64,000 nucleotides of DNA from Clostridium sp. 19966 (GTDB lineage: Bacteria; Bacillota; Clostridia; Clostridiales; Clostridiaceae). The DNA lies in assembly GCF_032335695.1 (NCBI RefSeq), contig NZ_JACTOJ010000004.1:194029-258028 (forward strand), read 5' to 3'. Positions 1 through 64,000 of the stretch are shown piece after piece (the stretch's first letter is position 1; every line of letters begins with the position of its first letter). The notes under the pieces were generated by a model. That model saw nothing but the letters and a program-made list of their open reading frames with translations. It had not been told where the DNA came from and ran no database searches. The translations under genes were made by a program, and so were the position numbers.

Positions 1-20
1 ATTATTTAAAAAAAATTAAA

Positions 21-70
21 GCGGAACGGTTCACAAAAATTTGCATACAAATTTTTGTGAACCGTCCCCT
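21..70. repeat. Palindromic intergenic element copy 1 (GGAACGGTTCACAA-N19-TTGTGAACCGTCCCC); the spacer is itself palindromic, so the hairpin is about 22 bp long
   Basis: Read directly from the sequence; same arms as copies at 1104, 13233, 15979, 21064 and 30912. Confidence 0.85.
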
Positions 71-136
71 TCCTTTTTTACAATTTATATTGTAATCTAT
101 TATTAACTTATTTGCTTTTTCTTGGAGGATTAAAAT

Positions 137-1099
137 ATGATTAATGTATTTGCAATTTCTAAAGATTATCAATTGATAGATATTGATGACCTTTCAGAGC
201 TTAACTCTGAAAAAATCAAATGGTATTGGATGGATATGGATGATCCAACTGAAGATGAAGTATCACTATTAAAAAGTTTTTTTAACTTTCATCAATTAGC
301 CATTGAGGACTGTCTTCATTATCTACAAAGAGCCAAAGTTGATAAATATGATACATACAACTTTTATGTAGTACATGGTATGAATAAGGATACCCTTTCA
401 GCAAATGAAGTAGACTTATTTATAAATGATAGATTCATTGTCTCTTTCCACAAGATGCACTTAAAAGAGATAGATGAAGTCATTGAGAAACTAAATTTTT
501 CAAATAAATATTGGGCTGGCGGGCCTCTAATAGTTAAATACCTTATTTTGGACAAGTTAGTTGATAATTATTTCCCATTAGTTTATGAAATAGAAGATTA
601 TTTGGATGATTTTGATGCTTTTGTTGAGGTTAATAAAAATAAATCCTCTAAGTATATGATTGATAAAATCTTTGAAGTCAGAAGCAAGCTTTTAAGAATG
701 AGAAGAATAATAAATCAAATGAGAGACTTGCTTTATAGAATGATAAATTCAGAAAGTCTTTTGAGAGACACGTCTAACCATGCTTATTTTGCAGATATTT
801 ATGATCATCTTTTAAGGTTATCGGATATTATCGAATCCAGTTTGCTTATAACATCTGACTTAAGAGATAGCTATATGTCTATAACTTCCGATAAGATGAA
901 TAGAATAATGATGCTCTTTACAGCAATAACCACCATTTTTGTTCCAGTAACATTCATTGCTGGAGTGTACGGAATGAATTTCCAAAACATGCCAGAACTT
1001 AACTGGAAATATAGTTATTTTCTTGTATTGTCTATCATGTTAGCTCTTATGGCATTCATGTTTTTTTGGTTTAAGAAAAAAGGTTGGTTTGATATTTAA
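137..1099 (+). CDS. corA: Magnesium/cobalt transporter CorA
   Basis: 320 aa; two C-terminal TM helices with the YGMNF signature (GMN motif); RBS GGAGG upstream of the ATG. Confidence 0.9.
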   Translation: MINVFAISKDYQLIDIDDLSELNSEKIKWYWMDMDDPTEDEVSLLKSFFNFHQLAIEDCLHYLQRAKVDKYDTYNFYVVHGMNKDTLSANEVDLFINDRFIVSFHKMHLKEIDEVIEKLNFSNKYWAGGPLIVKYLILDKLVDNYFPLVYEIEDYLDDFDAFVEVNKNKSSKYMIDKIFEVRSKLLRMRRIINQMRDLLYRMINSESLLRDTSNHAYFADIYDHLLRLSDIIESSLLITSDLRDSYMSITSDKMNRIMMLFTAITTIFVPVTFIAGVYGMNFQNMPELNWKYSYFLVLSIMLALMAFMFFWFKKKGWFDI

Positions 1100-1103
1100 G
1101 TTG

Positions 1104-1150
1104 AGGGACGGTTCACAAAAATCCCGCTATATTTTTGTGAACCGTCCCCT
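1104..1150. repeat. Palindromic element copy 2, filling the gap between convergent corA and lipoprotein genes
   Basis: GGGACGGTTCACAAAAAT-cccgctat-ATTTTTGTGAACCGTCCCC; sits between stop codons at 1099 (+) and 1149 (-); a T-rich run follows. Confidence 0.85.
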
Positions 1151-1853
1151 ATTTTTCATGATCAAACATATTATAGACTATGGAGTGAGATGTAAAAAAT
1201 ACTGCATTTGGATTTGCATTATAATAATTAGTTACTGCATAAACAACAAATTTATTATCTTCTTTCACCATAAAATAATTTATTATATTATTTGAATCTA
1301 CTTGAGTTCCATCATTGGCTACTACATGAAATATTATGCTGACTGAAACATTGAAAGCTCCTTGAGGTTTATCTTGAGCATATACGCCCCAAAGCTCACT
1401 TGCATTGTTGTTAGTTCCAACCTCCATTGTATAGCTTTTAGCATTAGAAATCTTAAACTGCCTTGTATATTCGGTAATCAAATCACTATTTTTAGGATAT
1501 GTTTTTGCTAAATCCATGTCTGAGTTCTGAGAAATCATATTAAAGTCGCCCTTTATTCCAGCATTAGTTAAATCTACTGCCAATTTTACTGCTGAATCTT
1601 TGTCTTGCTGGCTGAAATCCTTAAATTCCTGTGTTGTTGCTACAGTACTAACCGTTTGAGTGTTACTTGAAGCATCTGCAATTTGGCTTGAGGAGGTCGT
1701 AGAGCCGTTCTGACTGCTTGTACTACTGCTGGACTTTGAAGAGCTTGATGAACTTGACGAACTAGCCTTCTTGGAACTACATCCCGCTAATATGGAAATA
1801 AAAATTACAATTATTATAAAATTAAATATTCTTTTTCTCATGCTATCCTCCAA
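1149..1853 (-). CDS. Lipoprotein of unknown function (signal peptide with LAGC lipobox, Ser-rich linker)
   Basis: N-terminus MRKRIFNFIIIVIFISILAGCSS followed by a poly-Ser tract. Confidence 0.7.
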   Translation of the reverse strand: MEDSMRKRIFNFIIIVIFISILAGCSSKKASSSSSSSSSKSSSSTSSQNGSTTSSSQIADASSNTQTVSTVATTQEFKDFSQQDKDSAVKLAVDLTNAGIKGDFNMISQNSDMDLAKTYPKNSDLITEYTRQFKISNAKSYTMEVGTNNNASELWGVYAQDKPQGAFNVSVSIIFHVVANDGTQVDSNNIINYFMVKEDNKFVVYAVTNYYNANPNAVFFTSHSIVYNMFDHEK

Positions 1854-1993
1854 AACATTTTTCGCCTATTATTAATTAAATTTTAATTTATTTTATAAAA
1901 AAAATCAATTAATAATATTAGATGCCGATTTTTATCACTATAATTGGCTTCCAAAATAATTATTAACTGATTACTATCATATTAATGAACATA

Positions 1994-2980
1994 TCAGTCG
2001 TTTTTATCTATATTTATTTCTTTTTCAATTATGTAAAGAGGTCTGCCCTTGCTTTCATCATATATTCTTCCTATATATTCTCCTAAGACTGCAACCGATA
2101 AAAGTTGAACTCCTCCCAAAAATGTTACTACAACCATAATCGAAGTCCATCCAGAAATAACATTATGACTTCCTGCAATTTTAACAATTATAGCATATAA
2201 AAATATCAAGAATGATAATACTACACATATTAAGCCAATGGACCCAACTAATTTTAAAGGCTTGGCTGAAAATGATACAATTCCATCAGATGCAAATTTC
2301 AACATTTTTTTCAATGGATATTTAGTTTCCCCTGCGAATCTCTCATCTCTCTCATATTCTATTGGAATTTGTTTAAATCCAGCCCAACTGACCATTCCTC
2401 TAACAAATCTGTTGTTTTCCTTCATTGAATTAAATACATTAACCACCTTACGATCCATAAGCCTAAAATCACCAGTGTCTAATGGAATATCAATATCGGA
2501 CATGTTATGTAAAAATCTATAAAAACATTTCGCTGTAACTAATTTGAAAAACGATTCACCTTTTCGCTTTTTTCTCTTAGCATAAACCACATCATATCCT
2601 TGCTTCCAAAGCTCTATCATTTTAGGTATAACTTCTGGTGGATCCTGTAAATCTGCATCAATTACAACCACTGCATCACCTTTAGCTTTATTTATACCTG
2701 CGGTTACAGCAATTTGATGTCCAAAGTTTCTCGAGAAGCTTATAACTCTAACATTTTCATCTTGTGCTGCTATATTTTCTAGCAATGGAAGTGTTTTATC
2801 AGTGCTTCCATCATTAACAAAAACAAATTCATAATTAATGTCATTGTCAGTCATTACCTTTTTTAATCGTTTATAACATTCTTCTACTACAAGTTCCTCG
2901 TAGTACATGGGAACTACTATTGAAACTAACTTTTTTATCATATATCTTATCCTTTCGAAGTTCATAAATCTTTTTAACAT
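1994..2980 (-). CDS. Family 2 glycosyltransferase, bactoprenol/dolichol-phosphate sugar transferase type (GtrB/ArnC-like) with two C-terminal TM helices
   Basis: VSIVVPMYYEE...DGSTD...VIDADLQDPPE motifs; C-terminal TM pair; likely true start at Met14 (about 2941) with an AAGGA RBS. Confidence 0.8.
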   Translation of the reverse strand: MLKRFMNFERIRYMIKKLVSIVVPMYYEELVVEECYKRLKKVMTDNDINYEFVFVNDGSTDKTLPLLENIAAQDENVRVISFSRNFGHQIAVTAGINKAKGDAVVVIDADLQDPPEVIPKMIELWKQGYDVVYAKRKKRKGESFFKLVTAKCFYRFLHNMSDIDIPLDTGDFRLMDRKVVNVFNSMKENNRFVRGMVSWAGFKQIPIEYERDERFAGETKYPLKKMLKFASDGIVSFSAKPLKLVGSIGLICVVLSFLIFLYAIIVKIAGSHNVISGWTSIMVVVTFLGGVQLLSVAVLGEYIGRIYDESKGRPLYIIEKEINIDKND

Positions 2981-3315
2981 TAAACTACATGATGCATTCT
3001 TTAATACTCAATAATACTATAAAATTATAACATAAAATCTAAATAATTATAATACAAGTTACGCTGCTTCATTAAGAGAAAATTTAATAAATTAATTACA
3101 TATTATTTATTACTAATTATTTATGTATGCATTCTTTTCTTGCAATTTACTAAAACTGAGTTAAAATTGTATTTGTGATTTATTTCAGAATTTAAATTAT
3201 ATATCACTTAAATTTTTTATACTATATTTTTATTAGAAAATTTTTATATCAAAACAAATTAAGTATAAACATAAAGATTATATAAATAACTCAATAATAA
3301 GTAGGAGGACATTAA

Positions 3316-4545
3316 ATGCAATCAAACTCAAACTATACAGAAAGCCTTAAACTAGATGAATTCAAAAAAGCTGCTGAAAGGCTTAACGGAGTATTAAAAA
3401 AGACTTCATTAATATATAGCAACACCTTTAGCAGTGAGTCTGGCAATGAAATCTATATAAAGCCTGAAAATCTGCAAAATACTGGATCTTTTAAAATAAG
3501 AGGTGCCTACAATAAAATTTCTAAATTAAGTGCTGAAGAAAAGAGCCATGGACTTATAGCTTCATCTGCAGGCAACCATGCTCAAGGTGTTGCTTTCGCA
3601 GCTGAAAAACTTGGTGTACAAGCTACTATCGTCATGCCTAAAACTACACCTCTTATAAAAGTTGACGCCACAAGAAAATATGGTGCTGAAGTTGTATTAC
3701 ATGGCAATGTTTATGACGAAGCCTATAGCCATGCAAAAGAACTAGAAAAAGAAAAAGGCTACACCTTTATACACCCTTTTGATGATGTAGATGTAATTTT
3801 AGGACAAGGTACTATTGCCTTGGAAATAATTGAAGAGCTTAAAGACGTAGATTATATTTTAGCTGCTGTTGGCGGCGGCGGATTAATTAGTGGATTAGCT
3901 GTAGCTGCAAAATCTGTTAATCCTAATATAAAAGTAATAGGTGTAGAACCTGAAGGTGCCAGCTGCATGAAAAGTTCATTAGTAGAAAATAAAATAGTGA
4001 ACTTGGGAGCTGTAAAAACTATAGCTGATGGTGCAGCAGTTGCACAACCAGGAAATATAACCTTCGAAGTAGCTCAAAAATATGTGGATGATATAATAAC
4101 TGTGTCTGACTTCGAAATAATGGAAGCTTTTCTAGTACTTCTAGAAAAACATAAATTAATTGCTGAAAATGCTGGTGTTTTACCATTGGCAGGCATAAAA
4201 AAGCTTAATGTAACAGGAAAAAAAGTTGCCTGCGTTGTAAGCGGTGGCAATATAGACGTTCTTACTATATCTTCTTTAATTAATAAAGGCTTGGTTTCCA
4301 GAGGCAGAATTTTCTGTTTTACTATGGAGTTAACCGATCGTCCTGGTCAGCTTATGAGAGTATGCGATATATTAGCAAAGACCGGAGCTAACATAATCCA
4401 ATTAGATCATAACAAATATAAAACTATAAATAGTTTTATGCAGGTACAGCTTGAAGTAACTGTAGAAACAAATGGCCATGAACATGTAAATAATATAATT
4501 AATGAATTATGTAAAAATGGATTTTGTATAAATAAAATTTATTAA
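3316..4545 (+). CDS. ilvA: Threonine dehydratase (PLP-dependent, short form with C-terminal ACT-like domain)
   Basis: SFKIRGAYNK PLP lysine motif, SAGNHAQGVA, GGGGL loop; 409 aa; RBS AGGAGG. Confidence 0.85.
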   Translation: MQSNSNYTESLKLDEFKKAAERLNGVLKKTSLIYSNTFSSESGNEIYIKPENLQNTGSFKIRGAYNKISKLSAEEKSHGLIASSAGNHAQGVAFAAEKLGVQATIVMPKTTPLIKVDATRKYGAEVVLHGNVYDEAYSHAKELEKEKGYTFIHPFDDVDVILGQGTIALEIIEELKDVDYILAAVGGGGLISGLAVAAKSVNPNIKVIGVEPEGASCMKSSLVENKIVNLGAVKTIADGAAVAQPGNITFEVAQKYVDDIITVSDFEIMEAFLVLLEKHKLIAENAGVLPLAGIKKLNVTGKKVACVVSGGNIDVLTISSLINKGLVSRGRIFCFTMELTDRPGQLMRVCDILAKTGANIIQLDHNKYKTINSFMQVQLEVTVETNGHEHVNNIINELCKNGFCINKIY

Positions 4546-4561
4546 AATAGTACCCAAAATA

Positions 4562-4605
4562 AAAAGCGATGGAATCCTATTTAAGTTTATTCCATCGTTT
4601 TTCAT
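4562..4605. terminator. Bidirectional rho-independent terminator between convergent ilvA and MFS genes
   Basis: AAAAAGCGATGGAAT-loop-ATTCCATCGTTTTT; 9-bp stem with an A-run before and a T-run after. Confidence 0.7.
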
Positions 4606-4611
4606 TTTATT

Positions 4612-5856
4612 CTATTCGCTTTTGCATTTAGTCCTATCATCATATCTTTCCAGCATTACGGTTAAAACTGCAAATATAATCATAACTGTTCCTACCACTC
4701 TCCATGCGCCTTGAATGTTCACGAGGCCTAACACTAACCCCATAATTCCTGGTCCAAGCGTATTTCCCATGTCAGTGATTACTGGCAGTATTGAGTTTAT
4801 CCTTCCTCTGTGGGAAGATGGAGTGTGATTTGCAATAAATGGTGATGCACTGGTAGTTACTATTATTTCTCCCATAGTTATTGTAAAGCATGATATGTAG
4901 AACGCTGTGATGCTGTTTGCATAGCCAGGAAGTCCAAAACCTATCACGTAAAATACTCCACCATAGAATATTTTTCTTATTATTTTTTGAGAATGAAGAA
5001 GCTTAGTTATAAGTGGTGTCATAGTTATTACTAATATGGCATTGAAGCTTACCATTTTTCCGTACACTGCTGACCCGTTTGAAAATATCTTTGAAATATT
5101 CATCGGATATAAATAGCTCCATTGAGAGTACACAAAATTATAGCCAAACATAACCAGAGCGAAAAATATGAGTATCGGCCTTTCTAATAATACTTTAAAT
5201 ACCGACCCTTCCACTGCAGATTCCAATTTGTTGTCCATCTTTTTCGTATTTTTCACCATGCCTATTGTTTCTGGTATAAAAAATACGAATAAAAGCATGG
5301 CTATTACTGAAGTAAAACCATCTAAGAAGAACAATAAATTTAAATGCTTTTGAAGAAGATATCCACCTACCACTGGAGATATTGCAAAGCCAAGATTCAT
5401 TCCCATATAAAACAGAGAATATGCGCCCGACCTATTTTGTGGAGTAGTTAAATCAGCCACTAAAGCCCCGCTTACTGGTCCAGACATTACTATAAAAAAT
5501 CCTGCTATTACCATCATAGGTATCATTGAAGGTGAAACAGGCATAAGAGCAGCTATAAAATAGCATACAGCTCCAAGCATATTAAGCGTTATAAGTATCT
5601 TTTTTCTTCCAAAGGTATCTGCTAATTTTCCGCCTATGATTCCTCCTCCCATATATACAATTCCTGATATGGACATGATATATCCTGCTGTTGACTCATT
5701 CACATTTAACTTAGTTGTAAGTATGAGTGTAAGTAATGGAAATATAAATGATCCCATGGCATTAATAACTCTTGCCAAAAATATTACCCATATTTCCTTG
5801 GACAACCCTCTGAAGGGGTTGAACATGCTTTTAAATGCTCTTGTAAAATTCTTCAT
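4612..5856 (-). CDS. MFS transporter (possible drug efflux type); the ORF extends to 5958, but the probable start is the ATG at 5856 (MKNFTRAF) with a perfect AGGAGG RBS
   Basis: 12-TM MFS architecture, GxLaDrxGrkx motif (GKLADTFGRKK). Confidence 0.8.
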   Translation of the reverse strand: MKNFTRAFKSMFNPFRGLSKEIWVIFLARVINAMGSFIFPLLTLILTTKLNVNESTAGYIMSISGIVYMGGGIIGGKLADTFGRKKILITLNMLGAVCYFIAALMPVSPSMIPMMVIAGFFIVMSGPVSGALVADLTTPQNRSGAYSLFYMGMNLGFAISPVVGGYLLQKHLNLLFFLDGFTSVIAMLLFVFFIPETIGMVKNTKKMDNKLESAVEGSVFKVLLERPILIFFALVMFGYNFVYSQWSYLYPMNISKIFSNGSAVYGKMVSFNAILVITMTPLITKLLHSQKIIRKIFYGGVFYVIGFGLPGYANSITAFYISCFTITMGEIIVTTSASPFIANHTPSSHRGRINSILPVITDMGNTLGPGIMGLVLGLVNIQGAWRVVGTVMIIFAVLTVMLERYDDRTKCKSE

Positions 5857-5888
5857 ATGTCCTCCTAAATCTTTACGTAAATAAAAGC

Positions 5889-6125
5889 CATACACAAAAC
5901 GCGCATGGCTTCTCATCTTTAATATAAAAAACCACAGGCTTACGTACCTGTGGAACAATATTACAATTTAAATTTATGTACTATAGCTCTATTCCAAGGA
6001 CGTTAACAATATCAATATTGTAAGATAAATTTGAATTTTTTCCTGCTCTTAACATTTATTAACGCCTCCAATCTTTCATAAAATCAACTATTTCCAGTAT
6101 AATGGTTAGTCCACTATCCTGTCAA
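5889..6125 (-). promoter_or_regulatory. Promoter plus regulated leader of the MFS gene: -35 TTGACA (6120-6125) and -10 TATACT (6096-6101), a 24-codon leader ORF (6055 to 5981, MLRAGKNSNLSYNIDIVNVLGIEL) with a GGAGG RBS, and two tandem terminator-like hairpins each followed by a U-run (5932-5953 plus UUUUUUAU; 5889-5915 plus UUAUUU)
   Basis: All elements read from the minus-strand sequence; the arrangement resembles leader-peptide translational attenuators of inducible efflux/resistance genes. Confidence 0.5.
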
Positions 6126-6225
6126 TAGTTTCTATAAATAAATCTTAATCATTGTTTTGCTTGTTTTTCTCGCAGCTATTATTATTTTCATCATAACTTG
6201 GCTATAACTTTTAATTTGCAAAAAT

Positions 6226-6305
6226 TTGTGAACCGTCCCCCATACTTTTTTCTCAATGCCTTAGCAAAATATTCCTAACTCATAAATGTTTGTGAACCGT
6301 CCCCT
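6226..6305. repeat. Two half-copies (right arm only, TTGTGAACCGTCCCC) of the palindromic element, at 6226-6241 and 6289-6305
   Basis: Arm sequence present twice, 63 nt apart; the second abuts the stop of the 6304 MFS gene. Confidence 0.8.
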
Positions 6306-7563
6306 ATATTGCCGACTCCTGGTTTCTAAGCTTCTTATCCATTCTTTTAGAGAAGATTTTTAACACAAACATTAGCATGGCTGCTATTAGGGTTACCAAG
6401 AAAGTTAGTTTCCAGATAGAATTGCTCCCGTGAGCCTGCATATAGGCACCTGATATAGATGCACTCAATGCGGAACCTATAGCACCGCCTATGGAGGAAA
6501 CCGCACTTAGTCTAGCTCTGTAATTGCTTGGACTATTATTAGCCACATAAACTCCTGAGCTTATGCTTCCAAGTATTTCCCCTGAGGTCCAAATTATTGT
6601 GGATATTATAAATAGAGTAAAATGATTTATATAAGCAAGCATCCCGAAGCCTAGGGCATACATTACACCAGAAAGAGCTGTATTAGTAAGCGGATGATTT
6701 TTTCTTGTGAGCACTGTCAAAAATACTGTTAACGCCAACACGGTTACTGCATTTATGCTCATAAGATATCCAAAAAGGTGAGCACCCTGACTGCCATAAA
6801 TGCTTCGCAAGGTCATTGGTAATGCAAATCCGGCCTGAGCATACGCAAAGCTGTATACTGAGGATATTAAAATAAAGAAGCATATGTGAGGCCTTTTATA
6901 GAGAACAGTGAATATATTACCTCCCTCGGCCTTCTCTGCTGCGTATTTTTCATGAACCTTATTTGTTTTTTCTCCAGTTTTATATTTAGGATGGGTTTCC
7001 TCAATATTTTTCCATATCAAAAATAATGCTACAAAGGATGTAAATGCATCCCCTAAAAATAGAAGTGGCAGAAAATTATTAAATAGGAAGCCTGCAACTA
7101 TAGGACCTACTGATACTCCCACATTTATACCCAAATATTGAAGAGAAAAGCCCACCTGTCTTTGCTCTGGGGAAAGCATATCCGTCATTATTGAATTAAA
7201 AGCAGGTCTTATAAATCCATTGAAGAAGGTACTGATTATAAGACAAGTTACAGTCAAGGAAGCATTCTTTGTAAGAGCGCAAGGAATCAAAGCTGCAGCT
7301 GAAATAAACTGAGAGTACATATAAGCTTTCTTTCTTCCAAATTTATCAGCAATCTTTCCGCCTATGAGTGAAGAAGGAATGCCTATGAGAGAAGAAATGG
7401 TAACAAGCATTCCTGTTACTGCAGTGGACATTCCAACCTTTTCAGTGAGATAAAGTGTAAGAAACGGTCTTACAAAGTCACCGAATCTATTGATTATCTG
7501 AGCAAAAAATATTACATACATTCCTTTAGGTAATCCCCTGTATGCATTCAAAAGTCTTCGCAT
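6304..7563 (-). CDS. MFS transporter (second, paralogous); the ORF runs to 7602, and the probable start is the ATG at 7563-7569 after a GAGGGGG RBS
   Basis: MFS motifs GKIADKFGRKK; 12 predicted TM helices. Confidence 0.8.
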   Translation of the reverse strand: MRRLLNAYRGLPKGMYVIFFAQIINRFGDFVRPFLTLYLTEKVGMSTAVTGMLVTISSLIGIPSSLIGGKIADKFGRKKAYMYSQFISAAALIPCALTKNASLTVTCLIISTFFNGFIRPAFNSIMTDMLSPEQRQVGFSLQYLGINVGVSVGPIVAGFLFNNFLPLLFLGDAFTSFVALFLIWKNIEETHPKYKTGEKTNKVHEKYAAEKAEGGNIFTVLYKRPHICFFILISSVYSFAYAQAGFALPMTLRSIYGSQGAHLFGYLMSINAVTVLALTVFLTVLTRKNHPLTNTALSGVMYALGFGMLAYINHFTLFIISTIIWTSGEILGSISSGVYVANNSPSNYRARLSAVSSIGGAIGSALSASISGAYMQAHGSNSIWKLTFLVTLIAAMLMFVLKIFSKRMDKKLRNQESAI

Positions 7564-7644
7564 GTGCATCGCCCCCTCATTAGTTAAATATACTATCATC
7601 ATTTTAAATACTTGGAACTATGAAAAAATAACATAATTTAATCG

Positions 7645-7675
7645 CAAAATAATGCTCATGACTTTAAATCATGAG
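7645..7675 (-). promoter_or_regulatory. Perfect 11-bp-stem hairpin (AATGCTCATGA-N6-TCATGAGCATT) in the 5' leader of the second MFS gene
   Basis: Seen in sequence about 80 nt upstream of the start; function unknown. Confidence 0.3.
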
Positions 7676-7931
7676 CATTTCGTAACATATTCTTACTTAA
7701 AAACTTAATCAACACATTCAGGTTCAGTAAAATCATCAAGCTTTTTATCTAAATATAAATAAATATCCTAGTAAGAATCCACGCACAATAAATCACAGAA
7801 TTATATATTAAAGTTTTTAAGTAAATAAAACAATGTATTATCTTCGCTTTATAAATTTTATTGGTCCTATTTTAAATAAGTCTTGATTTTTACACTTATT
7901 TAAAACTTCCTTCTATGGACAAAGCTATGTT

Positions 7932-9734
7932 TTATATCTCTATTCCTGCCAGCTTTATTATATGCATTGCATTTCTTGTGGTGGAAACACCTTTTCTTAG
8001 CTTGTAGTCAAATTTTAATTCATCTTTATCGTAATACTCCTGGAAATGATAATTTTTGAGCTTGCCCATAGTATTTTCTAAGTCTGCCAATTCTAAATCA
8101 TGAGTGGATACAAGCCCATTAGCCTTTAAGCCGCTTAATTGCTTTATAAGCACTGTGGCTCCCTGATGTCTGTCTATGGAATTAGTACCTTTAAAAATTT
8201 CGTCCAGTAAAAAGAATATGGTGTTTCCGTTTTCCTTTTTAGCCGCGCTGACTATGTCCTTTATTCTGAGTATTTCAGCATAAAAGGAGGATATGCTCTT
8301 CTCTAAATTGTCACTTATTCTCATGCAGGTATATAAATCCATGAATATTGTGGACATATTTTCTGCACATGCAGGAGCTCCAGTATAGCTCAAAACTAAA
8401 TTTATTCCTATGGTTCTTAAAAAGGTAGTCTTTCCTGACATATTAGATCCAGTTATAAGCACTACACTGCCTTCGCTCTCCATGTCAAAGTTATTGCGCA
8501 CCCTCTTATCTCCAAGCAGAGGATGACCTAAGTTAGCTGCTTTAAATATGGCGCCTTTATCCTTGACTTCTGGGAAACACCAATCTTCATTTTCAAAGGC
8601 AATATTGGACAAGCTGCTTATAGCTTCAAATTCTCCTATTATATCGAACCATCTGGCTAATTCTTTTCCGTAATTTGCCTTCCAGTTTTCAAGCATGGAA
8701 ATAACTCTATAATCCCACATAAAAATTATATTTATAATAATATAACCCATATTGTATCTGTCGGATACATAGTCAACTATACCGCTAAGCTCTCCTATAA
8801 TTTTTGAAGCCTTAACATCATTTATGTATATTCCTTTTTTAAGCTTACCCAAATAATCATTCTTAAACTCTTCATCTTCAACGTATTTTATCATGTTGAA
8901 ATATAGTTTAAGATCCTTTTTGTACTGCATTACTGTATCCAAAATTGCGTTTCTATTCTTTGAATCAATCTTCAATATTATGGCATCCAAAAGTATTATT
9001 ACTAAGAAATACTTATAAGAAAATTTACTGTTAAAAGCCAGCAAAAATGAAGCGGCTATAGTAATCAATGGGCATATCACAACTATTAGCTTGGTAAGAA
9101 TGCCCTCAGAAATTTTTTCTTGATTTTCTGCCCATTTTATAAGCTCTGTAGGATCCTTGGATTTATCAGAAATCATCAAGGCTTCGGCATTAATTTTTTG
9201 TCTCCATCTAACATTAGCAGCAAGCTCTTTCACTGCCTGCTGTCTGTTTTTTATTAAATTTATGTCATTAACAGGCTTCTTTAAATACTGTACAAAGCTT
9301 AATCTTCCCATATATGTAGCACAGGAATTTATCCATTGAAACAAGGATGATTTTCCAAACAAATCCAGATCGTCACAAAATGGATGCTCAGCATCAGAAA
9401 ATTCTTTTCCATCATCCTGAAATTCCTTCCACTTTCCTTCTAGCCTTGCTATACCTTTATTATTTATTTCAATTACAGTGTCTATTCTCCTCTTCTTATC
9501 TATTGCCTTTTGATGAGCTTTAACAAGATACACAAAGGCACCTATCCAAATTACAGTTATTCCCATGCTTAAAACCTTCATATTAATATAATATATGTAA
9601 ATGGACACTAATAACCCAACAACAAAATCCAGCAGCCTTAAATAACCTATGGAAGATATTTCTTTTTGAATTTTTTTTGATAATTCCTCATTTTTATTTT
9701 TTTCCTCTACATAAAACTCTTTTGCCTTACTCAT
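7932..9734 (-). CDS. MutS-family ATPase (MutS domain V only) with N-terminal transmembrane segments; it has no mismatch-binding or Smr domains
   Basis: Walker A GSNMSGKTTFLRTIG, MutS signature region STHDLEL, and DE box (FLLDE); hydrophobic helices at the N-terminus and mid-protein. Confidence 0.75.
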   Translation of the reverse strand: MSKAKEFYVEEKNKNEELSKKIQKEISSIGYLRLLDFVVGLLVSIYIYYINMKVLSMGITVIWIGAFVYLVKAHQKAIDKKRRIDTVIEINNKGIARLEGKWKEFQDDGKEFSDAEHPFCDDLDLFGKSSLFQWINSCATYMGRLSFVQYLKKPVNDINLIKNRQQAVKELAANVRWRQKINAEALMISDKSKDPTELIKWAENQEKISEGILTKLIVVICPLITIAASFLLAFNSKFSYKYFLVIILLDAIILKIDSKNRNAILDTVMQYKKDLKLYFNMIKYVEDEEFKNDYLGKLKKGIYINDVKASKIIGELSGIVDYVSDRYNMGYIIINIIFMWDYRVISMLENWKANYGKELARWFDIIGEFEAISSLSNIAFENEDWCFPEVKDKGAIFKAANLGHPLLGDKRVRNNFDMESEGSVVLITGSNMSGKTTFLRTIGINLVLSYTGAPACAENMSTIFMDLYTCMRISDNLEKSISSFYAEILRIKDIVSAAKKENGNTIFFLLDEIFKGTNSIDRHQGATVLIKQLSGLKANGLVSTHDLELADLENTMGKLKNYHFQEYYDKDELKFDYKLRKGVSTTRNAMHIIKLAGIEI

Positions 9735-10237
9735 TTTACACCTCTCACTTTACACCTTCTATGTTTTATGATTCCATTACAAAATTCTTTTGCCTGCTGA
9801 TAATACATAATCATAAAAAAACTAATTCTATATGAATAGCCTATTCTTAATTATGCCTATAGTTGTAAGCCTTAAACACTAGCAACGATAAAATAATAAA
9901 TCTTAGTTTAATTATACCATATATATGTAAATTACTTCAAAGAAGAATAATTTATGCTTTGAATATTTTAATTTTTTATAGGTTAAACTATTAGGGAATT
10001 GCTTAAGAAAACTTATTTTCTGAAAGTAATTTATTGAACAGGAATTTCAAAACTTTTACATCCAATATTTTATGTTATTTTCCCCTAAAATTATATACTG
10101 TGCAGCAGATTACTATTAATTTTATGTGATGGAAAAGCTTAAAATTCCAAATCTATTCTTAATTTATTTTGTGTCAGGCTGCTTAATAATGCCATGACCA
10201 TAATAAAAACAATATTGTTAATTTAAGGAGGAATTTA

Positions 10238-10416
10238 TAATGCAAGGAAAAGTTGAAAAGAAAGATTCACCTTTACAGGGAGTTAAATGTGTAGTTAGCA
10301 GCTGTTATTATCACAACGGAAATAACCATTGCAGTGCTTCTGGAATAGAGATAGCACCAAGAGATGCTCATACTCCTCACGAAACAGATTGCAGTACATT
10401 TACTCCATTACGCTAA
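10238..10416 (+). pseudogene. DUF1540-like small cysteine-rich protein gene disrupted by an apparent -1 frameshift in an A5 run (about 10317-10321)
   Basis: Strong RBS AAGGAGG. Frame 1 gives MQGKVEKKDSPLQGVKCVVSSCYYHNGK and then a stop at about 10346. The +1 frame continues NNHCSASGIEIAPRDAHTPHETDCSTFTPLR to a TAA. Joined, the two pieces recall the DUF1540 family pattern VKC.V..C.Y....C.A..I.....TDC.TF. Confidence 0.55.
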
Positions 10417-10544
10417 TAATTGATGCTGGTATCCCCTATATAAATAGAAACTATATTGCTATATATCTAGTTATCTAGTTGTAGTGATACCAATGGTTTT
10501 CATGAAATTAGATGAAGCTCACGATGGCATAGCAAAAAATGAAA

Positions 10545-10592
10545 CCTGCTGCACAGCTAACTAATTAGTTGGTTGGGCAGCAGTTTTTTTAA
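10545..10592. terminator. Two-level hairpin terminator (CTGCTGC...AACTAATTAGTT...GCAGCAG followed by TTTTTTT) between the DUF1540 gene and the convergent GH1 gene
   Basis: Seen in sequence; a T-run on the + strand and an A-run preceding it. Confidence 0.6.
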
Positions 10593-10645
10593 TTATTGGA
10601 CTCTATTTATAAATAGAGTTCTAAGCCTTTTTAGAATTCTTCCTT

Positions 10646-11980
10646 TTAAAATCCATTGTTTCTTATAACTTCACTGTACCATTTTGCGCTGTCTTTAGGA
10701 GTTCTTTTCTGGGTAGCGTAATCCACATGCACTATTCCAAATCTCTTTTCATAGCCAAAGGCCCATTCAAAGTTGTCCATGAAGGACCATAAATAATAGC
10801 CTGCTAAATTCACTCCCTTATTTATAGCTTCATGCATAGCCATAAAATGTCTTTGAAGATAATCTATTCTATTCGTATCTTTTACTGTTCCGTCCAAGCT
10901 TACAATGTCATTGAAGGCAGCTCCGTTTTCTGTGATATATATTTTTACATGGTTATAATCATTGCTTAATTTCACCAAAAGATCTGTAAGTCCTTCCGGT
11001 ATTATCATCCACCCCATCTCAGTTTTTGGCTGCACCCCATCCTTATAGCATATTCCATATGGATCTTCATTATTTTTTGCAATATACGCTGATGAATAAT
11101 AATTTATTCCCAAAAAATCTATTGGCTCACTGGCGATTTTAAGTTCTTCAACATCTATGTCTGGAAATAAATCTAGCTCTTTATATTTTGCCATAGGAGC
11201 TTTTGGATATTCTCCCTTAAATATTGGCTCTGAGAACCAGCTGTTTTCTAACTCGTGAGCAGTCTCGGCTGCTTTTAAAGCTTCCTCACTAGCATTGTAA
11301 GGATATTTGTATCCCATATTTAAAACTATCCCGATTTCTCCCCGGCAGCTCATTTCTCTGAAGGCTTTAACTACCTTTCCATGAGCTACTAAAGCATTAT
11401 GTGCTGCGGTAAGTGCTGCTTTTGTGTCTTTATAGCCAGGAGCATGCTCTCCTCTTTCATAGCTTAATATAGTGAATACCCAAGGTTCATTCATAGTTAT
11501 CCAAGTTGATACCTTATCCCCCAGTTCAGTAAATATATATTTACAATATTCTACAAAATAATCTCCAACCTGAGGATTAGTCCACCCTCCTATGTCCTGA
11601 AGCTTTTGAGGCAAATCCCAGTGATATAATGTTATAGCTGGTTTTATACCTCTTTCTATAAGTAAAGCTACTATTTTTTTATAGAATGCTATTCCTTTAG
11701 GATTCGGTTTGCCAAAGCCATTAGGGAATATTCTTGGCCATGCTATTGAAAATCTGTAAGATTTCATTCCTAAGCTCTTCATTAAATCTATATCTTCTTC
11801 AAATCTGTGGTAATGATCACAGGCTATATCTCCTGTATCTCCATTTAATACATTCCCCGGTATATGCGAAAATCTGTCCCAAATGGATTCTCCTCTGCCA
11901 TCTTCTTTAACTGCTCCTTCTATTTGATAGGATGCCGTAGCTGTTCCCCAAACAAAATCTTTCGGAAATTTAAATTCCAT
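10646..11980 (-). CDS. bglA: GH1 beta-glucosidase / 6-phospho-beta-glucosidase
   Basis: 444 aa; TMNEPW acid/base and YITENG nucleophile motifs. Confidence 0.9.
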   Translation of the reverse strand: MEFKFPKDFVWGTATASYQIEGAVKEDGRGESIWDRFSHIPGNVLNGDTGDIACDHYHRFEEDIDLMKSLGMKSYRFSIAWPRIFPNGFGKPNPKGIAFYKKIVALLIERGIKPAITLYHWDLPQKLQDIGGWTNPQVGDYFVEYCKYIFTELGDKVSTWITMNEPWVFTILSYERGEHAPGYKDTKAALTAAHNALVAHGKVVKAFREMSCRGEIGIVLNMGYKYPYNASEEALKAAETAHELENSWFSEPIFKGEYPKAPMAKYKELDLFPDIDVEELKIASEPIDFLGINYYSSAYIAKNNEDPYGICYKDGVQPKTEMGWMIIPEGLTDLLVKLSNDYNHVKIYITENGAAFNDIVSLDGTVKDTNRIDYLQRHFMAMHEAINKGVNLAGYYLWSFMDNFEWAFGYEKRFGIVHVDYATQKRTPKDSAKWYSEVIRNNGF

Positions 11981-12296
11981 ATTAGCGCCTCCTCGCTTAT
12001 TCTATAAAAGCCCGTACTGTTATTAAAGCTTCATATAATACTATTTTTCTTAATTTAATTATAAATTTATGCATTTAACGCGTGTCCATGATAGTATATC
12101 ATGGAGTTTTTTTGTACACAATGTAATAAATTATAGTTAGTTCTTTAATAATTATAGTTTTTATTCGAAAAAAAGTCCCTAAAAATACATGTTATCTTCT
12201 TTTTCTTACATATTAATTGGTGGAGGTACTTGTTTAAAACATACATAAAAAGCTATAATATTATTGTTAGTACTTGAAGAAGGAAGTGTAGATTTA

Positions 12297-13226
12297 ATGA
12301 ATATAGTTATGCTTGAACCTATTGGAGTTGCAGGTAAAGTTCTAGATCATCTTACTGCTTTTTTGACAGAAAAAGGTCATAAATTTATTCCCTATTTTGA
12401 AAGAAATGACGATGTAGATGTTCTTAAATCCAGAGTTAAAGATGCGGATGTCTTAATAATTGCAAACATGCCTCTTAAAGGCGAGGTTATAAGAGCTGCT
12501 GAAAATTTGAAGTTTATTTCCGTAGCCTTTACTGGTATAGATCATATAGATTTAGAAGTTTGTAAAGAAAAGAACATAATTATAAAGAATGCTGCTGGAT
12601 ACAGCACAAACTCTGTAGCAGAAGTTGCTATTGGACTTATGATAGATGTAATGAGAAATATTGTACCTCTCGATAAGCTTACAAGAGAAGGCGGTACAAA
12701 GGCTGGCTATTCTCAAAGAGAGCTTTTTGGAAAAACTCTCGGCATTGTGGGAACTGGTGCTATAGGTATTAAAACTGCGGAAATAGCTTCTGCTTTCGGA
12801 ATGAATATAATTGCTTACAGCAAGACTAAAAAGTCTGAAGTAATAAATAAAGGTATAAAATATGTGGAGCTCAATGAATTATTGGAAAATAGTGATATTG
12901 TAAGTCTTCATGTACCTTTCACTGCTGAAACCAAGCAGCTTATTAACGGAAAAAACATCGCTAAAATGAAGCCTTCTGCTGTACTTATAAATACTGCTAG
13001 AGGCGGAGTTGTAGACAATGAAGCTTTAGCAAAAGCTCTTTCAGAAGGAAAGATAGCTGGTGCAGGTGTAGATGTTTTTGACATGGAACCTCCTATACCT
13101 GAAGACTATCCTCTGCTTAAGGCTCCAAATGCAGTTTTTACTCCTCACATAGCTTTTGCTGCTGAAGAAGCTATATTGAGAAGAGCTGACATAGTATTTG
13201 ATAATATTAGAGATTATTTAAAATAA
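12297..13226 (+). CDS. D-isomer-specific 2-hydroxyacid dehydrogenase (glycerate/phosphoglycerate dehydrogenase family); the ORF begins at 12264, and the likely start is the ATG at 12297 after GGAAG
   Basis: NAD-binding GxGxxG (GIVGTGAIG), catalytic R/E/H arrangement typical of the family. Confidence 0.8.
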   Translation: MNIVMLEPIGVAGKVLDHLTAFLTEKGHKFIPYFERNDDVDVLKSRVKDADVLIIANMPLKGEVIRAAENLKFISVAFTGIDHIDLEVCKEKNIIIKNAAGYSTNSVAEVAIGLMIDVMRNIVPLDKLTREGGTKAGYSQRELFGKTLGIVGTGAIGIKTAEIASAFGMNIIAYSKTKKSEVINKGIKYVELNELLENSDIVSLHVPFTAETKQLINGKNIAKMKPSAVLINTARGGVVDNEALAKALSEGKIAGAGVDVFDMEPPIPEDYPLLKAPNAVFTPHIAFAAEEAILRRADIVFDNIRDYLK

Positions 13227-13232
13227 TTTAAA

Positions 13233-13336
13233 GGGACGGTTCACAAAAATTTGCGATTTATACTTGCCCAATTTAAGTTGCAAACTTTAAGTTGCAAGCT
13301 ACGAAAGCTGCTAAATAATTGTGAACCGTCCCCATA
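13233..13336. repeat. Palindromic element copy 4 with a long (about 70 nt) spacer that contains a tandem TTTAAGTTGCAA direct repeat
   Basis: Left arm at 13233-13248 and right arm at 13318-13335; begins 7 nt after the stop of the + strand gene. Confidence 0.8.
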
Positions 13337-13339
13337 AAA

Positions 13340-13371
13340 AAATCAGCTTTACGCTGAAGCTGATTTTTTTA
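13340..13371. terminator. Bidirectional rho-independent terminator (AAAAAATCAGCTTtacgctgAAGCTGATTTTTTT)
   Basis: Perfect 9-bp stem flanked by A- and T-runs; overlaps the stop codon of the dapF ORF. Confidence 0.8.
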
Positions 13372-14356
13372 ATATATCCCTTGTATGCTGGTACATTTTT
13401 TCATATTGAATAGTTTCATAATCATAAGCTTTATAGTCAAATCTTTTTAGGATCTCTTCTCTTGATTCAAGTTCATTAGCATAAGGAAGCTTATTTGAGT
13501 CCAAGGTTCCTCTGAATACATAAGTGGCATTACCTATAAATTCTACAGAATATTTATCTCCTATTTTATTGACTATGCATTTTATCATTCCGCCATCATT
13601 GAACACATTTATCTCTTCTCCTAATGGACACTTACCTGCTATAGTACATACTACTACAGATGCTGTCATTCCTGTTCCGCAAGCCTTTGTAAGTCCAACG
13701 CCTCTTTCGTAAGTTTTTACATATATATTATTAGGAGATATAACTTTTACAAAGTTAACATTAACTCCTTTAGGCAATATATTTATGCCGCTGTTAGCTG
13801 TCTTGCCCACCTTCACAAGCTCCTCTTCGCATATTTCATCCATTATTGAAACTAAATGAGGATTTGTAACGCTTACCGCAGAAAAAGTGAGGTTTTCTGA
13901 TAATTCCTTTATATTTTCAAAAAATACTGTGCTCTTACTATTCTCAAGTGGAAGATCAGCTGCATTGAAGGTAATGGAATCAATTGTTATCTTAACAGTC
14001 TTTACTCCTTCATATAAATCATCCATCTTCTTAACTAAGTATTGAGCTTTCATAGTTTCAATAGTTACCTCGTTCATATTAAAGGCTTCCAATACATATC
14101 TTCCTACGCATCTCAAGCCATTCCCACACATTTCTGGCTCAGTACCATCTGCATTAAAAATTCTCATCTTTCCATGGCAGCTACTGCTTTTCTGCACAAA
14201 AAGTATTCCATCAGCCCCAATGGATTTTTTCCTGTCACATAAAGTTATAGCCAAATTTCTTCTTTGCTCTTCATTAAAATTAAAAACATGTGATATCTCG
14301 TCAATAAGTATAAAATCATTGCCCGTACCATGACATTTAATAATAGGAATCTTCAT
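13349..14356 (-). CDS. dapF: Diaminopimelate epimerase with an unusual C-terminal extension of about 50 aa
   Basis: Both catalytic Cys motifs (MCGNGLRC and ACGTGMTAS); 335 aa against about 275-290 typical. Confidence 0.75.
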   Translation of the reverse strand: MKIPIIKCHGTGNDFILIDEISHVFNFNEEQRRNLAITLCDRKKSIGADGILFVQKSSSCHGKMRIFNADGTEPEMCGNGLRCVGRYVLEAFNMNEVTIETMKAQYLVKKMDDLYEGVKTVKITIDSITFNAADLPLENSKSTVFFENIKELSENLTFSAVSVTNPHLVSIMDEICEEELVKVGKTANSGINILPKGVNVNFVKVISPNNIYVKTYERGVGLTKACGTGMTASVVVCTIAGKCPLGEEINVFNDGGMIKCIVNKIGDKYSVEFIGNATYVFRGTLDSNKLPYANELESREEILKRFDYKAYDYETIQYEKMYQHTRDILKKSASA

Positions 14357-14685
14357 TTATAATCCTCCCCATAATACAAGAACGCATATGGATTGTTATT
14401 TTACCAATATATTATTAACACACCTTCTCGTTCTTTATTTTTAAATTCATCTAAATGTAGTATTAAAGCAGTGTAAAAATCAACACTGGTTTAAAATAGA
14501 GCCTTAAGTTAAAAAATAAATTATTTTTTAACATTAATATAACTATATTTTATCATTTTTCACATTAATAAATCTATCTTTATAATACTTTTTTATTTAA
14601 TATTTTTATAATTTTATGAAATCGTTTTAAATTATATTTATAAAAATTTACATATCATAATGTAATAAGTCTTATTTTAAATGAA

Positions 14686-14730
14686 AAAAGGCCCACATAC
14701 CATAAATTTTGTATGCAGACCTTTTAAACT
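14686..14730 (-). terminator. Probable rho-independent terminator downstream of ldh (imperfect stem GGTCTGCATAC / GTATGTGGGCC plus UUUUU on the minus strand)
   Basis: Seen in sequence. Confidence 0.45.
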
Positions 14731-15685
14731 ATATATTTAAGCTTTTTAAAACTTCGGACATGTTTTCTGCGCTCTTTTTCAAAAGTGCTATTTCTTCGCT
14801 GGCAAGAGGAACTTCTACTTTTCTATCTATTCCTTCACTGGATAATATGCAAGGAATGCTTAAAGCCACATTTTTAATGCCGTATTCTCCTCTTAATGTA
14901 GTTGACACTGGAAGTATACTCTGTTCATTTAGCAGTACAGCCTTCACCAGTCTATTTACGGTCATAGCAATTCCTGAACTTGTATATCCCTTATATTGAA
15001 CGATATCAAGCCCTACTTCTCTTACTTCATTTAATATTTCTTCTTTATTTAATGCTACGTCTTTTCCATAAACCTCTGATAGCTTATCAAAAGGAACTCC
15101 TGCAATATTTACAGTGCTCCAAGTGGCAAAAGCGCTGCTTCCGTGCTCTCCCATTATATATCCATGTACGTTTTTAGCATCCACTGAATACTTTTCAGCT
15201 ATTATTCTTCTGAATCTTGCTGTATCTAAGGATGTTCCTGTTCCGATTATCTTCTTTTCGTCGTATCCAAAATGATTTTGAGCTAAATATGTTAGTATAT
15301 CCACCGGATTGCTTACAGTTATTATAACTGCATCCTTGGTGTATTTACATATGCTTTCCATCACACTGGACATTACTTTTACATTTCTATCTGCCAATAT
15401 CAATCTATCAAGCTTTTCTCCTGGCTTAATACTTGGTCCAGCAGTCATTACTATTACTTGTGCATCCTTGCAGTCTTCATAGTCTCCTACTCTGATAGAA
15501 ACATTAGGGCTATATGCAAAGGAGGTGGTATGGCTTGCATCTAATGCCTCTCCTTTAGCCTTATCCTTATTCATATCTACAATTACAATTTCAGATATAA
15601 GCGATAATGACAACAATGCATTTAAAACCGAGCTTCCAACCATGCCGGCTCCAATGACTACAACTTTATTTTTAACAGGTTTCAT
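14729..15685 (-). CDS. ldh: L-lactate dehydrogenase; the ORF extends to 15736, and the likely start is Met18 (MKPVKNKVVVIGAG) at 15685
   Basis: GAGMVG NAD-binding loop; GEHGSS active-site histidine motif; 318 aa from the proposed start. Confidence 0.85.
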   Translation of the reverse strand: MKPVKNKVVVIGAGMVGSSVLNALLSLSLISEIVIVDMNKDKAKGEALDASHTTSFAYSPNVSIRVGDYEDCKDAQVIVMTAGPSIKPGEKLDRLILADRNVKVMSSVMESICKYTKDAVIITVSNPVDILTYLAQNHFGYDEKKIIGTGTSLDTARFRRIIAEKYSVDAKNVHGYIMGEHGSSAFATWSTVNIAGVPFDKLSEVYGKDVALNKEEILNEVREVGLDIVQYKGYTSSGIAMTVNRLVKAVLLNEQSILPVSTTLRGEYGIKNVALSIPCILSSEGIDRKVEVPLASEEIALLKKSAENMSEVLKSLNI

Positions 15686-15978
15686 GATTCTTTTATCCTC
15701 CTCGCTTATTATAGGATTTCTATAGTTTATTTTCATTTATATATTGCAAAATATTATATTCAAAAATATTTCACCACGTGAATAAATGTACAGCTTACTT
15801 TGAAGTCCTATATATAAAACTAATTTTAAATTACTATACTTATCAATATTATTCTACCATTTATGAATATTTCTACACAACAATTTGCGATTAAATATAA
15901 AAAAACCATGAATTTAGCATAAAATCTAAGCAAAAAGTATTTATTTTGCAATTTTAAACGATAAACATTGCAATTATA

Positions 15979-16080
15979 AGGGGACGGTTCACAAAAATTA
16001 GCATTGAAGGCGCCAATTTTCTTGTGAACCGTCCCCTAAAAATTTAACTTCAGGTGCAAAAGCTTGTGAACCGTCCCCTA
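15979..16080. repeat. Palindromic element copy 5 (left arm, right arm, and an extra right arm at 16064-16080)
   Basis: GGGGACGGTTCACAA...TTGTGAACCGTCCCC...TTGTGAACCGTCCCC; ends about 15 nt before the xylB stop. Confidence 0.85.
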
Positions 16081-16094
16081 CTTTTTCCTACTTT

Positions 16095-17612
16095 TTAGAA
16101 ACTTAACAACTTGAAGGAATCCTTTAAGCTCGGATAAAGCTTTGTGAAAACTTCATATACCTTATTGTATTTTTCTACATTTTCAGGTATTGGAGATACT
16201 TCATTTGTAACCTTTATTAGCTTTTCACAGGCTTCATCTACGGTTTTGAATAATCCACAGCCAACAGCTGCAAGGATAGCAGCACCGTAGGCTGGTCCTT
16301 CTTTTGAATTTATGAGAGCTACCTTAGTATTTAAAACATCTGCAAGTATCTGTCTCCACAAAACGCTCTTGGAGCCGCCGCCGCTTACTCTCACTTCTTC
16401 TATTGGAACCTTGAGAGACCTTAATATTTCTAAAGAATCTCTAAGTCCAAAACATACACCTTCAAGAATTGCTCTGGTCATGTCTCCTCTTTCAGTGGTC
16501 ATGGTCATGCCTACGAAGGTTCCTTTTGCGTGAGGATCTGAATGAGGTGTCCTCTCTCCCATAAGATATGGAAGATAAACCACTCCATTAGCTCCAACCT
16601 TGCTTTTAGCTGCTTCTTCAAGAAGGAAATCAAAAGTTTTAGCCGAATCTTCCCCGCATAAGCCTTTATTTATCTGCTCTACCCACCATTTAAGGCAAGA
16701 AGCCGCAGAAAGCATAACTCCCATCTGATGGTATTTTCCATTAGCATGGCAGAAGGAGTGAAGTCTGTTGTCATCATCTACTTCATATTTTTCAGAGCTT
16801 GCAAATATTACTCCAGAGGTTCCAAGAGCCGCTGATAATATTCCCTCTGATACTGTACCAGTTCCAACTGCTCCAGCTGCCTGGTCTCCTGCTCCACCTA
16901 CAACAATAGTAGCTGTAGCAAGTCCTGTATATTCAGCCACTTCTTCTGTAAGAGTTCCAGTTGGCTCCCAGGATTCTACTACTCTTGGAAGCATTGCTTC
17001 AGTTATTCCTGTTATCTCAAGCATCTCCTTAGACCACTTTCTTCCTTCCACGTCTAAAAGCAGCATTCCTGATGCATCTGAAACATCTGTGGCAAATTCT
17101 CCAGTAAGCTTCAATCTGATGTAATCCTTTGGAAGCATTATATACTTAGCTTTTGCAAATATTTCAGGCTCATGCTTTTTAACCCATAATATTTTTGGTG
17201 CTGTGAAGCCTGTCAATGCTTTATTTCCTGTATACTTTGATAATTTATCTTGTCCTATAACTTCATTTAAATACACACATTCTTCTTCTGTTCTTTGATC
17301 ACACCAAAGAATGGCTGGACGAAGCACGGAATAATGCTCATCAAGCATAACTAAACCATGCATTTGCCCGCTAAAGCCTATTCCCTTTACAGCTTCGCTG
17401 CTTAATTTAGATTTTGCCAATAATTCTTTAAGTCCGTCTCTAACTGCTTCCCACCAATCTTCTGGGTTCTGTTCTGCAAAGCCAGGCTTAGGATAGCTTA
17501 CATCATAGTCCTTTGACAAAGCTTCTACTACCTTACCTTCATCATTCATAATAACTAACTTTACTGAGGAAGTTCCTAAATCAATTCCTACAAAATTCAT
17601 AACTTTCACCAT
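16095..17612 (-). CDS. xylB: Xylulokinase (FGGY family)
   Basis: N-terminal GIDLGTSSVK; FGGY C-terminal motifs; position within the xylose cluster. Confidence 0.9.
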   Translation of the reverse strand: MVKVMNFVGIDLGTSSVKLVIMNDEGKVVEALSKDYDVSYPKPGFAEQNPEDWWEAVRDGLKELLAKSKLSSEAVKGIGFSGQMHGLVMLDEHYSVLRPAILWCDQRTEEECVYLNEVIGQDKLSKYTGNKALTGFTAPKILWVKKHEPEIFAKAKYIMLPKDYIRLKLTGEFATDVSDASGMLLLDVEGRKWSKEMLEITGITEAMLPRVVESWEPTGTLTEEVAEYTGLATATIVVGGAGDQAAGAVGTGTVSEGILSAALGTSGVIFASSEKYEVDDDNRLHSFCHANGKYHQMGVMLSAASCLKWWVEQINKGLCGEDSAKTFDFLLEEAAKSKVGANGVVYLPYLMGERTPHSDPHAKGTFVGMTMTTERGDMTRAILEGVCFGLRDSLEILRSLKVPIEEVRVSGGGSKSVLWRQILADVLNTKVALINSKEGPAYGAAILAAVGCGLFKTVDEACEKLIKVTNEVSPIPENVEKYNKVYEVFTKLYPSLKDSFKLLSF

Positions 17613-17615
17613 CCA

Positions 17616-18263
17616 CTATTTATTAAAGGCCTCGTTCCAATCTTTCTTAAACTTCTCTATTCCTGCATCTGTCAAGGGATGCTTAACCATCTGAAGTATA
17701 ACTTTATATGGTACTGTAGCTATATGAGCTCCAGCTCTTGCAGCATCTATTATATGAACAGGATGTCTTATGCTTGCTGCTATTATTTCTGTATTTATAT
17801 CATGAATTGCAAATATATCTGCTATAGTTTCTATAAGTTCAATACCGTTGAAAGATATATCATCAAGTCTTCCTAGGAATGGGCTCACATAAGTAGCACC
17901 TGCTCTAGCAGCCAGCAATGCCTGATTTGCTGAGAAGATTAAAGTTACATTTGTTTTTATTCCTTCTTTAGCTAAAACCTTAACAGCTTTTAATCCTTCT
18001 ATTGTCATTGGTATCTTTACTACCATGTTTTTGTGAATTGCTGCAATTTCTCTTCCTTCTTTGATCATACCCTCAGCATCTTCACTTATAACTTCACCGC
18101 TGATAGGTCCATCTACTATTGAAGCTATCTCTTTAATAGTTTGTATGAAATCTCTTCCTTCTTTAGCTATTAAAGATGGATTTGTAGTCACCCCGCAGAT
18201 TACTCCCATATCATTAGCAGCCTTTATTTCCTCTACATTAGCTGTATCTATAAATAATTTCAT
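17616..18263 (-). CDS. tal: Transaldolase / fructose-6-phosphate aldolase (short TalC/Fsa type)
   Basis: 215 aa; [15 protein letters not shown]-terminus; Schiff-base lysine context KIPMT. Confidence 0.85.
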
Positions 18264-18302
18264 ATACGTCCCTCCATTTTATTTTAAATTTATTTTTTTA
18301 TA

Positions 18303-19463
18303 TTATATTGTATAAAATTCAAAACCCTCCATAATGGGTATTAGAGAAGCTCCCATTATGTCAGCATCCTTGCCTAAAAGAGAAAATAATATATTTATAT
18401 CCTCCCTTGAGTAAAGTCTGTTGTTCTCAAATATTTTATTTTTAAGCCTATCAAAAAATACATCTTTATATAGACTTATTTCTCCTCCAATTACTACGTA
18501 GTGAGGATTGAATATAAATATTAAATTTTCAATTCCGTCGGATAAATCAGAAATATAATTATCAAGAACTTTTTCGGCCGTCGCTTCTCCAGATCTAAAT
18601 TTTTCTACAAACTCAGAGATGCTATGGAGCTTCAAACCGGCAGCATTGTTATAATCCTTTAGCAAAGCTCTATTTGAAGCATAAGTTTCAAAACAGCCTC
18701 TTTTGCCGCAGCTGCATAATCTTCCATCTTTATTTATGCTCATATGTCCAATTTCACCAGCCCTCATGCTGGAGCCCTTAAACATCTTCTGATCTATTAT
18801 CATGCCGCCTCCAACACCTTCTGTGATGGATATATAAATCACACTTTCTTTTTCTTTAGCGGTGCCAAGATTCCATTCTGCTAGAGCTCCAGCATTGGCT
18901 TCATTTTCAAGATATACTGGCACATTTATCTTTTCCTTCAGCTCCTGAAAAAATACGTCCTTAAGATTGAAATTAGTAGCCACTTGAAGTCTAAGCTTAT
19001 TTCGATCTACTATACCTGGAAGAGATATTCCTATACCCATCAATATATTTGAGGTCACACCATTACTGCTCATCAATTGCTGAACAAGCTTTTCCATGCA
19101 GCTTATTACAGCCTCACCCTCAAGGGATTCTAATTCTTCTGATATATCGTCTATTATATTACTGTCTAAATTAGTTAAAATTGCTCTTACAAAATCCTTT
19201 TGAAGAGATAGTCCTATGCTGAATCTGGAATCTGGCAGAAATCTTATTATCACTGGTTTTCTTCCGCCTGTAGATCCTGCCACCCCAGCTTCCTCAACAA
19301 TTCCTTCCTCTATCAATTCTCCAACTATTGTAGTCACGGTAGGCACGCTGATATTGAGCTTTCTTGCTATATCTAGTTTAGTTAATTCTCTTTCTGCTAA
19401 AAGAAGTTTTATTATTCTCTTGCGATTATTTATTTTTATATTTGTCTGATCTATTGCTAACAT
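18303..19463 (-). CDS. xylR: ROK-family transcriptional regulator (XylR-type: N-terminal HTH plus ROK sugar-kinase-like domain)
   Basis: HTH LTKLDIARKLNISVPTVTTIV; ROK Cys/His zinc motif HMSINKDGRLCSCGKRGCFE. Confidence 0.8.
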   Translation of the reverse strand: MLAIDQTNIKINNRKRIIKLLLAERELTKLDIARKLNISVPTVTTIVGELIEEGIVEEAGVAGSTGGRKPVIIRFLPDSRFSIGLSLQKDFVRAILTNLDSNIIDDISEELESLEGEAVISCMEKLVQQLMSSNGVTSNILMGIGISLPGIVDRNKLRLQVATNFNLKDVFFQELKEKINVPVYLENEANAGALAEWNLGTAKEKESVIYISITEGVGGGMIIDQKMFKGSSMRAGEIGHMSINKDGRLCSCGKRGCFETYASNRALLKDYNNAAGLKLHSISEFVEKFRSGEATAEKVLDNYISDLSDGIENLIFIFNPHYVVIGGEISLYKDVFFDRLKNKIFENNRLYSREDINILFSLLGKDADIMGASLIPIMEGFEFYTI

Positions 19464-19634
19464 AATTTCACCACTTCATATAAAAGCTGCATGAAGACAT
19501 AATCTCCATGCAAGCTCTGTAAATACCTTTATGGGATTTCCAGTACCAAAATTTTAATTCATAAATATTTTTTATGCAAGTTTTTATTATTGATTTTTTC
19601 CTGCATAAAGCTTGGTTTTTAAACCGTTATACTA

Positions 19635-20984
19635 TTATTTATCACCATATATATACTGGTTTACTATAGCCTCAAGCATTTCTTGTCTTCCTGACTTATT
19701 TGTTATATGGCTATGAGCTAAAGCATATTTTTCTAAGGCTTCAAAGTCTACTTTACCATCAACTATGTCCTTACCTATTCCTTCGCTGAAGCTAACATAT
19801 CTTCCTTTAACAAATTCTTCAAGCTCTCCAGTCTCTAAAAGCTTCTGAGCTACCTTATAGCCCTTAGCTATTGTATCCATTCCTGCTATATAAGCAAGGA
19901 ATAAATCCTGATATTCAAAGGAAGCTCTTCTAACCTTTGCATCGAAATTAAGTCCTCCTGGTGCAATTCCTCCATTCTTTATAACTTCATACATAGCAAG
20001 AGTTGCATCGTATATGTTTGTTGGGAACTGATCTGTATCCCATCCTAAGTTTGGATCTCCCTGGTTTACATCAAGACTTCCAAGTACACCATTTGTTCTT
20101 GCAACAGCAATTTCATGCTGGAAGGTATGGGTTGCAAGAGTTGCATGGTTAGCCTCTATGTTGATTTTGAAATATTTATCTAAGTCGTATTTTCTAAGGA
20201 AAGCTAAAACTGTAGCTACATCAAAATCATACTGATGCTTTGTAGGTTCCTTTGGTTTTGGCTCTATTAGGAACTGTCCAGTAAAGCCTATCTTTTTAGC
20301 ATAATCTACAGCCATGTGGAAGAATCTTGCTAAGTTATCCTGCTCTAATTGCATGTCAGTGTTAAGAAGTGTTTCATAGCCTTCTCTTCCACCCCAGAAT
20401 ACATAGTTTTCTCCGCCCAGCTTTTTAGTAACTTCCATAGCCTTTTTAACCTGAGCTGCTGCATATGCATAAACATCTGCGTTACAAGTTGTAGCTGCAC
20501 CATGTACAAATCTTGGGTTTCCGAACATATTAGCAGTGCCCCATAGAAGTTTCTTGTTGTACTTGCCCATTAATTCTTTGCAATAATCAACTATTTCATC
20601 AAGTATGGCATTAGTTTCTTCTAAATCCTTTCCTTCTGGAGCTATATCTCTGTCATGGAATGCAAAATATTCTATGCCAGTCTTATCCATAAATTCAAAA
20701 GCAGCTTCCATTCTGATTTTTGCAAGTTTTACTGGATCTTTTTCTCCATCCCAAGGCTTCTGATAAGTTCCTACACCAAATGGATCCGAACCTTCTGCTG
20801 TTAAAGTGTGCCAAAAGGACATTGTAAATCTTAAATGATCCTTCAATGGTTTTCCATTAACTATTTCATCTGGATTGTAGTACTTATAGGCTAATGGATT
20901 TTTAGAATCCTTGCCTTCAAATTTTATTTTTTCTATACCCTTAAAATATTCAGTCATGATAACCCTCCTTGAAATCATTTTCAT
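19635..20984 (-). CDS. xylA: Xylose isomerase; the likely start is MTEYF, a few codons in from the ORF start
   Basis: Conserved FEPKP and WGGREG motifs; about 439 aa. Confidence 0.9.
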
Positions 20985-21063
20985 TTCTATATATTTATAA
21001 TACTACAATAGCAATACTTTTTCAACGTCTTTTTAAAAGTATTTTAAAAACTTTTTTTGAAAT

Positions 21064-21121
21064 AGGGGACGGTTCACAAATTTTTGCAGCTATTACTGCG
21101 AATTTTTGTGAACCGTCCCCT
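21064..21121. repeat. Palindromic element copy 6, immediately 3' of cadA-type ATPase gene
   Basis: GGGGACGGTTCACAA-N27-TTGTGAACCGTCCCC ending 5 nt before the stop codon at 21126. Confidence 0.85.
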
Positions 21122-21125
21122 AGAT

Positions 21126-23333
21126 TTATTTTGTTGATAAAGCTCGCATGGAATTCAATACCGCTATTAGAGCAACTCCCACATCTCCAAAAACTGCTTC
21201 CCACATGGTAGCTATTCCCAAAGCTCCCATTATGAGTATTACTGCCTTAACTGCTAATGCAAAAACTATATTTTGCATTACTATAGTGCTGGTTCTTCTA
21301 GCTATTTTCACAGCTGCTGCTATCTTTGAAGGTTCGTCCGTCATTATAACTACGTCGGCGGCTTCAATCGCAGCATCTGATCCTATGCCTCCCATGGCTA
21401 TTCCCACATCAGCTCTTGCTAATACTGGTGCATCATTTATTCCATCTCCAACAAATATAAGCTTTCCTTTTTCGCTTTTGCTTCCATAGAGTTCTTCTAA
21501 CTTCTGAACCTTGTCCTGAGGAAGCAGTTCAGAATATACCTTATCCACTTTCAACTCTTTAGCCACTGAATCTGCAGTTTTCTTGTTATCGCCTGTAAGC
21601 ATTACAGTTGTTGTTATTCCTATTTTCTTAAGTTCTCCAATGGCTTTGGGAGAATCTTTTTTAATAGTATCTGCTATAATTACTGTACCTGCATACTTGT
21701 TATCTATGGCTACATGAATCAAAGTTCCTTCAGCTTCTATAGGTTTTTCTACTATTCCTTTAGCTTCTAGAAGCTTCACATTTCCAGCAAGTATTTCTTT
21801 TCCTTCTACCTGTGCAGATAATCCTTTACCTGCAATTTCCTGATATTTATCGATGGCTTCCTTATCTATTGCTTTTCCGTAAGCTTTTACAATTGAAAGA
21901 GCGATAGGATGATTTGAATAGCTTTCTACCTTTGCTGCTGCTTCAAGCACTTCTTCTTGAGTAAAGCCTTCCATGCTCACTATTTCTTTCACATCAAAAG
22001 CCCCTTTGGTTAAAGTACCAGTCTTATCAAACACTACAATCTCTGCATTTTTTAGGGCTTCAAGATAATTTCCTCCCTTTATCAATATGCCTAGCTTAGA
22101 AGCAGCGCCTATTCCTCCAAAGAAGCCAAGGGGTATGGATATGACTAAAGCACAAGGGCAAGAAACAACTAAGAATACCAAAGCCCTGTTTATCCATCCA
22201 TATAGGTTACCTACGAAAATTGGTGGTATAAAGGCTAGAAGTGCTGCTGCTATAACTACTACAGGAGTGTAATATCTAGCAAATTTAGTGATAAATTTTT
22301 CAGTTTGTGCTTTCTTGCTTCCGGAATTCTGAACCAGTTCCAATATTTTCGAAACAGTAGATTCTCCGTAACTTTTAGTTACCTTTAAAGTTAACACTCC
22401 ATTTTTATTCACAGAACCTGATAATACCTCATGGCCGCTTTCAACTTCTCTCGGCATAGACTCACCGGTTAATGCACTAGTGTCTATAGCTGCTGAGCCT
22501 TCTATAACAATTCCATCCAAAGGCACCTTCTCGCCGGCTTTAACTAAGATTAGATCTCCCACATTAACTTTCTCAGGAAAAACCTTGATAATATCACCAT
22601 CGACCTTTACATTAGCATAATCAGGTCTTATATCCATCATGGCTTGAATAGATTTTCTAGACTTGTCTACCGCCATGTCCTGAAAAAATTCTCCAACTTG
22701 GTAAAACAGCATTACCGCTACACCCTCAGCATACTCGCCCACTGCAAAGGCTCCTACTGTAGCTAGTGCCATAAGAAAGTTTTCATCAAAGATTTCGCCT
22801 TTTATGATGTTTCTGATAGCTCTAAAAAGTACTGATCCTCCTATCATAAGATAGCTTACAAAGTAGAGAGCAAATTCTTCTATTGAATTCAATTTAATAA
22901 AACGAGCGGCTATAAAGCATAAAACTCCTAGAGCGAACTGCATTATCTGCTTAAATTCAAGCTCTTCACCTTCATCATGGCTGTGACTATAATCATGTGA
23001 ATGTCCATGATGATGCTCCTCTTCCTGCTTTGAGGAATCATCATATTCACAGCTGCAGCCTTTAACATTAGCTTTTCCCGGAAATTTTTTAACATTTTTA
23101 TTTTCATATCTCACTTTTACATCAGGTTCAACTACACTGACTATACCTTCTATTTCAGAAACCAGAGTTTTAAAATCTTTTTCTCCGCTGACCTCCACAA
23201 AAAGTTTTTTGGATACAAAATCAATTACGGAAGTTTCAACTCCGCTAAGCTTCCCTACTCTGCTTTCTATTTTAGCTGCACAATTTGCACAGCAAAGATT
23301 TTCTAGGATAAATTCATTCTTTACAGCACTCAT
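21126..23333 (-). CDS. cadA: Heavy-metal (Cd/Zn/Co-type) translocating P1B-type ATPase
   Basis: N-terminal HMA domain with CANC, His-rich stretch HHHGHSHDYSHSHDE, TM CPC motif (SCPCALV), DKTGTLT phosphorylation site, GDGINDAP. Confidence 0.9.
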   Translation of the reverse strand: MSAVKNEFILENLCCANCAAKIESRVGKLSGVETSVIDFVSKKLFVEVSGEKDFKTLVSEIEGIVSVVEPDVKVRYENKNVKKFPGKANVKGCSCEYDDSSKQEEEHHHGHSHDYSHSHDEGEELEFKQIMQFALGVLCFIAARFIKLNSIEEFALYFVSYLMIGGSVLFRAIRNIIKGEIFDENFLMALATVGAFAVGEYAEGVAVMLFYQVGEFFQDMAVDKSRKSIQAMMDIRPDYANVKVDGDIIKVFPEKVNVGDLILVKAGEKVPLDGIVIEGSAAIDTSALTGESMPREVESGHEVLSGSVNKNGVLTLKVTKSYGESTVSKILELVQNSGSKKAQTEKFITKFARYYTPVVVIAAALLAFIPPIFVGNLYGWINRALVFLVVSCPCALVISIPLGFFGGIGAASKLGILIKGGNYLEALKNAEIVVFDKTGTLTKGAFDVKEIVSMEGFTQEEVLEAAAKVESYSNHPIALSIVKAYGKAIDKEAIDKYQEIAGKGLSAQVEGKEILAGNVKLLEAKGIVEKPIEAEGTLIHVAIDNKYAGTVIIADTIKKDSPKAIGELKKIGITTTVMLTGDNKKTADSVAKELKVDKVYSELLPQDKVQKLEELYGSKSEKGKLIFVGDGINDAPVLARADVGIAMGGIGSDAAIEAADVVIMTDEPSKIAAAVKIARRTSTIVMQNIVFALAVKAVILIMGALGIATMWEAVFGDVGVALIAVLNSMRALSTK

Positions 23334-23418
23334 TTTCTAATCCTCCCTACAATAAAAATTAAATATTTCAGGCAGTTGATTTAGATTGCTTACATCCTAT
23401 AGGATAAAAATCAAAACA

Positions 23419-23820
23419 TTATTTTAAATTATAGCTCTCTTTTAAATGTGTAAGTCCTAAATCAAATATTTTTTTTACATGCTCATCATCAAGAGAATAG
23501 TAAACTACCTTGCCTTCTTTTCTATATTTTACAAGCTTGGCCTGTTTAAGAACTCTCAGCTGATGCGATACTGCAGATTGAGACATCTGCAATAATGCTG
23601 ATATATCGCAAACACACATCTCTGCTTCAAATAAGGTACATATTATTTTAATTCTGCTGCTATCCCCGAAGACTTTAAAAAGTTCTGCTAAATCGAAGAG
23701 TAAATCTTCCTCTGGCAATTTTTTCTTAACTTCCTGTACTACGTCTTCATGAATAATGCTGCAGTTACAAAATTCTATCTCTTCTTTATTCTTCTCCATA
23801 TTATTTTCCTCCATGTTCAT
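23419..23820 (-). CDS. cadC: ArsR/SmtB-family metalloregulator (CadC-like)
   Basis: HTH with metal-sensing Cys pair (CVCDISALLQMSQSAVSHQLRVLK); directly upstream of the ATPase. Confidence 0.85.
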   Translation of the reverse strand: MNMEENNMEKNKEEIEFCNCSIIHEDVVQEVKKKLPEEDLLFDLAELFKVFGDSSRIKIICTLFEAEMCVCDISALLQMSQSAVSHQLRVLKQAKLVKYRKEGKVVYYSLDDEHVKKIFDLGLTHLKESYNLK

Positions 23821-23853
23821 ATGAATACTTGTTCATATATTCATTATATGCAC
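23815..23853. promoter_or_regulatory. Putative ArsR-family operator: inverted repeat ATATGAATAC-TT-GTTCATAT plus additional TTCATAT repeats overlapping the cadC start codon
   Basis: Seen in sequence; matches the usual 12-2-12 TGAA/TTCA-rich SmtB/CadC operator architecture. Confidence 0.45.
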
Positions 23854-24160
23854 AGGAAAATTTTTTGTCAATAAAAATGGCTATATCTTAAAATATCTTT
23901 ATAAAATCTTTAGTTATCTGCCATGAATTCTTTCATAAACAGCTACTCAAATCACTAAAGATAATATCAACATTTTAAAACATAACCTACCAAATAAAGC
24001 AGGTTCAGATAAATATTTAGGTGCTTAAAAGCAACACTTATCTTAAACCTGCTTATCATTTAAATTATGAACTTGTATATCTGTATATTTAGAGTTAAAA
24101 TTAGCTTGAGAATATATACTTTATAGAAATATCTTAAAAAATGTTTATTTTAAGATATTT

Positions 24161-24532
24161 CTATTTTTTTATTAGTTCTTCTATGGCTTTTTCTAATTTA
24201 TATACTTTTTTATATAATTCTATTTCTCTCTTTATAAGATTCTTTTCTGAGAGTGCTGTCATAAGCTGGTCTTGTGCATGTATAACTAAAAAGTTAGGAG
24301 TCTCTTTATCCATTTGACCTTGTATCAGCATGTTTTGATATTCATGACCATCATAAAATTCTTCATCTGCCTCTTCAAGACATTTTTCTGCTAATTCAAA
24401 CTTTCCTTCCTCTGCTGCATCTAACGCTTCATAGGCTTTTCCTCTTGCGTTTCCTCCATGAAGTACTAAATTAAAAATTATTTTCTCTAAATCTAATTTT
24501 GTTTCTTCGCTCACCTTTAAACCTCCATTCAT
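24161..24532 (-). CDS. PTS lactose/cellobiose-family IIA component
   Basis: 123 aa helical IIA(Lac) fold features; operon position after IIC. Confidence 0.8.
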   Translation of the reverse strand: MNGGLKVSEETKLDLEKIIFNLVLHGGNARGKAYEALDAAEEGKFELAEKCLEEADEEFYDGHEYQNMLIQGQMDKETPNFLVIHAQDQLMTALSEKNLIKREIELYKKVYKLEKAIEELIKK

Positions 24533-24542
24533 ATTCTAAATA

Positions 24543-25871
24543 TTAAACTGTTGCTCCATTTTCGGCATTTAATTCAAGTTCTGCATTTTTTTCATTTGTT
24601 ACCAGCTGGTTTTCAAACATCTTAAAGAAAGGCCAGTATATGATTGCTGCTACTATTAAATTTACAAGCTGTAGTGCTGCTCCTTGCCAATATCCTCCAG
24701 TTGCTATTATTCCTCCAAAGAATACAGGAACTGTGAACGGTGGCTGCATCACTATTTTAGGAACTATGCCGCTGTAAAAAGCAATATAATTAATGGTTAC
24801 ACCTGCTACTGGAGCCAATATAAATGGTATAAACATTATTGGATTCAAAACTAATGGAGCGCCAAACATTATTGGCTCATTTATATTGAATATCGCTGGT
24901 ATGAGTTCAATTTTTCCAATACTCTTAAGCTGCTTAGATCTAGACATTAAGAACATTATAACCAATGGCCAAGTTAATCCTGATCCACCTATATGGGTAA
25001 ACATATGGAAGAAAGGTTCAGTAACAATTCCATGCATTGCAGTTCCTGCATTACGTGCTGCAGTATTCGCTGCTAATTGCGCTGTCCAGAAAGGATATGC
25101 AACCGAAGATACGACATTCATTCCATGTATTCCTAATGACCAAAGAAGCATCATCAAAACTACTTCTAATACAGCTGCTGGATAACTGTTAGAAACAGCA
25201 ACTAAAGGCATAAATATTTCTAGAACCAACTCAGGTAAAGTTATATGATAATTAGCCCAAACAATCCATTCTACTGCCCAAGTGAAAGTTATCATTATGA
25301 AGAATGGTATCAAGGCGCTAAATGTTCTTACTACATAAGGTGGAACACCCGCAGGCATTTTTATTATCAAGCCCTTCTTTGTAAAGAATCTCACAACCAC
25401 TGTAGTTAAAATACCTAGTATTATTGCTACAAACAAGCCTTCTCCACCAAGATAAGTTAAAACATCTCCAAATTTTACTTTAGTCACATCAGAAGCAGGA
25501 AAACAAGCTATTAAAAAACATACTAGTGAGAGCATTCCGCAAAGAGATTCATCCATGTCCCACCTTGAGGCTAAGCTGTAGGCTGTACCAAATGCCACTG
25601 CCACTGCCATGATTCCAAAGCTTAGATTGAAGGCTATTTCAATGTTTGCCTGAATTGGCGTTATCGCATTACTCCAAGCATTTATTATCCCCCAACCCAA
25701 TGATGTTGGCGGATTTGCTACGATTAAAAATACTGATCCACTTATTATGAGCGGCAAAGCAAAAACGCAAAACGCATCACGTATTGATTGAAGGTAAATA
25801 TTTTGTGCCAATTTTCCTAGGATGGGCATAAGCTTTTCTTCCATCCATTTCATAAATTTGTTTTCATTCAT
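24543..25871 (-). CDS. PTS lactose/cellobiose-family IIC permease
   Basis: 442 aa polytopic membrane protein with the IIC(Lac/Cel) signature. Confidence 0.85.
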   Translation of the reverse strand: MNENKFMKWMEEKLMPILGKLAQNIYLQSIRDAFCVFALPLIISGSVFLIVANPPTSLGWGIINAWSNAITPIQANIEIAFNLSFGIMAVAVAFGTAYSLASRWDMDESLCGMLSLVCFLIACFPASDVTKVKFGDVLTYLGGEGLFVAIILGILTTVVVRFFTKKGLIIKMPAGVPPYVVRTFSALIPFFIMITFTWAVEWIVWANYHITLPELVLEIFMPLVAVSNSYPAAVLEVVLMMLLWSLGIHGMNVVSSVAYPFWTAQLAANTAARNAGTAMHGIVTEPFFHMFTHIGGSGLTWPLVIMFLMSRSKQLKSIGKIELIPAIFNINEPIMFGAPLVLNPIMFIPFILAPVAGVTINYIAFYSGIVPKIVMQPPFTVPVFFGGIIATGGYWQGAALQLVNLIVAAIIYWPFFKMFENQLVTNEKNAELELNAENGATV

Positions 25872-25931
25872 ATATTATTTTCCCCCTATATAATTTTATT
25901 TTAAGATAAGGGATTATGTCCCCTATCCCAA

Positions 25932-26249
25932 TTACAGTTTGCCAGCTTCTTTTGCTAGTTTTATTATCTGATCTAGCACTTTTCCTCCATTCATTAACGC
26001 AAAGGCCTGCATATCAACTATTTCTACGGGTATATTAAACTTCTCTGCTGCAGTTTGAACCTCTTTTTTAAGATGCCTTACCTGAGGCTCCAATAAAGCT
26101 ACTGAATAGTTCTCTGCTTTCTTTTTGAATTCCCCGGTACCTCCAGCATCTACCACTATATCTAAGTTTCTTTTTTTTGCCTCATCTGTTACTGCTTTGG
26201 CGAGTGAACTGGAAGTTGCTCCCCAGCTGCATAAAATTATTGCTTTCAT
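25932..26249 (-). CDS. PTS lactose/cellobiose-family IIB component
   Basis: 105 aa; phosphorylatable Cys in the N-terminal ILCSWGATSS (Cys7). Confidence 0.8.
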   Translation of the reverse strand: MKAIILCSWGATSSSLAKAVTDEAKKRNLDIVVDAGGTGEFKKKAENYSVALLEPQVRHLKKEVQTAAEKFNIPVEIVDMQAFALMNGGKVLDQIIKLAKEAGKL

Positions 26250-26518
26250 TTTGAATCCCTCCTCATTTTTTTATTTTTCATTTTTCTTACCGACAAGTTT
26301 AAATTATATTGATATTGAATTAACATACTTTTAAACCATCTTTGCAAAAAGAACAGAGCTGTCAAAAATACAATTGTAAATATTGATAATTCAACGGCAG
26401 ACTTTAATTTACCTGATAAAATTAGACCTTTTATTTGTATAACCCAAGGAACGCTTAGAAGAATAAAAAATAATAAGAATGGAGCCTTGCGATTATATAA
26501 ATTATTTTTACTTTCCAA
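26246..26518 (-). CDS. Small 2-TM membrane protein encoded between licR-type activator and PTS IIB; TTG start with a near-perfect SD (AAAGGAGGTG-N5-TTG); its stop overlaps the IIB start
   Basis: RBS read from sequence; two hydrophobic helices; no recognisable family. Confidence 0.45.
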   Translation of the reverse strand: MESKNNLYNRKAPFLLFFILLSVPWVIQIKGLILSGKLKSAVELSIFTIVFLTALFFLQRWFKSMLIQYQYNLNLSVRKMKNKKMRRDSK

Positions 26519-26552
26519 TTTTTCACCTCCTTTAATAGTTTCATTTATAAAT

Positions 26553-28649
26553 TTATTTGAAGGTTCTTACTATCTGTGAGTAAAGACTTTTTATTAGAGT
26601 CTTCTCTATTACCTGTCTGCATTGTTTGGTGCTTTTACTTTCACTAAGCCTGCCTACAAAATCAGCTTGTTCAATAATTGATGAGGATAAATCACCGATA
26701 ACCTCCAGGCTTTCCTTATTATTTTCTGGAGCTACCATAAGGAATGCTGTACATACTAACTCATTTTTACCAATCAAATTTATCATCATTATTGATTTTC
26801 TTAATTTTCCAACAGTAATGATAGGTTCTTGAATATCCTTGCTTACGCAGTGATATATAACAAATTTTTTATCTGGAATTATTATTGTCCCCATACCTTC
26901 TCTATTTTTAAGTATCCCTTCAATATTTTTAGCTGCCACATAGGATATTATCTGCTTACTTACTTGTTCCTCTAATAGTGCTTCGATTATTTTTCCAGCA
27001 CTACCTGCTTCAACTTCTGCTAGAAGCGTATTTTTTATAATTACATTTATTTCATAGCTGTAAGCTTTTATCTTTTCTGCATTTTCTAATTTTTTTTCTA
27101 TAGGAATGCCTCTTTCTTCTTTATCCATAGATATTTTTATGTTAAGTTCTTTTTCCAGTTTCGAAATATCACTTTCCTCTAGTAATGGATTTATAATAAT
27201 TACCTTTTTGTCATTTCTTTTAATAGGTACCGTTGATATAATAAAGTCCACAGGAGTTTTATGAATTATTTCATCAATTTTAAGTACCGATGACACTCCA
27301 ACTATATTTATTTCTCTAATTTTTTTCATTCTAGCTGCCAGCATTCTCGAGGTTCCTATTCCACTGGCACAAACTAGCAGCACATTGTATGCTTCTCTTT
27401 CTTCTTTCATTCTTTCCATAGCTGCTGCAAAATGCATACTTATATAACCCACTTCATCCTCACTTATTTGCGCATTTAACTTTTGTCTAAGCAAGTTCAA
27501 AACTTTATCGCATTTATCAAATATCTCCCCATACTGGCGTTTTATCTCACTTATTAAGGGATTTCTTATTTTATATCCTGACTTTAGTCTGTCTATGGAA
27601 TATAGAAGATGCATGTTTAAATCATTTTTAAGCATAGAATCGTTTTCAAAATTTGTATTAAAAATTCTCGAAGCCTCATTTACCACTTCTTCTGTTATGG
27701 AATATAAATATTTCTCGCTTATTCCTAAGGCATTTTCTCCAAATTTTAATCCTTGAAGGTGAACAGTTATATACCCAAGTTCCTCCTGAGGAATTTTTAT
27801 ATCTATAGCTTTTTCTATGTTTTGGGCTATAGCTTTTGCCACCTGATACTCTTTGGATTTTTTTAAATTCTCTAAGGTAGGTCCATCAAAACTGATTTTT
27901 TCATTGTTTCTAAGCCGTTCTATTGCTAAAGAAAGATGAATTGATAATTCTATATACAATCTGTCATCAAACTTATATTCCATGGTTGATTCTATATTAT
28001 ATAAAGATTTTTCTATCATATGAATTGTCTTATAATCTATGATGTTTAGAAGACGATGGTTTATCTCTTCCATTTTACTGTTTTGAATTGTAATGCTTTC
28101 TTGGCTACCATTTTGTATAAAATCAATCAGCTGTTCTATATTGTAATTTTCATACAGTAAATCAACCAGCGCATGCCTAATGTTCTTTTCATCTCCTTCT
28201 ATGTATACTCCTACTCCTTGTTTGCTGATTAAGCTTAAGTTTTTTCTGTCAAGCCATTCTTTTACTTCTTTTATATCGTGACTTATGGTAGAACTAGACA
28301 CATTAAATTTTCTAGCAAAATATTGAATTTTTATTGGTTCTTTACATTGTAATAACTCTGCTATTATAAAATTGTTTCTATTTTTAGCCTCTGCTATTGA
28401 AGTAGAATCTTGAATTTTAAATTTAAACTCTAAAATATCATCTTCCTTCCCATTTAAATACATTCCATCAATAGTATTAATAATTTTTACTTTGTATTGA
28501 GAAATTGCTTTATTGATACTGTCTATCTCTCTGTAAATTGTTCTAGTGCTTACATCATTTACTTGAGCTATTTTTTTTACGGTAACGTTCTCGTTATTAA
28601 GTATTTTTTTTACAATGTCCATTTGTCTTGAACTAAGCTTATCCAACAA
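26553..28649 (-). CDS. licR: LicR/MtlR-type PTS-controlled transcriptional activator (HTH - PRD - PRD - EIIB(Gat)-like - EIIA(Mtl)-like)
   Basis: 698 aa; N-terminal HTH, two PRD-like regions with conserved His, C-terminal CASGIGTSRM (EIIB Cys) and IIA-like domain. Confidence 0.75.
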   Translation of the reverse strand: MLDKLSSRQMDIVKKILNNENVTVKKIAQVNDVSTRTIYREIDSINKAISQYKVKIINTIDGMYLNGKEDDILEFKFKIQDSTSIAEAKNRNNFIIAELLQCKEPIKIQYFARKFNVSSSTISHDIKEVKEWLDRKNLSLISKQGVGVYIEGDEKNIRHALVDLLYENYNIEQLIDFIQNGSQESITIQNSKMEEINHRLLNIIDYKTIHMIEKSLYNIESTMEYKFDDRLYIELSIHLSLAIERLRNNEKISFDGPTLENLKKSKEYQVAKAIAQNIEKAIDIKIPQEELGYITVHLQGLKFGENALGISEKYLYSITEEVVNEASRIFNTNFENDSMLKNDLNMHLLYSIDRLKSGYKIRNPLISEIKRQYGEIFDKCDKVLNLLRQKLNAQISEDEVGYISMHFAAAMERMKEEREAYNVLLVCASGIGTSRMLAARMKKIREINIVGVSSVLKIDEIIHKTPVDFIISTVPIKRNDKKVIIINPLLEESDISKLEKELNIKISMDKEERGIPIEKKLENAEKIKAYSYEINVIIKNTLLAEVEAGSAGKIIEALLEEQVSKQIISYVAAKNIEGILKNREGMGTIIIPDKKFVIYHCVSKDIQEPIITVGKLRKSIMMINLIGKNELVCTAFLMVAPENNKESLEVIGDLSSSIIEQADFVGRLSESKSTKQCRQVIEKTLIKSLYSQIVRTFK

Positions 28650-28779
28650 AAATCACCAACCTAATGTATTGAGTAACGATTTGCCTTCATAAATATTATA
28701 TATTTGCCTACATTTACTATGCAAGTAAAACATAAACATATATTGTCTCTTTAGTTTTGACATATTCTCAATAATAAAA

Positions 28780-28838
28780 GGCTATGCTTTAAGATGTTGA
28801 TAGTGCTAAAAATAATATCAACATCTTAAGACATAGCC
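28780..28838 (-). terminator. Rho-independent terminator of the GT4/EamA operon: 22-bp near-perfect stem (GGCTATGCTTTAAGATGTTGATA / TATCAACATCTTAAGACATAGCC) followed by UUUUAUU on the minus strand
   Basis: Seen in sequence. Confidence 0.65.
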
Positions 28839-28877
28839 TCTCAAAAAACGAGATTTAAAATTATATAAGAAATAAAT

Positions 28878-29216
28878 TTATATTGATATAAATAATGCTC
28901 CCAGCATTATGAATATGATTCCTATTATTTTATATTTTGTTATTTTTTCATTTAAAAGAAAATAGGATATTGTCAGTGTCCATATGTAAGTTATGGAGGT
29001 CAGCGGCAATACTACTGTATAAGGCAGAAGCTTCAGCACATATATATTAAGTAAAGCGCTGGTAACATAGAGCATTCCCCCTATATAGAACCATTTGCTG
29101 AACATTACACTGTATATTTTATCCGTAGATGAGGTAGCCAGCTTTAAAGTGTATCCTCCAAAAGCTCCCATAATGGTCATGACTAAAATTATAAGATATG
29201 CGCTAATGATCGCCAC
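28878..29216 (-). CDS. EamA/DMT half-transporter (4 TM), ArnE/ArnF-like
   Basis: 112 aa, 4 TM; overlaps its paralogous neighbour by 14 nt. Confidence 0.6.
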   Translation of the reverse strand: MAIISAYLIILVMTIMGAFGGYTLKLATSSTDKIYSVMFSKWFYIGGMLYVTSALLNIYVLKLLPYTVVLPLTSITYIWTLTISYFLLNEKITKYKIIGIIFIMLGALFISI

Positions 29217-29559
29217 CTCCTATGAAAACCACTCCAGTTATTATAAATAGCACCCCTATTACTTTAAAGGCTCCCACGCTCTCCTGCAAAAAGAAAGAGC
29301 CAAATAAAAGAGCAAATACATAGCTTAAGCACATCATGGGATGAAGTACTGAAAAGCTTCCAAATTTGAAGGCAATTATCATAAGAACAGCTCCTGCGCC
29401 ATAACATATAAAGCCTAGTCCTAAGAATATGTAATTGTGGGACAGCTTCCAAAACAATTGACCAATAGAGGTAAGTAAAGATGCAATCAGCATGAATATT
29501 ATGCCTTTATAGTTTTTTTTCAAAGATTCCAAATAACCCGTCATATTTTCCTCCGTCAT
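29203..29559 (-). CDS. EamA/DMT half-transporter (4 TM), ArnE/ArnF-like partner
   Basis: 118 aa, 4 TM; overlaps the GT4 gene stop by 4 nt. Confidence 0.6.
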   Translation of the reverse strand: MTEENMTGYLESLKKNYKGIIFMLIASLLTSIGQLFWKLSHNYIFLGLGFICYGAGAVLMIIAFKFGSFSVLHPMMCLSYVFALLFGSFFLQESVGAFKVIGVLFIITGVVFIGGGDH

Positions 29560-30758
29560 ATTTTCATTGTTGGTACTTTCATTCTTCTTTCCTTGTTCCA
29601 GTTATTCTTTTCTATGATTTCTTCGTATTTTTTTAGCACTCTGGAAGATATGGTTTCCCAGCTTTCAAACACTGTATTTTGAGCATTTTCTCCAACCTTA
29701 TAACGGAGCTCTTTTTGGTTAATGATATCAATTATTTTATTACAATAAGAATTTTCTTCTTCCTCCGCAATAAAACCATTGAAGCCATCTTCTATGCCTT
29801 CTGAAGCGTTTGAATCTCTCACTACTAAGGAAGGAGTTCTTACTGCAGCAGCTTCCCTCACTACTATACCAGAGGTGTCATAAACTGACGGAAATAAGAA
29901 TAAATCAGCTCTTGCAAATATGGTCTTCAAAAGCTCTCTATCGTGAATGACTCCAAGGAACTTTACACGATCATCTAGCTTATATTTCTCCACCAGTTCC
30001 TCCATGTCTTTTTTCACAATTCCCTCACCTACAAAAAACATTTTGAAATTTTCACCCTTATCTCTTAAAAGTCTAAGAGCTTCAATTATTAGCCTGGTAT
30101 TCTTCTGCCATATATGCTGTCCTACAAATAGCAGCACCCTATCTTCTTCATCTACTTTTAGGTAGTCTGCACCTTTTCTTATGTATTCCTTCAGGTTTCC
30201 TATGGTATCAAAATCCGCACCATTATGCATTATATTTATAATTCCATTATAGCCATATCTTCTCAAGGTTTCAGCAGTAGAGTCATTTACTGTCCAAACA
30301 GCATCCACTTCATTGTAAAAGCTTATTATCCTTTGGGTCATTAACTTAGCGATACTATCAGATTTTGTAGCTTCCTTAAAATCGTCGTAGTATTTAGAGT
30401 GAAAAGTTGTTATCACTGGTATTCCTCTTTTTCTTGCTATTTTAAGAGCTAATTTACCAGAGGTAAATGGACAATGACAATGCACTAAGTCAAAAGGAAT
30501 AGTGTTTACATCCTTATTAAAATTATAATCTAACTGAGGTATTCCATACCTATAGGGCCTTCTCTTGGGAAGCGGAACAGAAAAATATCTTAACACCTTA
30601 AAATCATTAATATCTTCATAGCCAGGACAGCTTGGTGTAACTACATAACTATCACAGCCCTTTCTGCTAAGCCAATAGGCATAATTCTTGGTTACATTAG
30701 CCACTCCATCCATAACAGGCTCATAAGAATCATTAAATTGTCCTACAGTAAACTTCAT
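29556..30758 (-). CDS. GT4-family glycosyltransferase (cytoplasmic; glycolipid/cell-envelope glycan synthesis)
   Basis: 400 aa; GT-B fold with the E-x7-E region (REAAAVRTPSLV...EGIEDG). Confidence 0.7.
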   Translation of the reverse strand: MKFTVGQFNDSYEPVMDGVANVTKNYAYWLSRKGCDSYVVTPSCPGYEDINDFKVLRYFSVPLPKRRPYRYGIPQLDYNFNKDVNTIPFDLVHCHCPFTSGKLALKIARKRGIPVITTFHSKYYDDFKEATKSDSIAKLMTQRIISFYNEVDAVWTVNDSTAETLRRYGYNGIINIMHNGADFDTIGNLKEYIRKGADYLKVDEEDRVLLFVGQHIWQKNTRLIIEALRLLRDKGENFKMFFVGEGIVKKDMEELVEKYKLDDRVKFLGVIHDRELLKTIFARADLFLFPSVYDTSGIVVREAAAVRTPSLVVRDSNASEGIEDGFNGFIAEEEENSYCNKIIDIINQKELRYKVGENAQNTVFESWETISSRVLKKYEEIIEKNNWNKERRMKVPTMKI

Positions 30759-30911
30759 AATATGTCATTGCTGCTAAAATAAATAATTGACGCTTAAGCC
30801 AGCCATATATTTTAAACAGCCTTTCCTCCTTTTAGTTTTATATAACAATTTACAACATGTCATCACCTATATTATACAATACTCTCATCAATTGTGGAAA
30901 TTAAAAAGCTA

Positions 30912-30970
30912 AGGGACGGTTCACAATTATTAGCACTTTCATGCTATGAATTTTTGTGAACCGTCCCCTG
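30912..30970. repeat. Palindromic element copy 7, immediately 3' of the flotillin gene
   Basis: GGGACGGTTCACAA-N26-TTGTGAACCGTCCCC; the stop codon is about 3 nt away. Confidence 0.85.
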
Positions 30971-30973
30971 TTT

Positions 30974-33028
30974 CTACTTCTCTTCTTTACTTATGTCTCT
31001 TAATATGTCTTCTCTTATTTTTTCTGCTTCCTTTGAGAACAAATCCATTGGTTTCTCTTCTTGAGTTCTTGCTGTAAGCTTTTCGCTCATCATAAGCATA
31101 ACCATGCTCTCGAATATATTAGGCAGCTTGTTTCCTTCTCCCTCTGTGCTTCCTGCATTTATAAGAGTTTTTGGAACTATGTCAATCTTTCCATCTCTGA
31201 TAGCATCTGCAAAGTTCTTCATGACGTCTTCAAGTATTTTGAATTGAGGTCCACCGAAGGCATTTACCTGTTCCCTTGCAGCTATTGCCTTGGAAATACC
31301 TACTTTAGCTTCCTTCAAAGCTTCAGCTTCTGCCTGAGCCTTGATTCTGAAGGCTTCTGCCTCTGCCTGCTGCTTGATTTTATAGGCATCTGCTTCTGAA
31401 AGTCTCTGGATTTTTTCTGCATCCTGTCTAGATTTCATAAGATCAGCTTTACCTTGGTTTTCCTGAATTCTAATGTTGATATCTGATTCAGTAAGGGAAG
31501 TCTGCTGCTTGGCTATAGCTTCTGCTTCCTTAAGCTCCTTTTCCTTCTCTGCGGCGGTCTGCTGAGTAGCATAGGTCTCAAGCTGCTCTTTAGCCAGCTG
31601 TCTGCTTCTAAGCTGCATCAATATCTGCTCTATATTAGTATCGTTCTTTGAGCTGGTTGGAGTTCCTATAAGAACTTCCTCTAATTCCAAGCTATAGTGC
31701 TCAAATTTAGTTTTCATCTCAGTTGAAGCTTGATTTTGAATTTCATTTCTCTGCTGAATAAGTTCTATCAAGGTCTTAGTCTGGCCTACATTTTTAAAGT
31801 AAGCTGATACCATAGGATCAAGAGTTTGATCTACCAGCATCTTTATATCACCAAATCTCTGTATTACCATTGGAGCTTTTTTATAATCAATGTGAAAAAC
31901 CACTGAAAGAGGAAGTGAAGGTTCAAAAGCATCTTTGGTGATAAGATTAACCTCCTTAAGATTTTCATCATATTTATGAGCTCCTATCTGGTTGCTTATC
32001 CACTTTAATATTACATTGGTAGTAGGCACTTGAAGAATATTACCTGCATAAACATTAAAGGCATATTTTCCTGGCATCAAAGGTTCCTTCCACACACCTC
32101 TATAGCCTTGCTCTACTAATTCACCATGCCTGTAATCTTCTCCTGAAAAATCTTTACCTTTAGCTCCTGTGTAAGATACAACAACTCCTACAAAACCAAC
32201 AGGTATAACTGTTTTCTTGATGTATTCTACAGTTGCAAAAAGTCTATTTATGAAATAAGTACCGTCAGCTAATACTTGATATTGTCTTCCTCTGTAACCG
32301 CCAGCCTTCAAAAATCTTTCAGGATCCTGGAAGTTATTGTGATAATTTTCTGAATCGGCTTCATCTCCCACTGCTGGACATATGATAGTATCCCTTCCTA
32401 AAGATGGACCGTCATGCACTGTAACTATACCTACCATATCGCTTTCACCCTGTATAACTACTGGTTCAAAGCCTCTTCTTTCAGAAATTTTTCTAGTCAT
32501 ATCCATTATAGTTTGCTGCTCACCCTTGTCTCCCATAGGAAGATAATAGGTTTTATTTTCCGTGATTATTATAAATTGAGCAAGGTTAAACGCATAGGTA
32601 CCTTCACGGATTATTCCTCTCTGCGGTCCCTTTTGTCCACCGCCTTTAATAAAGCCCGTTACATCTTGAAAATTGTTACTTTCAGCTATTATTTTACCTA
32701 AGGTCTGAGTGGCATCCAAAGGATGTCCATCCCTTGCAAATACATAGGCTATTTTACCTTGAGGAATTGTAACTAAGGGTACAGTATGAACCTTGTAAAC
32801 AAGTGGAGTTAAAAAGTGAATACCTCCTCTTACTACCTCTGGTTGATAACCTGCCTCTCCATTTAAAGCTATGATTTGTTCTTTTAGTGATCCTTTGTTT
32901 GACCACCATTTCTCTAGAATAGCTACTTTGTCATTGGGAATTATCTTTAATCCTGCTAACCATAGGATTATGCCTAGTAAAGCAATACCCCCAACCACAT
33001 AAATTAGTATTAGTTGCCATGTCTCCAT
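30974..33028 (-). CDS. floT: Flotillin-like SPFH/band-7 protein (FloT/YuaG type) with an N-terminal TM anchor and a C-terminal EA-repeat coiled coil
   Basis: N-terminal TM helix; SPFH domain; AEAEAFRIKAQAEAEAL repeats. Confidence 0.8.
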   Translation of the reverse strand: METWQLILIYVVGGIALLGIILWLAGLKIIPNDKVAILEKWWSNKGSLKEQIIALNGEAGYQPEVVRGGIHFLTPLVYKVHTVPLVTIPQGKIAYVFARDGHPLDATQTLGKIIAESNNFQDVTGFIKGGGQKGPQRGIIREGTYAFNLAQFIIITENKTYYLPMGDKGEQQTIMDMTRKISERRGFEPVVIQGESDMVGIVTVHDGPSLGRDTIICPAVGDEADSENYHNNFQDPERFLKAGGYRGRQYQVLADGTYFINRLFATVEYIKKTVIPVGFVGVVVSYTGAKGKDFSGEDYRHGELVEQGYRGVWKEPLMPGKYAFNVYAGNILQVPTTNVILKWISNQIGAHKYDENLKEVNLITKDAFEPSLPLSVVFHIDYKKAPMVIQRFGDIKMLVDQTLDPMVSAYFKNVGQTKTLIELIQQRNEIQNQASTEMKTKFEHYSLELEEVLIGTPTSSKNDTNIEQILMQLRSRQLAKEQLETYATQQTAAEKEKELKEAEAIAKQQTSLTESDINIRIQENQGKADLMKSRQDAEKIQRLSEADAYKIKQQAEAEAFRIKAQAEAEALKEAKVGISKAIAAREQVNAFGGPQFKILEDVMKNFADAIRDGKIDIVPKTLINAGSTEGEGNKLPNIFESMVMLMMSEKLTARTQEEKPMDLFSKEAEKIREDILRDISKEEK

Positions 33029-33368
33029 TTTAATACCCCCTGAATTAATTAAAACAATATATTGTAAATATTAATATAATACTCTATAACCAATATATTG
33101 AATTTATGAAATAATTATATCAGAGGTTTGTTAATTTTAATAATGTCACTGAAGGCTGTTTTAGGTTCTTTTAGACTTTGGCATTCTCTTTTTATGATAT
33201 TTTAACTTCCAATCACATTAAATCATATATTTTTCTCCTTAATACGTTATTTTATAACTTTTAATATTTTATGCAATATTCTTTTATAGGTTTATTGCGT
33301 TTTTATATAAAAATATTATTTACTTGAAAAAATAGAGCCTATATAGACTCTATTAGCATAAACTTTTT

Positions 33369-33707
33369 CTATATAATGCTTCCCATATAAAAGCCAATTA
33401 TTCCAATAATCACTGTGGAAAATATATATATTAAAGCATTTTTGAGCTTGCTTCCCTTAAATAATGTGAAGCCTTCAAACATGAATGTGGAAAAGGTGGT
33501 GTAGGCTCCTAAAAAACCATCTGCCAAAAGCAGCATAAGATTATGGCTTATATTTGAAGAGCTGACTATCCCTAAGAGAAAAGCTCCTGTTATATTTATT
33601 ATAAAAGTAGCCAAAGGAAACCAGGTTTTACTTTTTATCTGTTTCCCAAGCCAAAATCTTGTTAAACTTCCGCAGCTTCCTCCAAAAGCTATCATTATGT
33701 ATCCCAT
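33369..33707 (-). CDS. crcB: Fluoride channel CrcB/Fluc (second of a tandem pair)
   Basis: 112 aa, 4 TM; GFLGAYTTFSTF signature. Confidence 0.85.
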   Translation of the reverse strand: MGYIMIAFGGSCGSLTRFWLGKQIKSKTWFPLATFIINITGAFLLGIVSSSNISHNLMLLLADGFLGAYTTFSTFMFEGFTLFKGSKLKNALIYIFSTVIIGIIGFYMGSII

Positions 33708-33731
33708 TATAAATTCCTCCTTTAACCTTTC

Positions 33732-34166
33732 CTAACCTGCCTGTTCTTCTTCTATTTCTTTTTCTCTTCTTGACATTATACTTAGGGATAATTTATACCC
33801 AAGATATGCTGCCAGCATTCCTAATACTATAGAAAAAGCTATATAAACAAGGGCTGTGATATATATTCCTTTTTCCATAAGTCCTACTGTATCCCTACAA
33901 AAAGTTGAAAAAGTGGTAAAAGCACCGAGAAAGCCTGTAGTTAAAAAAACCTTTATATTTTCGTTAAGACATCGCTTTTTACTGGCAAAGGTGAGTATTA
34001 ATGCTATAAGAAAACTTCCGCTTATATTAATAATAAAGGTGTTTATAGGAAAGGCTGAAAATAAATTAGAAAAGTCTATAATTTTTATAGCATACCGTAA
34101 AAGGGCTCCTAAGGCTCCTCCAATGGCCACATAAATATATTTTTTCATAAAAGTTTCTCCTTTCAA
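33732..34166 (-). CDS. crcB: Fluoride channel CrcB/Fluc (first of a tandem pair; the start may be MKKYIY at about 34148)
   Basis: GFLGAFTTFSTF signature; 4 TM. Confidence 0.85.
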   Translation of the reverse strand: MKGETFMKKYIYVAIGGALGALLRYAIKIIDFSNLFSAFPINTFIINISGSFLIALILTFASKKRCLNENIKVFLTTGFLGAFTTFSTFCRDTVGLMEKGIYITALVYIAFSIVLGMLAAYLGYKLSLSIMSRREKEIEEEQAG

Positions 34167-34194
34167 TGATGTGAGGTGTTTTAAAACTTAGCCA

Positions 34195-34285
34195 ATCAAA
34201 AAGACCCCTACAAAAAGCCGTAAAGCTCTTGTAGGAGTCATTAGCACTAACGCGATTTAAGGTGAACTCCATCACCCTGCAAAAT
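34195..34285 (-). ncRNA. Fluoride riboswitch (crcB motif) with an intrinsic terminator as the expression platform
   Basis: Minus-strand RNA reads GGGUGAUGGAGUUCACC...UUAGUGCUAAUGACUCCUAC, matching the conserved GGnGAUGGnGUUCnCC...CUAAUGACUCCUAC core, followed by a hairpin and UUUUU about 30 nt before the crcB start. Confidence 0.85.
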
Positions 34286-34336
34286 TAATAATTCAATTTG
34301 ATTATAGCTATTATTTATAATTTATGCAATACCAAT

Positions 34337-35155
34337 TTAGATTAACTTGGATATGTCTACATCCTCTTTTAATTTCTCCACAAGATGCTTTACTTCTTGA
34401 TCCCTGTTCCTGTCCATTACTAAAATTACATTATCTGCTTCGACAATTATAAGATCTTTTACTCCAAAGCCTATTAGCAGCTTATCTTTGGAAAAAGCTA
34501 TGCAGTTTTCACTGTCCTCAAGCTTAACATTACCTTTTATATTGTTCCCCTCAGAAGTATTTAGGAATCTGCTTAGCGCTTGGAAGGTTCCGATGTCATC
34601 CCAAGGAAATTCGCTCTTTATCACATATGCTTTTCTTGTTTTCTGCAGCACTCCAAAATCTACAGATATACCATCTATAACTTCATACTGCTCTTTGATT
34701 ACCTCAGCTTCATCTTCCATGCCTACATGGGCATATATTTCCATAAGATTTTTGTAAAGCTTGGGAAGATATTTCTCTACTTCCCTAAGGAACACATCTG
34801 CTCTCCAAATAAATATACCGCTATTCCAAAGATATGTGCCTTTTAGCAAAAAGTCCTTAGCCACCTCTAGGTTAGGTTTTTCAGTAAATCTTTCCACTCT
34901 GTAAGCCAAAACATTAGTATTGGCTCTATTGCCCTTTTCTATATATCCATAACCAGTTTCCGGCCTAGTTGGCTCAATGCCTATGGTGACTAAGCCTCTT
35001 CTTCTCTCCGCAATCTCTACCGCTGAATCTATGGTATCTAAAAAGGTTTTTTCATCATCAATATGATGATCCGATGGAAATACCATTATTACTGCATCCT
35101 TATCCTTCTTTAATAGCTTAACTGCAGAAAGACCTATGCAGGTAGCAGTCTCTTT
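34337..35155 (-). pseudogene. C-terminal about 270 codons of a mannose-1-phosphate guanylyltransferase-like (sugar nucleotidyltransferase) gene, separated from its N-terminal part by the 23.8-kb insertion
   Basis: The frame is open upstream of the annotated Met back to the junction: (stop)KETATCIGLSAVKLLKKDKDAVIMVFPSDHHIDD... continues the nucleotidyltransferase fold where the 58.9-kb fragment stops (...FVEPANKET). Confidence 0.75.
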
Positions 35156-35183
35156 CTAGTGGCTATTGGTCTTTTAAGATATG

Positions 35184-36860
35184 TTAAGCCCTAAACTTAT
35201 AGAATATTTCCACCTTTTTTTCCATAGTCTCCTTATCCTCAGAAATAATTATTTTATCAATTAGAAGCTCTACTGTGCTCCTATCAAATTCTTCAAAAGC
35301 AAGTATTTTGTCTACAGTCAGTCTGTATTTGTCCTGAAGCTCAGCTTTATTATTCTCTTTTGATGCTATATTTATAATTTCATATTTTTTCTGTAACAAC
35401 TGCTGCTTTTTTTCAATTCCTGCAATCAGCATTTCTGCATTTCTTTCATTTATGATATGATTCAACTTGTCTTGATAAACCTTTTGAAACTGAACATCAA
35501 GTTTATTTAATTCTTTTTCAATAGAAATCAGCTGCTTTTTATGATCATCTGCGCTATCTAGAATAGAAATGGCCGCATTATACAAAGTTTCCTTGCTCAC
35601 GTATCTATATACATAATTTTTAAGATCCTTAATGATAGTTCTCTTTAGAAATTCTTCCTTCACTGAATGTGAGCTGCATCTTCCCCCGCCCCTTTGACTG
35701 TTAGTGCATTTGTATCCCTCATATTTTTCCCTATAGCACAGGGAGCCACCGCATTCATTACATCTAAGCACAGTTGTAAAGGGGTGCATGTTTTCTCCTT
35801 TATATCTATAGCTTTTTCTTCTATTTTTCATTGCCTGCTGAACTTCATTAAATATTTCTTGGGAAATTATACCTTGAAAATCCTCACCATAAATCCATTC
35901 TTCTTCATTTGTAGGAATCACTTTTTTTACTTTATAGCTTATTTTTCTCCATCTTTGCTGCACCATTTTGCCTGCATATTTTGGATTGGTTAATATATAG
36001 CGTATAGAGTTACTTGTCCAAAGTCCAAGCTTAGACTTAGAAAATCCATTAATATGGCAAGAAGGCGGCTCTATGCCTTTCTTATCTAAATAGCCAGCTA
36101 TCTTACCAACTCCCCAGCCATTTAAGTATAAAAAATATATTTCTTTCACAACCTCTGTGGTTTCATCCTCCGCTGCAATCAGCTTTATTGTTTTGGTATT
36201 GCCTTCGTAATATTCTACAAACCTATAGCCATAAGGAGGTTTACTTGCTATGGAGGATCCTCTTAGCATTCTTTGCTTTAAAGCATCCCTCACTTTTTTT
36301 GAGCAGTCTTTTATATACATTTCATTCAGTATATTTTTAAAAGGTATTATATCATTAAATTCCTGCTCAGTATCCACATTATCAAGAACTGAAACAAATC
36401 TTATTCCATTTACTTTAAAATAATCCTCTAAATAATATCCTGCGGTGATATAGTTTCTTGAAAACCTGGATAGATCTCTGGTTAAGACCATATTTATCTT
36501 TCCAGCTTCAATATCCTCTTTCATTCTTATAAAACCGTCTCTCTGAAAATTCGATCCTGAAAAGCCTGCGTCCTCATAAACTTCAACCAGCTCATAGCTG
36601 TGATTATCTTTGGCTTCGCTTTTGTCAAGAAGCCATTTTTTCAGGCTTTGCACCTGAGCTGGAATTGATTCCTGCTGCTCCTTCTTATCTGTAGATACCC
36701 TGGCATATATAGCTACCTTCCAAAGCTTCTCCATGTCATACGCCTGAGCTTTCATCTGGTAAATTCTCATTGCAGCTGCTTTTGTACGCTTCTCTTTTAT
36801 TTTTATCCAGTTTCCTATATATGAGTTTCTCCATAAGCTTCTCAAAGCTATCTTCACCAT
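35184..36860 (-). CDS. Large serine recombinase (resolvase/invertase catalytic domain, recombinase domain, zinc ribbon and coiled-coil); the probable start is Met43 (MEKLWKVAIYARVS)
   Basis: AIYARVST catalytic serine motif near the N-terminus; C-terminal Cys cluster CNECGGSLC...C; about 520 aa. Confidence 0.85.
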   Translation of the reverse strand: MVKIALRSLWRNSYIGNWIKIKEKRTKAAAMRIYQMKAQAYDMEKLWKVAIYARVSTDKKEQQESIPAQVQSLKKWLLDKSEAKDNHSYELVEVYEDAGFSGSNFQRDGFIRMKEDIEAGKINMVLTRDLSRFSRNYITAGYYLEDYFKVNGIRFVSVLDNVDTEQEFNDIIPFKNILNEMYIKDCSKKVRDALKQRMLRGSSIASKPPYGYRFVEYYEGNTKTIKLIAAEDETTEVVKEIYFLYLNGWGVGKIAGYLDKKGIEPPSCHINGFSKSKLGLWTSNSIRYILTNPKYAGKMVQQRWRKISYKVKKVIPTNEEEWIYGEDFQGIISQEIFNEVQQAMKNRRKSYRYKGENMHPFTTVLRCNECGGSLCYREKYEGYKCTNSQRGGGRCSSHSVKEEFLKRTIIKDLKNYVYRYVSKETLYNAAISILDSADDHKKQLISIEKELNKLDVQFQKVYQDKLNHIINERNAEMLIAGIEKKQQLLQKKYEIINIASKENNKAELQDKYRLTVDKILAFEEFDRSTVELLIDKIIISEDKETMEKKVEIFYKFRA

Positions 36861-37139
36861 TATAAAAAATTACTAATGGTTCTTTTTTTTGCATAAAAAA
36901 CTCCAGAATATTGATACTCATATTAGTATATGCAGCATGGAAGGATATTGTTAATTCGATATTCAATAGTCTATTAAGAAGCTTCTATTTAATTTGCTGC
37001 TACCTCCTCATATTTTAAAGTTTTTTTAATTTCATAGTGGAATATTACAAATTCACTTATATATTTCATGTTAATATTAAGCTTTGCTATGCTATGATAG
37101 TTTTATAATAAATACAGAACTAAATTAATAGGAATTGGA

Positions 37140-38219
37140 GTGAAATATATGGAAATGACCTTTAGATGGTACGGCGAAGGTAATGATTCTGTTACTTTAG
37201 AGCAAATTAAGCAAATACCAGGTGTTACTGGGATTGTATGGTCTCTTCATGATGTGGCAGCTGGTGAAGAATGGTCTATGGATAGAATTCTTAAGGAAAA
37301 AGAACTTATAGAAGCAAAAGGCTTCAATATAGATGTAGTTGAAAGCGTCAATGTTCACGAAGATATTAAACTAGGACTGCCTAGCAGAGAAAAATATATT
37401 GAAAACTATAAAAGAACTATAGAAAAGCTTGGAAAGGCTGGAGTTAAAGTAATCTGCTATAACTTCATGCCCGTATTTGACTGGACCAGAACTGATTTGA
37501 ATAAAAAGCTTCCAGATGGCTCAACAGCTCTTTTTTATGAGAAGGCTAAAATTGAAAATGCAAATCCTATGGAGCTGGTAGAAAAAATCGCAGTAGGAGT
37601 TAAGGATTATACCATGCCTGGCTGGGAACCTGAAAGATTATCCAAGCTAAAGGAACTATTTAAAGCCTATGAAAATGTGACGGAAGAAGATTTGTGGAAT
37701 AATTTAAAATATTTTCTTGAAGCAATAATACCTGTGTGTGAAGCCAATAATGTGAAGATGGCTATACATCCTGATGATCCTGCATGGCCAATATTCGGAC
37801 TTCCAAGACTTATAATAAATAAAGAAAATATAAGGAGATTTCTGAAGTTAGTGGACAGCCCGTATAATGGCTTAACCTTCTGCAGCGGTTCCTTAGGTTC
37901 AAATCCTAACAACGATCTTGTAGCAATGATTAAGGAATTTGCCCCAAGAATTCATTTTGCTCACATAAGAAATATAAAGCACTTCGAAAATGGAGATTTT
38001 ATAGAAACCGCTCATAAGGCCTCTGAAGGCTCTCTAGATGTGGTAGGAATGGTTAAGGCTCTCCACAGTGCTGGCTTTGCAGGCTATGTTAGACCTGATC
38101 ACGGCAGACATCTTTGGGGAGAAAAGTGCAGACCTGGCTATGGACTTTATGATAGAGCCCTCGGAATTATGTACCTTTGGGGAATATGGGATTCTCTCGA
38201 AAAAGGAAGTGAAAAATAA
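37140..38219 (+). CDS. uxuA: Mannonate dehydratase
   Basis: N-terminus MEMTFRWYGEGNDSVTLEQIKQIPGVTGIV closely parallels UxuA; 359 aa. Confidence 0.85.
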   Translation: MKYMEMTFRWYGEGNDSVTLEQIKQIPGVTGIVWSLHDVAAGEEWSMDRILKEKELIEAKGFNIDVVESVNVHEDIKLGLPSREKYIENYKRTIEKLGKAGVKVICYNFMPVFDWTRTDLNKKLPDGSTALFYEKAKIENANPMELVEKIAVGVKDYTMPGWEPERLSKLKELFKAYENVTEEDLWNNLKYFLEAIIPVCEANNVKMAIHPDDPAWPIFGLPRLIINKENIRRFLKLVDSPYNGLTFCSGSLGSNPNNDLVAMIKEFAPRIHFAHIRNIKHFENGDFIETAHKASEGSLDVVGMVKALHSAGFAGYVRPDHGRHLWGEKCRPGYGLYDRALGIMYLWGIWDSLEKGSEK

Positions 38220-39842
38220 ATGTCAGCTTTAAAATTAAGCAAGGAAAGTATAAAAGAAGCTTATGGATGGAAAGAAGTCGGAATTGAGCTTCCAAAATTT
38301 GATTATGAAGAAATGTCAGAGAAAACTTCAAGTAATCCAACCTGGATACACTTTGGCTCTGGCAACATCTTCAGAGGTTTTATAGCTATGCTTCAGCAAA
38401 AACTTTTAAATGATGGCAAGGCAGCTACAGGCATCATCGCAGCAGAGGGCTATGATTATGAAATTATAGATAGAATTTATACCCGATATGATAATCTAAG
38501 CTTACTAGTGATCATGAAGCCTGATGGAAGCCTAGAAAAAACAGTGGTAGGCAGCATAGCAGAAAGTCTGGCTGCAGATTTTCAAAGAGAAAGGGAATGG
38601 GAAAGACTAAAAGAAATCTTCAAAAAGCCTTCCCTGCAAATAGCCAGCTTCACCATAACTGAAAAAGGCTATGCATTAAAAAATATTTCTGATGAATATT
38701 TTCCTTTCGTGAAGGAAGATATGGCTGCAGGCCCTGATAAACCTAAAGGTATCATGGCTAAAGTGGCAGCGCTTGCTTACATAAGATATAAAAATGGAGA
38801 ACTTCCTATAGCTTTTGTAAGTATGGATAACTGCTCTAAGAATGGAGAAAAGCTTCAGAACTCAGTGCTTTCCATAGCTGAAAGCTGGGCAGCTTCCAGT
38901 TTTGTGGAAAATGAATTTATAGCCTATCTAAAAAATCCAGAAAAAGTATCTTTTCCTTGGAGCATGATAGATAAGATTACTCCTCGTCCATCAGACAGCG
39001 TAAAGGAAACTATAGAGAAGCTTGGTTTTGAAAGCACTGAAATAGTTTGTACCAAAGCACATACTTATATAGCACCTTTTGTAAATGCAGAAGGTCCTCA
39101 GTATCTTGTAATAGAAGACAGCTTTCCAAACGGACGAATGCCTTTAGAGGAAGCAGGAGTATTTTTAACTGATAGGGCTACAGTGCAAAAGGTAGAAACC
39201 ATGAAGGTTACAACCTGCCTTAATCCTCTTCATACTGCTCTTGCAGTTTTTGGATGTCTGCTTGGTTATAAGTCCATTGCAGAGGAAATGAAAGATCCTA
39301 TGCTTAAAAAGCTTGTGGAGGAGATAGGTTATACTGAAGGAATGCCTGTGGTGGTGAATCCCGAAATACTAAAGCCAGAAGAGTTCATTAGAGAAGTGAT
39401 AGAAGTTAGACTTCCTAATCCTTATATTCCGGACACTCCTCAGAGAATAGCCTCTGATACTTCTCAAAAGGTAGGTATAAGATTCGGTGAAACCATAAAA
39501 GCATATGCAAAGAGCCAAAGCTTAGATGCTAGGAAGCTTAAATATATTCCCTTAGCTATAGCTGGCTGGTGCAGATATCTTATGGGCCTAGCTGATTCAG
39601 GAGAACCTATGGAGTTGAGTCCTGATCCTTTGCTTAAGTTTCTCACAGCTTATGTTTCTCACATAAAACTTGGTGAAAAAACCTCCTTTAAGGATAATTT
39701 AAAGCCTATTCTTTCCAAGGAAGAAATATTTGGAGTAAATCTTTACGACCTAGGTTTAGGAGAAAAAATAGAAGGCTATTTTTCAGAGATGATTGCTGGA
39801 AATGGTGCTGTAAGAGCTACTCTTGAAAAATACTTAAAATAA
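38220..39842 (+). CDS. uxuB: Mannitol-dehydrogenase-family oxidoreductase (fructuronate/D-mannonate oxidoreductase-like)
   Basis: HFGSGNIFRG dinucleotide-binding motif of the long-chain mannitol DH family; translationally coupled to uxuA (the stop of uxuA abuts its start). Confidence 0.7.
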   Translation: MSALKLSKESIKEAYGWKEVGIELPKFDYEEMSEKTSSNPTWIHFGSGNIFRGFIAMLQQKLLNDGKAATGIIAAEGYDYEIIDRIYTRYDNLSLLVIMKPDGSLEKTVVGSIAESLAADFQREREWERLKEIFKKPSLQIASFTITEKGYALKNISDEYFPFVKEDMAAGPDKPKGIMAKVAALAYIRYKNGELPIAFVSMDNCSKNGEKLQNSVLSIAESWAASSFVENEFIAYLKNPEKVSFPWSMIDKITPRPSDSVKETIEKLGFESTEIVCTKAHTYIAPFVNAEGPQYLVIEDSFPNGRMPLEEAGVFLTDRATVQKVETMKVTTCLNPLHTALAVFGCLLGYKSIAEEMKDPMLKKLVEEIGYTEGMPVVVNPEILKPEEFIREVIEVRLPNPYIPDTPQRIASDTSQKVGIRFGETIKAYAKSQSLDARKLKYIPLAIAGWCRYLMGLADSGEPMELSPDPLLKFLTAYVSHIKLGEKTSFKDNLKPILSKEEIFGVNLYDLGLGEKIEGYFSEMIAGNGAVRATLEKYLK

Positions 39843-39848
39843 TGCAAA

Positions 39849-39885
39849 TAAAGCTGCCACATAAGCTGGCAGCTTTATTTTTTAG
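39849..39885. terminator. Bidirectional terminator (AAAGCTGCCA-cataagc-TGGCAGCTTT plus TTTTTT) between convergent uxuB and GH10 genes
   Basis: Seen in sequence. Confidence 0.7.
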
Positions 39886-40868
39886 AAGTTAAGTACTCTT
39901 GCAAGAGAGTTCTTAGGTTCTCCATTTATATCAAATAGCATTGGCCAGTCTTTTCTTCCTGGCACTGGAAAATTATCCTTCCAGGTGTACCTGTCACTTA
40001 TTCCCCAAAAGGTTACTGAAGCTACTACCTCCTTGTAGCTTCTAAAGGTTTCAAAAATATTATTATACATCTCTTCCTGAAGATAAAGCATCTCCTCCGT
40101 AGGCACTAACACATTCTTTCTTTTGTCTTCAAAGCTGAACATGGAAACATCTAATTCTGTTACTTGAAGCTGAAGACCTAGTGATGCATAGCCTTCTATA
40201 GCTCTTTTTAAATTTTCTATAAGCTGTTTGTCCATTATGTTCCAATGTCCCTGAAGTCCTACTCCATCTATGGGAGTGCCCTGAGCCTTCAGTTTTTTCA
40301 GCATATCATAGGATTTTTTAAATTTGTCTGGAAATTCGTTATTATAATCATTATAAATAAGCTTTGCAGCTCCAGTAAACTCTTTTGCAAGCTGAAAAAC
40401 AGTTTTAATATAGTCTTCCCCTAAAATTTTTCTCCAGCCAGTATCTCTGTACTGCTGATCAGTTTTATCTTCTATAGCTTCATTTACAACATCCCAAGCA
40501 TATATAACATCACCATATCTGCTGCAAAGAGTTTTTATATGCTCTTTCAATATTTCAAGCAGTTCTTCCTTATTCTTTTCAAAAAGCCAATGAGGATTTT
40601 GATTGTGCCATACAAAAGTATGTCCTCTCATCTTCATGTTATTACTCACTGCAAATTCCTTCATCCTGTCTGTTTTTTCAAAGTCATAGCTTCCTTCATA
40701 AGGATGAATTTCCCCAAATTTCATTGCGTTTTCAGCAGTTAAGCTATTAAAATGCTTTTTAAGGAGCTCTCCCTGAATTCCCTGAAAATCCTCAACTCTT
40801 ACAGCGGCTCCAATTTTAAAGTAATCCCTGTAAGCTTCACATAACGATAAAATGGAATTATTACTCAT
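39882..40868 (-). CDS. GH10 endo-1,4-beta-xylanase, intracellular (no signal peptide)
   Basis: GHTFVWHNQNPHW and VTELDV (nucleophile) motifs; 328 aa. Confidence 0.85.
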   Translation of the reverse strand: MSNNSILSLCEAYRDYFKIGAAVRVEDFQGIQGELLKKHFNSLTAENAMKFGEIHPYEGSYDFEKTDRMKEFAVSNNMKMRGHTFVWHNQNPHWLFEKNKEELLEILKEHIKTLCSRYGDVIYAWDVVNEAIEDKTDQQYRDTGWRKILGEDYIKTVFQLAKEFTGAAKLIYNDYNNEFPDKFKKSYDMLKKLKAQGTPIDGVGLQGHWNIMDKQLIENLKRAIEGYASLGLQLQVTELDVSMFSFEDKRKNVLVPTEEMLYLQEEMYNNIFETFRSYKEVVASVTFWGISDRYTWKDNFPVPGRKDWPMLFDINGEPKNSLARVLNF

Positions 40869-40892
40869 AAATACACTCTCCTTATCACTACT

Positions 40893-42920
40893 TTATTCGT
40901 ATATCTTTCTTCCCTTTACATCTCCAATGCCTGTTCTCCTATAAAAATAAGTATTAACTACATCTCTCCACTCTTTAGAATCCTTAAGCTGCACAGAGAA
41001 TTTATCCATAACAAGCTTAAAGAATTCTTCATTTATCTTTCCTTCTAAAGATGTCCATTTTTCTATGAACTCTTCTACCTTTTCTACTCCTTCAAAATGG
41101 GTATCATATATATGCTGCAATAAAGTTTTACCGCTATTTAATTTATAGCTGTAGGGGACATGATGAAAGAATAACAAAAGTTCTTCAGGACAAGTATCTA
41201 TTTTTTCATACCTTGAAGCTATGGGTTCATTATACTGACAAGTATACCCTGTTCCAGTTGCAGCAGTTCTGTCCACTCCAATACCTCTGAAATCCGCATA
41301 ATGATAAGTTCCCCAGAGTGAATACTCATATCCATCTACGCTTGGCCCATAGTGATGGTTTGGATTGACCATCCAGCCTATCCCTAAAGGGCTGGTGTAT
41401 TTTTCATAGACTTCCCTTGATTCTAGCAGCATAGAAACTATTTTTTTTACCACTTCTTCCTCGCAGCCAAAAGTAATCTTGCTCCATTCCTCTGCTATAG
41501 CCTCTGAAGTAAGCTCTGGATTCCAGGCAAGTCTTCCAAAGCCATATAAATTAGCCTGTGCCAGCGGATGCCCTGTCCAGCACTGGCTGTCCCCAAGATT
41601 TGAAACAGCGGCTATGCCACCATGTTTTCTATGAAAAATACTTCCAGCTGCCACCTTTCTCACATAGGAACCTTCACCTTTTGCATAAGTATCAAAATTA
41701 ACAACTTCCTTCCACATAGGCAGAAGATAGCACAAATGCTTTTGCTGGCCCGTATATTCCTGAGCTGCCTGAAATTCCAGCATTATATTTGTATCTTTCA
41801 TAGCTCCAAATAAAGGTGAAACTGCCTCCCTTATTTGAAAGTCCATAGGACCATTCTTTACCTGTAATATCACATTATCCTTAAACTTGCCATCTAAAGG
41901 CTTAAAATTATCATAAGCTGCTTTAGCTCTATCCTTGGATCTATCTCTCCAGTCGAGCTGACAGTTATATACAAAGCATCTCCAAATCACTAAGCCTCCA
42001 AAAGGTTCCAAAGCTTCTGCCAGCATATTAGCCCCATCCGCATGATCCCTTCCATAGGTAAAAGGTCCTGGTCTGTATTCTGAATCTGCTTTTACCAGAA
42101 AGCCTCCAAAATCAGGAATGTATTCATAAATCAAATCTGCTGTTTCTCTCCACCAGGCTTTTACTTCTTCAGCAAGCGGATCTGCGGTGGCAAGCCCTCC
42201 AATTTCTATAGGAGCTGCAAAATTAACGCTCAAATAAGTTTTAATTCCATAAGTTCTAAACTCCTTTGAAAATGCAGCTATGTAAGGAAGATATTCTTCT
42301 GTTATAAATTTTGTCTCATATTGATGTACATTAACATTATTTATAACTACTCCATTTATGCCTACGGAAGCTAAAATTCTTGCATAATCCTTGATTCTAG
42401 CAGAATCCTTAATTATTTCATTATCCTTATAGAAAAAAGATTTACCTGCATAGCCTCTTTCTATATCACCGCTTATGTTATCCCAATGGTCTATAATTCT
42501 TAATTCGTTTGCAGGAGCATCCTCAAGCAAAGCTTCCTCTAAGCTTTTTCCTGTGACCATTGCTCTTATAAAGCTAAAAACTCCATAAAGCACACCATTA
42601 TCGTCTTTCCCAAGGATTTTGATAGCTTTATCTTCATCAAAGCTCTGTATTTTGAAGCCTTCCTTAGCCAAATTTTCTTCTTTTGCTGCCTTCAAAAATA
42701 AATACTGCTCTGACCCTGATATTTCACATACAACCTTTGGAGTTGTACCGAATATCCTATTGATAGCAAAGCTCAACTCTTTTATTGCTGAAGCTATTAT
42801 AGGACTAGTTTCTTCAATATAGATTGTACTGCAAAACCTTCTGTATTCTTCCTTTGAGCTTAAGGCTTCACCATTGCTATAATTTAACCAACATTCATAA
42901 ACGCCGCCTCTATTATCCAT
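40893..42920 (-). CDS. aguA: GH67 alpha-glucuronidase; the ORF extends to 42953, and the likely start is at 42920 ([14 protein letters not shown]) with an AAGGGAGAG RBS
   Basis: [10 protein letters not shown] and the overall roughly 680 aa architecture match AguA. Confidence 0.8.
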
Positions 42921-43068
42921 AAAACACTCTCCCTTAGCTACAAAAATATGCACTTAAATTATGTCTGAATTATAAATTTTATTTATCTTTTAAACCATAT
43001 AATATATAATTGTATTTGTACTATTTAACTATATAATTTTATAAAAAGCCTATTAAAGCTTTAAGCTA

Positions 43069-43935
43069 ATGAATAAATCATGGGGGAATGAATGGACTAT
43101 GGATATATCCTCAAAAGACTTATTAAGCAATATATTCCCGGATGCTTATTACGCTGTTCATAGAAACTGCCAGCCTTCCTGGAAGCTAAACAGGACTACT
43201 CTTAATTTTCACAATCTGATGCTTATATATGATGGAGAAGGTACCTTTTATAAGGATGGAGACAGGTTTACGGTAAGCAAGGGAGAGCTAATATATTTTA
43301 AGCCTGGAGATATCCGGGAAGCTTATACCTCTTCTTCAAAGCTTATGAAATGCTTTGCCGTTGAATTTTTATATACCTGCCCAATTCTAAAGGATTCCCA
43401 TTGGCAGCTTCAGGACTGTGATTTGCCCTTTAGCACCTGTCAGAGGATTGAGGATGAATATTTATTCAGAAGACTTATGGATTTGTTTACTGAGTTTACG
43501 GATTTGAAGCTTTCCATGAAGGGTACTGCTGCAGTTAAGGAGAGGGCACTATTTACAGAAATACTATCCCTTTTAATTAAATACAAAAACGGAACCCATT
43601 ACAGCTATTCCAATCTAAAAAAGGTGGAAAAGGTTGTTAACTACATGGTTCAGAATTACACCGAAAACATAACCTTAAAAAAGCTAGGGGATTATCTTAA
43701 TATCAGCCCTTCTTATTTGGGTAATATATTTAAGGAAGTTACAGGCCAATCCGTCATAGATTATTTGATTCATATAAGAATTAATAAAGCCAAGCATTTT
43801 TTAATTGATGGCCTCACAGTTTCTGAAACTGCAAAAAAAGTTGGCTTTAATGATATATTTTATTTCAGCAGAGCCTTTAAAAAATATGAGGGCTTAACTC
43901 CCTCCCAATTCGCAGAAAATCCAACAGCTTATTAA
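43069..43935 (+). CDS. AraC-family transcriptional regulator (cupin sensor plus C-terminal dual HTH)
   Basis: C-terminal AraC signature (SPSYLGNIFKEVTG...FYFSRAFKKYEGLTPSQF). Confidence 0.85.
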   Translation: MNKSWGNEWTMDISSKDLLSNIFPDAYYAVHRNCQPSWKLNRTTLNFHNLMLIYDGEGTFYKDGDRFTVSKGELIYFKPGDIREAYTSSSKLMKCFAVEFLYTCPILKDSHWQLQDCDLPFSTCQRIEDEYLFRRLMDLFTEFTDLKLSMKGTAAVKERALFTEILSLLIKYKNGTHYSYSNLKKVEKVVNYMVQNYTENITLKKLGDYLNISPSYLGNIFKEVTGQSVIDYLIHIRINKAKHFLIDGLTVSETAKKVGFNDIFYFSRAFKKYEGLTPSQFAENPTAY

Positions 43936-43953
43936 ACCGTTGGATTTTCTGTT

Positions 43954-46900
43954 TTAATTTTCAAAGCGGAACCAGCCAAAATCAAAATTGCTTCCTGGAA
44001 GAAACACAAAGGTAACCTTTTGCGCTCCTTCTATTTTTTCTAATTCAAATATTCTTTCCTCATATCCATTGGAATGAGTGAATTCAACTATCTGCCTGAT
44101 GCTGCCTTCAGCACTGTCAAGCTGTATATGGATGGTATTTTTATCAATAGGAGAATTTCCGTAAATAACAAGCTTAGAAGCCCCTTGGGCTGTAAAATCC
44201 AAGCTTTCAAATTCCAGAGAAACATTATTTCCTATTCCTTGAACTATATCTTCTTTTAGAGTGAAGGTATCTCCATAAATATGATCACATTCTACCGCTC
44301 TATTCTGCTGAAAGGCTCTATTCTTTTTCTCAAAATAGAAGCCTTTAATATGAACCTTATCGTGAAGCACAAAGCAAATAGAGGTTATGCCTTTAAGTTT
44401 TTTAGAAAGCTTATAGGTTTCTTCCTGATAAACATTCCAAATGGATTCTTTTTGATAAATCACATCTGCCAGCAAGCTGCTTTTCTCTTCTCCAGGCATG
44501 CCTTCCCAAATCTGCAAAGAATATTTAGCATTAGATAATGCAAATATAGGAAGAGTTATGGTGTCTGAACCATAAGCTCCAAAGTCTATTCCATGAAAGC
44601 CTACCTGAGTTTCTCCTTCTCTGCTGGTGGCTACTCCTCTTTCATTTCCATTTCCCACTTCTCCATTGCTGTAATCGTAAAGGCCAGCAGATATGAAGGT
44701 GTAAGGATCTTTAAAGGCTGTACCAAGTCCTTCTGCTTTGAACTCCAGCTGAGATATAAGCTTTGTTTTATCACTGCCATTCTTGCTGGTGCAGCGCACT
44801 CTAAACTCTCCATCACCTAAAGCTGTTATTTTTGCTTTAGCTCCAAGTGCTTCCACTTTAGCAATATTTGAGACTATTCCTGAAGCATTTACTGCACTCC
44901 ATTCTATTTCTTTATAGGAAGTATTCTCAGGATATAATTTAGCCTCCACATAAAGCTCTCTTAAATTCTCATTAAATAATTGTCCTGAGGAACTTATAAT
45001 TTCTATCTTGCGAAGAGGTATTTCTTCAAGGCTTCCCATAACGCAAGGTAAATCAGAGTTTTTCATAATAGCAGAAATTCCATTTATAGCTTTTTCTGCA
45101 GGGACAGCCTGAAAGTCCAAGCTTTCACTTTCCATTCCCTTAGAGCTTACTTCCACATGAATATCTCCCGCCTCTAAGGAAGCTCCAATTATGGCCATGA
45201 GCTTTCCGCTAAAGAGTCTTCTGCTGGTTCCCTTATACTGGTCATAATCTGTGCTGTCACCATTATCAAGTCCAAGTAAGCGTCCAGCTCCTGTAACCTT
45301 TACTGTAACTCTGTTATTAGCATTCTCAACTAAATTTACCTTCTTATCCTTCATGGTTATTTCAACAAAAATCAAATCTCTGCCATCTGCAGTAAGCTGC
45401 TTCTTATCTGCAGTTAGACAAACCTTCTCAGCATCTTCAAAGGAGCTTCTTAACTCCGTGGCAATAATTTTACCCTTCTCGTCGTAAGCTACGGCCTTTA
45501 TTTCTCCAGGTTCGTAAGGCACCTTGTACCAAGCTAGAAGCTGCCTTCCCTGCTCATGATTTATATTATAGCTGCCTAGGGAAGCTCCATTAATAAAAAG
45601 CTCAACCTTAGGAGCATTAGAGCATATTCTCACGTCAATAAGCTGGCCTACATTGAAATCCCAATAAGGAAAAAGGTGCACCATAGGTTTAATCCTATAA
45701 TCTGTCCATTCTGCCTGATATATATAATAGGAATCCTTCTTAAAGGTAGCTGTATCTATTTGTCCAAAATAGGAATTCTTAGTGTGATAGGGGGTAGGTT
45801 CACCTATATAGTCAACACCTGTCCATATAAATTGTCCTAAGGAAAAAGGTGTATCTCTCTCCGCTAAGATGCAAGCCTCTGGAGATTTGGCTCCCCAGCT
45901 GGTGGTGCTGTTACCAAGGGAAGAACACTGCTCGTCATCATCTGCCAGAACAGATTTTGCATAAGGAAAATGATATATTCCTCTGCTCTGTACCACGGAG
46001 CCTGTCTCACTGCCGTAAATAACCCAATCAGCATGAGCTTGGTGATGCTTTTCATAATACCTTTCCGCATAATTGTAGCCTGCTACCTTAACAATATCAG
46101 CGCATTTTTGAGCATTTTCCCAAGGCATAAAATTGGAACCTATAGTAATTTTAGCATTCTCTTTTGGATCATATTCTCTAACATAATCCATAAGCATTTT
46201 TGTGATTTCCTGCCCTCTCTCTCCTGCGTGAGTATCATATATCTCATTTCCAATGCTCCACATAATAAGGCTAGGATGGTTTCTGTCCCTCCTTATCCAG
46301 CTTTTCACGTCCTTATGAGCCCAATCCTTAAAAAATCTTGCATAATCATAAGGAGTCTTTGGCTTTTCCCACATATCAAAGGCTTCAGAAAGTATAAGCA
46401 TTCCCAGCTCATCTGCCAATTCCATAAGCTCTGGAGCAGGCATATTATGAGAAGTCCTTACAGCATTAACTCCCATGTCCTTTAATATTAGAAATCTTCT
46501 TCTCAAGGCTGCTTTGTTGAAGGCAGCTCCTAAGGCTCCTAAATCATGATGCTCGCAGACTCCATTTAATTTCATTTTTGTACCGTTTAGCTTAAAGCCT
46601 TCCTGAGAGTCTAAAACAATCTCTCTAAAGCCTATATTTTGATATATGACCTCAATTAATTCTTTGCTTTCCTTTAGATATAATTCTGTCTTAAGCTGAT
46701 AGAGATTCGGAGCATCCGTGCTCCATAATAAAGGCTTTTCAACCCTAAGGCATTGAGTGTTGATACTTCCTTCGCCAACCTCTACCGCCTCACTTGAAGC
46801 AGCAATGACTTCACCCTTATAGCTTATGCTATGAGAAATTTCTGCTGCCTCATAAAGCTTAACCTCCGTATCAATCTCCACCTTCCAGTTGGCCTTTTGG

Positions 46901-47364
46901 TGCTTTATGGATACGTATATTCCATCCGTGACTATATGATTTTTGTCCCTTGTCTTCAGCCACACATTTCTATATATACCTGCTCCCGAATACCATCTGC
47001 TGTTTGGACCTTGATGAACCACTTTCAGCAGTATCTCATTTTCTCCCTCTGCCACTGCCTCTGTTATATCATGTTCAAAGGAAGAGTACCCATATTTCCA
47101 CTGTCCAATAGGCTTTCCATTCACATATAGAGCGGAATCCATATATACTCCCTCAAAGAACAATAGAAGCTCCTTTTCTTTTTTACTGTAGATAAATTTC
47201 TTACGATACCAGCCAATGCTGTCTCCATAAAGCTTTAAGCTATCATATATAAGCCAATCATGAGGCAAATCAACGGCTTCAAACTTAAGCCCTTTGCAGT
47301 CTTCCTTTTCCAAGCCGCTTTTAGCAAATTCCCAGCCTTCATTAAAAAGAATTTTATTATTCAT
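43954..47364 (-). CDS. Large GH2-family glycoside hydrolase (beta-galactosidase-like) with C-terminal accessory beta-sandwich domains
   Basis: 1136 aa; N-terminal NEGWEF...LPHDW sugar-binding region, GH2 catalytic region around NEIYDTHAGE. Confidence 0.7.
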   Translation of the reverse strand: MNNKILFNEGWEFAKSGLEKEDCKGLKFEAVDLPHDWLIYDSLKLYGDSIGWYRKKFIYSKKEKELLLFFEGVYMDSALYVNGKPIGQWKYGYSSFEHDITEAVAEGENEILLKVVHQGPNSRWYSGAGIYRNVWLKTRDKNHIVTDGIYVSIKHQKANWKVEIDTEVKLYEAAEISHSISYKGEVIAASSEAVEVGEGSINTQCLRVEKPLLWSTDAPNLYQLKTELYLKESKELIEVIYQNIGFREIVLDSQEGFKLNGTKMKLNGVCEHHDLGALGAAFNKAALRRRFLILKDMGVNAVRTSHNMPAPELMELADELGMLILSEAFDMWEKPKTPYDYARFFKDWAHKDVKSWIRRDRNHPSLIMWSIGNEIYDTHAGERGQEITKMLMDYVREYDPKENAKITIGSNFMPWENAQKCADIVKVAGYNYAERYYEKHHQAHADWVIYGSETGSVVQSRGIYHFPYAKSVLADDDEQCSSLGNSTTSWGAKSPEACILAERDTPFSLGQFIWTGVDYIGEPTPYHTKNSYFGQIDTATFKKDSYYIYQAEWTDYRIKPMVHLFPYWDFNVGQLIDVRICSNAPKVELFINGASLGSYNINHEQGRQLLAWYKVPYEPGEIKAVAYDEKGKIIATELRSSFEDAEKVCLTADKKQLTADGRDLIFVEITMKDKKVNLVENANNRVTVKVTGAGRLLGLDNGDSTDYDQYKGTSRRLFSGKLMAIIGASLEAGDIHVEVSSKGMESESLDFQAVPAEKAINGISAIMKNSDLPCVMGSLEEIPLRKIEIISSSGQLFNENLRELYVEAKLYPENTSYKEIEWSAVNASGIVSNIAKVEALGAKAKITALGDGEFRVRCTSKNGSDKTKLISQLEFKAEGLGTAFKDPYTFISAGLYDYSNGEVGNGNERGVATSREGETQVGFHGIDFGAYGSDTITLPIFALSNAKYSLQIWEGMPGEEKSSLLADVIYQKESIWNVYQEETYKLSKKLKGITSICFVLHDKVHIKGFYFEKKNRAFQQNRAVECDHIYGDTFTLKEDIVQGIGNNVSLEFESLDFTAQGASKLVIYGNSPIDKNTIHIQLDSAEGSIRQIVEFTHSNGYEERIFELEKIEGAQKVTFVFLPGSNFDFGWFRFEN

Positions 47365-47403
47365 TCTATATCCTCACTTTCCTCAAGCATAGATTCTGCA
47401 TTT

Positions 47404-48804
47404 TTATATTCCAAAATAGTTTTTAGAGTTATAATAGCTTATATTTTTTACAAGCTCTTCTAAGTTTTCCATATCTTCTGGATATTCTCCAGCTTCTACC
47501 CAGATTCCTACAAGATTGCAAAGAATTCTCCTAAAATATTCATGTCTAGTATAGGAAAGAAAACTTCTGGAATCCGTAAGCATTCCTACAAAGCAGCTTA
47601 GCAAGCCCACATTCCCAAGGGTTTTCATCTGCTCCTGCATACCCTCTTTATTATCCAAAAACCACCAAGCTGCTCCCAGCTGCATTTTACCTTTGATACC
47701 TTCCTCTTGAAAACAGCCCATTAAGGTTGCCATAACATAGCTATCCTTAGGATTCAAGGTATATAATATAGTTTTGGGCAGGGACTTTTTCTGTTCTAAA
47801 GCATCTAACAGCATTGTAAGCTTAAAAGCTGTATCAGCATCATTTATAGCATCATATCCAGTATCTGGGCCTAGCTTTTCATACATCCTGCTGTTGTTAT
47901 TCCTAGTTACATTCATATGAAGCTGCATTGCCCAGCCTAATTTAGCATAAAGCTTCCCTAAAAATTTTAAGGTGTAAGTCTTGTATTTCTCTTCTTCCTG
48001 CTGAGTTAAATTTTCTCTATTTAAGGCCTTGGTAAATATGCTGCTCACTTCTCCTTCTGAAGCCGCCATAAAAGGAATGCTTTCCAATCCATGATCTGAT
48101 ATTCTGCAGCCTGCACTGTGGAAAAACAATGCTCTTTCTTCCAATGCAGCTAAAAACTCCTTATAATTATTTATGTCCTTTTTTACTGCTTTTTCAAGGG
48201 CCTTAAGCCAACTATAAAAATTGCTGTTATTTATATTTAAAGCTTTGTCCGGTCTGAAGGTTGGAAGAACCTTAACCTTAAAGCCTTTCTCTTCCTTTAG
48301 CTTCAAATGATATTCCAGGGAATCCACTGGATCATCAGTAGTACAGATAACCTCCACATTGGATTTTTCAATAAGCCCTCTTACAGTATAGGCTTTTTCA
48401 TGAAGCAGCTCATTGACTTTTTTCCATATATCATCCGCAGTTTTTTCATTTAAGGGTTCATAGATTCCAAAATATCTTTGCAGCTCTAAATGTGTCCAAT
48501 GATACAAAGGATTTCCTATGGTTCTAGGTACAACTTTCGCCCAAGCCATAAACTTCTCATAATCGCTGGCATCTCCGGTAATGCATCTTTCCTCTATGCC
48601 ATAGGCTCTCATGGCTCTCCATTTATAGTGATCTCCGTAAAGCCATATTTCCGTCAGGTTTTTCATAGCTTTGTCCTCATAAATTTCCTTTGGGTTCAAA
48701 TGACAGTGGTAATCTATAATAGGCATATCCTTTGCAAAATCATGATATAACTTAACTGCTACATCATTAGTAAGCATAAAATTTTCATCCATAAACTTTT
48801 TCAT
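47404..48804 (-). CDS. uxaC: Glucuronate isomerase
   Basis: N-terminus MKKFMDENFMLTNDVAVKLYHDFAKDMPIIDYHCHLNPKEIYED is near-canonical UxaC; 466 aa. Confidence 0.9.
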   Translation of the reverse strand: MKKFMDENFMLTNDVAVKLYHDFAKDMPIIDYHCHLNPKEIYEDKAMKNLTEIWLYGDHYKWRAMRAYGIEERCITGDASDYEKFMAWAKVVPRTIGNPLYHWTHLELQRYFGIYEPLNEKTADDIWKKVNELLHEKAYTVRGLIEKSNVEVICTTDDPVDSLEYHLKLKEEKGFKVKVLPTFRPDKALNINNSNFYSWLKALEKAVKKDINNYKEFLAALEERALFFHSAGCRISDHGLESIPFMAASEGEVSSIFTKALNRENLTQQEEEKYKTYTLKFLGKLYAKLGWAMQLHMNVTRNNNSRMYEKLGPDTGYDAINDADTAFKLTMLLDALEQKKSLPKTILYTLNPKDSYVMATLMGCFQEEGIKGKMQLGAAWWFLDNKEGMQEQMKTLGNVGLLSCFVGMLTDSRSFLSYTRHEYFRRILCNLVGIWVEAGEYPEDMENLEELVKNISYYNSKNYFGI

Positions 48805-51651
48805 TTAATTTCCTTGCCTCCCCTTATAATAGCTTTCGGGGGCTCCAAGATAGCTTGGTCTTAGACCTCCCATATCCAATAGAAGCTTCTGCAAAATTAC
48901 AATAGGATCTGCCATCCATATTTTTAAGGTATGATACCCTGGACTCTTAAGCTCATAAGTAGTCTCGGCTTTTCTTATATTATAGATAACGCTCTGCTCC
49001 CAGTCTCTTTCAAAAAAGCTGCCCTCTTCTTTTTTCTTTATACCATCAATGACTTTTATAGGTCCATCATCAATAGATACTCCAAGCTTTAAGCCCTTTC
49101 CCTCTGCAAAATCCAAAGAAGGAGCTAAAAGAGCTGTAAGCTTAATCTCTCCAGGATTAACCACATATATTTTATACTCCAAGCAAGGTGCCTTTTCTGA
49201 AGGATTTATGGCGGCGGCCGTAACAGGAAAAATTCCCATGGAAGACAAGGTTCTTCCGTAGCCTGCTATCTTTCTCCAGCCTATTCCATTTACATTAATC
49301 CTCTTTGAATAATGCTCTGCTTCTATTGCGATATATCCCTGTGTTTCTATGAAGCCCTTTAGAGATTCTCTATCTAAATTTTCTGGATTAAACACTGATA
49401 AAGCTACTTTCACTTCATTTTTACAGGAGCTTACTATTGTGATATTCCCCTGTACTATATTCCCTTTAGGTGCCTTTTCCCAGTCAATATCCACCCATAT
49501 TCTCTGTTGATTTTTAACAGTTCCTTCTGTTACATTTAGCTTTATCCAGCTGTCACTTTTTTCTATATTAAAGCTGAAGGGCTCTGATTTTTTATTAAAT
49601 ATTTCAAGGTATCTGCTTTCTCTATTGAAGCTGTCAAATTGGGGCAGCTCACAGTCTTTATCTGAAAAGCTCCAGCTTTTCTCAGACCCTTCCACAGCTA
49701 CCCCCATCTCTGAACCTTTTTCTAATACTATTCTTTTCACTTCCGGCATTATATTTTCAGGCGGCTGATTCCAATAAGTATAACCAATATGAGTCTGATC
49801 CATCATATGATCCCATTTTCCAGAGGCCAGTTTCTTATTATAATAAAAGGTTAACTCACTATCCCTCTTAAAAATAGCTTCCGCTCTATCCGCCAGCGAA
49901 TTGGTTAATGCTCTGCCCTGAAGAGCATATAATTTGTTTTTTTCTGCAGTTAAATAAAGTTCAGTAACCTGCAGTGAAGCCTTTGAGGGATATAGTACAA
50001 GCTGAAAGAAGGCATCCTTTAGCTCTTCACTAATCTCCTCATATATTTTTTCTGCTTTAGCTACTATTTCATAAAAATCCTCGATAACCTTGTCTGCTTC
50101 TCTGTAATTTATAAGGCTGTACAGCTCCACATTATTTAAAAGCTCTGGTTTAAGCCTTCCATTAAACTTAGTATATTGATTTATTATGTAGGCTGCTTCC
50201 TCAGCATATTTTTGTCCAAATTGTGCTTCAGCCCATTTAACTGTAAATTCCCACATATTGTCCCTAGTAAATTCCTCAATGTTCCAAGCAAGACGCATAA
50301 AATATTCTGTGGGGAATTCCATAGGCTTTAAATCTCCTACATTTAATATCCATATCCTATCTGCCCCGTATTCATAAGCTTTATACAGCTGTTCCCAAAT
50401 CTTTTGTATTGGCACTGTGTTAATCCACTTGTAAGATCTTGGTCCCCCCACATAATCAAGATGATAATATATTCCTGCTCCACCGCTTCTCTTTCTTTCC
50501 TCTTCTGTTGGAACTCTTCTTAAATTTCCATGATTATCATCGGACCATAAAAGGGTTATATCTTCAGGAACCCTCATGCCAGCTTCATAATAATCCTGCA
50601 CTTCCTTGTATAAGGCCCAAAGCTGAGGAACCTTTGTTACATCCTTATTCATTTTTTCACTTATGATTTTACGCTGATCTCTCACTATTTTTTCTAAAAG
50701 CTGAATCTTCTGCTGCACGGTAAGCTTACCTACAAGCTCCTCATCTCCGTCTCCTCGCATGCCTAAGGTTACTATGCTTTCATACTCCTTATTTCTCTCT
50801 ATTCCATACTCCCAAAAATTATATAAGTAAGCTTCATTTACTGAATAATCCCAGGCACCTTTTCTGTGTTTTTTCCATTCTCCATGAGACCTTATCATAG
50901 GTTCGTGATGGGAAGTACCCATAACAATTCCATATTCATCTGCCAGAAAAGGATTTAGTTCATCGTCTTCATTAAAGGCACTATCCCACATAGCAGGCCA
51001 AAGATAATTTCCCTTAAGCCTCAATATAAGCTCAAAAACCTTTTCATAGAATTCATGAGTAAAATCCTTATAATTAGCTCTAACCCAAGCCATGAGAGAG
51101 GGACCCTCATCATTAAAAAATATTCCTCTATATTTTACAGAAGGCTCTCCTTGCTTGTACCTTCCATTCTTAACCATTAACATATCCTGGTGGACAGTAG
51201 GAACATCTGCCCACCAATACCAAGGTGATACCCCTATCTTCTCTGATACATCATATATTCCAAAGATGGTACCTCTCTTATCACTTCCTGCTATTACTAA
51301 GGCTTTCTCAACACCTTCTATTGGATTTGGCACCACCTGGATTATGAAGGCTTCCCACTTTCCCTGAATTTCATTAGCATCTATTTTCCCTTCTTCAACA
51401 AGCTTATCAATTATAGAACTTTTACCAATAGTTCCCAGGATAAAAGCATTTTCTGAAAGACCTTTAGAAGCATATTGGATTTTAGGCATTATGCCAGTTA
51501 CTCTATTTATATCTTCCGCAAAGGTTTTCACCGCTCTTATAACTCCCTTATACTCTTCAGCGCTCACATATATATCTGCCGCCTTTGAAGCATATACTAA
51601 TTTGAAGCTTTTATCATTATAGGTATTTTCTATATAGTTTTCACCAAACAT
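48805..51651 (-). CDS. Large glycoside hydrolase, tentatively a GH115-type xylan alpha-glucuronidase
   Basis: 948 aa, size and context (adjacent uxaC, GH67, GH10) fit GH115; family assignment rests on recalled similarity and has not been verified. Confidence 0.5.
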   Translation of the reverse strand: MFGENYIENTYNDKSFKLVYASKAADIYVSAEEYKGVIRAVKTFAEDINRVTGIMPKIQYASKGLSENAFILGTIGKSSIIDKLVEEGKIDANEIQGKWEAFIIQVVPNPIEGVEKALVIAGSDKRGTIFGIYDVSEKIGVSPWYWWADVPTVHQDMLMVKNGRYKQGEPSVKYRGIFFNDEGPSLMAWVRANYKDFTHEFYEKVFELILRLKGNYLWPAMWDSAFNEDDELNPFLADEYGIVMGTSHHEPMIRSHGEWKKHRKGAWDYSVNEAYLYNFWEYGIERNKEYESIVTLGMRGDGDEELVGKLTVQQKIQLLEKIVRDQRKIISEKMNKDVTKVPQLWALYKEVQDYYEAGMRVPEDITLLWSDDNHGNLRRVPTEEERKRSGGAGIYYHLDYVGGPRSYKWINTVPIQKIWEQLYKAYEYGADRIWILNVGDLKPMEFPTEYFMRLAWNIEEFTRDNMWEFTVKWAEAQFGQKYAEEAAYIINQYTKFNGRLKPELLNNVELYSLINYREADKVIEDFYEIVAKAEKIYEEISEELKDAFFQLVLYPSKASLQVTELYLTAEKNKLYALQGRALTNSLADRAEAIFKRDSELTFYYNKKLASGKWDHMMDQTHIGYTYWNQPPENIMPEVKRIVLEKGSEMGVAVEGSEKSWSFSDKDCELPQFDSFNRESRYLEIFNKKSEPFSFNIEKSDSWIKLNVTEGTVKNQQRIWVDIDWEKAPKGNIVQGNITIVSSCKNEVKVALSVFNPENLDRESLKGFIETQGYIAIEAEHYSKRINVNGIGWRKIAGYGRTLSSMGIFPVTAAAINPSEKAPCLEYKIYVVNPGEIKLTALLAPSLDFAEGKGLKLGVSIDDGPIKVIDGIKKKEEGSFFERDWEQSVIYNIRKAETTYELKSPGYHTLKIWMADPIVILQKLLLDMGGLRPSYLGAPESYYKGRQGN

Positions 51652-51872
51652 TTAAATTCACTCTCCCTTCTCCTTAATAAGCATGTTTTATTTATACTAC
51701 TAAGGAGAAAATAAGGACATGAAATATGTTATTGTATTTGTAATATATCTCTATATTTTTTGATGCAAGTCTAGGTTTTAAAAGAATGCTGATAAAGACT
51801 TTAAAGCATAACCTTAATTAAAAACTAAAACCCTCTCTAAGGCAATTTGCTCTTAAAGAGGGCATACTTATA

Positions 51873-52856
51873 TTATTTCTGATCTGCTTCAAATACTATT
51901 CCAGCGGATTTTCTCGCTGAAACCACTGTTTCCACAACCCTTAGAGAATGCTCTAAAAGCTCCTGGCATTTTTTTAAGTCTTCTTGCTTATAAATATTAT
52001 TAAAATCTATTAATTCATACACCATTCTATTAGAAATATTTTGTTCATTGTAAGTCTCTAAATTTCCTTGGCTTTCTATCTCCACGGAAAGGCAATGATT
52101 CACTGGACTATTTACCTTTATATATCCCTTGGTGCCTTGTATAATGGCAAAGCTAGGACTTTGAGAATCCTTTGCTCCAACACATTCACATACAAAATTA
52201 TCATACTTTAATGTGACCACTCCTGAGGTATCAATGCCATTAGCAGCAATATTGGCAGAATACTTCACTTCTCTTGGAGCTCCGAATAGCCCCACTGTAA
52301 AATGTAGATTATACACATTTATATCCTGAATAGCTCCTCCTGAAAACTTTGGGTCAAAGGCATTGGTTATTTCTCCTGCTAAAAATTTATCATATCTGCT
52401 GGAATATTGAGAATAGTTGCTTTGAACCAGTCTTATCTCACCTATAGAGGAAAGCAGCTGCTTAAGCTTATTATAATTTGGCAGATGCAATGTGGTGATA
52501 GCTTCAAATAGAAATAAATTTTTTTCTTTTGCTAAAGCTATTAAAGTTTTTGCCTCTTCTACCGTAGAGGTAAAAGGTTTTTCACAAATAACATGCTTAC
52601 CATTATTCAGGGCCTCCAGAGCATACTCATAATGAAAGCTGTTAGGTGAAGCTATATAGATAAAATCCACATTGCTATCCTTTAGCATCTCTTTGTAATT
52701 TGTGTATATCTGCTTTACTCCATATTTATCTGCTAATATCCTCCCAGTCTCTTCTTTTCTGGAAAAAACAGCACTGCATTGGACTCCTTCAACTTCCTTT
52801 ACTGCATTTAAAAATTCTTCTACGATTCTTCCCGTTCCTATAGTAGCTATTTTCAT
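51873..52856 (-). CDS. Gfo/Idh/MocA-family NAD(P)-dependent oxidoreductase
   Basis: N-terminal MKIATIGTGRIV Rossmann motif; 327 aa. Confidence 0.8.
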   Translation of the reverse strand: MKIATIGTGRIVEEFLNAVKEVEGVQCSAVFSRKEETGRILADKYGVKQIYTNYKEMLKDSNVDFIYIASPNSFHYEYALEALNNGKHVICEKPFTSTVEEAKTLIALAKEKNLFLFEAITTLHLPNYNKLKQLLSSIGEIRLVQSNYSQYSSRYDKFLAGEITNAFDPKFSGGAIQDINVYNLHFTVGLFGAPREVKYSANIAANGIDTSGVVTLKYDNFVCECVGAKDSQSPSFAIIQGTKGYIKVNSPVNHCLSVEIESQGNLETYNEQNISNRMVYELIDFNNIYKQEDLKKCQELLEHSLRVVETVVSARKSAGIVFEADQK

Positions 52857-53061
52857 ATATAAATTCTCCCTTCTCTGCTGTTATATCTCTATAATTAGAT
52901 AGTACAACATTATTTATGCAGGTGTAAATGTGAATAGCCTATTTAAAAATGTTATTTCATAATTTGCAGAACATATAGATTAGATTTGAAATTTTGTTTC
53001 ATTTTTATTATAATTTACATCAGCAAAGGCAGATTAAATTATAAAATACGGGGGTATTTTT

Positions 53062-53946
53062 ATGTGGATAAATCACAAGCTCGAATATCTTAAAACTTTG
53101 TCTTCCTCTGAAAAAATTTTAGCGGAGTATATATTAAATAATGGGGAAGATATCTTATCCATGTCCTCTCATCAATTAGCCTCAGCTACCTACACTTCAC
53201 CTGCAACAGTTATTCGTTTTTGCAAAAAATTAGGTTTTAAAGGCTATTCTGATTTTAAATTTAAATATTCTGTAGAGCTGAAATCAAGCTCTATGCAAAA
53301 TGAAAATATTGATTTTAATTTACCTTTTAAGAAGGGTGATTCTATTAAAGATATCAGTTACAATTTGGGCAATTTATATAAGGAGTCCATAGAAGATACC
53401 TTAAAATCACTTAATTTTAACACTCTTAATAGTGCTGTAGATTTATTATTGAACTCTAAAATAATAAAAATATTTGGTGTTGGCAGCAATTCCCCCTATG
53501 CCGTTGATTTTCAATATAAGATGATGCGCATAGGTTATTTGGTGCAAATGGCGCCACTTCCTACAGAGCAGCATATTTTTGCTCTTAACAGCAGTGAAGA
53601 TACCTGCGCAATACTCATATCCTATTCTGGTGAAACTCAGGATATAATCGATATTGCCCACATCTTAAAAAATAACAATACTCCTATTGTAGCCATTACT
53701 TCTTGTGGAGATAATAGGCTTTCAAAATATGCTCAATATAAAATCCATGTATGCTCCAGAGAAAATATAGTTTCAAAAATATCTACCTTTTCTTCAGGAA
53801 TCTCTATTCAATTCGTATTAGACATAATTTTTTCCTGCGTATTTGAAAAAAATTATAATAACAATTTAGCTCACAAGGTAAATCACGCAAAACAGGTAGA
53901 GGCTCATACAAAGCTGCTGAAAGAAGATATAATTAAAAATTATTAA
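53062..53946 (+). CDS. MurR/RpiR-family transcriptional regulator (HTH plus SIS domain)
   Basis: N-terminal HTH_6-type helix, C-terminal SIS phosphosugar-binding fold features. Confidence 0.75.
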   Translation: MWINHKLEYLKTLSSSEKILAEYILNNGEDILSMSSHQLASATYTSPATVIRFCKKLGFKGYSDFKFKYSVELKSSSMQNENIDFNLPFKKGDSIKDISYNLGNLYKESIEDTLKSLNFNTLNSAVDLLLNSKIIKIFGVGSNSPYAVDFQYKMMRIGYLVQMAPLPTEQHIFALNSSEDTCAILISYSGETQDIIDIAHILKNNNTPIVAITSCGDNRLSKYAQYKIHVCSRENIVSKISTFSSGISIQFVLDIIFSCVFEKNYNNNLAHKVNHAKQVEAHTKLLKEDIIKNY

Positions 53947-53990
53947 AAAATGCCTACCAGCTTACTTACTGGCAGGCATTTTTTATTTAA
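53947..53990. terminator. Bidirectional terminator (AAAAAATGCCTACCAG-cttactta-CTGGCAGGCATTTTTT)
   Basis: 11-bp stem with an A-run before and a T-run after; between convergent RpiR and GH2 genes. Confidence 0.75.
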
Positions 53991-53992
53991 CT

Positions 53993-56425
53993 TTATTTTA
54001 TATCATATACACTTCTTACTTTTAGGTTTTTAGCTTCTCCCTGCAGAAGCTTAACTCTAGCTTCACCAGAATTAAGATCAAAGTAATTATCCGATAAAAG
54101 CATATCTGCATCCAGGCTGTAAATTTCAATACCCTTTGCAAATTTCTCTGCTTTTATTATTACCTCATCACCCTTAACCTCTACAGAAAGCTTAGGATCT
54201 AAAAATTTAAAATACTTCGGTGCTGCAAACAATACAGTGCCTCCAGAGATGCGTTCACCATTTTTATACATATCGTAGCTTACATATTGGCTGTAGGGAT
54301 CTGCATCATCAAAGCTGACTTTTTCCAGCCATTCGCTGCTTAGAGCTTTTACCCTTACCTCATAGAATTTAGTTTCTACCACTGTTCCATCATTGTTTCT
54401 AAGGGCCCAGCTGACTGTAACCTGCTCCTCTGACATAGTCTCATTAGCAATGCATAGCTGAATGCTCTTTTCCAGGGCAAAGGATTCAGCATTCACATTA
54501 GTATTCTGAGTCAAGGTGCTTTCCTCACAGCAGGATAGCATAAGCGGTGCAAAAAATCTTTTAGCAAAATAGTGAAGCGCCTTCCATCGGCCAAAATAAT
54601 CTATGGATGCCCAGGAAGCTACCGGCCAGCAGTCATTAAGCTGCCAATAAATTGCTCCCATGCATCTTCCTCGATATCTTCTAAAATGCTCCACTCCATA
54701 CTTTATAGCCTCAGCCTGAAGCATTTGAGACGCATACAAAAGAGTATCAAAATCTGTAGGATATAGGTAGGTCTGCTGCATATAATTTATTATCTTACCG
54801 TTTGCTACATTATTCCTCTGATGCTTTTCCATCACATAGGAGAAAATATTTCTATCCTCAAGAAGAGTGAAGCTTTCCACAGTCTTTAAACAGGGGAAGG
54901 ATTGAAAGCCAAATTCTGATAAATATCTAAAATGAAACTTTCTGTATTCTGTAAAAGGCTTATTTCCATGCCATACATCCCAGTAATGAGTATCTCCTCT
55001 ATTAGAGGAATTAGGTTCATCAAAGGCTCCACCAGAGGATGGACTTGAAGGCCAATAGAAGGTATTAGGATCGTATTCCTTTAATATCTCTGGAATAATA
55101 TACTCAAATAGACGTATATAGTCTGCTTTATGAATTGGTTTTGTATACCACAAACCATCATTAGCAAAGCTCTCCATCTCATTGTTTCCGCACCATAATC
55201 CTAGGGAAGCATGATGCCTTATTCTCTTCACATTGTCTATAGTTTCTTTTTTAATCGTGTCTATAAACTCAGGAGTAAGAGGACACTGTGCACAGGCATA
55301 CATGAAATCCTGCCACACCACTAATCCTAATTCATCACAAAGCTCAAAGAAGAAATCTTCAGGATAATATCCGCCGCCCCATACTCTTATGGAATTAAAG
55401 TTAACTGCTATGCAGTCCTTAAGGAGCTTACGAGTTCTATCTTTATTGATTCTTGATAATATATTATCCTCTGGTATGTAGTCTGCTCCCATAGCAAAGT
55501 AGGCAACTCCGTTAACCACCTGCTTAAAGCTTTCTCCATACTCATCTTCCTCACGCTTAACGGTGAGAGTGCGAAGACCTATCTTCTTATCCCATACATC
55601 CAAAACCTTCTCATTTTTTACTAAGGTTACTTTTATGCCGTATAAATTCTGCTCCCCGTATCCATTAGGCCACCAGAGTTTTGGATTTTCTATGCTTACG
55701 GTTTTAGGAGAATTATCATAAACCTTCACTTCACCCTGAGGACTTACTATAGTTACTACATATTGAGCTTCATAGTCTAAAACAGCTTTATCTACAGAAA
55801 CTTCAATATTTAATTTAACCTGATTTTCCTCATGCACTTGGGTTACATAAACACTGTCAATTCTAGCAGTATTTATGCCTAGCAGTGATACCTCTCGCCA
55901 AATACCTGCATCGGGAAGTCTTGGGCCCCAGTCCCAGCCCATCATGGAATAGCCTTTTCTTATGTGAGGAAAACCAGCCATGCAGTCACTTACGCCATCT
56001 GCAAACACTTTTTCATTTTCTTCTTTTATATATTTATTAGGAGAAAAAAACTCTACCGCAAGCTCATTGCTTTCATCATTCACAAGTTTTTTCACATCAA
56101 ACTCCCAGGTTCTGTGCATATTATTAACATCACCTAGGCAGATACCGTTAAGCAGCACCTTTCCTATGGTATCAAGACCTTCAAACCTTAGCAGTACTTT
56201 GTCAGAATTTAAAATTTCTTCTGGTACGCTAAAATTTGTCTTATATTCAAAGTCGTTATCCATTATTTTCAGAGCCTCATTTTCGTTAGCTCTCCAATAA
56301 GGATCCTCCATTTTATTATTTAAAAGTAAATCATTATATACGGAGCCTGGAACTTTAGCTGGGACAAATTCCGCTTCTCCTGCAATTCTCATGGACCATC
56401 CATCATGAAGCTTTTTTATATTCAT
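53993..56425 (-). CDS. GH2-family exo-glycosidase, beta-mannosidase-like
   Basis: 810 aa; N-terminal LHDGW...VPGSVYNDLL pattern typical of GH2 beta-mannosidases; paired with GH36. Confidence 0.6.
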   Translation of the reverse strand: MNIKKLHDGWSMRIAGEAEFVPAKVPGSVYNDLLLNNKMEDPYWRANENEALKIMDNDFEYKTNFSVPEEILNSDKVLLRFEGLDTIGKVLLNGICLGDVNNMHRTWEFDVKKLVNDESNELAVEFFSPNKYIKEENEKVFADGVSDCMAGFPHIRKGYSMMGWDWGPRLPDAGIWREVSLLGINTARIDSVYVTQVHEENQVKLNIEVSVDKAVLDYEAQYVVTIVSPQGEVKVYDNSPKTVSIENPKLWWPNGYGEQNLYGIKVTLVKNEKVLDVWDKKIGLRTLTVKREEDEYGESFKQVVNGVAYFAMGADYIPEDNILSRINKDRTRKLLKDCIAVNFNSIRVWGGGYYPEDFFFELCDELGLVVWQDFMYACAQCPLTPEFIDTIKKETIDNVKRIRHHASLGLWCGNNEMESFANDGLWYTKPIHKADYIRLFEYIIPEILKEYDPNTFYWPSSPSSGGAFDEPNSSNRGDTHYWDVWHGNKPFTEYRKFHFRYLSEFGFQSFPCLKTVESFTLLEDRNIFSYVMEKHQRNNVANGKIINYMQQTYLYPTDFDTLLYASQMLQAEAIKYGVEHFRRYRGRCMGAIYWQLNDCWPVASWASIDYFGRWKALHYFAKRFFAPLMLSCCEESTLTQNTNVNAESFALEKSIQLCIANETMSEEQVTVSWALRNNDGTVVETKFYEVRVKALSSEWLEKVSFDDADPYSQYVSYDMYKNGERISGGTVLFAAPKYFKFLDPKLSVEVKGDEVIIKAEKFAKGIEIYSLDADMLLSDNYFDLNSGEARVKLLQGEAKNLKVRSVYDIK

Positions 56426-56531
56426 AATTTTATCTCCTAGTTTATCATCTTATTTAAAACAGAGCCTAATAAATAGATATGCTTTAAACCAGTGCTTATT
56501 TTTTTACTGATTTAAAGCATAAGTTAATAAA

Positions 56532-58721
56532 TTACTGACGGATAAAATGCAGAAGCTTTCCTTTGAAATCTCCCCATAGTCCTTTAATTAAAACTCCGCC
56601 ATTCATGAGCGCTGCTCCTGAATATACTTCTCCAGTTTCTTCGTTTTTGTAGAAGGCAGCCTTGTCTAGTCCTTTTAATCTGATTCTTCTGCTGTGGTAA
56701 TTAGGGCGGTTCAGCACCTGAACATAGGTTACCAACACTTCTCCCTTATCCTTTGAAACATATTCAACGCAGCCAAACTCAGGATTTCGGAAAAGGTTTG
56801 CTATACGATACAAATCGCCCGTTCTGATTAGCTCATTATACTTATGATACATTGCTACCTGCTGTGGTATCATATCCCTATCTTCCTGAGGTATTCTTGT
56901 AACATCAAGCTCATAGCCAAAGGTTCCTGAAAGTGCTACAAAGCCTCTTGTTTCAAAAGGAGTAACTCTTCCCACAGTATGATTTGGGCAATCACTTACA
57001 TGTGCTCCCATAGCTGATACAGGATATACTAGTGAGGTGCCATGCTGAATCTTAAGTCTTTCGATGGCATCCGTATCATCTGAAGCCCATATCTGAGGAC
57101 TGTAATAAAGCATTCCTGGATCTAATCTAGCACCGCCGCCAGAGCAGTTTTCAAGAAGTACATGAGGAAATTCTGAAGTTAATCTATCCATTAATTCATA
57201 AACTCCAAGCATATATCTATGCCATATCTCTCTTTGTCTGTCTGCTGGAAGTATGCTGTTGCCTACATCACTAAGCTGACGATTCATATCCCATTTAACA
57301 TACTCGATATTTGCACTGGTCAGTATCTTTCTTAAGCTTTCATATACATATTCTCTGACCTCTTCCCTTGATAAATCCAATACATACTGATTTCTGCAAA
57401 GGGTTCCTACTCTTCCATCAATATGTATGCACCAATCTGGATGAGCTCTAAAAAGATCTGAATCTGGAGATATCATTTCAGGTTCAAACCATATTCCAAA
57501 TTTCATTCCTAATTTGTTTACTTCATCTACTAAATATTTCAGACCGCCGTTTATTTTTTCTTCATTTACCACCCAGTCCCCTAAAGCAGAATTATCGCTG
57601 CTTCTATTGCCAAACCAGCCATCATCCATAACCAACATTTCAATGCCTAGCTTTGAAGCTTCTTTTGCTATGTTCAAGAGCTTTTCAGTATTGAAATCAA
57701 AATAAGTAGCTTCCCAGTTATTTATTAATATAGGACGCTTCTTATCTTTATATTCTCCTCTGATTAAGTGATTTCTATATAAATCATGGAAGGTTCTAGA
57801 CATCTTTCCTATACCTTCATTGGAATAAACCATAACCACTTCTGGTGCAGCAAATTCTTCCTGTGGTTCTAGCTTCCATCCGAAATCAAAAGGATTGATT
57901 CCCATAACAACTCTTGTGGAATCAAACTGTGAACCCTCTGTCTGAGCTAGGAAATTTCCTGAATATACGAAATTAAAGCCGTACACTTCACCGCTGTCTT
58001 CAGTTGCTGTCTTATCCAGCACTGCTAAAAATGGATTCATCTGATGGCTGGATTCTCCTCTAGCTGAAGATATGGACTGAACTCCTAAAGTTACTCCTCT
58101 TCTATTTATATGTCTCTCTCTTGCCCAAGAGCCATGAAGAGTTATCACATCCATATCTATTCTGTCAAAATCTACACAAGCAGATAATACTCTGGTTAAT
58201 TCTATAGATTCATCAGCACAGTTTTTTACTCTCACACTTCTAGTGATAACATCCAAATTTTCAAAAACAGTATATATTAAAACTATTTCTAGATTTAAAT
58301 GCTTATCTATGCAAGTCACTTCTAAAGTGGTACATTCTTTTTCATCCCCAAAGGTAGCTGGCAAACCTTTTAGTTTAGGTTTTCCTGCATATATTTTATG
58401 AGAAGCATAGGAGATTCCGCAAGCAGTCATTCCAGCATTTGTTCTAACCTGAAGGCAGGATTCTCTAAAGTCCCCTAATCCGCTGGTAGAATATTCTGTA
58501 GGAAAACAATCTAAAAATGACATTCTATCTCTATTATTTTTTGAAGGCACAAAAGGTGACTCCTCTAAACGCATTAGATAGTTAACATCCTCATCTGGAA
58601 GCTTTTCACCAAAATAAACGTGTCCTAAAAATTGTTCTTCATCAACAATTGCCATAATATAACTTGTACCTTTTGCATCTAGCTTAAAGGATTTCGATTT
58701 TTCATTAAAACTTATACCCAT
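56532..58721 (-). CDS. agaA: GH36 alpha-galactosidase
   Basis: 729 aa; central catalytic KWDMN and C-terminal beta-sandwich. Confidence 0.85.
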   Translation of the reverse strand: MGISFNEKSKSFKLDAKGTSYIMAIVDEEQFLGHVYFGEKLPDEDVNYLMRLEESPFVPSKNNRDRMSFLDCFPTEYSTSGLGDFRESCLQVRTNAGMTACGISYASHKIYAGKPKLKGLPATFGDEKECTTLEVTCIDKHLNLEIVLIYTVFENLDVITRSVRVKNCADESIELTRVLSACVDFDRIDMDVITLHGSWARERHINRRGVTLGVQSISSARGESSHQMNPFLAVLDKTATEDSGEVYGFNFVYSGNFLAQTEGSQFDSTRVVMGINPFDFGWKLEPQEEFAAPEVVMVYSNEGIGKMSRTFHDLYRNHLIRGEYKDKKRPILINNWEATYFDFNTEKLLNIAKEASKLGIEMLVMDDGWFGNRSSDNSALGDWVVNEEKINGGLKYLVDEVNKLGMKFGIWFEPEMISPDSDLFRAHPDWCIHIDGRVGTLCRNQYVLDLSREEVREYVYESLRKILTSANIEYVKWDMNRQLSDVGNSILPADRQREIWHRYMLGVYELMDRLTSEFPHVLLENCSGGGARLDPGMLYYSPQIWASDDTDAIERLKIQHGTSLVYPVSAMGAHVSDCPNHTVGRVTPFETRGFVALSGTFGYELDVTRIPQEDRDMIPQQVAMYHKYNELIRTGDLYRIANLFRNPEFGCVEYVSKDKGEVLVTYVQVLNRPNYHSRRIRLKGLDKAAFYKNEETGEVYSGAALMNGGVLIKGLWGDFKGKLLHFIRQ

Positions 58722-58932
58722 TATTCTCCTCCATTCATTACAAGTAATGGTTACTCATAGTGTTATAACTCTAAAACATACTTATGCACAGAATTATATT
58801 TGAATGACTTTTAATACGATTACATTACAAGTAACCCACCTTAACATTTGCTTATATAATACTTTATTTTTAAGTAACAAGTCAATTTTTTTAAGTGATT
58901 TTAGAGAAATGACCAATATCCTATAATAAGGG

Positions 58933-59198
58933 GTCTCTTTGTTAGCAGGTTCTACAAATATGTTTTCTTCATTTATTTCTGGAAGCTCTTCTTTCACCTT
59001 TTCATGATATTCATCGTTAGTTACCACATATATATTTTCCTTATTTATCATCGGTTTTATTCTATCCACTGTATTCCTCAAAAAGCTTTTATTATTAATA
59101 AGCTTTAAAAATTGCTTGGGTTTATCCGACCTAGAAAGAGGAAAGAGTCTTGTACCTTTTCCTCCCGCAAGAATTAGTGCATACAACAATTTCATCAC
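58933..59198 (-). pseudogene. N-terminal about 88 codons of the split mannose-1-phosphate guanylyltransferase-like gene; the annotated ORF 58794-59198 reads through into the island
   Basis: MKLLYALILAGGKGTRLFPLS (nucleotidyltransferase G-x-G-x-R loop) ... NIFVEPANKET, then unrelated read-through. Confidence 0.75.
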
Positions 59199-59332
59199 TC
59201 CATAATTAGTTCTCCTTCATTATATGAAAAGAATATGTTTTAGGTTCTGTTTATTAAAGCATGGGTATTCATCACTTTAATAAAATCTTTTAATTTAGTA
59301 ATATGTTATTATGGAATGTATAAAATGATTAA

Positions 59333-60234
59333 ATGAATAGATTATTTGAAATAGTCTACATATTATTGGAGAAAAAATGTATAACATCTAAGGAACTTTC
59401 TGAACATTTAGGTGTATCTGTTAGGACCGTATATAGAGATGTAGAAACTCTTAGCATGGCTGGCATACCCATTTATGCCAAACAAGGTAAAAATGGAGGA
59501 ATCGCTATACTTGACAATTTTGTTCTAGATAAGGGCTTAATTTCTAAGGAAGAGCAACTGCAAATAGTATCAGCTATTCAAAGCGTTAAAAAAGTTGAGC
59601 AAGATAATGTCAGTAGTGTTTTATCAAAATTATGTGGAATATTTAAAATTGAAAATCCAAATTGGGTTTCTATTGACTTTTCTGATTGGAGCAATCAGAG
59701 GCAAGAGTTATTTACTTCAGTAAAAAACGCTATATTAAAAAAACAAGTAATAAGTTTTCAATATTACAGCAGATATAGTAAACTAACCACACGCGTAGTT
59801 GAACCTATACAGCTTTGGTTTAAAGGATACACATGGTTTCTGAGAGCATACTGCAGGGAAAGGAAAGCTATAAGAATTTTTAAACTAAAAAGAATGTATA
59901 GAGTTGAATCACTAGATGAATTTTTTGAAATAAGAAATATTAACTTAGAAGAAGAAAAAAATTTATCTATAATGAACAACCTTTTAGAAAAATGCTTTCT
60001 TTTTCAATGAGGATAGACGAGTGTATGGCTTATCAGGTATATGATTCATTCGAAGAACATGAAATAACTAGAAATGAAGATGGAAGTTTTACTGTAGCAC
60101 TATGCTACCCTGAAGATGAATGGTTATATGGTATGATTCTGTCATACGGTAGCCATGCAAAAATAATATCTCCAGAATCTTTAAAAATTGAAATTATTAA
60201 TAGGTTAAAAATAAATTTAAAAAATTATTGTTAA
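59333..60234 (+). pseudogene. YafY-like HTH-WYL-WCX transcriptional regulator split into two overlapping frames by an apparent -1 frameshift in an A7 run (59954-59960)
   Basis: Frame 2 gives HTH (ITSKELSEHLGVSVRTVYRDV) and the WYL region. Frame 1 from about 59944 gives the WCX-like C-terminus (DGSFTVALCYPEDEWLYGMILSYGSHAKIISPESL). Inserting one A fuses them into a protein of about 306 aa. Confidence 0.65.
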
Positions 60235-60340
60235 ACCTGACATATAGTTGGCAAGTTATGTATGCTATTATTCTATTAAAGAAAATAAAAAAACAAATAA
60301 GTGTATAAAACAATACACTAGATATGAAAAGGAGCGAATT

Positions 60341-60604
60341 ATGAGTAAATTAATTTGTCAAAGCTGTGGTATGTCAATATCAGAAGAAAAATTTTTTGGA
60401 AAAAACGCAGATGGTTCAAAGAATGAGGATTATTGCTGTTACTGCTATCCAAATGGAGAATTTTCAAAGGATGAAACTATAGAACAAATGGTAGAAAGCT
60501 GCATTCCATTTATGATAAAAGATGGAGAATGCTCTGATGAGGAAACAGCAAGATCCTTGTTAATGGAATTTATTCCGAATTTAAAACGTTGGAAAAAGAA
60601 TTAA
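60341..60604 (+). CDS. Small zinc-ribbon protein (CxxC...CCYC); the ORF is annotated from 60248, but an RBS AAAGGAG precedes the ATG at 60341
   Basis: MSKLICQSCGM...DYCCYCYPNGEF cysteine pattern. Confidence 0.55.
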   Translation: MSKLICQSCGMSISEEKFFGKNADGSKNEDYCCYCYPNGEFSKDETIEQMVESCIPFMIKDGECSDEETARSLLMEFIPNLKRWKKN

Positions 60605-60779
60605 GGAGAAGCTGTGTTGCATTTAGGTTTACTTATCAGTTTTTTTATAACTGGGTAACTAGTTATCGCGATATCTAGTTTTCTAGTTTAAGTCTGAAAC
60701 TAATATGTGTTACATCTCATTAAAGCTATGAAAAATTAGTTCTCTCCAAAAAACCTATTATAAAAACTTTAAAAAAATA

Positions 60780-60825
60780 GTAACTATTCAATATTTACTG
60801 GCTAGCAGCATTATTGAATAGTTAC
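60780..60825 (-). terminator. Hairpin with a 14-bp perfect stem (GTAACTATTCAATA-N18-TATTGAATAGTTAC) followed by a U7 run on the minus strand
   Basis: Seen in sequence. Confidence 0.55.
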
Positions 60826-61018
60826 CTCATGGATGGCTTCACTTTTGGATAATTTTAATAATAGTATTGTTCTACAGCCTATTTCTATGAAAGATTGGAA
60901 TTGATAATCTTATTATCAATGTCTTGAAAATACTAAAATAAGCTTATATTAAATTTTTGATTTCTCTAATTTGTTCAATACTTAATACTGTATCTTGGGC
61001 AATTACTTCTTTTTTAAG

Positions 61019-61240
61019 TTATGCATCATCGCAATGTATAAATCCCTCTTCCCAAAAATTTTTATCTAATTCATATTCATCAATACAAAATCCTTTTGGG
61101 TAATCTTTAAAGCCAGTCAGTTTTTTATGTTCTTCAATAACAGCTTTTGCCTTTTGTTCCGTTGAATATATTCCTATTATTTTTTCTTCATCAATTCCAT
61201 TCAGTTCATAAGCATGTTGAAGTAAAAATACTCTTTTCAT
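61019..61240 (-). CDS. Small cytoplasmic hypothetical protein (73 aa)
   Basis: ORF only; 9 nt downstream of the preceding membrane-protein gene. Confidence 0.4.
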   Translation of the reverse strand: MKRVFLLQHAYELNGIDEEKIIGIYSTEQKAKAVIEEHKKLTGFKDYPKGFCIDEYELDKNFWEEGFIHCDDA

Positions 61241-61248
61241 ATATTTAT

Positions 61249-61752
61249 TTACTCCTTTCCAATTCTGAACAAATCTCTATCTATTTTTATGAATATTATA
61301 GCTACTATTTTACTGCATAAATATTTAGATTTATTACTTAATCTTACTATTTTTTTATCTTGCCTGTTAACTTTTATTGCACCAATAGCCCCACAAATGA
61401 TTCCACCAAAGAATAAAACAGCACATATATAATGTGATATGTTTCTTGTAAAATTAGTAGATTTTGGGTTTTTCCCGTATATTGTATAATCCATAACAAC
61501 TAATAGTATTTCTACAGCTATTGATGCGAAAAATAAAGTAACATATACATTGACTCTTTTAAAATAATCATATGTAAATATTGAAACTACTAATAGTAAA
61601 GCACATACTAAATAAAAAATCATTAAAATATTACTTGGAACATTCTTACCAAGTCCAGTAACATTAAAAACAGTATATAAAAATAACATAAACAATGATA
61701 AATATGTATTTTTATTATTATTTCTTTTATCCTTCTTATTTTTATTATTCAT
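61249..61752 (-). CDS. Small 4-TM membrane protein with a Lys/Asn-rich N-terminus
   Basis: ORF and hydrophobicity pattern. Confidence 0.45.
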   Translation of the reverse strand: MNNKNKKDKRNNNKNTYLSLFMLFLYTVFNVTGLGKNVPSNILMIFYLVCALLLVVSIFTYDYFKRVNVYVTLFFASIAVEILLVVMDYTIYGKNPKSTNFTRNISHYICAVLFFGGIICGAIGAIKVNRQDKKIVRLSNKSKYLCSKIVAIIFIKIDRDLFRIGKE

Positions 61753-62161
61753 ATTTTTATACCAACTTCTTTTTAAATTTTATTTGAGATAAATCTGATA
61801 ACCAATTTTTATTATTAGAATTTTGGGCTACACCGCTTATTGAAGCTATAGTTTATAAAATTGCTATACTAGTCGATAATGTTAACTATCTCCGATTCAA
61901 TTGTAAGCCCTCAATCTTCATCTAATGAATCATATTGTACGTTCAATATAATAATCCTTATTCATTATGTATTTTTTATATTTCCATTAACCTCGGATTG
62001 TCCCATATTTTGATTTAATTTTAACTATATACTTCTCTTTAATATATTTGTAATATTAAATAATCATATCCGAAAAAAATTCTGTTTCAAAAGCATAGTA
62101 AGCTGATTCACCGTATCATCTTGAATTCACTTTCATAAAATCTCATATCATATTTTATACT

Positions 62162-62620
62162 CTACCAAGCAATCAAACCTCTTTCTGATACATCAGCAAC
62201 GGACTTGTACTCTACTTTTTCAAAGCAACCATTTATACAATTACTATACACTTTGTCCAAAATTTTTCTATTCTTGCAGTAAAATTCTATAAATGCTGAA
62301 TCTGTGCATAATATGACCATTTCGCAATTGCTTCCTAAAAAATCTTTGAATGCTTTTATTTCGATGTGCTCACTACCGATGGGATATGCTTTTATATCAG
62401 CAAATATCATGTAATAACTATCTCTTGATATACATCTAGTGAATTTTTCTGCATCTAAAACATCTGCACCAAAAAAGTCTTGCTTTATCTCACCATTCTC
62501 ATAGTATAAAAAATCATCGGTATTTATTTCCCAATCATAACTAAATAAATTAACACCACTTAAGATTTTATTTATATAATTGCTATATTCATTGCTTACT
62601 TCAATATCTAAACCAATCAC
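62162..62620 (-). CDS. Hypothetical cytoplasmic protein (152 aa)
   Basis: ORF only. Confidence 0.4.
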   Translation of the reverse strand: MIGLDIEVSNEYSNYINKILSGVNLFSYDWEINTDDFLYYENGEIKQDFFGADVLDAEKFTRCISRDSYYMIFADIKAYPIGSEHIEIKAFKDFLGSNCEMVILCTDSAFIEFYCKNRKILDKVYSNCINGCFEKVEYKSVADVSERGLIAW

Positions 62621-62775
62621 GTTTTTCTCTCCCTTTCACTAAACCAATTGCACTAAAAAATCATATCCAAGACATGTATATTGATAACTTATAACTCTCT
62701 TCAGATTAATACAAATTCATGAGAGTAGTATCATTTCTACTTTCTCTTCTAATTATCAGCTTTAAATAATTTACT

Positions 62776-63198
62776 CTACTTGTTAATATTAACCATTGTT
62801 TTCTTTATATAGATTAATATCCCTATAGTTGATACTGCTAAAATAGATAGCAATATATCTGAAAATATTTCTTTTATATTTATCCATAATTGTGGATAAA
62901 TATAATTTAAAACAATCTGTACTTCTAACGCCGCTACCATTATAGAGAAGACCAATAGAATATAAAGGAATAATCTACGGTGAAATATTGCAAATTTTTC
63001 CCTATATAAAATATAAGTAGCTAGCACTATTATATAGATAGATATACAGAATATTCCCTGTTTTTCATCTGAAAACTTTTTAACACCTATAATACTTACT
63101 AGTGCATCAGCAATTGCTATCATCGTCAGCGTACGAAACAATGATGATGATTGTTCCATATTGTTGTTTTTCTTGCCTTTTTTCATAAAATATCTCAC
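62776..63198 (-). CDS. Small 4-TM membrane protein (140 aa)
   Basis: ORF and hydrophobicity; architecture resembles the 61249 and 63361 products. Confidence 0.4.
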   Translation of the reverse strand: MRYFMKKGKKNNNMEQSSSLFRTLTMIAIADALVSIIGVKKFSDEKQGIFCISIYIIVLATYILYREKFAIFHRRLFLYILLVFSIMVAALEVQIVLNYIYPQLWINIKEIFSDILLSILAVSTIGILIYIKKTMVNINK

Positions 63199-63360
63199 CC
63201 TTTAATTTCCTACTATTTTATCTTTCATTTTAGGAGATTGTAATATATGTTTTTAACATGATAAATAAATATCATATAAAAAACACATCACCAGAATACG
63301 ATGATTGAAAAAAAATTGTTTTCAATCATTTTATTAATAAATTACACGTATTATCTATTG

Positions 63361-63789
63361 CTAAAACCAAGTTCTTTTTATATCTGGATCTATCATTGTA
63401 CATACAAGCACATAAATTCCTGGTACGAAAGCAACTATTGCAAGTATTACTTTAATATATATTGTATACTTATACCATATGTAATAAAATGACTCACGAA
63501 TAATAACAGCAATTATTGCTATTATCGATGTGATACTAAAAAGAATATCAAAATTATATATATAGTGTAGCTGAAATTTAGTAAGTTTTTCTTTATTCTT
63601 CTTTGTTAGTCCAAACATAACTATTGGTATCATAATTAGAGCTAGTATTTGCCCCCATGTTGATAAGCTTCTTATTCCTCCTGTTATTCTTAATATAGAT
63701 GAAACTGCAAGTGCAAATAATATGCCGTCCATCCATGAAGCCTCTTTTTTTGCTTTCATTACTATCATCTCCATATACTCTAATTGCAA
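63361..63789 (-). CDS. Small 4-TM membrane protein (142 aa)
   Basis: ORF and hydrophobicity. Confidence 0.4.
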   Translation of the reverse strand: MQLEYMEMIVMKAKKEASWMDGILFALAVSSILRITGGIRSLSTWGQILALIMIPIVMFGLTKKNKEKLTKFQLHYIYNFDILFSITSIIAIIAVIIRESFYYIWYKYTIYIKVILAIVAFVPGIYVLVCTMIDPDIKRTWF

Positions 63790-64000
63790 AGATTTTAATA
63801 AAAATACTTTATTGTATAGATGGCGATTTTTCCATATGTCATGGATGCGCCTTAGAAATCTATAACTTCACCTCTGAACTACTCACACTTCTTTATTATC
63901 AAAAATTTATTTATAATATATCCATGTCCTTTTCTTATATGATAATATTCTACAGCACCTTGACGATTTCCTTCACAATAACTATATATTAGAAATCAAG

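Follow-up and report, generated by a model that had tools for sequence, protein, structure and literature searches.

Classical REP sequences are imperfect palindromes of 20-40 nt headed by GTAG, MITEs are recognized by a conserved interior, a target-site duplication and a DDE partner, and IS200/IS605 elements carry subterminal hairpins at their ends instead of inverted repeats, with a TnpA of ~130-150 aa. TIRtrons, TIRYTs and the TIR repeat families were described by Di Nocera, De Gregorio and Rocco (2013; PMC3733652), in whose account the TIR families occur as singles, dimers and groups, show the motif GGGGWSAS and are called 'moderately abundant'. The TnpA_REP subclass 2.1 was reported to possess C-terminal domains similar to Bac_DnaA_C, HTH_23 or HTH_28, and no REP-like sequences were found near subclass 2.1 genes (Quentin et al., 2018; PMC6006769). 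The TIRtrons and TIRYTs correspond to this subclass 2.1 with its C-terminal Bac_DnaA_C/HTH domains. Clostridium or the Firmicutes are mentioned in the main text of neither paper, and no demonstration of TIRYT transposition, binding or cleavage was found in the published TIRYT accounts. For E. coli, it was reported that REPs close to stop codons stall terminating ribosomes (Liang, Rudd and Deutscher, 2015, as related in PMC12306157).

The window analyzed here, a stretch of 64,000 nt from Clostridium sp. 19966 (NZ_JACTOJ010000004.1:194029-258028), contains palindromic elements that are best explained as dispersed, non-coding members of a TIR family belonging to a RAYT-like Y1/HUH transposase of the TIRYT type. 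We assign a probability of roughly 0.8 to this reading as a whole, including the assignment of the gene P0063 as the cognate gene of these repeats in Clostridium sp. 19966. The repeats belong to a class of mobile repeats that is known but has received little study, here encountered as a new instance in Clostridium. The whole window was searched for the arm GGGGACGGTTCACAA with up to 3 mismatches, yielding 15 arms with 0-2 mismatches each at seven loci, all located within 1-31 kb; shuffled controls gave a mean of 0.33 arms and none of 100 shuffles reached 15, showing that the dispersed palindrome family noticed in the sequence-only reading is real. The arms form six pairs (hairpins) and three singles (6226, 6290, and 16064) and are distributed as follows:

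E1, 22-69, no strand assigned: hairpin copy, arms at 22-36 (+ strand, 2 mismatches) and 55-69 (- strand)
E2, 1104-1149, no strand assigned: hairpin copy, arms at 1104 (+ strand) and 1135 (- strand), 18-nt perfect arms, dG -20.4
E3a, 6226-6240, - strand: single arm GGGGACGGTTCACAA without a partner arm
E3b, 6290-6304, - strand: single arm in direct orientation to E3a, 64 nt apart
E4, 13232-13333, no strand assigned: arm pair, arms at 13232-13246 (+ strand) and 13319-13333 (- strand), 72-nt spacer
E5, 15980-16078, no strand assigned: pair with an extra '-' arm, arms at 15980-15994 (+ strand), 16022-16036 (- strand) and 16064-16078 (- strand)
E6, 21065-21120, no strand assigned: hairpin copy, arms at 21065 (+ strand) and 21106 (- strand), 27-nt arms with a 6-nt loop
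E7, 30912-30968, no strand assigned: hairpin copy, arms at 30912 (+ strand) and 30954 (- strand)

The positions given in the sequence-only reading are correct to 1-3 nt. Its three half copies are found as the three single arms, whereas its seven full copies reduce to six pairs, and its spacers of 19 to about 70 nt measure 16-72 nt between the 15-nt arms, the complementary stems being actually 18-27 nt long. It placed every copy about 0-15 nt from a stop codon; the measured gaps at E2-E7 correct this to -1, -1, 4, 5, 5, 5, 15 and 16 nt, the gap on the left of E1 being excluded from the tally as the window begins there. Also as stated, the island, headed by a serine recombinase and a sugar-utilization cluster, is free of arms. 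Relaxing the search to 4-5 mismatches gave matches at chance level, so there are no decayed arm copies in the window and no arms between 31 and 64 kb. No Rfam family matches the elements. The hairpins that the paired copies form as single-stranded DNA have folding energies between -19 and -26 kcal/mol, and their z-scores range from -5.7 to -11. The single arms do not fold into a hairpin, and the arm has no self-complementarity.

Individually, E1 has a stem of 21 nt with a 4-nt loop (dG -21, z -9.1) and is located 67 nt upstream of a corA-like ORF (137-1099), with T-rich DNA on both sides. E2 occupies all 49 nt between ORFs 137-1099(+) and 1149-1853(-), which converge on it; the TAG stop codon of the second ORF overlaps the first G of the arm, and E2 is terminator-like on the + strand with the tail TATTTTTCAT. 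The first G of E3b is likewise overlapped by the TAG stop of ORF 6304-7602(-); the region encompassing E3a and E3b (6222-6308) showed no structure on folding (z -0.9), and relatives likewise have direct '++' arrays upstream of their transposase gene. E4 begins 5 nt past the stop of ORF 12264-13226(+), and 16 nt separate E5, whose '+--' pattern also occurs at loci elsewhere, from the stop of ORF 16095-17612(-). E6 (dG -25.8, z -11.2) and E7 are each located 5 nt past a stop codon, that of a P-type ATPase ORF (21126-23333(-)) and of a flotillin/SPFH ORF (30974-33028(-)), respectively; E6 has no T-run on the transcribed strand.

A cognate TnpA-REP-like gene, as proposed by the sequence-only reading, was sought elsewhere in the genome and found as P0063. 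It encodes a protein of 310 aa annotated as 'transposase [Clostridium sp. 19966]', is recorded on a contig of 275,259 bp, equal in length to the one with the window's proteins and taken as the same contig, where it lies outside the window, and is flanked by the arm variant of the window. The one contig carrying P0063 in which its flanks were seen comprises 4 kb and ends 16 nt past the upstream arm, and both flanking arms have the same orientation, so that the inverted layout, seen in relatives, would be presumptive for this genome. P0063 matches Pfam Y1_Tnp (E 3e-14), and Foldseek with its AlphaFold model (pLDDT 85) returned as best match, with E 5e-5 and TMt 0.75, the structure 4er8_A of the E. 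coli RAYT in complex with a REP hairpin. The modeled C-terminal domain resembles, at TMt 0.82 and rmsd 2.0, the structure 1j1v_A, in which domain IV of DnaA binds a DnaA box; a sequence profile matched DnaA chains weakly (E 0.05-0.2), and PF08299 scores 29.9 bits in the Clostridium grantii homologue. Across 36 family members, the HUH and tyrosine columns show no variation. Judged by BLASTP, P0063 is closer to the eight published TIRYTs, seven of which have E-values from 7e-22 to 8e-14 and the eighth, aba 1552, one of 4e-07, than to the classical RAYTs (3e-4).

In Clostridium grantii, in two Bacillota MAGs and in a Ca. Epulonipiscium MAG the arm directly flanks a Y1_Tnp gene of 310-330 aa. A metagenome set of 40 loci, containing relatives of at least 34% identity, was analyzed by searching for the exact core GGGACGGTT within 450 nt upstream. 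It was found in '+' orientation upstream in 26 of 33 loci, 82-284 nt away, and in '-' orientation downstream in 20 of 25 loci, 110-804 nt away; 17 of 24 loci had it both upstream and downstream, the chance per site being ~0.002. Taken over about 30 metagenome loci, the '+' arms lie 80-280 nt before the relatives' gene and the '-' arms 110-440 nt past it. In relatives of 26-31% identity the core is mostly missing. The reading as REP-type repeats is thereby supported, as a RAYT-like gene carries the same arms and the TIRtron/TIRYT layout is seen in relatives. The label REPtron held only in part, since the repeats are REP-type but the partner is a TIRYT with a predicted extra DnaA-domain-IV-like HTH and not the RAYT of a classical REPtron.

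The arm unit comprises 15 nt, (G/A)GGGACGGTT(C/A)ACAA, with the 9-nt GGGACGGTT as universal core. In 162 arms from many genomes the 15 positions are near-invariant with a sharp outer boundary, and the outer flanks represent AT-rich background with neither a target-site duplication nor a conserved target motif. The inner part differs by lineage (AACAA, CAGCA, CATTA), and for 29 of 61 distant arms the inner 5-mer is the one seen in the arms next to the gene, versus 7.6 with shuffled loci. Across 98 clusters '+' precedes '-' without exception and the order '-+' was never seen within 160 nt; the patterns include '-', '+', '+-', '++', '++-', '++--' and others. The mini-element consists of two arms with the GGGG ends facing outward and able to form a hairpin, and single, nested and tandem arrays occur as well. 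In a strain with 98.6% overall identity to the window, 14 sites are changed in spacers and only 2 in arms (at E4 with 7 differences in the spacer and 1 in the arms). Where two diverged genomes share an orthologous gene end, a 19-nt arm is preserved intact between diverged flanks. No polymorphism of filled versus empty sites was found in the one close strain compared, in which both overlapped elements are kept. Intact arms at orthologous sites fit a host-level or conversion-type maintenance equally well as mobility.

In analogy to TIRtrons and TIRYTs, the system combines a RAYT-like gene with HUH motif and catalytic tyrosine, inverted repeats that, as seen in relatives, flank the gene and are not GTAG REPs, repeats starting with GGGG and arms scattered as singles, dimers and groups. 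The main form of the arm start, GGGGACGG, agrees with GGGGWSAS in 7 of 8 positions and the minority variant GGGGACAG, present in ~7% of the 162 arms, matches it exactly. The identity of P0063 to published TIRYTs from Pelobacter, Geobacter, Hahella and Desulforudis amounts to 30-35%, and its predicted DnaA-IV-like C-terminal HTH is as in subclass 2.1. In contrast to the 'moderately abundant' TIR families the arms are locally dense, with 15 in 31 kb; the universal core, the lineage-specific inner part and the proximity to stop codons are not among the features reported in PMC3733652 and PMC6006769. With the REP/REPIN-RAYT systems of Proteobacteria (4ER8) it shares short extragenic hairpin repeats located mostly downstream of genes, a chromosomal and here apparently single-copy Y1 transposase flanked by the same repeats, singlets beside doublets and, according to the model, the same Y1 fold. 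A classical REP/REPtron was nevertheless rejected, as the repeat unit is not palindromic, a GTAG precedes only 1 of the 15 arms, and P0063 reaches 45.6 bits for NCBIfam NF047646 (REP_Tyr_transpos) against a cut-off of 80 (58.5 bits for the copy at locus L081); furthermore, the length of P0063 is double that of the proteobacterial RAYTs, and an additional HTH domain is present. A CGTC-tagged REP, which is a short stem-loop with CGTC at one terminus and lacks a dedicated transposase (Di Nocera et al., 2013), was discarded as well, with CGTC internal (TTGTGAAC-CGTC-CCC), 3 nt from the end, and a dedicated gene present.

Across genomes, 18 of 64 clusters are located within 5 nt of a stop codon versus 4.8 expected, so the placement at gene ends is real. 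This placement recalls the stop-proximal REPs of E. coli, to the extent that these are covered in PMC12306157: in both, a stable hairpin starts at most 16 nt from a stop. Unlike these REPs, three of the arms next to stop codons are unpaired and unable to form the hairpin.

It is very unlikely that the hairpins are primarily host RNA elements, i.e., intrinsic terminators or 3'-end stabilizers sharing a stem, with the link to the transposase being secondary. Such a role would account for the location of all testable loci downstream of at least one gene, for the GC-rich stem base and the very stable stems, and for E2 (+ strand) and E1 (- strand), which comply with the rule of a hairpin plus T-run. 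However, five of the seven loci fail this rule, the three single arms form no hairpin, arms are also present 5' of the transposase gene, the sharp conservation covers 15 nt of sequence and not pairing, and arms in other genomes often adjoin ordinary terminators. E4 has its own canonical, bidirectional terminator directly adjoining at 13335-13371, as had been noticed for the copy at 13233. The palindromes are probably not mainly terminators: a T-rich tract was said to usually follow the elements, which is overstated, as only three of the six hairpins (E1, E2, and E7) have at least six T in the next 10 nt on a transcribed strand, and the suggestion that the elements double as terminators is weakened to the two of seven loci that pass a terminator scan. 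Rather unlikely is also that the arms are host-maintained duplex sites, bound through the HTH domain, of a domesticated, immobile TIRYT acting in chromosome organization, fork handling or gene-end regulation. In line with this, the family gene is present in one copy in Clostridium sp. 19966 among the 120 best family matches and is absent from plasmids save six distant, partial matches, viral contigs are practically free of the arm, arms persist intact at orthologous positions with diverged flanks, the window is without decayed copies, single arms are common across genomes with their sequence fully conserved, and the HTH fold is well supported by the model. On the other hand, decayed arms are present in other genomes (locus L081 versus L024), arm copy number differs widely among gene-carrying genomes, and the conservation of the catalytic HUH and tyrosine across the family argues that cleavage activity would be retained.

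Small non-coding intergenic repeats folding into hairpins are a feature in common with the MITEs of Firmicutes (RUP, BOX, Bcr1, EFAR), and the arms might be viewed as MITEs derived from DDE insertion sequences, as uptake signals (DUS/USS-like) or as regulator sites (Rex/CRP-like TGTGA...TCACA) that are merely palindromic. With 15-nt inverted arms around unrelated interiors, the elements look like very short MITEs and like paired uptake sequences, and the arm holds the half-sites TTGTGAA and TTCACAA. This explanation is almost certainly wrong and largely refuted, because the arm-bounded gene is a Y1/HUH enzyme at every locus examined, no target-site duplication was found in the flanks of the 162 arms, and the half-sites are reversed compared to a Rex/CRP box (TCACA before TGTGA) with a spacing of 16-72 nt; furthermore, the inner part is lineage-variable at a constant GGGACGGTT. 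The conserved interiors, target-site duplications and DDE partners of MITEs are not seen here, nor are the subterminal hairpins and the ~130-150-aa TnpA of IS200/IS605, with which enzymes of the P0063 type would share the Y1/HUH chemistry.

For the preferred reading, members of a TIR family with a TIRYT-type transposase, we propose that the enzyme recognizes the arm as duplex, or as the stem of two arms in single-stranded DNA, through the predicted DnaA-domain-IV-like HTH domain together with the Y1 domain. Single-stranded DNA would be cut at the base of the stem, the point at which conservation ends abruptly, and the mini-elements would be copied or moved as thought for RAYTs acting on REPs. 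Copies would persist just downstream of stop codons, where the harm is small. When transcribed, hairpin copies would form part of 3' UTRs, and a small number of them could act as transcription terminators or shield the 3' end; copies no more than ~15 nt from a stop codon could impede ribosomes terminating there, as related for E. coli REPs in PMC12306157. A more far-reaching and doubtful possibility is that a TIRYT branch in Clostridia and other Bacillota may maintain a dense, long-lived population of arms in a REPIN-RAYT-like manner, with the DnaA-domain-IV-like HTH reading the 9-nt core GGGACGGTT shared across phyla, arms kept at orthologous gene ends and stop-proximal hairpins tuning translation or mRNA fate. 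If true, this would establish a dense arm population in a branch that was reported with few or no repeats.

The 15-nt arms of the window are best explained as the terminal inverted repeats (TIRs) of a RAYT-like transposase of the TIRYT type, i.e., a transposase gene flanked by TIRs. The repeat family is genuine: the arm GGGGACGGTTCACAA was found in 15 copies (both strands, at most three mismatches) compared with a mean of 0.33 in shuffled sequence. The sequence-only reading had recognised the family and counted seven full copies; the family holds, and the count becomes six inverted pairs and three single arms, all between positions 22 and 30968 and each arm with 0-2 mismatches.

Arm loci in the window
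22-69: inverted arm pair (E1)
1104-1149: inverted arm pair (E2)
6226 and 6290: two single arms (E3)
13232-13333: inverted arm pair (E4)
15980-16036: inverted arm pair (E5)
16064: single arm at the E5 locus
21065-21120: inverted arm pair (E6)
30912-30968: inverted arm pair (E7)

Complementarity within the pairs reaches 18-27 nt and as single-stranded DNA they fold at -19 to -26 kcal/mol (z -5.7 to -11); for the two single arms at 6222-6308 no such fold was obtained. Decayed arms were not detected in the window, where matches with 4-5 mismatches occur at chance frequency only. Further inverted repeats at 28779-28839, 24123-24164, 53931-53998 and 39846-39880 are unrelated to the arms and comprise an intergenic 24-nt pair (92% complementary), an intergenic perfect 17-nt pair and two terminator-like hairpins between convergent genes.

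The stretch from 31 to 64 kb contains no arms, and none above chance level if degenerate ones with 4-5 mismatches are included, which bears out the claimed absence of the elements from an island, probably the region 35184-59000. This arm-free right half, which begins with a fluoride riboswitch followed by a large serine recombinase, is consistent with recently acquired DNA.

Features of the arm-free half and its border
33369-33707 and 33732-34166, minus strand: two small ORFs with the riboswitch upstream
34225-34285, minus strand: fluoride riboswitch (Rfam RF01734, 50.5 bits)
35184-36860, minus strand: large serine recombinase
35184-59000: region with, after the recombinase, a hexuronate/glucuronoxylan cluster (UxuA, mannitol-dehydrogenase-like, GH67, GH2, UxaC, GH115, GFO/IDH/MocA, GH2 mannosidase-like, GH36)

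The arms are associated with a transposase gene. Multi-arm loci were found, among the matches listed (one genome per species), in C. grantii, C. tanneri, Ca. Epulonipiscium MAGs, two Bacillota MAGs and one Ktedonobacteraceae MAG. In four multi-arm genomes the arms directly flank a gene of 315-332 aa that encodes a Y1_Tnp (IS200-like) domain (E 1e-14 to 1e-16) and has as best NCBIfam match the REP-associated tyrosine transposase, below its cut-off; the C. grantii copy additionally matches the DnaA C-terminal HTH. A profile search yielded 2048 relatives at E <= 1e-10, including P0063, a 310-aa protein annotated as 'transposase [Clostridium sp. 19966]'. The window itself encodes no transposase of this type. 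The 4-kb contig that encodes exactly P0063 (gene at 119-1051) carries arms on either side, at 17-31 and 1220-1234, and both show the window's own variant GGGGACGGTTCACAAAAAT. The cognate TnpA-REP-like gene that the sequence-only reading had proposed to look for elsewhere in the genome was thereby found. Relatives were also retrieved at 60 metagenome loci. Where their identity was 34% or more, the exact core GGGACGGTT was counted, a 9-mer that a 450-nt stretch contains by chance with a probability of about 0.002. In relatives at 26-31% identity the core is mostly missing.

Exact core GGGACGGTT around metagenomic transposase genes
Plus orientation, up to 450 nt upstream: 26/33 loci, nearest copy 82-284 nt before the start
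Minus orientation, up to 900 nt downstream: 20/25 loci, nearest copy mostly 110-440 nt after the stop
Both sides of the gene: 17/24 loci

Some genomes contain two or three diverged TIRYT paralogues, each flanked by arm arrays of its own, such as L133 and L144, which are about 6.7 kb apart on the same contig (UOOI01000056), and P0015, P0020 and P0045 of Clostridium thermarum.

In a frequency matrix built from 162 arms, 15 positions hardly vary, (G/A)GGGACGGTT(C/A)ACAA, and the outer edge is abrupt. Beyond this edge only AT-rich sequence follows, so the outer flanks of these 162 arms contain neither a target-site duplication nor a target motif. The sequence after GGGACGGTT depends on the lineage, being CACAA in the window's genome and AACAA, CAGCA, CATTA or CATCA elsewhere, and arms distant from the gene agree in this part with the gene-proximal ones in 29/61 cases compared with 7.6 if loci are shuffled. 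A plus arm precedes a minus arm in all 98 arm clusters and the reverse order never occurs; 2-4 directly repeated arms are frequent at each end of transposase loci. The Ktedonobacteraceae MAG (L105; Chloroflexota, 57% GC) has a GC-rich hairpin version, GTAGGGGAGCGGTTCACAAGCCCG...CGGGCTTGTGAACCGCTCCCCTAC, at 900-990 and 4670-4740, which is preceded by GTAG; no TIRYT gene is present near it within the 8-kb locus.

The AlphaFold model of P0063 (36 homologues, mean pLDDT 85) has its best PDB match in 4er8_A, the complex of E. coli RAYT with a REP hairpin (E 5e-5, TMt 0.75), followed by the IS608, ISDra2 and IS200 transposases. The predicted C-terminal domain superposes on 1j1v_A, DnaA domain IV on the DnaA box (TMt 0.82, rmsd 2.0), and the sequence profile gives a weak DnaA match as well. 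Neither the HUH histidines nor the tyrosine varies across the family.

RAYT-like genes with long inverted repeats in place of GTAG REPs were given the names TIRYTs and TIRtrons by Di Nocera et al. (PMC3733652), who reported the motif GGGGWSAS as common to TIRs and the TIR families as moderately abundant, present as singles, dimers or groups. Most TIRYTs were placed in TnpA_REP subclass 2.1 with Bac_DnaA_C/HTH-like C-termini, and REP-like sequences were not found near subclass 2.1 genes (Quentin et al., PMC6006769). The Group 1 RAYTs of Bertels et al. (PMC5581495) are present in Clostridia, and the 16-mers flanking them average only about 12 occurrences per replicon. Of eight published TIRYTs, seven align with P0063 at E 7e-22 to 8e-14 and one (aba 1552) at 4e-07, whereas classical RAYTs reach only 3e-4. 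The family fits the TIRtron type in its Y1 transposase, in the inverted repeats around the genes of relatives and in its dispersed arms, and it differs from classical REPs: the GTAG head is lacking, an arm is, unlike a REP, no palindrome by itself, and P0063 scores 45.6 bits on the RAYT equivalog model, below the cut-off of 80 bits. The earlier REP-type reading is supported by a RAYT-like partner flanked by the arm and has to be changed from the classical to the TIRYT type. The main texts of PMC3733652 and PMC6006769 do not mention Clostridium or Firmicutes. In the literature searched the arm string is absent, the term TIRYT is used in only two papers and, though the class has been named, no biochemical study of TIR-associated tyrosine transposases was found. 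The arm family is a new, dense Clostridial case of known, poorly studied TIRYT-type repeats.

A contig of a close strain (L182, 98.6% identical to window 10636-16823) has kept both E4 and E5, with 14 differences in the spacers (126 nt) and two in the arms (75 nt). The spacers within 13247-13318 and 15995-16063 differ at about 10% of sites, so the loops change far more rapidly than the sequence around them. Empty sites were not seen in this contig, the only one of a close strain, which covers two elements. In two syntenic Bacillota MAGs with a TIRYT identity of 71%, arms remain intact at three shared gene ends, surrounded by diverged flanks, and decayed second arms are present as well. Arms kept while spacers and flanks diverge are consistent with selection on the arm or with its homogenisation, and mobility and domestication fit alike. 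How the arms would be mobilised is inferred, as are any roles they may have at the RNA level. No paired arms were found in 2.9 million viral contigs (19 unpaired 15-mer matches are consistent with chance), and among 72,556 plasmids only six distant, partial matches to P0063 were obtained.

Readings of the arm as an uptake sequence, Rex/CRP box, integron attC or Tn7 end were rejected, as the arms flank a Y1 gene and these readings are at odds with the invariable order of plus before minus arms and with the core-site patterns. The TTCACA of the window variant agrees with the TNCACA half of a DnaA box; as this part changes to TTAACA, TTCAGC or TTCATT in other lineages while GGGACGGTT stays constant, the resemblance is probably coincidental. 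Rfam gives no known RNA family at the elements, neither at the gathering threshold nor up to E 1. Termination, proposed in the sequence-only reading, is possible for a minority of copies: a scan for hairpins followed by a T-run picked up only E2, on the plus strand downstream of the corA-like gene, and E1, on the minus strand. The T-rich tract said to usually adjoin the elements, counted over 10 nt after the hairpin on the transcribed strand, contains at least six T for E1, E2 and E7 and only 4-5 for E5 and E6. E4 has the stop of the 2-hydroxyacid dehydrogenase on one side and, on the other, a separate bidirectional terminator at 13335-13371, which had been correctly noted. In other genomes, arms commonly stand just before or after ordinary terminators. 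Since T-tails are few, E4 has its own terminator and three window arms are unable to form any hairpin, termination is probably not the common denominator of the arms.

The arms do lie close to stop codons, as already noted from the sequence. Arm and adjacent stop are separated in the window by -1, -1, 4, 5, 5, 5, 15 and 16 nt, with the first G of the arm overlapping the terminal TAG of two ORFs, 1149-1853 and 6304-7602. Across genomes, the median distance is 25 nt to the adjacent stop (at most 5 nt in 26/92) and 96 nt to the adjacent start (at most 5 nt in 2/75), measured on mechanically called ORFs of at least 100 aa. If each cluster is placed uniformly inside its own inter-ORF gap, 4.8 clusters are expected within 5 nt of a stop; 18/64 were observed, a number reached in 0/200,000 simulations. 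A 31:1 bias of the GGGG end towards the stop follows trivially from arm order and a 15-nt distance filter and was discounted as evidence. The proximity could result from an insertion preference, from selection against other positions or from ORFs shortened by the element. A precedent comes from E. coli: according to PMC12306157, which cites Liang et al. (2015), REPs within about 15 nt of the stop stall ribosomes and reduce expression.

For annotation, arms may be mistaken for terminators or for ORF C-termini. ORFs of other genomes read through the arm, which then encodes GDGSQ; this was seen in the C-terminus of a helicase-like protein and, in triplicate, within the tail of a PHP-domain protein (L081 3522-3548, L042 4749-5024), so arms can become coding sequence or extend ORFs. 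A short-read contig with the transposase gene (L121, 1-31) stops 16 nt past an arm, which suggests that short-read assemblies break at the arm repeats. A sharply bounded 15-nt site and one 310-aa protein with two recognisable domains constitute a compact test system, for which nature supplies many substrates in the form of hairpins, single arms and arrays. It could inform how REP-like repeats spread and why they gather just after stop codons.

Follow-up and report, generated by a model that had tools for sequence, protein, structure and literature searches.

A manC gene split by a serine-recombinase element with catabolic cargo in Clostridium: a candidate developmental intervening element

Results

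The window analysed here, a stretch of 64,000 nucleotides from Clostridium sp. 19966, contains a nucleotidyltransferase gene in two pieces, between which lies an element encoding a large serine recombinase (LSR), a conserved small ORF and a long series of further genes (Table 1). The first-pass annotation had described this gene as broken by a serine-recombinase element, with a 5' fragment ending ...FVEPANKET and a 3' fragment that resumes at 35155 with ..KETATCIGLSAV.. and stops at 34337. Translation agrees with each of these points: following FVEPANKET the reading frame enters the element, and the 3' fragment reads through to the stop codon at 34337. The annotation had also proposed an alignment of both fragments against intact homologues, which we performed: individual homologues are matched by the two fragments one directly after the other, and the alignment crosses the junction without a gap. 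In the Pfam profile PF00483, the N-fragment covers positions 2–84 and the C-fragment positions 85–237, which shows the two fragments to be contiguous. In comparison to the intact 355-aa ManC of Clostridium, the joined protein displays 76–77% identity over 99% coverage, end to end, and it aligns to the structure of the Thermotoga maritima GMP (2x5s) over residues 4–347 with E=4e-76, again ungapped across the junction. The interrupted gene exhibits the arrangement used to recognise ManC/GMP proteins, namely PF00483 (NTP_transferase) followed by the PF22640 beta-helix over ~350 aa, and is by this domain order a mannose-1-phosphate guanylyltransferase gene (manC), the product of which serves GDP-mannose synthesis. 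Thus, the joined fragments do give a canonical nucleotidyltransferase as had been claimed, although its length is 355–357 aa rather than ~345 aa; the start codon also differs, as in place of ATG 59195 the likely start is TTG 59189, two codons later, as in homologues beginning LLYALILAGG (the manC ribosome binding site, GGAG, is found at 59201–59198). When the flanks are joined in silico at the central dinucleotide of the junctions, an intact 355-aa ORF is restored, and the manC fragments of the window contain neither stops nor frameshifts.

Table 1. Features of the split manC locus in the window (predictions are marked as such).
Feature	Position	Strand	Remarks
manC 3' fragment	34337..35147	minus	codons ~88–355 + stop; PF00483 positions 85–237, ManC_GMP_beta-helix
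junction at 3' gene fragment	35127..35171		manC half-site 35127–35147, GT 35148–35149, arm 35150–35171 (CTCTTTCTAGTGGCTATTGGTC)
intervening element	35150..58934		23,785 bp between the two crossover dinucleotides; inside codon ~88 of manC
large serine recombinase (LSR)	35184..36755	minus	523 aa; Resolvase, Recombinase, Zn_ribbon_recom, DUF4368
conserved small ORF	36736..36894	minus	52 aa, MQKKEPLVIFYNGEDSFEKLMEKL...; 3' end overlaps LSR start region
leader of small-ORF/LSR operon (putative)	36895..36951	minus	AC (36951–36950), N17, CATATACTA (36932–36924)
uxuA mannonate dehydratase	37140–38219	plus	Pfam annotation
mannitol-dehydrogenase-family oxidoreductase, uxuB-like	38220–39842	plus	Pfam annotation
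GH10 xylanase	39882–40868	minus	Pfam annotation
GH67 alpha-glucuronidase	40893–42953	minus	Pfam annotation
AraC-family regulator	43069..43935	plus	Pfam annotation
GH2 with CBM6	43954–47364	minus	Pfam annotation
uxaC glucuronate isomerase	47404–48804	minus	Pfam annotation
GH115 alpha-glucuronidase	48805–51651	minus	Pfam annotation
GFO/IDH/MocA oxidoreductase	51873–52856	minus	Pfam annotation
RpiR/SIS regulator	53062–53946	plus	Pfam annotation
GH2 beta-mannosidase-like	53993–56425	minus	Pfam annotation
GH36 alpha-galactosidase	56532–58721	minus	Pfam annotation
junction at 5' gene fragment	58911..58955		arm 58911–58932 (GACCAATATCCTATAATAAGGG), GT 58933–58934, manC half-site 58935–58955
manC 5' fragment	58935..59195	minus	codons 1 to ~87; translation, PF00483 positions 2–84
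manC sigma-K-type promoter (consensus match)	59218..59245	minus	AC (59245–59244), 17-nt spacer, CATATAATG (59226–59218)

The octamer GTCTCTTT that had been reported at both junctions (35148–35155 and 58933–58940) is indeed present at the two breakpoints, but its interpretation as the crossover core has to be abandoned in favour of a 2-bp core: across all related loci, the dinucleotide AC/GT is the sole sequence common to attL and attR. On its own the octamer is insignificant: 2.9 copies are expected in the window, which contains 6. What gives it weight is where it lies, at both breakpoints and in the middle of a dyad of 22+2+22 bp. The apparent 8-bp core is probably a crossover of 2 bp, reading AC on the strand of the gene, that is lengthened by similarity between the attP and attB half-sites. 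The predicted attP, AATAAGGG-GT-CTCTTTCTAGTGG, which would form the circle junction, is a 46-bp imperfect dyad whose arms are symmetric at 16/22 positions and which is centred on the non-palindromic GT/AC; in relatives, attP exhibits a near-perfect inverted repeat of 17–18 bp. The repaired attB is predicted to read GCAGGTAGCA-GT-CTCTTTGTTAGC. The distance from the centre to the start of a TATAGGTC motif is ~14 nt in attP as against ~10 nt in attB, and this outward shift of ~4 bp is, as far as the predicted sites tell, as in known LSR sites, for which the published offset of the outer motif between attP and attB is about 5 bp. When metagenome contigs were scanned for exact matches to the circle junction (attP) and to the rejoined attB as predicted here, both scans returned 0 hits, a result that is uninformative.

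The LSR gene lies just inside the junction beside the 3' gene fragment, as the first-pass annotation had it and as both position and domains bear out, with this junction found 12 bp past the LSR stop codon. The ORF that had been assigned to it (35184–36860) is correct with the exception of its start, which is most likely at 36755; the resulting protein has 523 aa and matches P0121 of Clostridium sp. 19966 with 100% identity. PF00239, PF07508 and PF13408 all exceed their cut-offs, and in an alignment of 32 sequences the LSR retains every invariant column, including the serine of YARVS. Directly upstream lies the small ORF, preceded by a ribosome binding site (GGAG, 36904–36901) and apparently co-transcribed with the LSR gene. 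It belongs to a family of 45–65-aa ORFs found in this position that matched no Pfam or PHROG family, and a single-sequence phmmer search of 1.8 billion representatives retrieved only the query itself and one relative, which made a profile derived from synteny necessary. Such a profile, built without the window copy, scores this copy with E=3.7e-10 and, in a search of 16,945 ORFs, matches only those adjoining an LSR (~50 loci). By analogy to GirX and CD1234, comparable orphan recombination directionality factors of 42–72 aa, we regard the small ORF as a candidate directionality factor. The leader of the small-ORF/LSR operon contains a motif that resembles a mother-cell-type promoter site; the motif is enriched ~10-fold, yet is present in just 7–14 of 47 loci. 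In the window it overlaps a decayed copy of a hairpin that is conserved at other loci, where compensatory changes affect 7 of the 11 pairs: here pairing is lost in 4 of the 11, and shuffled sequence folds at least as well.

The decay of this hairpin, together with the unusual size of the element (23.8 kb versus 2.8–10 kb elsewhere), would fit a fixed, dead insertion in which recombination is defunct in this strain and manC persists as a two-piece pseudogene. Against this stand the full-length LSR with all clade-invariant residues, the intact small ORF that fits its family profile, the attP arms that still match around the central dinucleotide, and the absence of stops and frameshifts from the manC fragments, and we consider such an insertion very unlikely.

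The cargo of the element, ~21 kb with 12 ORFs, is a catabolic cluster for glucuronoxylan and hexuronates (hemicellulose, plant fibre). Its GH115-UxaC-GH2 order is also found on the chromosomes of Clostridium sp. USBA 49 and C. oryzae, at ordinary loci. No phage structural, packaging, lysis or replication genes were found among the 12 cargo ORFs, which encode glycoside hydrolases, uronate-pathway enzymes, an oxidoreductase and regulators; relaxase, coupling protein and type IV secretion genes are absent from the cargo ORFs as well as from the minimal elements described below. The best LSRs from phages or plasmids are 31–33% identical to that of the window (best phage 31%). We therefore rejected a phage origin, given cargo free of phage genes and a best phage LSR at 31%. 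A plasmid or ICE origin was likewise rejected: the closest LSR named in mobile-element collections is TndX of the conjugative transposon Tn5397, which is only 31% identical. Tn5397 carries conjugation genes, and these are absent from the manC element. Cargo elsewhere includes pyruvate carboxylase (in the sister element), a DNA glycosylase and an ABC transporter.

In order to classify the manC promoter we used the sigma-K consensus from PMC3789822. The pattern AC-N16-17-CATAnnnT[AG] was found in 24/24 split manC loci, always 21–29 nt ahead of the manC start, and it likewise precedes 3/3 intact manC genes, whereas its frequency in background windows was 0.6%; the promoter is thus, as a consensus match, of the sigma-K type. 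A sigma-E pattern was rejected (0/24), as was a sigma-A reading: a TATAAT is embedded in the site, but is accompanied by neither an acceptable -35 nor an extended -10. A further link to sporulation comes from neighbours related to the spore coat: genes for CotS/YutH kinases and GT4 proteins are located near manC in C. tetani and others, an association that is modest (CotS/GT4 in 7–8 of 52 loci). No sporulation genes were identified in the window. Endospore formation by the host is assumed from its genus, its relatives being Clostridium sensu stricto.

The nature of this promoter also bears on the possibility that the element acts as a reversible vegetative switch, with excision and re-integration phase-varying GDP-mannose-dependent surface glycosylation in a subpopulation. 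For yin of C. botulinum, excised copies are found in a fraction of the population at every stage of growth (PMC10747680), and an LSR lacking its directionality factor is able to re-integrate. However, a promoter of sigma-K type that has no good sigma-A -35 is not what such a switch calls for, and the excised circle would contain no replication genes, so that dividing cells would lose it, and with it the 12 catabolic genes: a vegetative switch thus appears to us improbable in the extreme.

The LSR of the window falls within a chromosomal clade. In nearly all loci of sufficient length, the LSRs of this clade lie directly beside a manC fragment that is broken at codon 85–88, and the clade is found at the same manC codon in ~45 species of the Clostridium group, including C. 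botulinum. A manC fragment is abutted by the three closest LSRs, by the large majority of 51 genome loci (at least 46% identity) and in C. botulinum. Both manC halves are visible in 24 loci, with elements of 2.8–10.6 kb, and all that is common to every element of the clade is the LSR, the 45–65-aa upstream ORF and the att sites. Uninterrupted manC occurs in many Clostridium species. Reconstruction gave an intact manC in 18/18 loci, with dN/dS values of 0.04–0.09 that include pairs in which LSR and manC have co-diverged; judged by these values, split manC is under strong purifying selection. LSR and ManC distances show a moderate correlation (Pearson 0.61, Spearman 0.28) and some close hosts hold distant LSR sub-lineages, with ManC 89% identical and LSR 57%, which indicates that elements have also been replaced horizontally. 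Given the moderate correlation and these clear replacements, strictly vertical inheritance was rejected, and the argument from purifying selection is partly weakened by the horizontal replacement.

These distributions allow the element to be weighed as an ordinary integrative island, that is, a catabolic island that entered manC through a chance attB, inactivated the gene and is excised rarely and not developmentally. LSR islands often target conserved genes, and insertions that disrupt domains are frequent for serine integrases (PMC7192596); the swapping of LSR sub-lineages between close hosts implies that integration recurs, the regulatory motifs ahead of the recombinase module are not found at every locus, and manC is left uninterrupted in many species of the genus. 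The intact manC halves at all 18 loci, with their low dN/dS, nevertheless argue against inactivation, as a long-dead gene should have decayed in those lineages in which LSR and manC co-diverged. The minimal elements of 2.8–4 kb are devoid of transfer, replication and phage genes, the clade was not found in sequenced phages or plasmids, and core genes such as the pyruvate carboxylase of the sister element are found as cargo; furthermore, the sigma-K-type manC promoter is conserved. The combination of non-phage catabolic cargo and this conserved promoter, neither of which the first-pass annotation had noted, points to an intervening element of a sporulation gene and not to an ordinary island, which we rate as rather unlikely.

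Discussion

The interpretation that we favour, and hold to be reasonably probable, is that the manC element is an intervening element of the kind represented by skin, SPbeta in spsM and gin in gerE, excised in the mother cell; vfbin, vrin and yin belong to the same class. The split of manC at the same codon in dozens of species suggests that excision during spore formation rebuilds the gene. In the sporulating mother cell, which is terminally differentiated, the LSR together with the small protein as directionality factor would recombine the two junctions, releasing the element as a circle and rebuilding manC; sigma-K RNA polymerase would then transcribe manC, yielding GDP-mannose for spore-surface glycans, whilst the forespore would retain the element and so ensure its inheritance. 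Since the only cell to undergo excision would be one that is doomed, ordinary vegetative genes could reside inside the element.

Several known systems can be compared with such a mechanism. SPbeta, an active 134-kb phage, inserts in spsM of Bacillus subtilis and employs SprA and SprB: here too an LSR element splits a sugar-nucleotide/polysaccharide gene. The spsM gene is controlled by sigma-K, is required for the spore surface and is restored by excision in the mother cell, and SprB, the directionality factor, is small and expressed from a mother-cell promoter (PMC4191935, PMC5499854). In contrast to SPbeta, the manC element is without phage genes and differs in its target, host genus and recombinase clade, and its excision is one that we infer. 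The gin element in gerE of Bacillus cereus is not a prophage, has as its essentials the LSR GirC and the 42-aa orphan factor GirX, and possesses att sites with an imperfect inverted repeat, a short shared core and a predicted central dinucleotide (PMC5595907). The manC element resembles gin in being non-prophage, in combining an LSR with a small ORF and in its dyad att sites with a central dinucleotide; gin differs in that its target is a Bacillus transcription factor gene and that it carries three recombinases, whereas the manC element has its candidate factor directly upstream of the LSR and a catabolic cargo of 21 kb.

Two further systems come from clostridia. In case of skin, which interrupts sigK in Clostridioides difficile, the recombinase CD1231 alone integrates, and CD1234, a small orphan protein under sigma-E/SpoIIID control, limits excision to the mother cell (PMC5025042). 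Skin, too, is an LSR element of a clostridium, and its target is expressed in the mother cell, as predicted for manC; it is prophage-like, splits a sigma factor gene, and has a constitutive recombinase to which the factor gene is not adjacent. For yin in yabG of Clostridium botulinum, excision and circularisation have been shown by PCR (PMC10747680). This, too, is an LSR element of Clostridium sensu stricto, and its target yabG is a sigma-K-dependent sporulation gene; yin is prophage-like and known from one strain, whereas manC elements occur in ~45 species and are free of phage genes. In our literature search, no publication described manC as a sporulation gene that is interrupted; the sole trace was a single line without comment, 'Cpe2.18.algA' (NTP_transferase), from the supplementary tables of PMC7192596.

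A broader reading, which we offer tentatively and hold to be somewhat doubtful, is that the LSR cassettes in manC form a large, undescribed and largely domesticated family, beside a second family at codon ~205 of manC, and that these cassettes act as developmental switches of spore-surface mannosylation, convergent with SPbeta/spsM. As they would be lost from no genome but that of the mother cell, they would have turned into compartments of the chromosome that take up ordinary host genes, such as the glucuronoxylan island of the window. Were this true, vegetative metabolic genes would undergo programmed somatic deletion during differentiation.

The LSR clade offers well-defined natural attB/attP pairs over many orthologues, which makes it useful for integrase tools, and the small ORFs are of practical interest in the same respect as a candidate new family of directionality factors. 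As for annotation, manC 'pseudogenes' in carrier genomes should not be taken as a loss of function. The intervening element of the window carries an ordinary catabolic pathway and not phage DNA, which bears on how such elements persist and how they grow. If excision is confirmed, manC would be added to the sporulation genes under the control of DNA rearrangement (sigK, spsM, spoVFB, spoVR, gerE and yabG), and with ~45 species representatives including the C. botulinum group would be by far the most widespread case in Clostridium; genes for spore-surface glycans would then have been targeted convergently, through spsM in Bacillus and manC in Clostridium.

The interrupted manC gene

The first-pass annotation had proposed that a sugar-nucleotidyltransferase gene is split by an element with the same octamer at both junctions and a serine recombinase just inside the left one, and this observation stands, because the alignments, both octamers and the recombinase domains were borne out. 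Positions 2–84 of the Pfam NTP_transferase profile fall in the 5' piece of manC (mannose-1-phosphate guanylyltransferase) and positions 85–237 in the 3' piece, where the ManC beta-helix domain follows. The rejoined protein exhibits 76–77% identity over 99% of the length to uninterrupted 355-aa Clostridium mannose-1-phosphate guanylyltransferases, with C. thermarum as best named match, and its residues 4–347 align to the Thermotoga maritima structure 2x5s, the join being crossed without a gap. Small corrections concern the gene length, given earlier as about 345 aa against the 355 aa of the homologues, the start codon and the extent of the recombinase frame (see table). Integration of the element in manC is near certain.

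Downstream, the manC stop codon is separated by a fluoride riboswitch (Rfam RF01734, 50.5 bits) from a crcB pair, which is hence its own regulatory unit. The divergent neighbour of manC, a WYL-type regulator, is apparently split, and this may reflect a frameshift or sequencing error.

Features of the window and of comparison loci (L001–L090, loci of other species and strains; coordinates without a locus prefix refer to the window)
Feature	Position	Strand	Remarks
manC 5' fragment	from 59195, more likely TTG 59189 as in homologues	minus	MKLLYALILAGGKGTRLF...FVEPANKET, then unrelated sequence
manC 3' fragment	35155 to 34337	minus	frame contains ...KETATCIGLSAVKLL...VIMVFPSDHHIDD
Octamer GTCTCTTT	35148-35155; 58933-58940
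GT between site arms	35148-35149; 58933-58934	plus
Recombinase ORF	35184-36860	minus	Resolvase, Recombinase, zinc-ribbon, DUF4368 domains; 523-aa version starts at 36755, identical to a protein of Clostridium sp. 19966
Small ORF	36894-36736	minus	52 aa
Full AC-N17-CATATACTA match	36951-36924	minus	upstream of small ORF
Hairpin, window copy	36895-36945	minus
Hairpin, other loci	L001, L004, L009, L013, L017, L021, L024-L026, L036, L040, L045, L046
Sigma-K-type promoter motif of manC	59245-59218	minus	consensus match
Fluoride riboswitch	34225-34285	minus
crcB pair	33369-34166
WYL-type regulator pieces	59333-60010; 59992-60234	plus	HTH_11 + WYL; overlapping WCX ORF
Xylose catabolic genes	16095-20984	minus	xylulokinase (xylB), transaldolase, ROK regulator, xylose isomerase-like (xylA)
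C. botulinum element	L089, L090; 6461-12384		2-hydroxyacid dehydrogenase, nitroreductase, recombinase zinc-ribbon remnant, YnaG-like ORF
Tandem second recombinase	L001:4356-5960; L004:8281-9750; L008, L014, L020, L030, L037		L004, C. cibarium
Codon ~205 element	L049:14423-19184; L051, L053, L036; probably L016, L019, L047, L040		L049, C. akagii
Partial manC-type recombinase	L047, L049, L051, L053, around 10001-11100
Purine DNA glycosylase and GIY-YIG genes inside manC element	L003:7323-8292; L024:2184-3055; L026:8925-9796
Same two genes near uninterrupted manC	L086:6239-6853; L086:15937-16197		C. pasteurianum

Attachment sites

The octamer is not rare, occurring 6 times in the window where 2.9 copies are expected, and its meaning lies in its position. 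Both junctions of 23 loci were aligned in gene orientation, which revealed junction-to-junction identity of 4–12 bp, with AC as the only bases common to all pairs; the octamer, previously taken as the crossover core, is for this reason most plausibly explained by a 2-bp crossover together with resemblance of the half-sites. The predicted circle junction (attP) reconstructed from this alignment is a 17–18-bp inverted repeat, GACCTATATCGTCTATAA ... TTATAGACGATATAGGTC, with a spacer of ~10 bp, and in the window the arms, of 22 bp each and symmetric at 16 of 22 positions, exactly flank the GT. An outer motif, TATAGGTC, begins ~14 nt from the centre in attP and ~10 nt in the rejoined gene site (attB), and such an outward shift is expected of large serine recombinase sites. 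The rejoined flanks, GAACCTGCTAACAAAGAG-AC-TGCTACCTGCA, encode EPANKETATC and match the attB region of intact manC in C. thermarum, C. tetani and C. pasteurianum.

A manC-dedicated recombinase clade

The three recombinases most similar to that of the window (76, 72 and 66% identity) are each directly followed by a truncated ManC C-terminal fragment, with the cargo differing among their elements. Searching an alignment of 32 recombinases against one genome per species gave 80 loci. All but six of the 51 loci with a recombinase at least 46% identical exhibit a ManC fragment starting at residue 85–88, mostly within ~100 bp of the recombinase stop codon; among the exceptions, two contigs end too soon, one locus lacks any ManC match over the 1.7 kb after its recombinase, and the other three (Thermotaleaceae and two Geosporobacter) are the remotest of the set. 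No ManC match was obtained at the 29 loci with recombinases 28–35% identical. Both manC halves are visible in 24 loci (N-terminal fragment of residues 3–89), giving elements of 2.8–10.6 kb; the 23.8 kb of the window is the largest element measured. The same split manC is present in C. botulinum with an element of ~4.9 kb, and the recombinase was found on about 45 contigs of C. botulinum strains in the collection; the manC 3' fragment of one locus (L089) has no gene call. No recombinase from sequenced phages or plasmids exceeds 33% identity; the nearest one with a name is TndX of Tn5397, at only 31%. At seven loci, the small ORF and the manC-type recombinase are immediately preceded by a second large serine recombinase in tandem (27–35% identical to that of the window), an arrangement that resembles girA/girB of gin.

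The putative manC promoter and a probable link to sporulation

Upstream of manC, the sigma-K-type pattern AC-N16-17-CATAnnnT[A/G], usually with tCACa at -35 and ending 21–29 nt before the annotated start, was found in 24 of 24 split loci compared with 0.6% of background windows, and it also precedes three uninterrupted manC genes. A sigma-E pattern was rejected (0 of 24 split loci). The sigma-K consensus follows PMC3789822. Genes for CotS/YutH-type spore-coat kinases and GT4 glycosyltransferases are neighbours of manC in C. tetani and several further species; this association is modest (7–8 of 52 manC loci versus 1 of 39 control loci). In the window, a GT4 gene is located 3.5 kb downstream.

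A candidate directionality factor

Beyond the recombinase and the small ORF that immediately precedes it, minimal elements have nothing in common, their other genes being ordinary (DNA glycosylase and GIY-YIG protein, secreted repeat protein, ABC transporter, dehydrogenases). Members of the ORF family are 45–65 aa long and share an N-terminal motif, approximately h-V-x-F/Y-Y-G-x-E-D-F-x-K-L-h-x-K-h-h; they match no Pfam or PHROG family, and single-sequence searches barely recover relatives. A profile built from 25 loci, with the window excluded, detects the small ORF of the window (E=3.7e-10) and matches, among 16,945 ORFs, only those ending at the recombinase start, at about 50 loci. Because the known directionality factors GirX (PMC5595907) and CD1234 (PMC5025042) are also small orphan proteins (42–72 aa), we infer a candidate directionality factor.

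Sequences preceding the small ORF vary more among loci than those preceding manC: the sigma-K-like pattern occurs in 7 of 47 loci (1.3% of background) and CATAyAnT in 14 of 47 (3% of background). Many loci carry an 11-bp hairpin with a T-run ~60 nt upstream of the ORF, the 3' arm of which holds the ribosome-binding site and the 5' arm a CATA-type -10-like element. Compensatory changes affect 7 of the 11 pairs across loci, and the G-U pairs indicate a hairpin that acts as RNA structure; the copy in the window is decayed, with 4 broken pairs and a fold no better than shuffled sequence. Speculatively, the hairpin could be a terminator or a trap of the ribosome-binding site for read-through transcripts, bypassed by starts inside the loop.

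Integrity and inheritance of the split gene

Reconstruction was possible in 18 loci, and in all of them rebuilt manC is open over its expected length and the recombinase is intact; dN/dS of rebuilt manC between element-bearing species is 0.04–0.09. Recombinase and manC have diverged in parallel in two groups (L012/L015/L054 and L024/L025/L026), and the element was thus probably present in the common ancestor of each group while manC stayed under selection. Other close hosts exhibit recombinases only 57–59% identical compared with about 89–90% for ManC, indicating that elements also get replaced; inheritance is therefore a mixture of vertical and horizontal.

The main rival explanation, an ordinary genomic island whose insertion simply inactivates manC, is weakened because the split gene has stayed intact over long periods and minimal elements lack mobility functions, and we regard it as unlikely; a dead insertion is distinctly less probable, and a vegetative phase switch is the most improbable of the three. 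We consider it moderately likely instead that the element belongs to the sporulation-gene intervening elements, and that developmental excision in the mother cell would rebuild manC. Members of this class are skin in sigK (PMC5025042), SPbeta in spsM (PMC4191935, PMC5499854), gin in gerE (PMC5595907), yin in yabG (PMC10747680), vfbin in spoVFB and vrin in spoVR. In function the element most resembles SPbeta/spsM, in which the mother cell restores a spore polysaccharide gene under sigma-K control (PMC4191935); in structure it is nearest to gin, which is not a prophage and works through one large serine recombinase and one tiny directionality factor (PMC5595907).

The full-text literature searched, outside subscription journals, nowhere describes manC as a sporulation gene with an interruption; the lone trace is an uncommented line, 'Cpe2.18.algA' (NTP_transferase disrupted), in a supplementary table of the TIGER survey (PMC7192596). 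New here are the target gene, the recombinase clade, the candidate directionality-factor family and the unusual catabolic cargo.

Cargo and possible enclosure of chromosomal neighbours

Domain annotation revealed no phage-like genes among the twelve other genes between the junctions, which encode UxuA, a UxuB-like oxidoreductase and UxaC, a GH10 xylanase, GH67 and GH115 alpha-glucuronidases, a GH2 enzyme with CBM6, a beta-mannosidase-like GH2 enzyme, a GH36 alpha-galactosidase, a GFO/IDH/MocA oxidoreductase and AraC and RpiR regulators. The cargo is a glucuronoxylan and hexuronate utilisation cluster, complemented by the xylose catabolic genes outside the element. No transporter gene is present among the cargo genes; homologous GH115-UxaC-GH2 and UxuA-UxuB groups are ordinary chromosomal loci, accompanied by ABC transporters, in Clostridium sp. 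USBA 49 (L087) and C. oryzae.

In C. akagii and relatives, a second element is located in manC near codon 203–206 (shared core about GAGAGCAGAT). It carries another serine recombinase, encoded on the opposite strand and ~26% identical to that of the window, as well as a pyruvate carboxylase of full length (1142–1172 aa); being interrupted at two sites, manC is in three pieces in these species. At four loci of this group the match to the manC-type recombinase covers only residues 8 to ~380, with 3–5 kb between it and the manC middle fragment, and the first element there may be decaying or itself interrupted.

The pyruvate carboxylase within the codon ~205 element, together with the purine DNA glycosylase and GIY-YIG genes that are inside the manC element at three loci and outside an uninterrupted manC in C. 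pasteurianum, suggests that elements come to enclose ordinary chromosomal neighbours. A host could tolerate such enclosure if only the mother cell excises the element.

Follow-up and report, generated by a model that had tools for sequence, protein, structure and literature searches.

Does a block of catabolic genes that cuts a Clostridium gene in two mark an island that has inactivated its target, or an intervening element that is removed when the gene is needed? The question is raised by manC (mannose-1-phosphate guanylyltransferase) in the window—by which we mean the whole 64,000-nucleotide stretch of Clostridium sp. 19966 DNA that was analysed—where a 23,785-bp element breaks this minus-strand gene at codon 87. 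We give a probability of about 70% to the reading that manC here hosts a new intervening element of the skin/SPbeta/gin kind, enlarged by an ordinary chromosomal polysaccharide-utilisation cluster. The element is apparently site-specifically integrated and still functional, and it appears to belong to an undescribed, clade-wide, non-viral family of manC-intervening elements; the timing and cell specificity of its excision, the role of a small ORF and a spore-surface role for manC are what we infer from the evidence below.

The ends of the element share an 8-bp direct repeat (35148-35155 and 58933-58940), which reads AAAGAGAC on the minus strand (58940..58933 and 35155..35148); a preliminary description made from the sequence had placed the element at 35148-58940, and these coordinates are exact. 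Ahead of the first copy lie 87 good NTP_transferase codons, followed by junk, and past the second copy lie 270 further codons of the same gene. Joined at the repeat, the parts form a 357-aa ORF; aligned over 99% of its length, it shares 76-77% identity with the intact 355-aa mannose-1-phosphate guanylyltransferases of other Clostridium species; the true start is likely the TTG at 59189.

Around the repeat, attL consists of a B arm (58964-58941), the core AAAGAGAC (58940-58933) and a P' arm, CCCTTATTATAGGATATTGGTCAT (58932-58909); across 25 aligned loci the B arm is conserved and the P' arm terminates in ATA/TTGGTCAT. The other end, attR, is made up of a P arm, GACCAATAGCCACTAG (35171-35156), the same core (35155-35148) and a B' arm, TGCTACCTGCATAGGTC (35147-35131). 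The att arms are conserved within the family. Arms P and P' mirror each other as an inverted repeat (GACCAAT / ATTGGTC in the window), making attP dyad-symmetric, and the AC of codon 87 is the sole invariant sequence common to the att sites in the junction alignment of 47 loci. We treated as coincidence a 22-nt inverted match, near-perfect, that pairs manC (35109-35130) with the GH10 gene (40730-40751); its flanks lack att similarity, and by a rough estimate chance alone would yield about 0.1 such matches. The features of the locus are collected in Table 1.

Table 1. Features of the interrupted manC locus, in window coordinates.
Feature	Position	Strand	Basis
manC 3' part, codons 85-357	34337..35155	-	Pfam NTP_transferase and ManC_GMP_beta-helix
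attR	35131..35171	-	Junction alignment of 47 loci
Large serine recombinase	35184..36734	-	Pfam Resolvase, Recombinase, Zn_ribbon_recom, DUF4368
Conserved 52-aa ORF, candidate recombination directionality factor	36736..36894	-	Directly upstream of recombinase
Putative mother-cell-type promoter of small ORF-recombinase operon, AC-N17-CATATACTA	36924..36951	-	Read from sequence
uxuA (37140-38219) and uxuB (38220-39842)	37140..39842	+	Pfam UxuA 1e-166; Mannitol_dh and Mannitol_dh_C
GH10 xylanase	39882..40868	-	Pfam Glyco_hydro_10 6e-96; no signal-peptide extension evident
GH67 alpha-glucuronidase	40893..42953	-	Pfam GH67 N/M/C
AraC-family regulator	43069..43935	+	Pfam HTH_18/AraC_binding
GH2 with CBM6, 1136 aa	43954..47364	-	Pfam GH2 domains and CBM_6
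Glucuronate isomerase UxaC	47404..48804	-	Pfam UxaC 3e-224
GH115 alpha-glucuronidase	48805..51651	-	Pfam Glyco_hydro_115 3e-151 and GH115_C
Gfo/Idh/MocA oxidoreductase	51873..52856	-	Pfam GFO_IDH_MocA 2e-31
RpiR/SIS regulator	53062..53946	+	Pfam HTH_6 and SIS
GH2, beta-mannosidase type	53993..56425	-	Pfam Glyco_hydro_2_N2, Mannosidase_ig, Ig_mannosidase
GH36 alpha-galactosidase	56532..58721	-	Pfam Melibiase 2e-162, GH36N, GH36C
attL	58909..58964	-	Junction alignment of 25 loci
manC 5' part, codons 1-87	58933..59195	-	Pfam NTP_transferase, residues 7-87; tblastn to orthologs
Putative sigma-K-type manC promoter, AC-N17-CATATAAT	59218..59245	-	Conserved motif, fixed position

Large serine recombinases combine an N-terminal resolvase domain bearing the catalytic serine with recombinase and zinc-ribbon domains, and their att sites measure about 40-50 bp, are imperfectly dyad-symmetric and have a crossover of 2 bp. 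The enzyme encoded here (516 aa counted from MEKLW, in an ORF that reaches 36860; 100% identical to P0001 of Clostridium sp. 19966) carries the Pfam domains PF00239, PF07508 and PF13408, has an N-terminal domain matching the structures of TnpX and TP901-1 integrase, and retains every one of the 96 alignment columns found invariant in 26 family members, Y17-x-R19-V-S21 included. Its domains, the Y-x-R-V-S21 motif, the dyad-symmetric attP and the shared AC identify it as a large serine recombinase. Between the end of the gene and the attR core there are 29 bp—in 28 of the 41 loci measured, the window among them, this gap is at most 72 bp—and recombinase lineage co-varies with the att arms, so that it is a candidate for the enzyme acting on the ends of its own element. 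Its best NCBIfam match is XisF (89 bits; cut-off 375), followed by CcrC (85; cut-off 900) and CcrB (82; cut-off 900), all below threshold, and orthology to SpoIVCA or CD1231 was not found. We rejected a phage origin, as nothing above 31% identity was found by tblastn among 50,697 phage records, Bacillus phages included (best match 30.8%); the only relative in IMG/VR, L086, was considered as a viral source and is itself an integrated manC form.

The small ORF upstream of the recombinase was absent from the gene list of the preliminary description. A homologous ORF of 41-64 aa immediately precedes the recombinase in every one of 42 family loci, with the motif hYGxExFxxLhxxhhxxKh and a dN/dS of 0.1-0.75; no matching family was found in Pfam, PHROGs or NCBIfam. 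Upstream of it, the motif AC-N17-CATAT[AT]AT stands at the aligned place in the nearest relatives (L001, L002, L011 and L013). A full sigma-K or sigma-E pattern occurs before the ORF in 7 of 42 loci, against about 2.6% by chance, and a -10 box in 17; a universal mother-cell promoter for the small ORF was rejected on the former count, and we therefore restrict the promoter claim to the sub-lineage of the window, where the motif reads AC-N17-CATATA(A/C)T. The preliminary description had proposed a search near the recombinase for a small directionality-factor gene and a sigma-E/sigma-K-type promoter, and this ORF and the AC-N17-CATATACTA motif supply a candidate for each. In the window the stop codon of the small ORF is shifted and the Shine-Dalgarno sequence of the recombinase is weakened (CAGGCG vs GAGGTG), and recombinase expression may therefore hinge on translational coupling. 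As a side observation, a leader hairpin hiding the ribosome-binding site is strong in 15 of the 42 loci; in the window it is weak and degenerated (-7.6 kcal/mol, z -0.6).

All 13 ORFs of at least 80 aa in the element were scanned with Pfam: besides the recombinase there are 12 cargo genes, comprising xylan, mannan and hexuronate catabolism genes and two regulators. Not one of the 13 has a domain for capsid, terminase, conjugation, relaxase or replication functions, the sole PHROGs match was the integrase, and intergenic gaps are at most 225 bp, which leaves no room for another gene of useful size apart from the 52-aa ORF. By its predicted gene content, then, the element does not look like a prophage, an ICE or an IME. 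The preliminary description had listed the same absences and the same purely catabolic and regulatory cargo, and both statements agree with the domain scan; its use of metabolic-only cargo as a pointer to an intervening element does not hold, as this cargo is peculiar to the present genome and non-diagnostic. The GH2-AraC-GH67 order recurs in an unrelated chromosomal xylan cluster (L090), the nearest GH67 relatives (68-75% identity) lie in ordinary xylan clusters without a recombinase, and identity to C. thermarum is about equal for cargo and ManC (68% vs 76%).

The break recurs in other genomes. We compared 51 GTDB species representatives that carry a related recombinase (at least 46% identical); in 45 of these, mostly Clostridium, manC is split at exactly the same codon, and three contigs are too short to tell. 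Recurrence in 45 species is far beyond chance. The elements in the other genomes measure only 2.8-10.6 kb—that of the window is the largest of the family—and carry varied non-phage cargo such as hcp-crp, DNA repair genes or an amino-acid carrier; no transfer, replication or packaging function was found in any family member examined. A second manC site lies at W-R-A-D (about aa 204-210), one second element, at a manC site other than codon 87, contains pyruvate carboxylase, and manC is doubly split in L036, L049 and L054. Among C. botulinum strains with flanks about 96% identical, an occupied site (4,853 bp) and a precisely empty one occur; the breakpoints overlap on ACC, and the empty site matches the rejoined sequence. 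Intact manC is found in many Clostridium species, and the interruption is therefore not required for sporulation. Many carriers are culture-collection strains, C. tepidiprofundi DSM 19306 and C. cavendishii DSM 21758 among them. A scan of metagenome and viral contigs for the attP-junction pattern CGTCTA-N7-AC-N7-TAGAYGATATAGGT gave no match, an uninformative result because the pattern spans one sub-family only and circles are rarely assembled.

Descent of the elements is not strictly tied to that of their hosts. We rejected strict co-divergence of element and host gene, as the divergence of the recombinase tracks that of ManC only moderately (Mantel r 0.47) and several sister species have very different recombinase lineages, with clear swaps in L006/L017 (ManC 3% different, recombinase 28%), L037/L041 and L022/L053. 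Horizontal exchange or replacement of elements has therefore also taken place and, by implication, they have been active to some extent beyond the terminal cell.

The interrupted gene has not decayed. At every locus the two halves are still in frame, no stop codon occurs in the N-part of the 25 sequences examined, and the core is followed by 272 codons to the stop in the window and in most singly split loci. The dN/dS of the halves is about 0.03-0.12 (median 0.12 for both), and among species sharing an element lineage it is 0.05 for L034/L037 (recombinase 9.5% different, dS 0.88), 0.04 for L015/L053 (dS 0.70) and 0.08-0.10 for L024-L026. The manC halves are under strong purifying selection while split, including between species that share one element lineage. 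This pattern suggests germ-line retention of the element alongside a manC that, though split, stays functional, with horizontal replacement also taking place.

The context of manC hints at the mother cell. The elements are hosted by members of spore-forming genera. A motif AC.{16,17}CATA..[AT]T stands 22-35 nt before the manC start in all 27 loci compared (24 split, 3 intact), against a chance rate of 0.9% per 98-nt window; it agrees with the sigma-K consensus of C. difficile, in which the -35 element is AC and the -10 element is of CATATAAT type (PMC3789822), and the G needed by a sigma-A TTGACA box is present in none of the 27. Genes for a GT4 glycosyltransferase and a CotS/YutH spore-coat kinase lie 0.3-7 kb from manC in L003/L005, L025-L026, L032, L044, L046 and C. 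tetani, and L024 has only the GT4 gene inside the fetched manC flank. In the window no spore-coat gene was found and manC is not beside cotS; the left flank contains xylose and PTS genes along with miscellaneous others. From the promoter motif and the GT4/CotS neighbours, manC is a candidate mother-cell gene of an endospore former.

These observations bear on three rival explanations, the first being an integrative island: an ordinary element would have targeted and inactivated a dispensable manC, would leave it rarely and without developmental control, and would spread catabolic genes horizontally. The recombinase swaps between close species, the common empty sites (the C. botulinum strain included) and the usefulness of the metabolic module all speak for it. 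A broken gene should decay, however, yet both halves stay in frame throughout, with a dN/dS of 0.03-0.1 across dS values of 0.7-0.9 between species inheriting the same element lineage; moreover, the family lacks mobility functions in the members examined, phage records hold no close recombinase, and the cargo is about as close to native clusters as ManC is. We regard this explanation as unlikely. The related fallback of the preliminary description, a degenerate island that had delivered a catabolic module, fits poorly, since its catabolic genes look like the xylan clusters that related Clostridium species ordinarily have on their chromosomes, and since recombinase, small ORF and att arms have all remained intact.

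Alternatively, manC could be under a reversible vegetative ON/OFF switch (phase variation or 'active lysogeny') that toggles GDP-mannose for a surface glycan independently of sporulation. Serine recombinase elements can be regulatory switches, as reviewed for regulated gene integrity (PMC7192596), the C. botulinum yin element is excised at all growth phases (PMC10747680), and the observed horizontal exchange requires some excision in surviving cells; yet the conserved manC promoter is of mother-cell and not sigma-A type, manC neighbours spore-coat genes, and an excised non-replicating circle would be lost on division, whereas the elements persist across speciation. A switch of this kind is distinctly improbable. 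We find it harder still to credit that a formerly excising element is now fixed here as a fossil, for example through weak recombinase expression, leaving manC newly dead and the cargo chromosomal: the weakened ribosome-binding site, the altered 3' end of the small ORF, the degenerated leader hairpin and the record size of the element would suit such a history, but recombinase and small ORF are intact, as are the att arms and the manC halves on either side, and the attP arms are still mutually symmetric.

The skin/SPbeta-style intervening element, which the preliminary description had raised as a possibility, is the best-supported explanation, on a different basis from the one first given: an orthologous recombinase sits at the same manC codon in most representatives, both split halves are under purifying selection, a sigma-K-type promoter is conserved before manC, manC neighbours cotSA/cotS-like genes, and a small conserved ORF with AC-N17-CATATACTA upstream is present; mother-cell excision is what we infer from these. 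Under such a scheme, mother-cell RNA polymerase (with sigma-K, or sigma-E in some lineages) would transcribe the 52-aa ORF and the recombinase gene late in sporulation. The small protein would act as directionality factor, and the recombinase would join attL and attR at the AC of codon 87, so that the 23.8-kb segment is released in circular form and manC made whole. Read from its own sigma-K-type promoter, manC would then provide GDP-mannose for glycosylation of the spore coat or exosporium, while the forespore chromosome would stay unrearranged and pass the element on. The xylan/mannan-oligosaccharide and hexuronate genes would be passengers—an ordinary chromosomal cluster now inside the element, where insertions would be harmless to vegetative cells.

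Known sporulation-linked intervening elements, the class of skin, SPbeta, vfbin, vrin, gin and yin, are few (in sigK, spsM, spoVFB, spoVR, gerE and yabG), and most are decayed prophages confined to single species or small groups. The closest counterpart is gin, a 28.6-kb non-phage gerE-intervening element of Bacillus cereus ATCC 10987, which is excised by the large serine recombinase GirC with a motif-less small protein of 42 aa, GirX (PMC5595907). Like the manC element, gin has a short core repeat and carries cargo unrelated to phages, and it lies in a mother-cell gene, as manC would be (PMC5595907); however, it differs in its target and Bacillus host, has three recombinase genes, with an unrelated recombinase clade and the directionality-factor gene not beside the recombinase, and carries a restriction-modification system and recJ in place of a catabolic cluster, and its excision was demonstrated experimentally, whereas that of the manC element is proposed. 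SPbeta interrupts spsM, a sigma-K-dependent gene for spore-surface polysaccharide synthesis in B. subtilis that the serine integrase SprA and the small directionality factor SprB restore in the mother cell (PMC4191935, PMC5499854). The likeness lies in a spore-surface glycan gene (a predicted role for manC) and in a serine recombinase with a small factor (a candidate in our case), but SPbeta is an active 134-kb phage with another target gene and other att sites, whereas the manC element is non-viral. Interruption of sigK by skin elements, serine-recombinase elements in a mother-cell gene (B. subtilis SpoIVCA; C. difficile CD1231/CD1234; C. tetani and C. perfringens), is clade-wide too; they are prophage-like and target a regulator, in contrast to an enzyme gene and an element without phage genes here. 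In C. difficile it is the small directionality factor CD1234 that confers cell specificity; it needs sigma-E and SpoIIID, and the recombinase is constitutive (PMC5025042). CD1234 and GirX are precedents for small directionality factors controlled in the mother cell (PMC5025042, PMC5595907). The yin element in yabG of C. botulinum V73 is likewise an intervening element of Clostridium; its target gene depends on sigma-K, and a small directionality factor is predicted for it, as is a sigma-K promoter, features for which the manC element has candidates (PMC10747680); yin is a prophage unique to one strain, whereas the manC family is non-viral and found in dozens of species. The only prior record we found of such a gene split in Clostridium, and the only literature link between a mannose-1-phosphate guanylyltransferase and an intervening element, is a line without interpretation in a supplementary table: the TIGER entry Cpe2.18.algA, an 18-kb element disrupting the algA NTP_transferase domain in C. 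perfringens ATCC 13124 (Mageeney et al. 2020, PMC7192596, Supplementary file 5), whose break near HMM position 201 is equivalent to the second manC site rather than codon 87.

If our reading is true, it would add a target gene to this list, an enzyme for spore-surface sugar activation, and with it a non-viral family that extends through much of the genus Clostridium, C. botulinum group strains included, down to minimal 2.8-kb versions. Its dozens of natural att-site and recombinase variants, together with a candidate new family of directionality factors, would be useful for serine-integrase engineering, and the manC elements offer a testable model of element persistence, exchange and host-gene capture. 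In the Anabaena heterocyst, elements in nifD, fdxN (XisF) and hupL are excised by programme from genes that only a terminal cell needs; several elements per pathway or gene recall the doubly split manC, although phylum and developmental programme differ and the manC recombinase falls far below the XisF threshold. We suggest only tentatively that the manC elements are long-lived 'safe harbours' that soak up chromosomal genes, here a 21-kb polysaccharide-utilisation locus. Were this so, sporulating Clostridium mother cells would lose housekeeping and metabolic genes by programme, with possible regulatory consequences for mother-cell metabolism, and some species would need two or more excision steps—a bacterial counterpart of heterocyst multi-element editing.

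The preliminary description reported a recombinase-bounded element splitting a nucleotidyltransferase gene, and this observation holds in full, to the exact break-point coordinates; its sole omission is a 52-aa ORF beside the recombinase. On the minus strand, the NTP_transferase gene reads well for 87 codons (...FVEPANKET), runs into junk past 58933, and resumes on the other side of the 23,785-bp insert. The same octamer is present at each break point—joining the halves at this repeat gives a 357-aa protein that shares 76–77% identity over its whole length with the intact mannose-1-phosphate guanylyltransferases (ManC, 355 aa) of C. thermarum and other Clostridium species, and that matches the guanylyltransferase part of NCBIfam GMP_PMI. 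Beside the split gene we also observed a fluoride riboswitch that separates two crcB genes from the manC 3' end, and a WYL-type regulator that is apparently split by a frameshift. A 22-nt match (95% complementary) connects the manC 3' part, just past attR, with the interior of GH10; its flanks have no att similarity, and it is probably due to chance.

Positions of features in the window and in homologous loci fetched from other genomes (L-numbers)
Sequence	Feature	Position	Strand	Remarks
Window	xylose isomerase-like, xylulokinase, transaldolase, ROK regulator genes	16095-20984		left flank
Window	two crcB genes	33369-34166		
Window	fluoride riboswitch	34225-34285	minus	Rfam RF01734, 50.5 bits
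Window	manC 3' part	35147 to stop at 34337	minus	begins ATCIGLSAVKLLKKDKDAVIMVFPSDHH...
Window	22-nt match	35109-35130 / 40730-40751		
Window	octamer AAAGAGAC	58940..58933 and 35155..35148		
Window	large serine recombinase	35184-36734/36860	minus	Resolvase + Recombinase + Zn_ribbon_recom + DUF4368
Window	recombinase Shine-Dalgarno region	36734-36760	minus	
Window	small ORF, 52 aa	36736-36894	minus	directly upstream of recombinase
Window	small-ORF leader	36895-36951		equivalent of leader hairpin
Window	AC-N17-CATATACTA	36951-36924		
Window	xylan/glucuronate cargo	37140-58721		
Window	manC 5' part	from ~59195	minus	
Window	ACC-N16-CATATAAT	59245-59218		putative manC promoter motif
Window	WYL-type regulator	59333-60234	plus	HTH+WYL ORF 59333-60010; WCX-domain ORF 59992-60234
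L001	leader hairpin	9765-9816		
L001; L002; L092/L093	additional recombinase or remnant	8158-9774; 4356-5960; 8030-8791		
L094 vs L093	manC 3' part + next gene	6256-8188 vs 11572-13477		
L048; L052; L045	sister-lineage loci	6696-12685; 6720-12698; 6686-end		
L036; L049; L051; L054	second manC break	12203/18114; 14423/19184; 15356/20643; 10343/15243		
L047, L049, L051	428-aa recombinase	10001-11290		
L054	428-aa recombinase	5566-6851		frameshifted

Homologs of the recombinase with 57–76% identity are found in many Clostridium species, and in the first three contexts examined a 5'-truncated manC lies directly 3' of the recombinase gene. A recombinase profile scan of one genome per GTDB species gave 79 loci, in which the manC halves were located by tblastn with the rejoined ManC. 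Where the recombinase is at least 46% identical (51 loci), the manC 3' part, from residues 84–87, lies downstream of it in 45, with hosts that include Clostridium, Hathewaya, Haloimpatiens, Oceanirhabdus, and some MAGs; three loci sit on contigs too short to tell the state of manC, and in three (Geosporobacter, Thermotaleaceae) another gene is split. The manC 5' part (residues 2–88) is found 2.8–10.6 kb upstream wherever the flank is long enough. Carriers available from culture collections are C. tepidiprofundi DSM 19306, C. cavendishii DSM 21758, C. amylolyticum DSM 21864, Hathewaya limosa DSM 1400, and C. puniceum DSM 2619. The Geosporobacter/Thermotaleaceae recombinases form a sister lineage (46–48% identical, with the same small upstream ORF) that splits a Lon-like protease gene, with an alanine/glycine:cation symporter gene (agcS) as cargo. 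In some elements a further large serine recombinase (534–538 aa), preceded by a 54-aa ORF of its own, stands in tandem with the manC-specific one; others have a 253-aa remnant with the Zn_ribbon_recom domain only—nested or fused elements likely lie behind both.

Alignment of 25 left and 47 right junctions gives an attL consensus of ...AATATATTTGTAGAGCCTnnnAAT-AAAGAGAC|C...ATATAGGTCAT and an attR consensus of AAAAGACCnATAnCGTCTAn-AAnGnGAC|TGCTACATGTATAGGTC. The arms are conserved among these junctions, and the element-side arms are mutually inverted repeats (GACCAAT... and ...ATTGGTC in the window), so attP is dyad-symmetric. On both sides, only the AC of codon Thr-87 is invariant, and it is probably the crossover dinucleotide; the expected excision products in sp. 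19966 are an attB of ...GTAGAACCTGCTAACAAAGAGACTGCTACCTGCATAGGTC... and an attP of ...GACCAATAGCCACTAGAAAGAGACCCCTTATTATAGGATATTGGTC.... C. botulinum assemblies whose flanks are ~96% identical provide a natural control: in L092/L093 the site holds a 4,853-bp element, and in L094 manC is intact. The BLAST break points of the occupied and empty sites overlap on ACC, so integration and loss of the element are precise. The L092/L093 recombinase protein has exact matches in 51 blocks of the assembly index. Between L093 and L094, the manC 3' part and the next gene are only 85% identical, a lower value than in the flanks that points to local recombination or replacement.

A small recombination-directionality-factor gene, anticipated near the recombinase in the preliminary description, has a candidate in the 52-aa ORF; a homologous ORF of 41–64 aa lies directly 5' of the recombinase in 42 of 42 family loci, sister lineage included. 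Conservation covers its first ~30 residues (hxVxhxYGxExFxxLhxxhhxxKh), which are followed by a variable tail; dN/dS is 0.1–0.75, and divergence tracks that of the recombinase (r = 0.56). Searches of Pfam, PHROGs, and NCBIfam gave no match for the ORF—in size, position, and lack of known motifs it resembles GirX, the 42-aa directionality factor of gin (PMC5595907), CD1234, that of skinCd (PMC5025042), and SprB, that of SPbeta. The sigma-E/sigma-K-type promoter anticipated at the same place stands in part: the AC-N17 motif lies ~30 nt upstream of the 52-aa ORF in the window, and the nearest relatives have AC-N17-CATAT[AT]AT in the same place; family-wide, however, the full sigma-K or sigma-E pattern is found in 7/42 loci (~2.6% by chance) and the -10 box in 17/42 (~12% by chance). 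Regulation of the excision module may therefore differ between sub-lineages; in C. difficile, cell specificity is limited to the directionality factor (PMC5025042).

The recombinase of the window keeps all residues that are invariant in 26 family members. Its Shine-Dalgarno sequence is weaker than that of relatives (GAGGTG to CAGGCG), and the small-ORF stop is mutated (TGA to TCA), adding three codons and placing a new TGA one nt before the recombinase ATG; the shifted stop suggests translational coupling with the recombinase, and reduced expression from these changes is possible. In 15 of the 42 loci (examples are L001, L013, L011, L024–L026, L045, and L046) the small-ORF leader folds into a strong hairpin, with energies of -14 to -33 kcal/mol and z of -3.5 to -11.7; its left arm contains the CATAT(A/T)AT -10-like box and its right arm the Shine-Dalgarno, followed by a T-run and the start codon. 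The arms in L045 and L046 are wholly different in sequence with pairing kept; in the window the hairpin is degenerate (-7.6 kcal/mol). This layout suggests a terminator and ribosome-binding-site trap against read-through transcripts; a promoter within the hairpin would give transcripts that lack the left arm.

A putative link of manC itself to sporulation lies in its upstream region: tCAC-N17-CATAnnAT(A/G) lies 22–35 nt before the start codon in 27/27 loci (24 split; 3 intact, from C. tetani, C. thermarum, and C. pasteurianum), with a chance rate of 0.9% per 98-nt stretch for this regex. The motif fits the sigma-K promoter consensus as defined in C. difficile, with AC at -35 and a -10 of the CATATAAT type, whereas sigma-E has ATA at -35 (PMC3789822). 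The G of the sigma-A TTGACA box is absent from all 27 upstream regions. In several loci (C. tetani, C. thailandense/UIB06, L025–L026, L032, L044, and L046) manC lies 0.3–7 kb from genes for a GT4 glycosyltransferase and a CotS/YutH-family spore-coat kinase, directly adjoining them in three; L024 has GT4 alone within the fetched flank, and no spore-coat genes lie near manC in sp. 19966. The same arrangement, cotSA-cotS, is known in B. subtilis, and all hosts belong to genera known to form endospores.

Is the split gene still in use? None of the 25 manC N-part sequences contains a stop codon, the core-to-stop distance is 272 codons in most singly split C-parts, and median dN/dS is 0.12 for each half (Nei-Gojobori). 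Species pairs that share an element lineage also have low manC dN/dS: 0.08–0.10 for L024/L025/L026 (recombinase difference 4–9%, dS 0.18–0.22), 0.05 for L034/L037 (9.5%, dS 0.88), 0.04 for L015/L053 (17%, dS 0.70), and 0.03–0.07 for L049/L054, with manC in three pieces (dS 0.7–0.95). The most telling point is that selection on manC has gone on in the split state; a permanently broken gene would behave otherwise. Separate function of the halves is unlikely because the break cuts through the centre of the nucleotidyltransferase fold. On the simplest reading, manC is regularly rejoined in the cells where it is needed, and the inherited lineage keeps the element.

The preliminary description offered, as an alternative, an island that delivered a utilisation module. 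The element of the window is the largest by far (2.8–10.6 kb elsewhere, core to core) and unusual in holding a complete catabolic locus: uxuA, uxuB, GH10, GH67, an AraC regulator, a 1136-aa GH2 with CBM6, uxaC, GH115, a Gfo/Idh/MocA oxidoreductase, an RpiR regulator, a beta-mannosidase-type GH2, and GH36. As that description stated, it contains no capsid, terminase, conjugation, relaxase, or replication genes, nor other phage-like ones. The nearest GH67 relatives (68–75% identical) include C. thermarum and C. oryzae, also the holders of the closest ManC; these relatives belong to ordinary xylan-utilisation clusters of the chromosome that have neither a recombinase nor manC close by, and one such cluster keeps the GH2-AraC-GH67 order. 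The xylose genes in the left flank complement the cargo, consistent with its being native to this genome. Because of these relatives and flanking genes the cargo looks native rather than imported, which tells against the island. Its place in the element is best explained as that of a tolerated passenger—what lies inside an intervening element is neutral for germ line and vegetative cells alike. Cargo elsewhere is varied and non-viral: a GIY-YIG protein with 3-methyladenine glycosylase, an arginase-like enzyme, a 2-hydroxyacid dehydrogenase with nitroreductase, large secreted repeat proteins, or hcp-crp. The genes hcp, crp, GIY-YIG, Pur_DNA_glyco, and pyc, cargo in L003, L024–L026, L049, and L054, lie as ordinary genes in the neighbourhood of intact manC in C. 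pasteurianum (L085), which hints that neighbouring genes are drawn into elements. ManC and recombinase distances are moderately correlated (Mantel r 0.47, reached by 0/2000 permutations), several sister species with ManC 3–10% divergent have recombinases 28–42% different, and many species have intact manC; we therefore conclude that elements of the family stay in a lineage for long periods by vertical descent and are now and then replaced or acquired anew. No phage, plasmid, or ICE was identified as a vehicle for the manC elements.

In some loci manC is broken again at W-R-A-D (residues ~204–210, core ~GAGAGCAGAT) by an unrelated serine-recombinase element, leaving three pieces (loci in the table and L016, L019, L040, L047, and L086); the three-piece gene is under purifying selection (L049 vs L054). 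The second element carries pyruvate carboxylase (1142–1151 aa) in L036, L049, and L054, and in L086 three tandem serine recombinases, like gin. The site-1 recombinase of the C. acidisoli/C. akagii group is shortened to 428 aa, lacking the internal residues ~383–471 (the coiled-coil region), and is additionally frameshifted in L054; constraint on manC is still strong, and either the short recombinase still works or another acts in trans.

The manC elements appear, by analogy, to follow the logic of sporulation-gene intervening elements. The closest are gin, a non-phage element that pairs a serine recombinase with a tiny directionality factor, and SPbeta/spsM, whose target is a sigma-K-dependent spore-polysaccharide gene. 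Four features of the class are present—a gene that is interrupted yet can be restored, the type of recombinase, the layout of the att sites, and retention in the germ line together with a split gene that still functions—and by sequence the recombinase falls outside the SpoIVCA/SprA, XisF, and Ccr families. The bolder interpretation of the preliminary description, a skin/SPbeta-type intervening element, is best supported, at a probability of roughly 70%, with mother-cell expression of manC, the directionality factor, and excision in the mother cell, the defining behaviour of the class, all putative. The literature searched holds no description of a manC-intervening element; the only prior record found is a supplementary-table line of the TIGER survey for C. 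perfringens ATCC 13124, where an 18-kb element disrupts algA, apparently at the second of the two manC sites. The manC elements, which would moderately surprise specialists, are a new, widespread family within a known kind of system: they supply a large number of natural variants of att sites, recombinases, and candidate directionality factors, and the many strains at hand would allow a simple experiment that decides the matter.
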